Source: a virus. From it: a stretch of 14,763 nt of DNA. The notes beneath the pieces were generated by a model. It was not told the DNA's origin and made no database searches. It worked only from the letters and a program-made list of their open reading frames with translations. Where the stretch lies: positions 1-14,763 of the IMG/VR virus record IMGVR_UViG_3300036770_001415; one strand, 5' to 3'. A program made the position numbers and the translations under genes. Position 1 is the first letter of the stretch. Each line of letters starts with the position of its first letter. This document shows, one piece after another, positions 1 to 14,763 of this stretch.

Positions 1-127
1 TACAACTACGGAATGGACCGATACGGCTACGGCTGGGGTCCGTGGAGTGCAACAAAATGAGCGAAGGCACAGCATGGAACCAAGGAGAACTCACCGAAGA
101 GACTCGCAAGCTTGTGCTCGAACGCAC
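1..127. repeat. Left copy of the terminal direct repeat (identical to 14637-14763); the contig closes into a 14,636-bp unit
   Basis: A base-by-base comparison shows 1-127 (tacaactacggaatggaccg...ctcgaacgcac) equals 14637-14763. The repeat carries the 3' end of the transglycosylase gene (stop TGA at 58-60, equivalent to 14694-14696) and the 5' end of the next gene (ATG at 57, equivalent to 14693). Confidence 0.97.
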
Positions 128-320
128 CGAGCATGTCAATCACACGATGGCAATCTTTGATCTGTTGGATGACATTATGCAAGTCAGCAAGAACCCTCAC
201 GCATCAATCATCCGTCGGTTGCAAACAATGAAGAACCAGTTGTCATTGAATGATCCGATGCCGGTCCATGATGTGACTACACTCGATCAAGCAATCAAAG
301 CACTACAAGCACACTCATAG
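57..320 (+). CDS. Hypothetical protein, 87 aa, predicted helical, no recognisable domain
   Basis: This is the ORF-track entry 42..320. I prefer the ATG at 57 because it overlaps the stop of the preceding transglycosylase gene as ATGA (57-60) once the genome is circularised. Translation starts MSEGTAWNQGELTEETRKL... Confidence 0.7.
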   Translation: MSEGTAWNQGELTEETRKLVLERTEHVNHTMAIFDLLDDIMQVSKNPHASIIRRLQTMKNQLSLNDPMPVHDVTTLDQAIKALQAHS

Positions 321-334
321 AAAAGGCATCCGAC

Positions 335-682
335 ATGTCCGACCAGTACGAAATGTTCCAAGTGATCACAGGGCTCGCAGGCACTAAAGCAGTGCCAGTA
401 GATCGCAATGTGATCATCGTTGCAAATAAAGCACAGCCAACTTCACAGCGTGCAGCGATCAAAGCGTTCCCACGATCAGGCACAAAACGCCAAAAGATCT
501 ACAACGCGATTCGACTCTTCAAGGGTCTTACCGATGAAGAAATTGAGCGCACACTTGAGATGTCAGGCAACACTGTCCGACCTTCGCGTGTGTCACTTGT
601 GCGCGACGGGCTAGTCATGGATTCGGGCCAGACTCGACAAACTGTGTCTGGCAATGATGCGATCGTCTGGGTGGTGTGCTAA
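335..682 (+). CDS. Winged helix-turn-helix DNA-binding protein, 115 aa
   Basis: The C-terminal two thirds read KRQKIYNAIRLFKGLTDEEIERTLEMSGNTVRPSRVSLVRDGLVMDSGQTRQTVSGNDAIVWVV. This matches the common phage wHTH pattern (LTDxEI...NTxRPRRxxLxxxGxIxDSG...R...SG..AIVW). The stop TAA at 680-682 overlaps the next ATG. Confidence 0.8.
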   Translation: MSDQYEMFQVITGLAGTKAVPVDRNVIIVANKAQPTSQRAAIKAFPRSGTKRQKIYNAIRLFKGLTDEEIERTLEMSGNTVRPSRVSLVRDGLVMDSGQTRQTVSGNDAIVWVVC

Positions 683-1260
683 TGGGCTTTGATCTCAGCA
701 ACTATGAAACAGTCGAGCAGCGCTTAGTGCGCTTCTGGGCAACATTTCCAGACGGTCGTATTGAGACCTGCATGATGAACTATGACGGTGACTCTTGCAT
801 CTTCCGTGCAGAGCTCTACCGACATGCAGACGATGCCAAACCGATGTCAGTCGGTTACGCGCATGAGCAAAGATCTGACCGTGGGGTCAATATGACTAGC
901 TGGTGCGAAAACGGAGAAACTTCGGCAATCGGTCGCGCCATCAGCAATAGCCCCATCCAAGGACAAGGCAACGGTCCAAGACCTTCTCGTCAAGAGATGG
1001 AAAAGGTCGCTCGGCTGGGGGGCAACCTAGCGCCCACCACTGATCGCCCAGCCGGGCAACCATCCACACAAGAACACATCCCTCGAGGAGCGTTCGCGAC
1101 ACCAAAGCAACTCGGCTACATCAAGAAGCTTGCCAAGGATGCCGGCATGGATGATCTTCGACTATTGGAACTAATCCATCGTGAACTCAACGATGACAGC
1201 GCGGTCTTAGAACTATTGAAGTCACATGAAGCGAGCAAGATCATTGAGGTACTCAAATGA
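682..1260 (+). CDS. Probable ssDNA-binding or single-strand-annealing protein (Rad52-like motif) with a C-terminal helical KQxxYIxxL...EASxxIxxL module, 192 aa
   Basis: The ORF track gives 676..1260. The ATG at 682 overlaps the upstream stop as TAATG. The N-terminal domain FDLSNYETVEQRLVRFW...VNMTSWCENGETSAIGRAISN resembles the (A/E)ETSA(I/L)GRAL motif I associate with phage Rad52/Sak-like annealing proteins. This rests on recollection, not a search. The C-terminus reads TPKQLGYIKKLAKDAGMD...SHEASKIIEVLK. I am confident it is coding and only tentative about its function. Confidence 0.55.
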   Translation: MGFDLSNYETVEQRLVRFWATFPDGRIETCMMNYDGDSCIFRAELYRHADDAKPMSVGYAHEQRSDRGVNMTSWCENGETSAIGRAISNSPIQGQGNGPRPSRQEMEKVARLGGNLAPTTDRPAGQPSTQEHIPRGAFATPKQLGYIKKLAKDAGMDDLRLLELIHRELNDDSAVLELLKSHEASKIIEVLK

Positions 1261-1400
1261 CATTAGAAGAATTGGTCAATGCGATTGAACGCTTGCAAGC
1301 GGTATATGTAGAGCTGCGCGACGAGCAAGACAAAGCGAAACAAAAAATCCGATGGGCTATCAATCATTTAGCTGACAAAATCTGGTCGGAGTCGCTGTGA
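1257..1400 (+). CDS. Small hypothetical coiled-coil protein, 47 aa (below the ORF-track cutoff)
   Basis: My own translation is MTLEELVNAIERLQAVYVELRDEQDKAKQKIRWAINHLADKIWSESL*. The ATG at 1257 overlaps the upstream stop as ATGA. Its stop TGA (1398-1400) overlaps the downstream GTG start as GTGA, so it exactly bridges two supported genes. Confidence 0.6.
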   Translation: MTLEELVNAIERLQAVYVELRDEQDKAKQKIRWAINHLADKIWSESL

Positions 1401-1738
1401 AGTTTGACAAGAACATGAGCGAAGCCGAGTTGAAAGAAGTCGTCATCTCGGTCGCACGCAGATATGGCTGGTTGATCCATCATGATCTGCCTGCACAGAA
1501 CTCTCGAGGACGCTGGCTCACCAATGTCCAAGGCGACGCAGGCTTCCCAGATCTACTGATGGTCCATCCTGTGTCCGGCAAAGTGCTAGCGGTAGAGCTC
1601 AAAGCGGAACGCGGAAAGCTGTCACCATTGCAGAAGCGATGGCTGATGGCATTCGATACGGGATCGCACTTCAATAGCGTCTGGAAGCCCAGCGATATGG
1701 AGTACATTCTCTACACTCTGAGCAACTTTCAGATCTAA
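1397..1738 (+). CDS. VRR-NUC domain nuclease (PD-(D/E)xK fold, possible junction-resolving or processing nuclease), 113 aa
   Basis: The sequence GFPDLLMVHPVSGKVLAVELKAERGKLSPLQKRWL matches the VRR-NUC signature (G-x-PD ... E-x-K ... G-x-L-S-x-x-Q-x-x-W). The start is a GTG coupled to the upstream stop. Confidence 0.88.
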   Translation: MKFDKNMSEAELKEVVISVARRYGWLIHHDLPAQNSRGRWLTNVQGDAGFPDLLMVHPVSGKVLAVELKAERGKLSPLQKRWLMAFDTGSHFNSVWKPSDMEYILYTLSNFQI

Positions 1739-2133
1739 TTACATAGCTGGTACTCGGTGTGCCTCGCCGGGCTAAGTCGGGAATTGAGGAGCCCAGCCAG
1801 CATTGATCGCTTGATGATCCACGACCTAAGCCATTCGCACGGCAGTTGGTGACACTCGGTAACGAGGGTAGACCGACGCGCCCTCAATCATGCAAGACGA
1901 AGTGAGCGAGGCAAGGCGTCGGGGCGAGCTGTGAACATAATCAGCTGATGAGTGCAAAGGGTACGGGTTAGGGCAACCCCGTGGGTGGAGCATTCATCCC
2001 TGTATGTCTTCCCCGTTCGCATAACATACATACAAACAAACACAGCAGACATGGACACACACACATGAGCCCGACATCATCAACAAGGACAAGCCACGCA
2101 GTGGCGCGTCAGCACAAGCGAAGCGCGTGAGCC
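1739..2133 (+). promoter_or_regulatory. 395-bp ORF-free region immediately upstream of the HNH-terminase gene; candidate cos/pac site, main promoter and/or origin
   Basis: I mapped stop codons in all three + frames and found no + strand ORF longer than about 20 codons. The left part (1740-2015) is G+C-rich with local hairpins, for example 1963-1982 acgggttagggcaaccccgt. The right part (about 2018-2130) is A/C-rich and T-poor. It is the only gap longer than about 52 nt in the genome. The function is inferred from its position. Confidence 0.5.
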
Positions 2134-3897
2134 ATGCCACGAGAACGCACAACAAACAACAAAGAATATGCAACCAACCGTGCAGCATTACTCAAAGGAC
2201 AACCGATGTGTCACTGGTGTCATCGCAAAGTTGCAGACACAGCAGATCATCTAGTCGAGGTTGATCGCGGTGGCGACCACTCACTCTCGAACCTTGTGCC
2301 GGCATGCAGAGAATGCAACAGCAGACGCGGAACACAATACAAAAGCGCACGCGACCGCCAACGAATCCACGACCGAGCCGAAGCAACACGCACACCAATC
2401 GTGAGAGATGGATTTTGTTCTGACGAACAGTCCTTGCCCCCGAGCCCATCGTTCTCTTTCTCCCCGAAGGACAGCGACCAGCCTGAACCAGAGCTCATTG
2501 GTCATGACCAGCCGAGACTGGCAACGATCAGCCCGGATCAGCTGGGATCACATGTGTGGGGTGTGGTGGAGTGGGCTCGCAAGTTCATGCAGATGGAGTT
2601 GATGGAGTGGCAGATCAATGCTCTTGCGGATCAGCTTGCGTATTCGGATGATGCCGGTATTGAGCTTGTGACTCGCACTTCTTTGGTGTCGTGTGCTCGC
2701 CAGCAGGGAAAGTCTGTTGCGCTTCGAGCTCTTGCTGGGTGGTGGCTGACTGAGATGCCAAAGATTCGCGGTGAGAAGCAGACTGTGCTTTTGATGGCTC
2801 ATCGTCTTGATTCGGCCGCACAGATCTATGAGGAAATTGCTGACATTCTTGAGCAATACTTTGATGCAAAGCTCACACGCTCTTATGGTCGTCTTGCTGC
2901 CAAGTTGCCGGACGGATCCAAGCTTCTAGTGCGTTCCGCAAAGCCCAATGCAGCGCACGGTCTGTCCGTTGATCTTGCTCTTGTAGACGAAGTGTGGGGA
3001 ATTGACGAAGAAGTGATTGATGGTGGTATCACACCGACAATGCGCGCACGCCGCTTTCCATTGTTGAGCATGTGGTCTACTGCCGGCACAGAAGAATCTA
3101 AAGTCATGCAACGCTATCGAGAGATGGGTCTTCGTCTGATTGACACACATCAGCCGACTAACTTTCACTTCCGTGAATGGTCTCCACCGCCAGACCTAGA
3201 CCCGATGGATCCTGTCGCATGGTGCTATGCGAACCCAGCGCTCGGCAAAACACTTGAGATGTCCACCATTGAATCAGAAGCACAGCTCCCCGATCGCGCA
3301 TCATTCCTACGCTCGAGTGTGAACCTTTGGATCGCGACTGATCGCTCATGGCTCCCACAGGGTCTCTGGACACAGCTCGCCACTAGTGAACCGTTGCCGG
3401 CTGGCGGTGTCGTCGCGGTAGAGGTGGACTTCAATGACTCGCACTATTACGCCACACGATCGGTCCTGCTGCCGGACGGTCGCATCGGTGTCACAGTTGC
3501 ATTCACTTGCGACACACAAACCCAGCTATGGGAACATGTGCGCGAACTTGCCAAAGACCCCACAATCCAATTCGCGCTCACACCGACAGTCGATCTGCAA
3601 TGCCCACCTGCGATCGAGCGTCGGCGTGTTGTCGTGGGTTATGCAGAAATCTTGAAATGGACTCCAGCTGTCCAAGGTCTAATCCGTGAGCGACAGATCG
3701 TCCACACAGGCGAGATGGCGTTAGCAGAGCATGTCGTGCGCGCGGTAAGTGTTCGCACACAAGGCAGTATCGCGGTCAGCTCGCAAAGGTCTCCCGGACC
3801 CATCGAGCTATGTCGCACGATGATCTTCAGTAGCGCGATCGTTGCCGGCAATCGTCATGCTCGAGGGAAGCCACAGCTCGTCGTTGTAGCGAACTAA
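2134..3897 (+). CDS. HNH endonuclease fused to the large terminase subunit (TerL), 587 aa
   Basis: The N-terminus CHWCHRKVADTADHLVEVDRGGDHSLSNLVPACRECNSRRG is a zinc-finger HNH motif (CxxC...DH...N...CxxCN). A low-complexity linker follows (aa about 75-135, SLPPSPSFSFSPKDSDQPEPE). Next comes the TerL ATPase, with a Walker A-like CARQQGKSVA and a Walker B DLALVDEVW, then a C-terminal RNase H-like nuclease region (VAVEVDFNDSHYYAT...). It is one uninterrupted reading frame. Confidence 0.9.
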   Translation: MPRERTTNNKEYATNRAALLKGQPMCHWCHRKVADTADHLVEVDRGGDHSLSNLVPACRECNSRRGTQYKSARDRQRIHDRAEATRTPIVRDGFCSDEQSLPPSPSFSFSPKDSDQPEPELIGHDQPRLATISPDQLGSHVWGVVEWARKFMQMELMEWQINALADQLAYSDDAGIELVTRTSLVSCARQQGKSVALRALAGWWLTEMPKIRGEKQTVLLMAHRLDSAAQIYEEIADILEQYFDAKLTRSYGRLAAKLPDGSKLLVRSAKPNAAHGLSVDLALVDEVWGIDEEVIDGGITPTMRARRFPLLSMWSTAGTEESKVMQRYREMGLRLIDTHQPTNFHFREWSPPPDLDPMDPVAWCYANPALGKTLEMSTIESEAQLPDRASFLRSSVNLWIATDRSWLPQGLWTQLATSEPLPAGGVVAVEVDFNDSHYYATRSVLLPDGRIGVTVAFTCDTQTQLWEHVRELAKDPTIQFALTPTVDLQCPPAIERRRVVVGYAEILKWTPAVQGLIRERQIVHTGEMALAEHVVRAVSVRTQGSIAVSSQRSPGPIELCRTMIFSSAIVAGNRHARGKPQLVVVAN

Positions 3898-3947
3898 GAT
3901 CAGCGCGGAGTCGCGTGTCAAGCCTTTCGTCGGAGAAGGTTCCCCCG

Positions 3948-5087
3948 ATGCGCGACTCCACTAGAAAACTGTGGAAGAGTGGACACATGGGATTATTCAA
4001 CCGAGTGAACAAACCAGCATTGGCAACTGAATACGGCGCGATAGAGATCACTGCGGCAGTCGGTGGCTCGAATGTCGGCGCATCACAAGTCGGCAACTAC
4101 ATCGCGTACTCAGACGGAACTGGTCGCGAGCGGATGATGAGCTTGGCTGTCATTGCGCGTGCAAGAGACTTGATCTGCACCACGATCTCAGGCATGAAGT
4201 TTGAGATGTATCGTGAAATGTGGAACGGCGACGAAATGGAAGAAGTGCCACTCGCACCACGCGCATGGCTTGCACGCATGGACAAAGGCGTGCCGAACTC
4301 CACGCTCCTCAGCTGGCTTGCTGATGACCTCATCTTCTGGGGTCGCGCCTTCCTCTATGTGAATGAAAGGACCAGCGATCTTTATCCTTCAAGCTACACA
4401 AGACTCCCGGCAGCAATGGTCCAGACACTCGACCAGCAAGGTCCGGTCTTCTTCGGACCATCAAATCAGGTGCTATTCAACGGCATGGAAATTGACTCGC
4501 GAGATCTGATCCAATTCATCAGCCCGATGCAAGGCATTCTCTTCACCGGTCGCCGACCAGCCGAAACAGCAATCCGCATCGAAGAGGCACGCATGCGAAA
4601 CGCATCCTCAGCAATCCCAGCTGGCGTACTCAAGCAGACAGGCGGAGAACCACTAAGCGGTCAAGAACTCGCAGACCTTGCTGCACAGTTCAACCTTGCG
4701 CGAGCAACAAACCAGACCGCAGCGCTCAATGAGTTCCTCAGCTACACAGAGACCAACGCAACACCAGACAAGATGCTTCTCATCGACTCAGCTGATTACA
4801 GTGCGCGCGATCTCGGTCGTCTTCTTGGCGTTCCTAGTTACTTGCTGTCGGTCAGCATCGGCGCATACAGCTACCAGTCAGCCCAGCAATCACGCATGGA
4901 TCTCTGGCAATACGCATGCAAACCGATCGCAGACTGCATCACACAAACCTTGTCAAGCGACAACAATCTTCCACGCGGAACCATGGTCAAGTTCGATGTC
5001 GATGACTTCCTCTCCGAGACCTACATGGGCGACGAAATGGAAGACCGCGAAGAGATGCCAGATCAGTCCACTATGGGCGCAAGCTGA
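3948..5087 (+). CDS. Portal protein (HK97-type portal family), about 379 aa
   Basis: Portal-like blocks are present: WLARMDKGVPNSTLLSWLADDLIFWGRAFLYVNER and IPAGVLKQTGGEPLSGQELADLAAQFN. The gene sits directly after TerL. The ORF track opens at a GTG at 3915. I prefer the ATG at 3948, which is preceded by GGAGAAGG (3932-3939). The ATG at 3987 (MGLFNRV...) is an alternative. Confidence 0.88.
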   Translation: MRDSTRKLWKSGHMGLFNRVNKPALATEYGAIEITAAVGGSNVGASQVGNYIAYSDGTGRERMMSLAVIARARDLICTTISGMKFEMYREMWNGDEMEEVPLAPRAWLARMDKGVPNSTLLSWLADDLIFWGRAFLYVNERTSDLYPSSYTRLPAAMVQTLDQQGPVFFGPSNQVLFNGMEIDSRDLIQFISPMQGILFTGRRPAETAIRIEEARMRNASSAIPAGVLKQTGGEPLSGQELADLAAQFNLARATNQTAALNEFLSYTETNATPDKMLLIDSADYSARDLGRLLGVPSYLLSVSIGAYSYQSAQQSRMDLWQYACKPIADCITQTLSSDNNLPRGTMVKFDVDDFLSETYMGDEMEDREEMPDQSTMGAS

Positions 5088-5105
5088 TCGGATAAAGTCA
5101 CGACT

Positions 5106-6650
5106 ATGTTGAAATTACACGCAGGACAATTCACGATTGACGCAGCGCAAGGTGACCAGCCACGACGCATGATCTCGGGAATCGCAGTTCGATACAACAC
5201 AGAAGCCACTGTCAGCGATGGCACTCGAGTTATGTTCGCTCCTGGCTCATTGCCATCAGACGGACCAGCACCAAAGCTTTTCATGTATCACGATGCAACC
5301 AAAGTCATCGGAACAGTGACCGAACGGGTAGAGACCGAGGAAGGCATGCTTTTCTCAGCCAAGGTCGCAGACACAACTCTTGGCTCGGAAGCGCTTGTCC
5401 TCGCAGCTGCTGGAGCGCTCTCGGATGTCTCAGTCGGGGTCGAGCCTGTCAAGTTCAAGTACGACAAAAACGGTGTCATGGTAATCACAGCAAGTCGCTG
5501 GATGGAGCTGTCGGTCGTGCCACACGGCGCATTCGACGCACCCATCCTTGATGTCGCTGCGAGTATCCACCAAGACGACGAAGAAGTAAGCAATAATCAA
5601 GAAGCAGTCCAAGAAACGGAGAACGAAATGTCAGAACAAGTAGAAGCCCCAGCAGTAGTCGAGGCATCAACCATTACTCAAACCCTCTACGCACAGCCAC
5701 GCAAAGAGTTCAAGTTGCCATCAGCTGGCGAATGGATCTCAGCACAAATGCAAGGCGGAGCAGTCGCAGCAGAATTGAATGCGCGAGTTCGCGCTGCAGC
5801 GCCAGATGTAGTGACTTCAGATCTTGATGGCATCCTGCCATTGCCGATCGTGTCACCGATCTACAACAATTTCCGCGGGTTGCGTCCTGTGATTGATGCT
5901 GTCGGCGTTCGCGCAATGCCACAGTCGGGCAAAGTGTTCATCCGCCCAGTGGTAAGCACACATACATCAATGGCAGTCGCCAGCGAAAACACCACCATCC
6001 AAAGCGGAACTTTTGTGGTGAACGATGTGCAAATCACTAAGGGAATCTACGGTGGATATGTTGATGTATCGGAAGCTTCACTTGACTGGACACAGCCAGA
6101 AGTTCTCGGTGCAATGCTTGACGACATGGCTCGTGTTTATGCAAACACGGTAGACAATGTTGCAGCAGACGCACTCGAAGCTGGAACAACCAACACCAAC
6201 AACTTCACATCAGCAGACATTGCCAAGCCAGAAGTATGGGTCGCTTGGATCTATCAAGCAGCATCAGACATCTTGACCGGATCAAACGGCAACTTGCCTA
6301 CGCACTTGTTCATGGCTCCTAACCGTTGGGCTTCACTTGGAAACTTGAGCGATGACAGTGGTCGTCCATTGTTCCCGAACATCGGACCAATGAACGCACT
6401 CGGTCAGCTCGCACCGGGAGACTACGCCGGCAACGCATTCGGCTTGCAGGTAGTGGTGGACCGTAACCTTCCATCTGGAACGCTCATCATCGGTGATGCG
6501 ACCAGCGGTGGCTTCGAGTGTTGGGAACAGCAGAAGGGCGCAATATCAATTGATGTGCCTTCCAAGCTGGAGCGCACCATCGCCTTCCGTGGCTACTTCG
6601 CCGCGAAGATGATTGACGACACCAAGTTCATCAAAGCAGCATTCGTCTGA
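5106..6650 (+). CDS. Prohead protease (HK97/S78-like), acidic scaffold-like linker and HK97-fold major capsid protein, fused in one 514-aa ORF
   Basis: Residues 1 to about 160 carry protease motifs (FMYHDATKVIGT, LSDVSVGVEP, MELSVVPHGAFDAP). Residues about 160-230 form an acidic, Gln/Glu-rich linker. Residues about 230-514 are capsid-like (LPLPIVSPIYNNFRGLRPVIDAV, SGRPLFPNIGPMNALG, GLQVVVDRNLPSGTLIIGD, RTIAFRGYFAAKM). An in-frame ATG at 5628 is preceded by GGAG (5618-5621) with a 6-nt spacer. Confidence 0.88.
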   Translation: MLKLHAGQFTIDAAQGDQPRRMISGIAVRYNTEATVSDGTRVMFAPGSLPSDGPAPKLFMYHDATKVIGTVTERVETEEGMLFSAKVADTTLGSEALVLAAAGALSDVSVGVEPVKFKYDKNGVMVITASRWMELSVVPHGAFDAPILDVAASIHQDDEEVSNNQEAVQETENEMSEQVEAPAVVEASTITQTLYAQPRKEFKLPSAGEWISAQMQGGAVAAELNARVRAAAPDVVTSDLDGILPLPIVSPIYNNFRGLRPVIDAVGVRAMPQSGKVFIRPVVSTHTSMAVASENTTIQSGTFVVNDVQITKGIYGGYVDVSEASLDWTQPEVLGAMLDDMARVYANTVDNVAADALEAGTTNTNNFTSADIAKPEVWVAWIYQAASDILTGSNGNLPTHLFMAPNRWASLGNLSDDSGRPLFPNIGPMNALGQLAPGDYAGNAFGLQVVVDRNLPSGTLIIGDATSGGFECWEQQKGAISIDVPSKLERTIAFRGYFAAKMIDDTKFIKAAFV

Positions 6651-6670
6651 TCTGAAAGGTAGTCCAAGTT

Positions 6671-7297
6671 ATGGCTACCTATCAGGTCGTCGGCAAGTAC
6701 CTAAACGACGATTACGCCGTCCTCGAGCTACTCACACAGAGTGAGCTCGTGGTCGGTGGATCGATCACGGTCGCATCAGTAGATGCAACATTCAACGGAA
6801 CCTACACGGTCCGCGCATTGCCCCAGTATCTATTTATTGGTACAGACGATGAGGGTGATCTGGTGTATGACCCTATGGTTCCGATCGCGAATCAAGTGCT
6901 CTATGCCAAGACCGCTGACGATGTAGAGCGCCAAGCTTCTACTGGCACAGTCACATTCACGCAGACCTGCACTTGGATCACAGCACAGAATGTGCTCGAC
7001 TGGCTTGGCATCTCGGTGGCGACAGCTGGAGACCAGACCTTTGTGACAACTTGTGCAGCCGCGTCGAATGCGTTCTGCTTTAGGCGCAGACAAGAAGCCT
7101 CGTATATAGATTCATTGAGCACAGTGCCATCGCAAGATGTGTATCTCGGAACCGTGATGTACGCCGGCATGCTTTATAAATCGCGCGGAACGGTCGATGT
7201 ATTTTCCAGCTATCAAGACATGGGTCAGACACCAGTCGTTGGGATGAATGGTCAGATCAAACAACTTCTCGGCATTGATCGCCCGGCTTGCGCATGA
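6671..7297 (+). CDS. Head-to-tail adaptor (HK97 gp6 / SPP1 gp15-like C-terminal half) with an unassigned N-terminal domain of about 95 aa, 208 aa
   Basis: The C-terminal half reads ITAQNVLDWLGISVATAGDQTFVTTCAAASNAFCFRRRQ...PSQDVYLGTVMYAGMLYKSRGTVDVFSSYQDMG. This fits the adaptor pattern common in actinophage-type siphoviruses (V..WLG....D...L......AA......R....P..V..A....AARLY.R..S..G). The gene lies directly after the capsid gene. Confidence 0.7.
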   Translation: MATYQVVGKYLNDDYAVLELLTQSELVVGGSITVASVDATFNGTYTVRALPQYLFIGTDDEGDLVYDPMVPIANQVLYAKTADDVERQASTGTVTFTQTCTWITAQNVLDWLGISVATAGDQTFVTTCAAASNAFCFRRRQEASYIDSLSTVPSQDVYLGTVMYAGMLYKSRGTVDVFSSYQDMGQTPVVGMNGQIKQLLGIDRPACA

Positions 7298-7659
7298 CCG
7301 TCAGCAACTACACCGATCTATTCAATAACGCGATGAGCGCATTGGGAACGAAACTGGCAACCTCGACAGGCTTGCAAGTGGTTACTGATCCGCGCAATCT
7401 CAGACCGCCCTGTGTCTTCATCTCAGCGCCATCGTTCACGATGTGGAACTACAACATCGCCAAGATGACATTCCCTGTCCAGATCATCTCCATGGGTCCG
7501 GGCAACGCTGACGCGCTAGGCAACATTCTCAACATGGCAGCATCTGTGATGACCGCCAATGTCGGAGCTACATCTGGATCCCCGACCAGCGTGGATGTCG
7601 GTGGGGTAGTACTTCCGGCATATGAGATGATGATTGAAGTACAGGCACAGACAGCATGA
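7294..7659 (+). CDS. Head-tail joining protein, tail-terminator or tail-completion-like, 121 aa
   Basis: The ATG at 7294 overlaps the upstream stop as ATGA (the track's 7288 start is a TTG). The motif VVTDPRNLRPPCVFISAPS ... VVLPAYEMMIEV resembles the DPR..PP.V.V ... PAY pattern I associate with siphovirus tail terminators. It sits between the adaptor and the major tail protein. Confidence 0.55.
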   Translation: MTVSNYTDLFNNAMSALGTKLATSTGLQVVTDPRNLRPPCVFISAPSFTMWNYNIAKMTFPVQIISMGPGNADALGNILNMAASVMTANVGATSGSPTSVDVGGVVLPAYEMMIEVQAQTA

Positions 7660-7835
7660 GCTTCGTGATCGCGTCTGAGAAGCTTGGCAAGATCGGCGAG
7701 CCATACACACCGAAGGCTGGTATCAACATTGATGCGCTGCTTGCCGGTGGGTTTATCGTTGAGCGCGCTGAGGTATCAACCACAGAAGAAGAAAAACCTG
7801 CTAAAACTAAATCCAAGAAAGCATCCAAGGAGTAA
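7656..7835 (+). CDS. Small hypothetical protein with a Lys-rich C-terminal tail, 59 aa (below the ORF-track cutoff)
   Basis: My own translation is MSFVIASEKLGKIGEPYTPKAGINIDALLAGGFIVERAEVSTTEEEKPAKTKSKKASKE*. The ATG at 7656 overlaps the upstream stop as ATGA. Its 3' end supplies the AAGGAG Shine-Dalgarno (7827-7832) for the major tail gene. The 142-aa track ORF 7684..8112 is in another frame and runs across gene boundaries. Confidence 0.55.
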   Translation: MSFVIASEKLGKIGEPYTPKAGINIDALLAGGFIVERAEVSTTEEEKPAKTKSKKASKE

Positions 7836-7837
7836 TC

Positions 7838-8245
7838 ATGGCAACCAGCACCTACCTCTCATCCCCAGTCGTCACAGTGAATGCAGTAGATCTCAGCGAT
7901 CAGTGCACAGGCGCGACCGTGAACATCAACTACGACCAGCTCGAGGCGACCAGTTTCGGAGATTCTTCAAGGAAGTATGTTTCGGGTCTCGGCAGTCACT
8001 CAGTCACGCTCGATTTTTACGCAAGCTTTGCAGCGACGGAAACTTGGGCAACACTGAAGAGCCTTGTGGGAACTTCAACGAATGTGATCGTGAAGCCAAC
8101 CAGCGGAGCTGACTCGGCAACGAATCCGGGCTTGACATTCACTGGAACATTCTTGGCAGCTCTGCCAGTAGTCACATCTTTGGGTGCTCTCGGAACTATC
8201 TCCGTGACATTCAATGGTGGTGTCTACACATCTGACGAAAGCTAA
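7838..8245 (+). CDS. Major tail (tube) protein, 135 aa
   Basis: A strong SD (AAGGAG) lies 5 nt upstream. The protein is small, Thr/Ser/Gly-rich and predicted beta-rich (ATSFGDSSRKYVSGLGSHSVTLDFYASF...IVKPTSGADSATNPGLTFTG). It sits immediately upstream of the chaperone/frameshift pair and ends in tandem stops (TAATAA). Confidence 0.78.
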   Translation: MATSTYLSSPVVTVNAVDLSDQCTGATVNINYDQLEATSFGDSSRKYVSGLGSHSVTLDFYASFAATETWATLKSLVGTSTNVIVKPTSGADSATNPGLTFTGTFLAALPVVTSLGALGTISVTFNGGVYTSDES

Positions 8246-8285
8246 TAACTGACCGCGCACCGGTCCGACACGAAAGCGAGACAAG

Positions 8286-8573
8286 ATGAAGCTGCACCTA
8301 AAGGTGACAGAAGCAGGCAAAGACCCATACGAAGTGACCACCAATTTGGTGACACTTGTTGCATGGGAACGAAGGTTCAAGCGTAAAGCGTCAGACATGG
8401 CGAACGGGATCGGCGTTGAGGATCTCGCGTTCTTAGCGTGGGAAGCATCCAAGCAAGCGAAGATCGTAGTGCCGGGAGAGTTTGACAAGTTCATTGCAAA
8501 ACTCGATGCCGTTGAGGTGGTTGCTGAGGAAATTGAAAACCCTATCCTCGCGGAACTCACCGAAGGCTCCTAG
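8286..8573 (+). CDS. Tail assembly chaperone, short (G-like) form, 95 aa
   Basis: It lies between the major tail and tape measure genes. The sequence VTLVAWERRFKRKASDMANGIGVEDLAFLAWEASKQAKIVVPGEFDKFIAKLDAVEV is typical of gpG-like chaperones. A slippery heptamer and an open -1 frame occur near its 3' end. Confidence 0.8.
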   Translation: MKLHLKVTEAGKDPYEVTTNLVTLVAWERRFKRKASDMANGIGVEDLAFLAWEASKQAKIVVPGEFDKFIAKLDAVEVVAEEIENPILAELTEGS

Positions 8574-8683
8574 CAGAATTGCTAGTTGCTCTTTCGTGGG
8601 CTCCGCGCTTTTACGAGGAAGAGTTTGACACCGCCGATCTACTCACTGTCACTACTGTGTTAGAGGAGAAGAACAGGAAATAG
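8286..8683 (+). CDS. Tail assembly chaperone, -1 frameshift (G-T-like) form, about 132 aa
   Basis: The -1 frame opens at 8537, immediately after a TGA at 8534-8536, and runs to a TAG at 8681-8683. It encodes ...YPRGTHRRLLAELLVALSWAPRFYEEEFDTADLLTVTTVLEEKNRK*. The other frame is closed quickly. The slippery A_AAC_CCT lies at 8537-8543 in the zero frame. Confidence 0.62.
8537..8543 (+). promoter_or_regulatory. Candidate -1 programmed ribosomal frameshift heptamer A AAC CCT
   Basis: The zero-frame codons are GAA AAC CCT. The pattern X XXY YYZ is satisfied with X=A, Y=C, Z=T. The site lies exactly where the -1 frame becomes open and 28 nt before the zero-frame stop. Confidence 0.55.
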
Positions 8684-8687
8684 TGAT

Positions 8688-9278
8688 ATGGCGAGAACAG
8701 GCTTGGAAGTTTATGGGATCAAAGAGACCCTCAAGCAACTAAACAAACTCGCCCCAGATCTTCGTCGCGAAATCACGCGCGACTACAAGCGCATCACTTT
8801 GCCAATGGTTCAAGCTGCACGAACTGCCGTGCCGGGTGAGCCACCGTTGTCTGGCATGTATCGCAAGTGGCGACGCGGTGGACCGTGGTACGGATCTAAA
8901 GTGGATCAGAAAATAAATGTCAAAATCGACACTCGACGCGCGCGCAAAAAGAATCTACAAAAGGGCGCACAGTACGAGACTCTCGGCGCGTTCGTATTCC
9001 AGTCCAATGAAACATGGGGTCAGATATTCGACATGGCTGGACGAAACCAAGCCAAAGACGGAACCGTCCAAAAGCGTGTCTATGGTGGCAAAGAATACCG
9101 ATACACATGGAACAACACGCTGATCCAAAACCTCAACATCAACTGGGGTCGCGCGTCGCGCTACATGTATCCAACCGCTGAAAGCTATGAGTCAATCCTC
9201 GAGCATGAGATCCAAGGTCTTGTCTGGAAAACTGAACGACTACTCGCAGAAGCAATCGCAAGAAGTGAGGGCAACTAA
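8688..9278 (+). CDS. HK97 gp10-like neck / head-tail joining family protein with a basic insertion, 196 aa
   Basis: The N-terminus GLEVYGIKETLKQLNKLAPDLRREITRDYKRITLPMVQAARTAVPGEPPLSG fits the gp10-family pattern (G.kel...L.kl......a......iv..Ak..vP..tG.L). A later block reads GAFVFQSNETWGQIFDMAGR. An AGGAAA SD lies 7 nt upstream. The stop overlaps the tape measure start as TAATG. Confidence 0.6.
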   Translation: MARTGLEVYGIKETLKQLNKLAPDLRREITRDYKRITLPMVQAARTAVPGEPPLSGMYRKWRRGGPWYGSKVDQKINVKIDTRRARKKNLQKGAQYETLGAFVFQSNETWGQIFDMAGRNQAKDGTVQKRVYGGKEYRYTWNNTLIQNLNINWGRASRYMYPTAESYESILEHEIQGLVWKTERLLAEAIARSEGN

Positions 9279-11185
9279 TGGCTATTCGCATCCCCATCAT
9301 CACCGACTTCCAAGGTGACGGACTCAAGAAAACTTTTGAGGAGTTCAAGAAACTCGAGACCAATTCGGAACGCGCATCCTTTGCTCTAAAGAAAGCATTC
9401 ATCCCAGCGACCGCAGCTCTCGCAGGATTGACCGCTGGACTCGCAATGAGCGCAAAAGCAGCTGCAGAAGATCAAGCTGCACAGGTCCAACTTGCGCGCC
9501 AGCTCCAAGCAACGACCGGAGCAACAGACAAACAGATCCAAGCCAATGAGGATTTCGTGAGCACGCTGTCTCGTAGCGCAGCGGTCGCCGACGATGAGCT
9601 TCGTCCAGCACTTGCCAGCCTTGTGCGTGGTACGGGGGATCTTGCTTCAGCGCAGGACGCGCTCAAGACCGTGCTCGATGTCTCCGCTGCTACCGGCAAG
9701 GGAGTGCAAGAAGTAGCAGATGCAGTCTCAAAGGCTTACGCAGGCAACACCAAAGCAATCAAGCAACTCTCACCAGAACTCTATGCTCTAATCAAAGACG
9801 GTGCATCCGTTGATGAAGTAATGCAGTCACTTGCTTCGACTTTCGGTGGCGCTGCATCAACCGCTGCAAACACAGCGCAAGGCAAGTTCAAGAACCTCAC
9901 CATCCAGCTAGGCGAAGCCAAAGAAGCAATCGGAACCGCGCTTCTTCCAGTCGTTGAGATCATGGTCGGCGCGTTTACCAACTTTGCAGTCTGGGCACAA
10001 AAGAACGCAGGCGTGATCCTTGGCATTGCAACCGCCATCGGAGCGATAGCTGCAGCAATCGTCGGAACCAACATCGCACTCGCAGCATGGAAGACCGTCA
10101 GCGTCATCACAATCGGCATCAACTATGCGCTCGCTGCATCGTTCACAGCTGTCCAAGTTGCAACCGGTGTAGGCATCGCAGTAGTGATCGCTGGTGTTGC
10201 AGCGTTCGCACTTTACAAGCGCCAGATGAACGGACTCAAAGATGATCTCGGTGGGGTCGCAGCACAGCAAGGTCTGACAAATCAGCAGATGCAACGCATG
10301 TCGGACTCTGGGAAACTTGCGACCGAAACTGTGACTGGCTTGACCGATGCTGCAACGGGTGCTGGCGGCGCGGTGGACAAGATGGCAGAGAAGATCAAGA
10401 AGGCACGCGAAGAACTTGCTGATCAGTTCAGCACAGCACTCGACACAGCCAAAGGAAAACTAGACGAAGCAAAGAAAGCCTATGACGAGTTCAAGCAAAC
10501 GGTCTCCGAATCGGTTACTGGCGAGTTCTCCATCTCGGGTGCAGCCGACGCTGCCAAAGAAGCCGGAACCACGATCCTCAACCAGCTAACCCAGCAGGCA
10601 ACAGGCGCTCAACAGTTCTCCAAGCAAGTGGAGCAACTGCTCACGATGGGCTTGTCCGAGGACGCGCTCAGGAAGGTCCTAGAGGCTGGTCAAGAAGCTG
10701 GGGGTGCAATTGCCAACGAGCTGATTTTGGGTGGCTCAGAAGCGATTACAGGACCCAATGGGATCAACCAGCTGGTCAGTGACTTGAACTATGTCGCGGA
10801 CGCTTTGGGAACCCTTGCAGCTGACAAGTTCTATAAGGCTGGAGTCACGCAAGGTGAGCAGTATTTGGCTGGCGTACAGTCAGCAATCCAAGCTGCCGAG
10901 CAACTACTCAAAAACCCGAACCTCAAGCTCGCTGATGTCAAAGGCATCGGAGCGAAGTTCGCCGGCACGGTCGCAGGCATCGACACAGGAGCACCATCAT
11001 CACCGACATCGGCTCCGGGTGGAGTTGCAGCGGCGCGCGGTGGAAACAACTACACAGTCAATGTGAACGGCGGAGTGCTCACTAACGCTCAGACAGGAAA
11101 AGTCGTGATCGACGCTGTAAAGAGCTTCAACCGTGCATCGGGTCCAGCAGACATTTCGGTCCGTCCAATTAGCGGAAGATACTAA
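9278..11185 (+). CDS. Tape measure protein, 635 aa
   Basis: It is the longest tail-region ORF and is Ala/Gln/Lys-rich and helical. A central cluster of hydrophobic transmembrane-like helices is present (LLPVVEIMVGAFTNFAVWA...ILGIATAIGAIAAAIVGTNIALAAW...VGIAVVIAGVAAFALY). It lies downstream of the chaperone genes. I saw no muralytic motif in it. Confidence 0.9.
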   Translation: MAIRIPIITDFQGDGLKKTFEEFKKLETNSERASFALKKAFIPATAALAGLTAGLAMSAKAAAEDQAAQVQLARQLQATTGATDKQIQANEDFVSTLSRSAAVADDELRPALASLVRGTGDLASAQDALKTVLDVSAATGKGVQEVADAVSKAYAGNTKAIKQLSPELYALIKDGASVDEVMQSLASTFGGAASTAANTAQGKFKNLTIQLGEAKEAIGTALLPVVEIMVGAFTNFAVWAQKNAGVILGIATAIGAIAAAIVGTNIALAAWKTVSVITIGINYALAASFTAVQVATGVGIAVVIAGVAAFALYKRQMNGLKDDLGGVAAQQGLTNQQMQRMSDSGKLATETVTGLTDAATGAGGAVDKMAEKIKKAREELADQFSTALDTAKGKLDEAKKAYDEFKQTVSESVTGEFSISGAADAAKEAGTTILNQLTQQATGAQQFSKQVEQLLTMGLSEDALRKVLEAGQEAGGAIANELILGGSEAITGPNGINQLVSDLNYVADALGTLAADKFYKAGVTQGEQYLAGVQSAIQAAEQLLKNPNLKLADVKGIGAKFAGTVAGIDTGAPSSPTSAPGGVAAARGGNNYTVNVNGGVLTNAQTGKVVIDAVKSFNRASGPADISVRPISGRY

Positions 11186-12489
11186 TGCCAGCGTCCGTCA
11201 TCCAGTCAGGCGAGTATCTGCTTGAGATTGATACCGGCTGGGATAGCTCCAGCTTTCAACTTGACTCAGCGACAAAGGGCGTGCTTGACAACACGACATA
11301 CAAGCTCGGACCGACGACAGAGTTCGCTGATGTGACCGACGGTTTGCTTGATGTATCTATCACGCGCGGACGAAAAGACATCGGAGACCAGTTCACTCCC
11401 GGCATCATGAACTTCACACTCAACGACCAGCTCGCAAATGGAGCATTCAACCCATTCAACACAGACTCGCCAACCTATGATCCTGCGAACAATCAGCCAG
11501 GAATCGCACCCATGCGTCGAGTGCGCTTTTACCGATACGATTCAACCAGCACAGCCGAATCACTTTTCCAAGGTTTTATCGTGAATTATGACTACCAGTT
11601 CAATCTGGACGGCAACGACCTACTCAGCATTCAAGCAATCGACGACCAGTATCTTCTGTCGCAAGCATTCCTAGACGAATGGAATGTCACCGAACAGGTC
11701 GCATCCGCTCGAGTCGTAGAGCTTCTAGCGCTCCCAGAGGTGGATGCTTTTCAAGGTGTCGGTGAACAGTCAATAGAGACCTCATCGGTCACGCTTGGTG
11801 GCACAGGAAACTTCACAGTTCCATCCGGATCCAATGCTCAAGGATATCTAAACGACATTATGGCGGCGGAGCAGGGCCGCGCATTCGTGAACCGTTCGGG
11901 CGTGTTCACATTCCAGCGCAGGCTGGGAGCAACGCTTTCATCTCCCGAGGTTGAGTTCGGCGACAACGACCCAGCACACACACCATACGATTCGGTGTCC
12001 ATCAATTTCGGCGCGGACAAAGTTGTCAATAGAGCAGTCGTGACCCATATCGGCGGAGCAGGATCAGCGACGCCACAGATCGTTGATGATCTTGCAAGCC
12101 AAGCAAAATACTTCATTCAGACTGTCGCCTACACCGAAAGCCTCGTCCATAACGACACGGCAGCGCTCGAGCTTGCAACCTATCTGATCCAAGGCGAACC
12201 GACCGCGACACTTACAAGCGTGACCACAGGTTTCCAGATGCTCTCAAATGCGGAGCGAGACAAGGTTGCCATTCTTGAAATCGGTGACACGATTATTGTA
12301 GAGAAAACTATTGTCACCACAGCAACGACCACTAGCGTCATTGCTCAAGAGTCTGCGGTTGAAGGCATTGAGCATTTGATCAGCTTTGACACACCACATC
12401 AGACGGTGATCTACACATCCCCGACCACGGTCTATGAGCTGTTCATTCTGGACAGTTCCACACTTGACTCGATATACGCACTAAGTTAG
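11185..12489 (+). CDS. Distal tail protein (Dit / siphovirus tail-family minor tail protein), 434 aa
   Basis: The gene comes immediately after the tape measure gene, joined by a TAATG overlap. The motifs LLDVSITRGRKDIGDQFTPGIMNFTLNDQ...FNPFN and the C-terminal ...SAVEGIEHLISFDTPHQTVIYTS resemble the Dit-type minor tail proteins of actinophage-like siphoviruses. Confidence 0.68.
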   Translation: MPASVIQSGEYLLEIDTGWDSSSFQLDSATKGVLDNTTYKLGPTTEFADVTDGLLDVSITRGRKDIGDQFTPGIMNFTLNDQLANGAFNPFNTDSPTYDPANNQPGIAPMRRVRFYRYDSTSTAESLFQGFIVNYDYQFNLDGNDLLSIQAIDDQYLLSQAFLDEWNVTEQVASARVVELLALPEVDAFQGVGEQSIETSSVTLGGTGNFTVPSGSNAQGYLNDIMAAEQGRAFVNRSGVFTFQRRLGATLSSPEVEFGDNDPAHTPYDSVSINFGADKVVNRAVVTHIGGAGSATPQIVDDLASQAKYFIQTVAYTESLVHNDTAALELATYLIQGEPTATLTSVTTGFQMLSNAERDKVAILEIGDTIIVEKTIVTTATTTSVIAQESAVEGIEHLISFDTPHQTVIYTSPTTVYELFILDSSTLDSIYALS

Positions 12490-12496
12490 GAGCACT

Positions 12497-13054
12497 ATGC
12501 CAATCACCACATACACCGCCGGAGAGATCCTGACCGCTGCGTCGCTCAATTCCAACTTCTCTGCAGCTGGTGGATTGCAATTCATCAAAGCGCAAACAAT
12601 TGGATCAGGTGTTTCAACTGTGACCGTTACAGGTGCTTTTAGCGCGACCTACGACACTTATTTGGTAACGGTTTCGGGCGGTGTCGGTAGCGGTGATCTT
12701 GCGTTGAACATGACTTTAGGTGCAACAGCTACTGGCTATTATTGGATAGGAAACAACATTCAATATGGTTCTGCAACAACTAACACTAACTCGGGTAGTA
12801 ACACCACATCTTTTGCGTCAGTTGCGTACGGTTCAACTAACGCGCTATCGGGGCAATGTTTTATAGACAACCCTTTTGCAACCAAAAGAACAATGGTTCG
12901 CTACCAAGCAACAGGCAGCAGCACAACATATTTTATAAACACAAATCAAGGTTTTCTAAACGACGCGACTAGTTACACCGCGTTCACTTTCACAACATCG
13001 ACGGGAACAATAACTGGTGGAACAATCCGCGTCTACGGTTACGCAAACAGTTAG
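12497..13054 (+). CDS. Tail fibre / receptor-binding protein candidate, 185 aa
   Basis: An AGGAG SD lies at 12488-12492. The N-terminal TYTAGEILTAASLNSNF matches the (D/G)(E/D)xLTAAxLN motif common at the N-termini of actinophage minor tail or fibre proteins. The rest is Thr/Ser/Gly/Asn/Tyr-rich and Lys-poor, as in beta-sandwich receptor-binding domains. It is the last structural gene before the lysis genes. Confidence 0.68.
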   Translation: MPITTYTAGEILTAASLNSNFSAAGGLQFIKAQTIGSGVSTVTVTGAFSATYDTYLVTVSGGVGSGDLALNMTLGATATGYYWIGNNIQYGSATTNTNSGSNTTSFASVAYGSTNALSGQCFIDNPFATKRTMVRYQATGSSTTYFINTNQGFLNDATSYTAFTFTTSTGTITGGTIRVYGYANS

Positions 13055-13062
13055 GAAACAAC

Positions 13063-13167
13063 ATGACTTACCTAGTGCAAATAGATGACGAAGTACGCGA
13101 AGCAACACCCGAAGAAGCCGCTCAAATAGAAGCAGAACAAAACGCACCTAACCCTGCAAACGAATAA
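13063..13167 (+). CDS. Possible 34-aa acidic micro-ORF
   Basis: My own translation is MTYLVQIDDEVREATPEEAAQIEAEQNAPNPANE*. AGGA lies about 6 nt upstream of the ATG. It fills the gap between the fibre gene and the membrane protein gene. It is very short, so the call is weak. Confidence 0.3.
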   Translation: MTYLVQIDDEVREATPEEAAQIEAEQNAPNPANE

Positions 13168-13171
13168 TGAA

Positions 13172-13336
13172 ATGGATCCTCAGATTGTGGTGGCTTTGGT
13201 CGGTGGGGGTTTCGCTGTGGTGGTCGCGCTCATTAGCAAAATCGGTAGCGACAACAAAAAAGACCACGGAAAAGTTCACCAGATCCTTGGTCGAATAGAA
13301 GAAAAGATTGACAACCATGTTGAAAATCACGGCTAA
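13172..13336 (+). CDS. Small single-pass membrane protein, 54 aa; holin, antiholin or lysis-regulator candidate
   Basis: My own translation is MDPQIVVALVGGGFAVVVALISKIGSDNKKDHGKVHQILGRIEEKIDNHVENHG*. It has one N-terminal hydrophobic helix followed by a charged helical tail. It overlaps the start of the next membrane protein gene by 20 nt. The alternative ATG at 13167 gives a Trp/Arg/Ser-rich product that looks non-coding. Confidence 0.55.
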   Translation: MDPQIVVALVGGGFAVVVALISKIGSDNKKDHGKVHQILGRIEEKIDNHVENHG

Positions 13337-13511
13337 AGACAAAGCAATGCTTGCCAGCTATGCGCGATCAGCAATCGGTGCGATGCTCGCTGTGTACTCG
13401 GTCGGCGCGACAGATCCTCGAGACTTCGCCAAAGCAGCGATCGCAGCAGTACTCCCACCGATCATCCGCTGGGCGAACCCGAAAGATTTATCCTTTGGGC
13501 GCACCAAATAG
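13317..13511 (+). CDS. Holin-like membrane protein (r1t-holin-like pattern), 64 aa
   Basis: The sequence is MLKITAKDKAMLASYARSAIGAMLAVYSVGATDPRDFAKAAIAAVLPPIIRWANPKD. Two amphipathic or hydrophobic Ala-rich segments are separated by a turn, and the gene lies directly upstream of the endolysin. The track start at 13308 is a TTG and I prefer the ATG at 13317. Confidence 0.68.
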   Translation: MLKITAKDKAMLASYARSAIGAMLAVYSVGATDPRDFAKAAIAAVLPPIIRWANPKDLSFGRTK

Positions 13512-13563
13512 CAGACCGTACACCGGCACAGCTGACGGACCAGCGAAAGCGCGTCGCGCTGGC

Positions 13564-13974
13564 ATGGACGAATGGATCAAACAAGCGATCCACGCATCTG
13601 GAAACACGCTCACAAACCTTGGATCGTATGCGATCAGAGACCAGAAGGGTCACGCTGGAGTTCTGAGTGTTCACGCGACTGGTAGAGCTGTCGATCTTGG
13701 CTTCACCGATCGCAAAGCAGCGCTCAAGTTCATCAACACAGTTGCACAGAACGCGAACGAGCTCGGTGTTGAGTGCATTCTCGATTACTTTCCGAAGCCT
13801 TGGGGTCGCGGATATCGCTGTGACCGACAAAAGTGGAAGCGCTACATGAAGCGGACGATCGCTGGCGCACCGGGCGGACGATGGGCTCATTTTGAGATCA
13901 CACCACAAGCTGCGGACTCGGTGATCTGGGTCAAATCCGCGTTCCTAAAGGTCTTTGGAGAAATCCACCAATAG
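13564..13974 (+). CDS. Endolysin, LAS/M15-type zinc peptidase (D-Ala-D-Ala carboxypeptidase or L-Ala-D-Glu peptidase-like), 137 aa
   Basis: SVHATGRAVDL (S-x-H-x-x-G-x-A-x-D) and GGRWAHFEI (W-x-H-F-E) are the metal-ligand motifs of M15/LAS peptidases. The track ORF opens at 13351, but its first 71 codons overlap the holin out of frame and are Arg/Ser-rich junk. The first ATG after the holin stop is at 13564. Confidence 0.85.
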   Translation: MDEWIKQAIHASGNTLTNLGSYAIRDQKGHAGVLSVHATGRAVDLGFTDRKAALKFINTVAQNANELGVECILDYFPKPWGRGYRCDRQKWKRYMKRTIAGAPGGRWAHFEITPQAADSVIWVKSAFLKVFGEIHQ

Positions 13975-14022
13975 CGCACACGCATGCCCTAGGGTCGAAT
14001 TACCGACGAAAGAGCAGCGATT

Positions 14023-14199
14023 ATGGCAGAACCTCAGATCTTCAACTACTCCGTGTACACAGGAGTGATGGATAACGGACAAGAGATCCTCGTGCAGATA
14101 TTCACTGAACCTGACACCGGCAAATACCTACTCGGACAGATTGCATTCAGATCGCACGCTTCATCATGGGGCGTGCCTATACCACTGGAGAAAAAATGA
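14023..14199 (+). CDS. Small hypothetical protein, 58 aa (below the ORF-track cutoff)
   Basis: My own translation is MAEPQIFNYSVYTGVMDNGQEILVQIFTEPDTGKYLLGQIAFRSHASSWGVPIPLEKK*. The stop overlaps the ATG of the transglycosylase gene as ATGA (14196-14199). It contains no hydrophobic segment. Confidence 0.5.
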   Translation: MAEPQIFNYSVYTGVMDNGQEILVQIFTEPDTGKYLLGQIAFRSHASSWGVPIPLEKK

Positions 14200-14696
14200 A
14201 CTACTTTGCAGAGAAATTGATAGGGCTAGTACTTTGTACTGTTTTCGGATTCACGCTTATCCCAGAGGCTCCTAGAGCCCTCTCAGAGCCTTCCCAGACC
14301 ATAGAACTAGCACCATATTTGATTGAACCAGCCACCACAACCAGCTCTACAAGCTCCACGATCTACATCGATCCATACAGCTCAGCCTGTGAGCAGTTCA
14401 GCGCACTCGCCATCAATCTCGGCTGGGATCCGGATCAACGGACCGTACTCGAGTCGATCATGTTCAGAGAGTCGCGTTGCATCCCCAGCAGCGTGAACCC
14501 GAACGATCCGAAAGGCTCCTATGGGCTCATGCAGGTCAATGGATTCTGGCTGGAATATCTGAGCGACCGTGGCATCATCACCGAGCTCTCAGATCTGTTA
14601 CAGGCTCAAACTAATCTCATTGCAGCGTTAGAGATTTACAACTACGGAATGGACCGATACGGCTACGGCTGGGGTCCGTGGAGTGCAACAAAATGA
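14196..14696 (+). CDS. Lytic transglycosylase (SLT/GH23-like) with an N-terminal signal-anchor and a Thr/Ser-rich linker, 166 aa
   Basis: The N-terminus MNYFAEKLIGLVLCTVFGFTLIPEAP is hydrophobic. A linker EPATTTSSTSSTIYIDPYSS follows. The catalytic domain has MFRESRC (the E-S catalytic Glu motif), GSYGLMQVNGFW and AALEIYNYG. The track start at 14166 lies upstream, and the ATG at 14196 is coupled to the preceding ORF. The gene runs into the terminal repeat. Confidence 0.85.
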   Translation: MNYFAEKLIGLVLCTVFGFTLIPEAPRALSEPSQTIELAPYLIEPATTTSSTSSTIYIDPYSSACEQFSALAINLGWDPDQRTVLESIMFRESRCIPSSVNPNDPKGSYGLMQVNGFWLEYLSDRGIITELSDLLQAQTNLIAALEIYNYGMDRYGYGWGPWSATK

Positions 14697-14763
14697 GCGA
14701 AGGCACAGCATGGAACCAAGGAGAACTCACCGAAGAGACTCGCAAGCTTGTGCTCGAACGCAC
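14637..14763. repeat. Right copy of the terminal direct repeat (identical to 1-127)
   Basis: Exact 127-nt identity with the start of the window. Its length equals a k-mer size commonly used as the maximum in de Bruijn assemblers, so it is probably a circular-assembly overlap rather than a measured physical terminal repeat. Confidence 0.97.

What the first reader, a model, noticed from the sequence alone, without database searches (positions are those of the whole stretch)
1..14763. Apparently complete, ultra-compact (14,636 bp) siphovirus-type genome with no replication enzymes, integrase or TerS
The exact 127-nt identity between the two contig ends closes the sequence into a 14,636-bp unit. 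That unit carries a full head, neck, tail and lysis set plus only about five non-structural genes, all on one strand. I recognised no polymerase, primase, helicase, integrase or repressor. This places it near the lower size limit I know of for tailed phages with a long non-contractile tail; I recall 14-17 kb Rhodococcus and Microbacterium phages as the nearest precedents. Several motifs suggest an actinobacterial host: the LTAAxLN fibre N-terminus, the adaptor pattern and the r1t-like holin. That host assignment is an inference.
Basis: partly seen in the sequence, partly recalled or inferred. Interest (0 to 1): 0.7.

Follow-up and report, generated by a model that had tools for sequence, protein, structure and literature searches.

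The report
Tiny tailed phage; terminase gene spans cos
This is a complete 14.6-kb genome of an uncultured long-tailed phage, one of hundreds of close relatives in public metagenomes, and its DNA ends appear to lie inside the gene for its own packaging enzyme, next to a conserved folded RNA of unknown role.

Summary
The two contig ends share an exact 127-nt repeat, giving a 14,636-bp unit. All genes are on one strand, and the head, neck, tail and lysis sets are complete. I found no polymerase, primase, helicase or integrase.

The genome is not a fragment. At least 247 IMG/VR contigs (53-96% capsid identity among the 80 fetched) never exceed about 15.8 kb, apart from tandem-dimer assemblies. Seven close independently into 13.7-15.3-kb circles. 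No prophage copy was found in 185,579 species genomes.

- **Genome ends.** The virion DNA is most likely linear with a 10-nt 3' cohesive end, CCCGAGCCCA (2439-2448). Relatives' contigs stop just before this 10-mer or start just after it. One ends there with an Illumina adapter. Microbacterium cluster EE phages have a measured 9-nt 3' overhang, CCCGCCCCA.
- **cos inside a gene.** This site lies inside the linker of a conserved HNH-TerL fusion ORF, so the packaged DNA would carry that gene split in two.
- **Non-structural genes.** These include an SSAP-like recombinase, a VRR-NUC nuclease and a winged-helix DNA binder.
- **Structured RNA.** The only large intergenic region holds a covariation-supported RNA with no Rfam match.

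An actinobacterial host is plausible but unproven.

The parts
1..127 (.). Assembly overlap; identical to 14637-14763. It lies inside the 3' end of g21 and the start of g01.
   Evidence: Exact 127-nt terminal identity. Independent contig L161 reads across the junction.
57..320 (+). g01, 87 aa, function unknown. Conserved only in the closer relatives.
   Evidence: No Pfam or PHROG family. Homologues at 52-78% identity in 36 loci.
335..682 (+). g02, 115 aa. Disordered N-terminus plus a winged helix-turn-helix DNA-binding domain. Could be a regulator; a TerS-like or initiator role is not excluded.
   Evidence: phrog_1123, unknown function. AF2 model pLDDT 74.8 with H-H-H-H-beta-beta topology. Foldseek PDB best matches are the ROK repressor N-domain, TFE-alpha, HlyU/ArsR and MarR, probability 1.0.
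676..1260 (+). g03, 192-194 aa; the likely start is ATG 682. SSAP-like recombinase: a RAD52/ERF-type alpha-beta-beta-beta-alpha core plus a Red-beta-like C-terminal three-helix domain.
   Evidence: phrog_11717, unknown function. No significant sequence match to PDB or Pfam. AF2 model. Foldseek PDB: RAD52 at probability 0.63-0.72; Red-beta C-terminal domain at probability 1.0, TM 0.70-0.75, rmsd 1.5 A. BFVD: ERF, SSAP, RecT and RAD52-annotated viral proteins at E 1e-5 to 8e-4. Found in 86 related loci.
1257..1400 (+). g04, 47 aa, a small helical protein of unknown function.
   Evidence: Only a sub-threshold Pfam hit. Homologues in 8 loci.
1397..1738 (+). g05, 113 aa, VRR-NUC family nuclease (PD-(D/E)XK; resolvase or exonuclease-like).
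   Evidence: Pfam PF08774, E 5e-9, above the curated cut-off. PHROG endonuclease and Holliday junction resolvase families. Conserved in 71 loci.
1807..2110 (+). Conserved structured RNA candidate in the only large intergenic region (1739-2133). The core modelled is 1855-2001.
   Evidence: RNAalifold on a MAFFT alignment of 21 relatives: 65 pairs, 20 with compensatory changes. Covariance model R1 matches the + strand only, upstream of HNH. 98.5% of cells are paired versus about 40% when partners are slid; 22 of 37 pairs change on both sides. No Rfam match and no tRNA. The single-sequence folding z-score is unremarkable at -0.69.
2134..3897 (+). HNH-TerL fusion, 587 aa. HNH domain about aa 1-90, linker about aa 91-125, TerL ATPase plus nuclease aa 126-587.
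   Evidence: Pfam HNH (aa 26-67) and TerL_nuclease; PHROG 9 terminase large subunit, E 5e-42. All 73 read-through contigs keep one frame with no stop. At least 26 full-length fusions occur among the 150 best 50%-identity cluster representatives.
2439..2448 (+). Proposed cos cohesive end, 5'-CCCGAGCCCA-3', a 10-nt 3' overhang. The last paired base of the right end is 2438 and the first base of the left end is 2449. It lies in codons P102-P105 of HNH-TerL. Flanking conserved elements are a T-run (2413-2419) and a pyrimidine tract (2449-2465).
   Evidence: The 10-mer is unique in the window. Family consensus CCCG[ACT][GCA]CCC[ATC], with C-CCCG invariant in 32 non-redundant lineages. Contig ends pile up on both sides of it. 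L177 starts exactly at 2449. L212 ends ...CCCGACCCTT followed by an Illumina adapter. Cluster EE has a 3' overhang CCCGCCCCA.
3915..5087 (+). Portal protein. The start is uncertain: the public gene call begins at 3987, giving 366 aa.
   Evidence: Pfam Phage_portal E 1e-21 and PHROG 12. Gene call in L001.
5106..6650 (+). Prohead protease (S78) - scaffold - major capsid fusion protein, 514 aa.
   Evidence: Pfam Peptidase_S78 (aa 16-149) and Phage_capsid_4 (aa 290-503). phrog_2263 major head protein, E 1e-77. tblastn matches cluster EE 'major capsid and protease fusion protein' at 25% identity.
6671..7297 (+). g09, 208 aa, head-tail connector or adaptor (C-terminal half).
   Evidence: phrog_5938 connector, E 2.5e-7.
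7288..7835 (+). g10 (7288-7659, 123 aa) and g11 (7656-7835, 59 aa). Neck or head-tail joining candidates, assigned by position only.
   Evidence: phrog_6768 of unknown function for g10; nothing for g11. Position between connector and major tail protein.
7838..8245 (+). Major tail protein, 135 aa.
   Evidence: phrog_4574 major tail protein, E 1e-20.
8286..9278 (+). g13 (8286-8573, 95 aa) and g14 (8688-9278, 196 aa). They lie between the major tail protein and the tape measure protein, so they are tail assembly chaperone or tail completion candidates. No frameshift was examined.
   Evidence: No family match. Assigned by position only.
9278..11185 (+). Tape measure protein, 635 aa.
   Evidence: phrog_1535 and phrog_4704 tail length tape measure.
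11185..13054 (+). g16 (11185-12489, 434 aa) and g17 (12497-13054, 185 aa). Distal tail and fibre-like proteins. g17 starts MPITTYTAGEILTAASLN.
   Evidence: Only phrog_5313 (unknown function) for g16. No Pfam match. Sequence read. Assigned by position only.
13172..14696 (+). Lysis block.
- g18 (13172-13336): one transmembrane helix, holin-like.
- g19a (13308-13511): membrane protein.
- g19b: real start probably 13564, running to 13974; LAS/M15-like peptidase.
- g20 (14023-14199).
- g21 (14166-14696): N-terminal membrane anchor plus SLT lytic transglycosylase domain.
   Evidence: Pfam SLT_3 and SLT for g21. g19b carries an SxHxxGxAxD motif plus invariant H and E, with only weak hits to Peptidase_M15_4 and VanXY. 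Sequences read.

Best explanation
The window is the complete genome of an uncultured, probably strictly lytic, long-tailed (siphovirus-type) phage. It belongs to a large family whose genomes are 13.7-15.8 kb.

Proposed cycle:
1. In the cell the DNA is circular or concatemeric, which is why it assembles as a circle.
2. A single HNH-TerL fusion protein packages it and cuts at a cos site (inferred). This leaves 10-nt 3' cohesive ends, CCCGAGCCCA (2439-2448).
3. The cos site is written into the linker codons (Pro-Pro-Ser-Pro) of the HNH-TerL gene itself. Virion DNA therefore carries the TerL part (aa 106-587) at its left end and the HNH part (aa 1-105, with no stop codon) at its right end.
4. The gene is whole again only after the ends anneal and are ligated following injection (inferred).
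5. Transcription then runs one way round the circle (inferred).

Replication relies on host enzymes (inferred). It may be helped by a phage SSAP-like recombinase (g03), a VRR-NUC nuclease (g05) and a winged-helix DNA binder (g02). A conserved structured RNA just upstream of HNH-TerL probably acts as a leader or regulatory or priming element; its role is not shown.
For: **Completeness**
- 127-nt overlap. Independent circular relatives have units of 13,698, 14,294, 14,791, 15,045, 15,252 and 15,287 bp.
- At least 247 IMG/VR relatives were found; none of the 80 fetched in the capsid scan exceeds 15,769 bp.
- The longer contigs that turned up in later scans (16.0-16.8, 24.7, 26.4 and 31.5 kb) include one shown to be a tandem dimer of 15.7-kb units that are 92% alike. 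The fetched 3.5-kb end of a second holds only family genes. The 26.4-kb contig and the 16-kb ones were not examined further.
- Only 4 short stand-alone hits occur in 185,579 species genomes.

**cos site**
- 36 of 78 contigs start in one 200-nt bin, where about 1 would be expected by chance.
- Of the 33 ends placed reliably, from both sides, 7 of 13 left ends start at the first base after the 10-mer. 8 of 20 right ends stop at the base before it.
- L177 starts at window position 2449 and is identical over its first 60 nt.
- One contig ends at the 10-mer followed by an Illumina adapter.
- C-CCCG is invariant in 32 lineages, although CCC is the rarest proline codon here at 10%.
- Noelani's record ends in CCCGCCCCA. 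Cluster EE phages have a measured 9-base 3' overhang 5'-CCCGCCCCA-3' (PMC10652884). HNH is also their last gene.

**Fusion**
- 73 of 73 read-through contigs are in frame with no stop.
- There are at least 26 full-length fusion clusters, the most distant about 29% identical.

**Gene content:**

**RNA:**
Against: - No reads were available, so the termini are inferred from contig ends in relatives, not from this genome's own reads.
- The window contig and the Logan contig from the same run both read through the site.
- Overhang polarity is indirect. One contig (L212) carries the 10-mer at both ends, which by itself would fit a 5' overhang.
- About half of the mapped ends are ragged, falling a few to about 67 nt away.
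- 56 of the 89 distinct contig ends examined could not be placed, for lack of a close read-through relative.
- TerS was not identified. A cos phage would normally need a recognition subunit.
- The g03 assignment rests on a medium-confidence model (pLDDT 73.5). PDB E-values are weak (0.03-0.1), and sequence profiles found nothing.
- The RNA's folding energy is not unusual.
Confidence: 0.8

Rival explanations
1. The genome is circularly permuted and packaged by a headful mechanism. The pile-up of contig ends in the HNH-TerL linker would then be an assembly or sequencing artefact of a C-rich, polypyrimidine, low-complexity tract or a strain-variable spot.
For: The site is C-rich and followed by a pyrimidine tract. 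Some contigs, such as L009, break on both sides of the RNA+HNH segment. Many ends are ragged. The window itself assembles through the site.
Against: - Ends from many samples and from lineages only 53-73% identical in capsid stop exactly before the 10-mer and start exactly after it.
- One contig has an adapter ligated at the 10-mer boundary.
- The 10-mer matches the experimentally determined 3' overhang of cluster EE.
- An HNH next to the terminase is the hallmark of 3'-overhang cos packaging (HK97-type; own knowledge, Kala et al. 2014).
Confidence: 0.07
2. The contig is a fragment or excised part of a larger phage or prophage, or a satellite that depends on a helper phage for missing functions.
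For: No polymerase, primase, helicase or TerS was detected. The genome is very small.
Against: - It closes on itself, and six relatives close at similar sizes.
- Every fetched relative is at most about 16.8 kb, except three longer contigs (24.7, 26.4 and 31.5 kb). One of these is a shown tandem dimer, and the fetched ends of the other two show the same HNH-TerL arrangement.
- No integrated copy was found in 185,579 species genomes.
- It has its own terminase, portal, capsid, tail and lysis genes, unlike satellites.
- Cultured phages of 14-17 kb with the same layout form plaques on their own (PMC7302621, PMC5513430).
Confidence: 0.03
3. HNH and TerL are made as two separate proteins: HNH from the right end and TerL from an internal start after cos. 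On this view the continuous reading frame is a by-product of squeezing cos between two genes, not a functional fusion.
For: - In cluster EE, HNH and terminase are separate genes on either side of cos.
- Purine-rich AAGGA/AGGAAAGG-like stretches follow the cos site in many lineages.
- Public gene callers produce TerL-only products of 430-475 aa.
Against: - 73 of 73 read-through contigs keep the frame with no stop over a linker of variable length, in lineages whose HNH domain is only about 36-45% identical to the window's.
- No in-frame ATG, GTG or TTG was seen between cos and the conserved PRL motif in the window (read by eye).
- The TerL-only products are what gene callers would give on contigs that begin at cos.
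Confidence: 0.1

Closest known systems
Microbacterium phages of cluster EE (Orlajensenviridae; e.g. Noelani, KillerTomato, Burgy; 17.0-17.5 kb)
   Same: - Small siphovirus genome with a protease-capsid fusion gene.
- No integrase or polymerase.
- HNH endonuclease is the last gene before the right end.
- 3' cohesive end with nearly the same sequence: CCCGCCCCA versus CCCGAGCCCA here.
- Best cultured capsid match.

   Different: - Capsid fusion protein is only 25% identical. Of the window's proteins, only the capsid and the HNH domain hit Noelani by tblastn against its DNA at E<=1e-4. There is no nucleotide match.
- 68% G+C versus 52.6%.
- Cluster EE has two genes between cos and the terminase, and HNH is a separate gene.
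- Cluster EE has leftward regulators (lsr2, HTH).
- No SSAP or VRR-NUC is annotated in cluster EE.
- Cluster EE genomes are about 2.7 kb larger.
Other small-genome actinophages: Rhodococcus RRH1 (14,270 bp), Arthrobacter clusters AN/AX/FE (about 15.3-15.6 kb), Gordonia CW/DM and GMA5 (17.6 kb), Curtobacterium Penoan (15.3 kb)
   Same: Same size class and siphoviral layout. Protease-scaffold-capsid fusion has been noted as a shared trait of these small siphoviruses (PMC7302621; PMC5513430). The TerL of cluster AN, GMA5 and Penoan is distantly related, at 25-30% identity.
   Different: Similarity is remote and limited to TerL. RRH1 itself was not among the listed capsid or TerL matches. In those phages the terminase is preceded by other genes and is not fused to HNH. 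Some members of the present family (13,698 bp, L038) would be smaller than RRH1.
HK97-type HNH-dependent cos packaging (gp74 HNH + TerS + TerL)
   Same: An HNH endonuclease is genetically coupled to the large terminase next to cos. The 3' protruding cohesive end is about 10 nt. The HK97 facts come from my own knowledge (Juhala et al. 2000; Kala et al. 2014) and were not re-read here.
   Different: Here HNH is covalently fused to the N-terminus of TerL. cos lies inside that ORF rather than between genes. No TerS was found.
RAD52/ERF/Red-beta single-strand annealing proteins
   Same: g03 has the alpha-beta-beta-beta-alpha core and a C-terminal three-helix domain. That domain superposes on the Red-beta C-terminal domain, which binds lambda exonuclease and SSB.
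   Different: No sequence-level match to any Pfam or PDB SSAP. The protein is short at 192 aa. Its nuclease neighbour is VRR-NUC rather than a lambda-Exo or RecE type.

Membership tests
Tailed phage with long non-contractile tail (siphovirus morphotype) | TerL, portal and HK97-type major capsid protein | tested here: met
   Pfam and PHROG matches above threshold.
Tailed phage with long non-contractile tail (siphovirus morphotype) | Major tail protein and tape measure protein present, tail sheath absent | tested here: met
   phrog_4574 and phrog_1535; no sheath family matched any ORF. Morphology itself cannot be tested here.
Small-genome actinophage group (RRH1 / AN / EE type) | Genome under 18 kb with protease-scaffold-capsid fusion | tested here: met
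   14,636 bp. S78 and capsid domains lie in one 514-aa ORF. The trait is described in PMC7302621.
Small-genome actinophage group (RRH1 / AN / EE type) | Infects an actinobacterial host | not testable with these tools
   Indirect evidence only. 152 of 153 capsid hits and most of 556 TerL hits are actinophages, and the cos sequence is like that of cluster EE. Hits in MAGs fall in four unrelated phyla and are probably mis-binned.
Actinobacteriophage cluster EE / Orlajensenviridae | At least 35% shared gene content with cluster members (PhagesDB rule, as quoted in PMC9670927) | tested here: not met
   Only the capsid fusion (25% identity) and the HNH domain (34%) hit Noelani by tblastn against its DNA at E<=1e-4. 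There is no DNA match.
cos phage with 3' cohesive ends | Defined genome termini at one sequence | tested here: met
   Contig-end pile-up is exact to the base on both sides of the 10-mer in relatives, and one end carries an adapter. This was not tested on reads of this genome.
cos phage with 3' cohesive ends | 3' polarity and length of the overhang | tested here: inconclusive
   The 10-mer is missing from both ends of most contigs, as expected if 3' tails are removed in library preparation. It also resembles the measured cluster EE 3' overhang. However, L212 keeps it at both ends.
HNH-dependent terminase system | HNH endonuclease adjacent to terminase and cos | tested here: met
   HNH (Pfam E 7e-9) is fused to TerL, with cos in the linker.
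HNH-dependent terminase system | Small terminase subunit | tested here: not met
   No TerS family was found in Pfam or PHROGs for any ORF. g02 is a winged-helix protein of generic type.
Temperate phage | Integrase or other integration or partition function | tested here: not met
   No integrase or recombinase family matched. No integrated copy in 185,579 species genomes.
Single-strand annealing protein (RAD52/ERF/Red-beta superfamily), for g03 | beta-beta-beta-alpha DNA-binding core, plus in Red-beta a C-terminal partner-binding helical domain | tested here: inconclusive
   The predicted fold and Foldseek hits agree. However, the model is of medium confidence and sequence profiles are silent.
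Any Rfam 15 RNA family, for the intergenic structured RNA | Covariance-model match | tested here: not met
   No match in the whole window at E<=1, which includes group I intron, hammerhead, HEARO and riboswitch models. No tRNA or tmRNA.

The most novel reading that the evidence does not exclude
The conserved structured RNA of about 300 nt, sitting immediately upstream of HNH-TerL and about 330 bp from cos, may be a working part of replication or packaging. It could be a ColE1-like primer or origin transcript that lets host enzymes replicate the genome without any phage initiator. Alternatively it could be a pRNA-like or recognition cofactor that stands in for the missing TerS. Together with a terminase that cuts inside its own gene, this would describe a minimal tailed-phage design in which cis sites, RNA and coding sequence are overlaid.
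Probability: 0.15. Interest if true: 0.85.

Novelty: new variant of a known kind. Interest (0 to 1): 0.58.

Why it matters
Small siphoviruses of 14-17 kb are known from cultured actinophages. This window shows that a much larger and more diverse uncultured family of the same design exists: hundreds of contigs and at least 26 terminase clusters at 50% identity. Some members (13.7 kb) fall below the published 14.27-kb record.

If the cos assignment is right, the family gives a clear case of a packaging site embedded in the coding sequence of the packaging enzyme. Every virion would then carry that gene in two halves, and circularisation would be a precondition for making terminase. My limited literature search found no described precedent.

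The family also offers a compact system for asking two questions:
- What is the least a tailed phage needs for replication? Here that is a recombinase, a nuclease and a DNA binder.
- What does a conserved phage RNA next to the terminase gene do?

On the practical side, gene callers and virus-completeness tools will mis-annotate these genomes, giving a truncated TerL at contig starts and an HNH without a stop at contig ends.

Tried and rejected
- **Megablast** of the whole unit against 50,697 phage records: no match.
- **Rfam and tRNA.** An Rfam scan of the window at E<=1 and an ARAGORN scan found nothing. Readings of the intergenic RNA as a group I intron carrying the HNH, a hammerhead (it contains CUGAUGAG), HEARO/omega RNA or a riboswitch were therefore dropped. 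The CUGAUGAG also lies inside a covarying helix.
- **Sequence profiles of g03** against PDB and Pfam: only noise, such as Pol lambda at E 0.4 and GemA at E 0.045 for the best alignment member (0.13 for the window protein).
- **Host from genomes.** The capsid profile scan of 185,579 species genomes gave 4 short contigs in MAGs of Omnitrophota, Chitinophagales, Mycobacterium and a betaproteobacterium. I took these as mis-binning.
- **Exact look-up of g03** in the contig index: not on record.
- **Paper searches** for the run and sample identifiers, and for a gene spanning a cos site or an HNH-terminase fusion, gave nothing relevant.
- **'r1t-like holin'**: no Pfam match for g18 or g19a.
- **Sigma-70 promoter and terminator scans** found no more sites than shuffled sequence would.
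- **Folding energy of the RNA region** is not different from shuffles on either strand.
- **First end-mapping attempt.** My first automatic mapping of contig ends used wrong anchors in some lineages. It was redone with corrected anchors.

Full report
**1. Observation**

The window is 14,763 nt. Its first and last 127 nt are identical, and no longer terminal identity exists. This gives a 14,636-bp unit with 52.6% G+C. Overlaps of 99, 123 and 127 nt recur at the ends of related public contigs. From my own knowledge these are assembler k-mer sizes, so the repeat marks a circular assembly path and not a biological terminal repeat.

The closure is real:
- An independent contig from another sample (L161) runs across the 14636->1 junction.
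- All relatives keep the gene order g21 -> g01.

Twenty-two + strand ORFs cover 94% of the unit. The largest minus-strand ORFs have no family match.

**2. Gene content**

Pfam and PHROGs identify the following:
- an HNH domain fused to the large terminase (2134-3897, 587 aa)
- portal
- a prohead-protease/major-capsid fusion (5106-6650)
- a head-tail connector
- a major tail protein
- a 635-aa tape measure protein
- an SLT-type lytic transglycosylase with a membrane anchor
- a VRR-NUC nuclease (1397-1738)

g19b carries the SxHxxGxAxD motif of LAS/M15 peptidases, but its hits are only sub-threshold. Its true start is probably 13564.

No polymerase, primase, helicase, integrase, TerS or sheath family matched any ORF.

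Two unknown proteins were modelled:
- **g03** folds as alpha-beta-beta-beta-alpha plus a three-helix C-terminal domain. It matches RAD52 weakly and the Red-beta C-terminal domain well in the PDB: probability 1.0, TM 0.70-0.75, rmsd 1.5 A. In BFVD it matches viral proteins annotated ERF, SSAP, RecT or RAD52-like. Sequence profiles were silent. I read it as an SSAP-like recombinase, with moderate confidence.
- **g02** is a generic winged helix-turn-helix DNA binder.

**3. A complete genome, not a fragment**

- A scan of IMG/VR with the capsid protein confirmed 247 relatives. The 80 fetched are 52-96% identical, and none exceeds 15,769 bp.
- Circular closures in relatives give units of 13,698, 14,294, 14,791, 15,045, 15,252 and 15,287 bp.
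- A 31.5-kb contig is a tandem dimer of 15.7-kb units that are 92% alike. The fetched 3.5-kb end of a 24.7-kb contig holds only the same genes and stops at the cos position. A 26.4-kb contig and a few of 16.0-16.8 kb from the HNH scan were not examined further.
- A profile scan of one genome for each of 185,579 species found only four short stand-alone contigs, in MAGs of four unrelated phyla, and no integrated copy.
- The nearest relatives share about 80-85% nucleotide identity over about two thirds of the genome. This is therefore a new species-level member of a populous but, as far as I could find, undescribed family.

**4. Where the physical ends are**

Thirty-six of 78 related contigs begin 2,500-2,700 nt upstream of the capsid gene, where about one would be expected by chance. 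Their first bases align to window position about 2449, inside the HNH-TerL ORF. Conversely, many contigs fetched with the HNH domain end right after it.

In all 73 contigs that read through, HNH and TerL form one frame with no stop. The linker carries a conserved DNA motif. Anchored on that motif, 32 non-redundant lineages show:
- an invariant C-CCCG followed by CCC, with consensus CCCG[ACT][GCA]CCC[ATC]
- a T-run about 22 nt upstream
- a pyrimidine tract downstream

CCC is the rarest proline codon in this genome at 10%. The conservation is therefore at the DNA level.

With corrected anchors, and among the ends that could be placed reliably, 7 of 13 left ends start at the first base after the 10-mer. 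Eight of 20 right ends stop at the base before it, and two more stop one base later with a mismatched A. Fifty-six of the 89 distinct ends could not be placed.

Further support:
- L177 starts exactly at window 2449 and is identical over its first 60 nt.
- L212 ends ...CCCGACCCTT followed directly by AGATCGGAAGAGCACACGT, an Illumina adapter. That marks a real DNA end at the 3' edge of the 10-mer.
- The GenBank record of Microbacterium phage Noelani ends in CCCGCCCCA. Cluster EE phages are reported to have a 9-base 3' overhang 5'-CCCGCCCCA-3' (PMC10652884; 3' overhangs also in PMC9670927). HNH is the last gene before that end.

I conclude that the family uses a cos site homologous to that of cluster EE. 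In the window it is CCCGAGCCCA at 2439-2448, most likely a 10-nt 3' overhang. This matches what I recall of HNH-dependent HK97-type packaging.

Caveats:
- No reads were available.
- The window and the Logan contig from the same run read through the site.
- L212 holds the 10-mer at both ends.
- Many ends are ragged.

**5. Consequence**

The top-strand cut falls between codons P105 and S106 of HNH-TerL, and the bottom-strand cut falls within codon P102. Packaged DNA would therefore carry TerL (aa 106-587) at the left end and HNH (aa 1-105, no stop) at the right end. The gene would be restored only after the ends join.

In cluster EE the same elements occur in the order HNH - cos - two genes - terminase. 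Here the intervening genes are gone and the two ORFs have merged across cos.

The fusion is old and diverse. At least 26 of the 150 best 50%-identity cluster representatives are full-length fusions, the most distant about 29% identical. The TerL-only products of 430-475 aa are what gene callers would give on contigs starting at cos. No cultured phage record covers 80% or more of the fusion.

**6. The intergenic RNA**

The only sizeable non-coding stretch (1739-2133) is highly conserved and shows many compensatory changes.
- RNAalifold on a plain MAFFT alignment of 21 relatives predicts 65 pairs, 20 with double changes.
- A covariance model of the core (1855-2001) matches only the + strand, always upstream of HNH, in the close clade and more weakly in L104, L131, L135, L141 and L127.
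- On that alignment 98.5% of cells pair, against about 40% when partners are slid. 22 of 37 pairs change on both sides, and no shuffle reaches these values. That alignment is fitted to the model, so the independent MAFFT result matters.
- Loops are GNRA-type (GUAA, GUGA, GCAA) on the + strand only, which suggests RNA rather than ssDNA.
- A second lineage has its own conserved block at the same place, with shared motifs and some covariation.
- The invariant 19-mer occurs in 49 IMG/VR contigs, and the one that exceeds genome length also belongs to this family.
- Rfam 15 has no match.
- The folding energy is unremarkable.

The function is open: a leader or antitermination element for the late operon, a primer or origin transcript, or a packaging cofactor.

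**7. Host and relatives**

- Capsid tblastn hits are Microbacterium (114), Mycobacterium (37) and Arthrobacter (1) phages, plus one other. The cluster EE capsid-protease fusions give the longest matches, at 25% identity.
- TerL hits 556 records, mostly actinophages. The best hit is Pontimonas phage phiPsal1. The small phages of Arthrobacter cluster AN, Gordonia GMA5 and Curtobacterium Penoan are included.
- The literature describes this size class and its protease-capsid fusion. RRH1, at 14,270 bp, is the smallest reported siphovirus (PMC7302621; PMC5513430).
- The window is not a member of cluster EE, since only two proteins match distantly.
- An actinobacterial host is the best guess. Given 49-63% G+C in the family, it may be an aquatic member of the Microbacteriaceae. 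This remains inference.

**8. Verdict**

- The ends are defined cos ends rather than a true circle.
- A recombination module is present.
- TerS is undetected rather than shown absent.
- The holin motif is unsupported.

As a small siphovirus the genome is a new member of a known kind. The cos site inside a fused HNH-TerL gene and the unclassified structured RNA make it a new variant worth follow-up.

Noticed in passing
window 1807-2110 (+), core 1855-2001: A conserved structured RNA candidate lies in the only large intergenic region. It has strong covariation, GNRA-type loops and no Rfam match, and it always sits upstream of HNH-TerL. Its function is unknown.
   Followed up: partly
L212:15786-15804: This IMG/VR contig ends with the Illumina adapter AGATCGGAAGAGCACACGT directly after ...CCCGACCCTT. 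Adapter sequence has been left in a public contig, and it happens to mark a physical genome end.
   Followed up: yes
L107 and L110 (contig IMGVR_UViG_3300036770_000418, 31,466 bp); also the 24.7-kb and 26.4-kb contigs behind L284 and L118: These contigs are longer than one genome. L107 repeats itself at an offset of 15,722 nt with 92% identity. It is therefore a head-to-tail dimer of two variants, either a concatemer or an assembly chimera. The 26.4-kb contig was not checked.
   Followed up: partly
window 2107 and 13208 (ends of Logan contig L001, run SRR11566349): The 100% identical Logan contig covers only 2107-13208. Its breaks are not at cos: one is 27 nt before the HNH-TerL start and the other is just before the holin-like gene. 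This may reflect strain variation in the lysis and non-structural part. It is unexplained.
   Followed up: no
L009 (14,211 bp), both ends: This contig is otherwise full-length. It starts at the base after the cos 10-mer but ends 66 nt after VRR-NUC, so it lacks about 600 nt (the RNA region plus HNH). Some assemblies evidently also break at the RNA region.
   Followed up: partly
window 13308-13974: The mechanical 207-aa ORF (13351-13974) overlaps g19a (13308-13511) in another frame. Distant relatives align only from about residue 55 onward, and an ATG at 13564 (MDEWIK...) fits better. The N-terminal 70 residues are probably not translated.
   Followed up: partly
L132, L134, L137, L138, L147, L148, L153, L136: between the conserved non-coding block and HNH: In this lineage an extra stretch of about 120-150 nt lies between the RNA-like block and the HNH start. 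It appears to encode a small Cys-rich peptide (...GDCSLCNANNLETDF...PVCLPCQ). The window has no counterpart.
   Followed up: no
L239-L242 (genome contigs): Family contigs are binned into MAGs labelled Omnitrophota, Chitinophagales, Mycobacterium sp. and a betaproteobacterium. These are probably binning errors. L240 (13,357 bp) again starts at the cos position.
   Followed up: partly
proteins P0170-P0183 etc.: Many public 'TerL' products of 430-475 aa begin at residues about 122-157 of the fusion. They look like truncated gene calls on contigs that start at cos. This would bias domain-architecture statistics for this terminase family.
   Followed up: no
homologues of g03 (P0001 and others): The precomputed annotation gives these proteins Pfam PF27148. 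That family is absent from the local Pfam copy, so I could not read its description. It may already name this protein family.
   Followed up: no

Follow-up and report, generated by a model that had tools for sequence, protein, structure and literature searches.

The ORF at positions 2134 to 3897 (plus strand) appears to join an HNH nuclease in frame to the large terminase subunit (TerL), and the locus raises the questions of whether such a fusion is genuine, where this tiny uncultured phage cuts its DNA, and whether a small terminase (TerS) takes part. The window, by which we mean the whole stretch of 14,763 nt that was analyzed, has an exact 127-nt terminal direct repeat, an assembly overlap (14637 to 14763, identical to 1 to 127) that marks a circular contig, so the genome itself measures 14,636 bp. 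Since the assembly is complete and circular, every gene is visible, and the absence of TerS can be judged genome-wide. No near-identical phage was found among cultured phages. A search of genome contigs for a host or prophage state returned only six matches, all in freshwater MAG contigs of inconsistent taxa.

Architecture and conservation of the HNH-linker-TerL ORF

The ORF starts with ATG and encodes 587 amino acids, which the translation and the Pfam and PHROG matches divide into an HNH module, a linker, and TerL, as in a putative single-chain terminase. The HNH nuclease module (aa 1 to 85; 2134 to 2388, plus strand), with an HK97-type domain at aa ~10 to 85, matches PF01844 at aa 26 to 67 (E = 7e-9) and, by sequence, the HNH endonuclease 4h9d in the PDB (E = 1e-6). 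Its Zn ligands are C26, C29, C58, and C61, and its predicted catalytic residues are D38-H39, N53, and N62. In an alignment of 31 sequences, C26, C29, D38, H39, C58, C61, and N62 are invariant, giving the CxxC...DH...N...CxxC arrangement of ββα-metal nucleases. N53, the structural Asn of the HNH motif, is replaced by Gly in a subset of homologs, and HNH catalysis may therefore not be universal. The module is followed by a disordered linker of about 33 aa (aa 86 to 118; 2389 to 2487, plus strand; pLDDT of <50), whose DNA carries the cos signals described below. A sequence-only reading of this locus had given the linker 60 to 70 aa, but in the AlphaFold2 (AF2) model the helix at 59 to 84 is part of the HNH module, and aa ~119 to 150 form a folded TerL extension. 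This conserved N-terminal extension (aa 119 to 149; 2488 to 2580, plus strand; pLDDT of 88 to 97) carries a G-H-D-Q-P-R-L-E/A-T motif and leads into the TerL core (2581 to 3894, plus strand), composed of an ATPase and an RNase H-like nuclease (aa ~350 to 575). PHROG 9 (TerL) matches at aa 114 to 448 (E = 5e-42) and the TerL_nuclease family PF20441 at aa 350 to 435. Walker A (SCARQQGKS, aa 186 to 194) and Walker B (LALVDEVW, aa 281 to 288) are present as had been described; their GKS (aa 192 to 194) and DE (aa 285 and 286) are invariant, giving the ASCE ATPase plus nuclease composition of a TerL. The AF2 model of the whole ORF has a mean pLDDT of 84.9, and its best PDB fold match is HK97 TerL (6z6d, E = 8.6e-19), which is the top sequence match as well; the full-length fold also matches the TerL of D6E, T4, and Sf6.

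The genes downstream complete an HK97-like module of TerL (6z6d), portal, protease, and capsid, since a portal protein (3915 to 5087, plus strand; PF04860, E = 1e-21) is followed by an HK97-like fusion of prohead protease and major capsid protein (5106 to 6650, plus strand; PF04586 plus PF25209; PHROG 2263, E = 1e-77). On the other side, the VRR-NUC nuclease gene noticed earlier was confirmed (1397 to 1738, plus strand; PF08774, E = 5e-9); it occurs in 10 of the 14 complete relatives and is the last protein gene before a structured RNA and the start of the HNH. The longest plus-strand ORF in the 395-bp gap between the VRR-NUC and HNH-TerL genes had been put at about 21 codons and is in fact 49 codons long (1981 to 2130, GTG start). 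It overlaps the structured RNA, and just 4 of the 14 complete relatives have it. Scans for promoters and terminators gave background levels only.

A joined frame of this kind could arise from a sequencing error that merges two genes. This was excluded by more than 100 independent full-length homologs and by the complete lack of stop codons between HNH and TerL in 149 related loci, 93 of which read through as a single ORF; 44 further contigs end ≤300 nt past the HNH motif, with the ORF still open there. The full-length homologs share 45 to 92% identity and come from independent samples, the HNH-TerL layout persists down to ~29% identity, and seemingly shorter homologs reflect internal start-codon choices by gene callers. 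The architecture occurs in at least 584 IMG/VR contigs, forming 114 clusters at 50% identity (E ≤ 1e-30). It is therefore not rare, and our literature searches gave no paper that describes it. Evidence for translation comes from a PR(L/I)ET motif located 19 to 21 aa after the cos site, in which P, R, and L/I vary little or not at all. Its codons vary synonymously, and the constraint therefore acts on the protein. In 53 of 83 distinct sequences, there is no in-frame ATG, GTG, or TTG between cos and this motif. Because PRLET is conserved as protein, usually without a preceding start codon, we conclude that the fusion protein is translated. The in-frame joining is thus borne out by the PF01844, PF20441, and PHROG 9 matches and by the 93 read-through loci, and these sequence comparisons support a real covalent joining of HNH to TerL that is both conserved and translated. 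The linker might still be cleaved after translation, or additional TerL might be made from an internal start (V141, M152, or others).

Genome termini within the linker-coding DNA

The position of the packaging site had been left open by the sequence-only reading, which missed a cos site inside the ORF. Among the related loci, 39 contigs end in the linker region. About 33 of them, independent metagenomic contigs of full length, stop exactly 5' of a conserved decamer, CCCGAGCCCA (2439 to 2448, no strand assigned), at +22 to +28 relative to an upstream T-run, and many of these are 13.9 to 16 kb long. Conversely, contigs L013, L015, L017, and L018, from four samples, begin exactly at 2449, 3' of the decamer; no lineage but that of the window showed such left ends (four exact and three within ±20 nt). 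Right and left contig ends are thereby separated by a fixed gap of 10 nt. From the contig ends and the terminal sequence of a cultured relative, we place the right genome end at 2438 and the left genome end at 2449, the decamer being the probable cohesive end with a 10-nt overhang, which we infer to be 3'.

The T-run (2413 to 2416, no strand assigned) reads TTTT in the window and T5 to T7 in most relatives, and it lies 22 to 27 nt before the decamer, as measured in 88 read-through loci. The decamer and the T-run are the most conserved DNA columns, third codon positions included. The protein sequence of the linker is variable, yet the information content of the DNA peaks in the linker-coding part, and the stretch under the strongest DNA constraint coincides exactly with the part that AF2 pLDDT marks as disordered. 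These observations suggest that the Ser/Pro-rich linker is largely the translation of the cos sequence. The site maps between the HNH and TerL parts, with the HNH directly upstream and the terminase directly downstream.

Cultured phages show related ends. The record of Gordonia phage Schiebs ends in CCCGCGCCCA, near-identical to CCCGAGCCCA, and its last 10 nt presumably represent the 3' overhang, in keeping with the SEA-PHAGES deposition convention. The records of Curtobacterium phages Root and Penoan carry CCCGCGCCAGC, a close variant of the decamer, at their termini. As in the window, a T-rich stretch precedes the terminus at a similar distance, GGTTTC in Schiebs and TTCTTTGG in Root and Penoan. 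The 395-bp intergenic region was also considered as a location for cos and rejected, as the termini map 305 nt downstream, within the ORF, and the region itself shows RNA-type covariation.

The search for a small terminase and the upstream structured RNA

TerS models of Pfam, PHROGs, and NCBIfam matched none of the ORFs of the complete genome, profile searches against PDB sequences were negative for TerS, and neither blastp nor hhalign found similarity to the TerS of Schiebs or of Rhodococcus phage RRH1 (hhalign probability of <2%). The separate TerS gene of an HK97-type system was not found in the window genome. There is no TerS-sized gene between cos and TerL, an interval of only 42 codons that encode the conserved TerL extension. 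TerS homology is therefore undetectable here, and an unrecognized TerS may exist.

Three small proteins upstream come into question. The first (676 to 1260, plus strand; family F8) has 194 aa and is universal, occurring in all 14 complete genomes and in 121 loci. Its homologs match PF27148, and it belongs to PHROG 11717, of unknown function. It was not TerS-like by any test (hhalign probability of 0.07% against Schiebs and RRH1 TerS), and its AF2 model is of low confidence (pLDDT of 61.6), with no significant PDB fold match; its identification as a Rad52-like annealing protein or as a dsRBD-like alpha-beta-beta-beta-alpha domain was unsupported. Judged solely by its type of fold, the strongest TerS-like candidate is a winged-helix protein (335 to 682, plus strand) whose homologs weakly match DUF3489 and HTH_20. 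It occurs in 8 of 14 complete genomes, its slot being taken by other proteins elsewhere, and it scores an hhalign probability of 1.6% against TerS. The remaining one, an 87-aa protein (57 to 320), is found in 10 of 14 complete genomes.

Directly 5' of the ORF lies a covariation-supported structured RNA element of ~300 nt (1820 to 2133, plus strand; core at 1870 to 2002). RNAalifold, applied to 14 close relatives, predicted 66 pairs, 25 of them with compensatory changes, and the derived covariance model matched 70 loci, all on the plus strand and at the same position. In this model, 95.5% of cells are paired and 28 of 34 pairs show double changes, with a covariation of 0.553 versus 0.173 after shuffling. 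The structure is seen only in the comparative analysis, as single-sequence folding of the intergenic region gave z = 0.06. It has no Rfam match even at E ≤ 10, with pRNA, HEARO, and hammerhead included, and it was not detected in Schiebs or RRH1. These results point to a new, strongly covarying RNA family. A hammerhead ribozyme, considered because of a conserved CUGAUGAG at ~1945 to 1952, was rejected: the octamer is confined to the window's close lineage (12 of 124 upstream regions), and searches at E ≤ 10 gave no match to a hammerhead or to any other Rfam model. An IscB/omega-RNA identity was likewise rejected, since the NCBIfam IscB model scores 26.7 bits against a cutoff of 175, over the HNH domain only, and there is no HEARO match. 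IscB-like RNA-guided recognition of cos was discarded as well, the complementarity between RNA and cos being not beyond chance. The RNA could act as a leader controlling terminase translation or as an RNA cofactor of packaging.

A putative single-chain cos terminase

We consider it likely that the ORF encodes a single-chain cos terminase, in which an HNH nickase of the HK97 gp74 type is tethered to an HK97-type TerL and cos lies in the linker DNA. This reading draws on how the ORF is built, on the fact that the fusion is conserved, on where the termini fall, and on the contrast between DNA-level constraint at cos and protein-level constraint in the flanks. The linker DNA would act as cos, made up of the T-run and the decamer with ~20 bp between them, and its cleavage would leave 10-nt 3' cohesive ends. 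Since cos lies inside the ORF, each packaged genome would hold the gene in two halves, the TerL part at the extreme left end of the virion DNA and the HNH part at the extreme right end. After injection, the cohesive ends would anneal and be ligated, restoring the complete gene, which would also be present in concatemers. The fusion protein made from circular or concatemeric DNA would then cut concatemers inside its own coding sequence. In HK97, gp74 enhances the cutting of cos by TerL, and linear DNA can be packaged in vitro without TerS (PMC9410871). By analogy, the HNH is expected to assist TerL in cos cleavage, and the HNH and TerL nucleases may each nick one strand, as HK97 gp74 and TerL would. 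Sequence recognition would probably fall to the tethered HNH and terminase rather than to TerS. The gene order is that of cultured relatives, in which HNH comes last and the terminase first, but this family would have lost both the stop codon after HNH and the intervening gene for TerS.

A more tentative version, which we hold to be somewhat doubtful, is that cos packaging is TerS-free. A single polypeptide would recognize cos, with the HNH specific for the T-run and decamer, cut it, and then translocate the DNA; because cos lies within the terminase's own gene, expression would be gated by genome circularization and shut off by packaging. Participation of the ~300-nt RNA as a partner would be a bolder extension of this version. 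The opposite view, that a TerS is present but unrecognizable, is a serious possibility, if still short of probable. One of the small right-arm proteins (335 to 682, 57 to 320, or 676 to 1260) would recognize cos and recruit the fusion protein, and the machine would be an ordinary HK97-type one with three activities, in which only HNH and TerL are fused. TerS families are highly divergent and often missed, the 335 to 682 family gives weak winged-helix signals, and the 676 to 1260 family is universal with no assigned function; moreover, cos packaging in vivo normally requires TerS (PMC9611059). However, the failure of Pfam, PHROGs, and NCBIfam to match any ORF of a complete genome, the hhalign probabilities of <2% and lack of blastp similarity to Schiebs or RRH1 TerS, and the patchy occurrence of the winged-helix (8/14) and 87-aa (10/14) proteins all argue against it, as does the location of the candidates, none of which adjoins TerL, whose 42-codon interval from cos is occupied by its own extension.

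It is unlikely, in our judgment, that the continuous frame yields separate products, with TerL made from an internal start or by linker proteolysis and the HNH acting in trans as in HK97. The linker is disordered, gene callers often picked internal starts, and in-frame GTG or ATG codons with SD-like sequences are scattered at aa ~140 to 157 in some members, yet no internal start is conserved, and PRLET and the folded extension (aa 119 to 150), which are under protein-level selection, lie upstream of every candidate start. Furthermore, 93 of 93 read-through genomes lack a stop over deep divergence, and post-translational proteolysis would still need synthesis as a fusion. The contig ends, for their part, might be assembly breaks, caused for instance by a C-rich or hypervariable stretch, with the true packaging site elsewhere, such as in the 395-bp intergenic region. 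We find this very improbable. The linker is indeed the most variable part of the protein, and many contigs, the window included, read through it; however, in lineages sharing only ~45 to 50% protein identity, the ends coincide to the nucleotide when measured from the conserved decamer, right and left ends stay 10 nt apart, the near-identical decamer is terminal in Schiebs and a close variant sits at the Root and Penoan termini, and the intergenic region shows RNA-type covariation instead of a conserved duplex site. Hardly credible, finally, is the view that the HNH is a selfish homing endonuclease that landed 5' of terL, or that the fusion is an indel or sequencing artifact. HNH homing endonucleases are often found in or beside terminase genes (PMC10448857), but hundreds of independent genomes all carry this module in collinear position, every read-through relative among them. 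It lacks any extra DNA-binding domain, its nearest counterpart is the packaging-type HNH encoded by the last gene of cultured relatives, and it occupies the position relative to cos of the stand-alone HNH genes.

The putative single-chain terminase resembles, and departs from, several known systems. In HK97 (gp74 HNH, TerS gp1, and TerL gp2; Kala et al. 2014, Fung et al. 2022), a ββα-metal HNH likewise lies next to cos at the right end, and an HK97-like TerL, portal, S78 protease, and capsid are shared with the window, as are 3' cohesive ends, if those of the window phage are read correctly. In the window, by contrast, HNH and TerL are parts of a single polypeptide, a TerS gene was not found, cos lies inside coding sequence rather than in an intergenic region, and the overhang would be 10 nt compared with 12 nt in HK97 (PMC9410871). 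The likeness to the cultured actinophages Schiebs (cluster CW3, 14.6 kb) and RRH1 (14.3 kb), both small, extends to genome size and gene order, the capsid-protease fusion, and an HNH as the last gene. Their HNH cores are 57 to 61% identical to that of the window (61% over 41 aa for the last-gene HNH of Schiebs). In Schiebs, TerS is gene 1 and TerL gene 2, and RRH1 is organized likewise. Unlike in the window, the HNH gene of these phages has its own stop, 31 nt (Schiebs) or 86 nt (RRH1) before the genome end, and cos is followed by a TerS gene of 126 to 135 aa and a separate TerL of 436 to 445 aa. The latter is only ~25% identical to that of the window, and the Schiebs TerL aligns from window aa 151. 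Root and Penoan (15.1 to 15.3 kb), with their related termini and upstream T-run, offer another variant: an HNH-like ORF at the right end of Root has no stop before the genome end and crosses cos, like the window ORF, but stops ~100 nt into the left end, and three small genes separate the genome end from a separate terminase gene (526 aa in Root) in both phages.

Packaging sites embedded in terminase coding sequence have precedents, as pac sites lie within TerS genes, namely, gene 3 of P22 and pacA of P1. Those phages differ in that the site lies in TerS rather than in a TerL fusion and in being headful packagers with terminal redundancy, so that most virions retain an intact gene, whereas every virion of the window phage would carry a gene split at a unique cos. 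TerS-less packaging together with a genome-encoded structured RNA recalls phi29 and its pRNA. However, phi29 has protein-primed linear DNA and an ATPase without a nuclease domain, whereas the window TerL contains a nuclease domain, its cos ends would be cohesive, and no Rfam pRNA match was found; these features do not fit pRNA-dependent packaging of the phi29 type. With nothing linking the window RNA to the portal, the resemblance is a speculative lead.

Our literature searches turned up no account of a fused HNH-TerL protein, nor of any gene that extends across a true cos. The term "wraparound genes" was met only for cluster C1 mycobacteriophages, whose genomes are circularly permuted and so have arbitrary ends. 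With a unique cos inside an essential late gene, every virion would carry a split gene, and its expression would therefore require end joining; a gene split by packaging would represent an unusual combination of genome compaction and temporal control. HNH proteins of the gp74 type are known to help TerL cut cos, and a natural 1:1 HNH-TerL fusion with a mapped 10-nt staggered cut would offer a simple system for working out which strand each nuclease cuts and how the two are coupled. If no TerS is needed, it would be the minimal known cos packaging machine and would challenge the view of TerS as essential for cos recognition. In freshwater metagenomes this family is both abundant and diverse, and it corresponds to the 13.5- to 15-kb "miniphages" of Kavagutti et al. 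2019. Annotation pipelines either miscall the gene, placing its start internally, or overlook it where it crosses the genome ends, as in phage Root; the HNH region is unannotated as HNH in the records of both Root and Penoan.

The HNH-TerL reading frame

The reading frame at window 2134 to 3897 (+ strand) starts with ATG and encodes 587 aa, in which Pfam placed an HNH domain at aa 26 to 67 (E = 7e-9) and TerL_nuclease at aa 350 to 435, and PHROG 9 (TerL) covered aa 114 to 448 (E = 5e-42). The two top PDB sequence matches were 4h9d, an HNH endonuclease, and 6z6d, the large terminase of HK97; the frame thus joins HNH to TerL as the sequence-only reading had described. An AlphaFold2 model built on an input alignment of 31 sequences (mean pLDDT, 84.9) was confident for the HNH module (aa ~10 to 85, helix 59 to 84 included) and for the TerL part from aa ~119, and a PDB fold search with it returned HK97 TerL first (E = 8.6e-19). 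Residues 86 to 118 were modeled as disordered (pLDDT < 50), so that a linker does exist, but one of about 33 aa instead of the 60 to 70 aa proposed earlier.

Next, the distribution of the fused frame was examined. A large protein database held 344 homologues, more than 100 of them full length (575 to 608 aa) with 45 to 92% identity to the window protein, and at least 584 IMG/VR contigs encoded a relative; the contigs of the full-length homologues cluster at 14 to 16 kb. Homologues that seemed shorter reflected start choices of the gene callers, the HNH being in frame in the underlying DNA. Among 149 family loci, a single frame reached at least 480 aa beyond the HNH motif in 93, the frame was still open at a contig end no more than 300 nt after HNH in 44, 10 started downstream of HNH, and 2 were partial; in none were the two domains separated by a stop codon. 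A search without a word index of 1.84 billion cluster representatives recovered 114 clusters at E ≤ 1e-30, in which full-length fused forms extended down to ~29 to 33% identity, and distant members retained the order HNH, F/P-rich stretch, PRLET, and TerL. A sequencing error merging two genes, the check asked for by the sequence-only reading, is therefore excluded, and that the fusion is real seems to us hardly open to doubt.

In one sub-lineage (P0042, P0049, P0060, and P0071; alignment A1), the structural Asn of HNH at window aa 53 (NLVP) is replaced by Gly (DGYVP, DGLVP), and Pfam HNH was not called in three of these four proteins; judging from sequence, their HNH may be catalytically altered with the fusion retained.

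A probable cos site within the coding sequence

The packaging site, left unplaced by the earlier reading, was put inside the HNH-TerL frame by contig ends. In a TerL-anchored fetch, contigs from four samples (L013, L015, L017, and L018) had an identical first base, corresponding to window 2449, and three further contigs started within 20 nt of it. About half of 80 HNH-anchored loci were contigs stopping soon after the HNH domain, many of them 13.9 to 16 kb long, and their last bases (...GCC, ...GAC, or ...CAC) lie directly 5' of a decamer that reads CCCG(A/C/T)(G/C/A/T)CC.. in read-through relatives. This decamer was present in 95 of 100 read-through loci, in 88 of the 95 at 22 to 27 nt past the start of a T-run, and some 33 of 39 contigs ending in the linker region stopped at T-run +22 to +28, exactly at the decamer start. 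In the window, the right genome end falls at 2438 (...GGATTTTGTTCTGACGAACAGTCCTTGCC), the decamer at 2439 to 2448 (CCCGAGCCCA), and the left genome end at 2449 (TCGTTCTC...). The decamer is missing from both kinds of contig end, as would follow if a 3' overhang had been removed by end-polishing. We consider it very probable that cos lies at this position, in which case an intact HNH-TerL gene exists only in circularized or concatemeric DNA.

To separate DNA from protein constraint, column information was computed for 84 distinct sequences. It was highest on TTTTTT and CCCCGAGCCC, third codon positions included, which points to constraint at the DNA level, and the peak coincides with the stretch left disordered in the AlphaFold model. 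The Ser/Pro-rich linker noted earlier (PPSPSFSFSP) is largely cos translated, which had gone unnoticed. A G-H-D-Q-P-R-L-E-T motif located 19 to 21 residues downstream of cos keeps P, R, and L/I with codons that vary synonymously (AGA, CGA, AGG, and CGC for R; CTG, TTG, CTT, CTA, and TTA for L), as expected of protein-level constraint. No in-frame ATG, GTG, or TTG lies between cos and the motif in 53 of 83 distinct sequences; in the others, start codons are scattered, with a Shine-Dalgarno sequence only in one small lineage. The motif would therefore be translated only by ribosomes coming from the HNH ATG across cos, and by this codon evidence the fusion protein appears to be made.

As a separate observation, in some relatives, among them locus L092 (264 to ~1000) and the 747-aa protein P0276, ~150 aa of Cys-rich, zinc-ribbon-like sequence are inserted between HNH and TerL; the decamer was not found in L092 within 330 nt downstream of HNH.

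Relatives, small terminase, and putative packaging scheme

In Gordonia phage Schiebs, the 14,646-bp genome terminates in ...GGAAGC CCCGCGCCCA, a decamer shared by many members of the family. An HNH gene comes last in this phage, with 61% identity to the window HNH in the core and a stop 31 nt before the end, and genes 1 and 2 are TerS and TerL; Rhodococcus phage RRH1 has the same gene order. Two Curtobacterium phages, Root and Penoan, have CCCGCGCCAGC at their termini. In Root (L153, PQ868947), an HNH frame at 14860 to 15138 joined to 1 to 100 stays open up to the genome end and wraps across cos, running ~100 nt into the left end; in Penoan (L154, MZ333133), where the terminal sequences were read, the HNH coding sequence lies at 57 to 194 (- strand). 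Neither is annotated as HNH, and in Root this is probably a gap in the annotation that comes from treating the genome as linear. Compared at cos, the HNH thus stops just before the site beside a separate TerS gene (Schiebs), crosses it and ends shortly after (Root), or continues straight into TerL with the TerS gene absent (window family), forming a series.

The two ends of the window share an exact 127-nt direct repeat (1 to 127 = 14637 to 14763), a circular-assembly signature, hence the genome is complete at 14,636 bp; every plausible gene is on the + strand. Among all its open reading frames, TerS models of Pfam, PHROGs, and NCBIfam had no match; blastp with the Schiebs and RRH1 TerS found nothing, and profile-profile comparison of these with three candidate families gave probabilities below 2%. 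The 42 codons of the conserved TerL extension are all that lies between cos and the TerL core, the Schiebs TerL alignment starting at window aa 151. In a comparison of 14 complete relatives, each rotated so as to start at cos, the universal nonstructural proteins were two lysins, HNH-TerL, and a 194-aa protein (676 to 1260); a winged-helix protein (335 to 682; weak DUF3489/HTH_20 signals) occurred in 8, and an 87-aa protein and VRR-NUC (1397 to 1738, + strand, upstream of HNH-TerL) in 10 each. The 194-aa protein, the only universal one that is neither structural nor lytic besides HNH-TerL (14 of 14 genomes, 121 loci), has over 1,100 homologues in the database and a conserved ENCETSAIGRA motif; PF27148 was matched in homologues. 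Its model shows an N-terminal alpha-beta-beta-beta-alpha domain (moderate confidence) and a helical C-terminal domain with weak GemA/DUF3072 similarity; sequence and fold searches gave no informative match. The earlier statement that TerS is lacking holds insofar as no homologue is detectable at the canonical position or elsewhere, but this does not prove absence, which we favor only slightly. Fung et al. (PMC9410871) found that HK97 packages linear DNA in vitro without needing TerS and that the HNH protein gp74 promotes cos cleavage, so that a TerS-less scheme is conceivable if the tethered HNH provides specificity.

The window family shares its working principle with HK97-type HNH-assisted cos packaging: the HNH type, its location at cos, and the HK97-like TerL, portal, protease, and capsid were all found. 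It differs in the covalent HNH-TerL fusion, which probably acts as such, in a cos within coding sequence, and in having no recognizable separate TerS, a feature of the HK97 type. HNH-TerL would be a single-chain terminase, with HNH and the TerL RNase H-like nuclease on a flexible ~33-aa tether making two nicks 10 bp apart at the decamer and, by analogy with HK97, each cutting one strand. The ATPase would then translocate DNA from the left end, the start of the TerL-coding part, and the enzyme would destroy its own template on packaging, since cos lies inside its gene. Headful phages P22 and P1 also have packaging sites within terminase genes, and their terminal redundancy leaves the gene intact in most genomes. 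The architecture was found in none of the INPHARED cultured phages, and full-text literature searches returned no description; a single-chain terminase with internal cos is therefore undescribed in the literature searched, and it is abundant in nature.

Upstream RNA and remaining genes

The 395-bp gap before the frame forms hairpins with many compensatory changes among 14 close relatives (RNAalifold, 66 pairs, 25 with double changes). Placement of cos in this gap was rejected, as the termini map inside the frame and these changes are of RNA type. The structured RNA (1820 to 2133, core 1870 to 2002, + strand) is ~300 nt long, lies directly upstream of the HNH-TerL start, and contains GNRA-type loops. 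A covariance model of the core found 70 copies, all on the + strand and ~130 to 300 nt upstream of the HNH start, including in lineages of only ~47 to 52% TerL identity; a second model matched the corresponding position in further lineages, more weakly and over shorter stretches, and had no match in cultured phages. Across 58 sequences, in an alignment fitted to the model that inflates covariation and pairing somewhat, 95.5% of cells pair, both sides changed in 28 of 34 pairs, and covariation was 0.553 versus 0.173 when shuffled (reached in 0 of 500 shuffles) and 0.04 to 0.09 with partners slid. Frequent G-U pairs indicate RNA on the + strand. No Rfam family matched it at E ≤ 10, and tRNA and Rfam searches of the window had no match.

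The NCBIfam model of RNA-guided IscB weakly matches the HNH module (2134 to 2394, aa 8 to 87; 26.7 bits versus a cut-off of 175), and its combination with an upstream RNA is suggestive on the surface only: a guide-RNA reading was rejected, with neither a HEARO match nor complementarity of guide and target found, and a hammerhead was tested and likewise rejected. The RNA may serve the late operon as a translational or antitermination leader, or be a packaging cofactor or a primer/origin RNA in a phage lacking replication genes; in the 14.6-kb genome, no replication, integration, or transcription-regulator genes are recognizable. Of the 14 close relatives, only the window and L007 have a segment of ~66 to 90 nt (1749 to 1815) that follows the VRR-NUC stop and precedes the RNA. 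An additional hairpin is predicted in this segment, which resembles either a variable 5' domain or an insertion.

HNH-TerL is followed by portal (3915 to 5087, + strand) and a protease-capsid fusion (5106 to 6650, + strand), with connector, tail genes, tape measure, and two lysins as other neighbors; by its size, the genome falls in the class of freshwater "miniphages" that Kavagutti et al. reported (bioRxiv 10.1101/670067). A search of 185,579 species genomes matched only L155 to L160, short contigs in freshwater MAGs assigned to Proteobacteria, Rhodobacteraceae, Nanopelagicaceae, Acidimicrobiaceae, Chloroflexota, and Chitinophagia, which look like mis-binned phage contigs with no consistent host taxon. 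VRR-NUC and HNH-TerL are the only DNA-metabolism functions; in the L001 lineage, the VRR-NUC slot holds a separate 185-aa protein (L001 806 to 1363) with a second HNH-like motif, CxxC...DHLD...CxxCH. The two lysis enzymes, encoded at 13351 to 13974 and 14166 to 14696, are separate, one having an M15-like peptidase motif read by eye (HATGRAVD...WFHIE) and the other being an SLT-type lytic transglycosylase (PF18896, PF01464).
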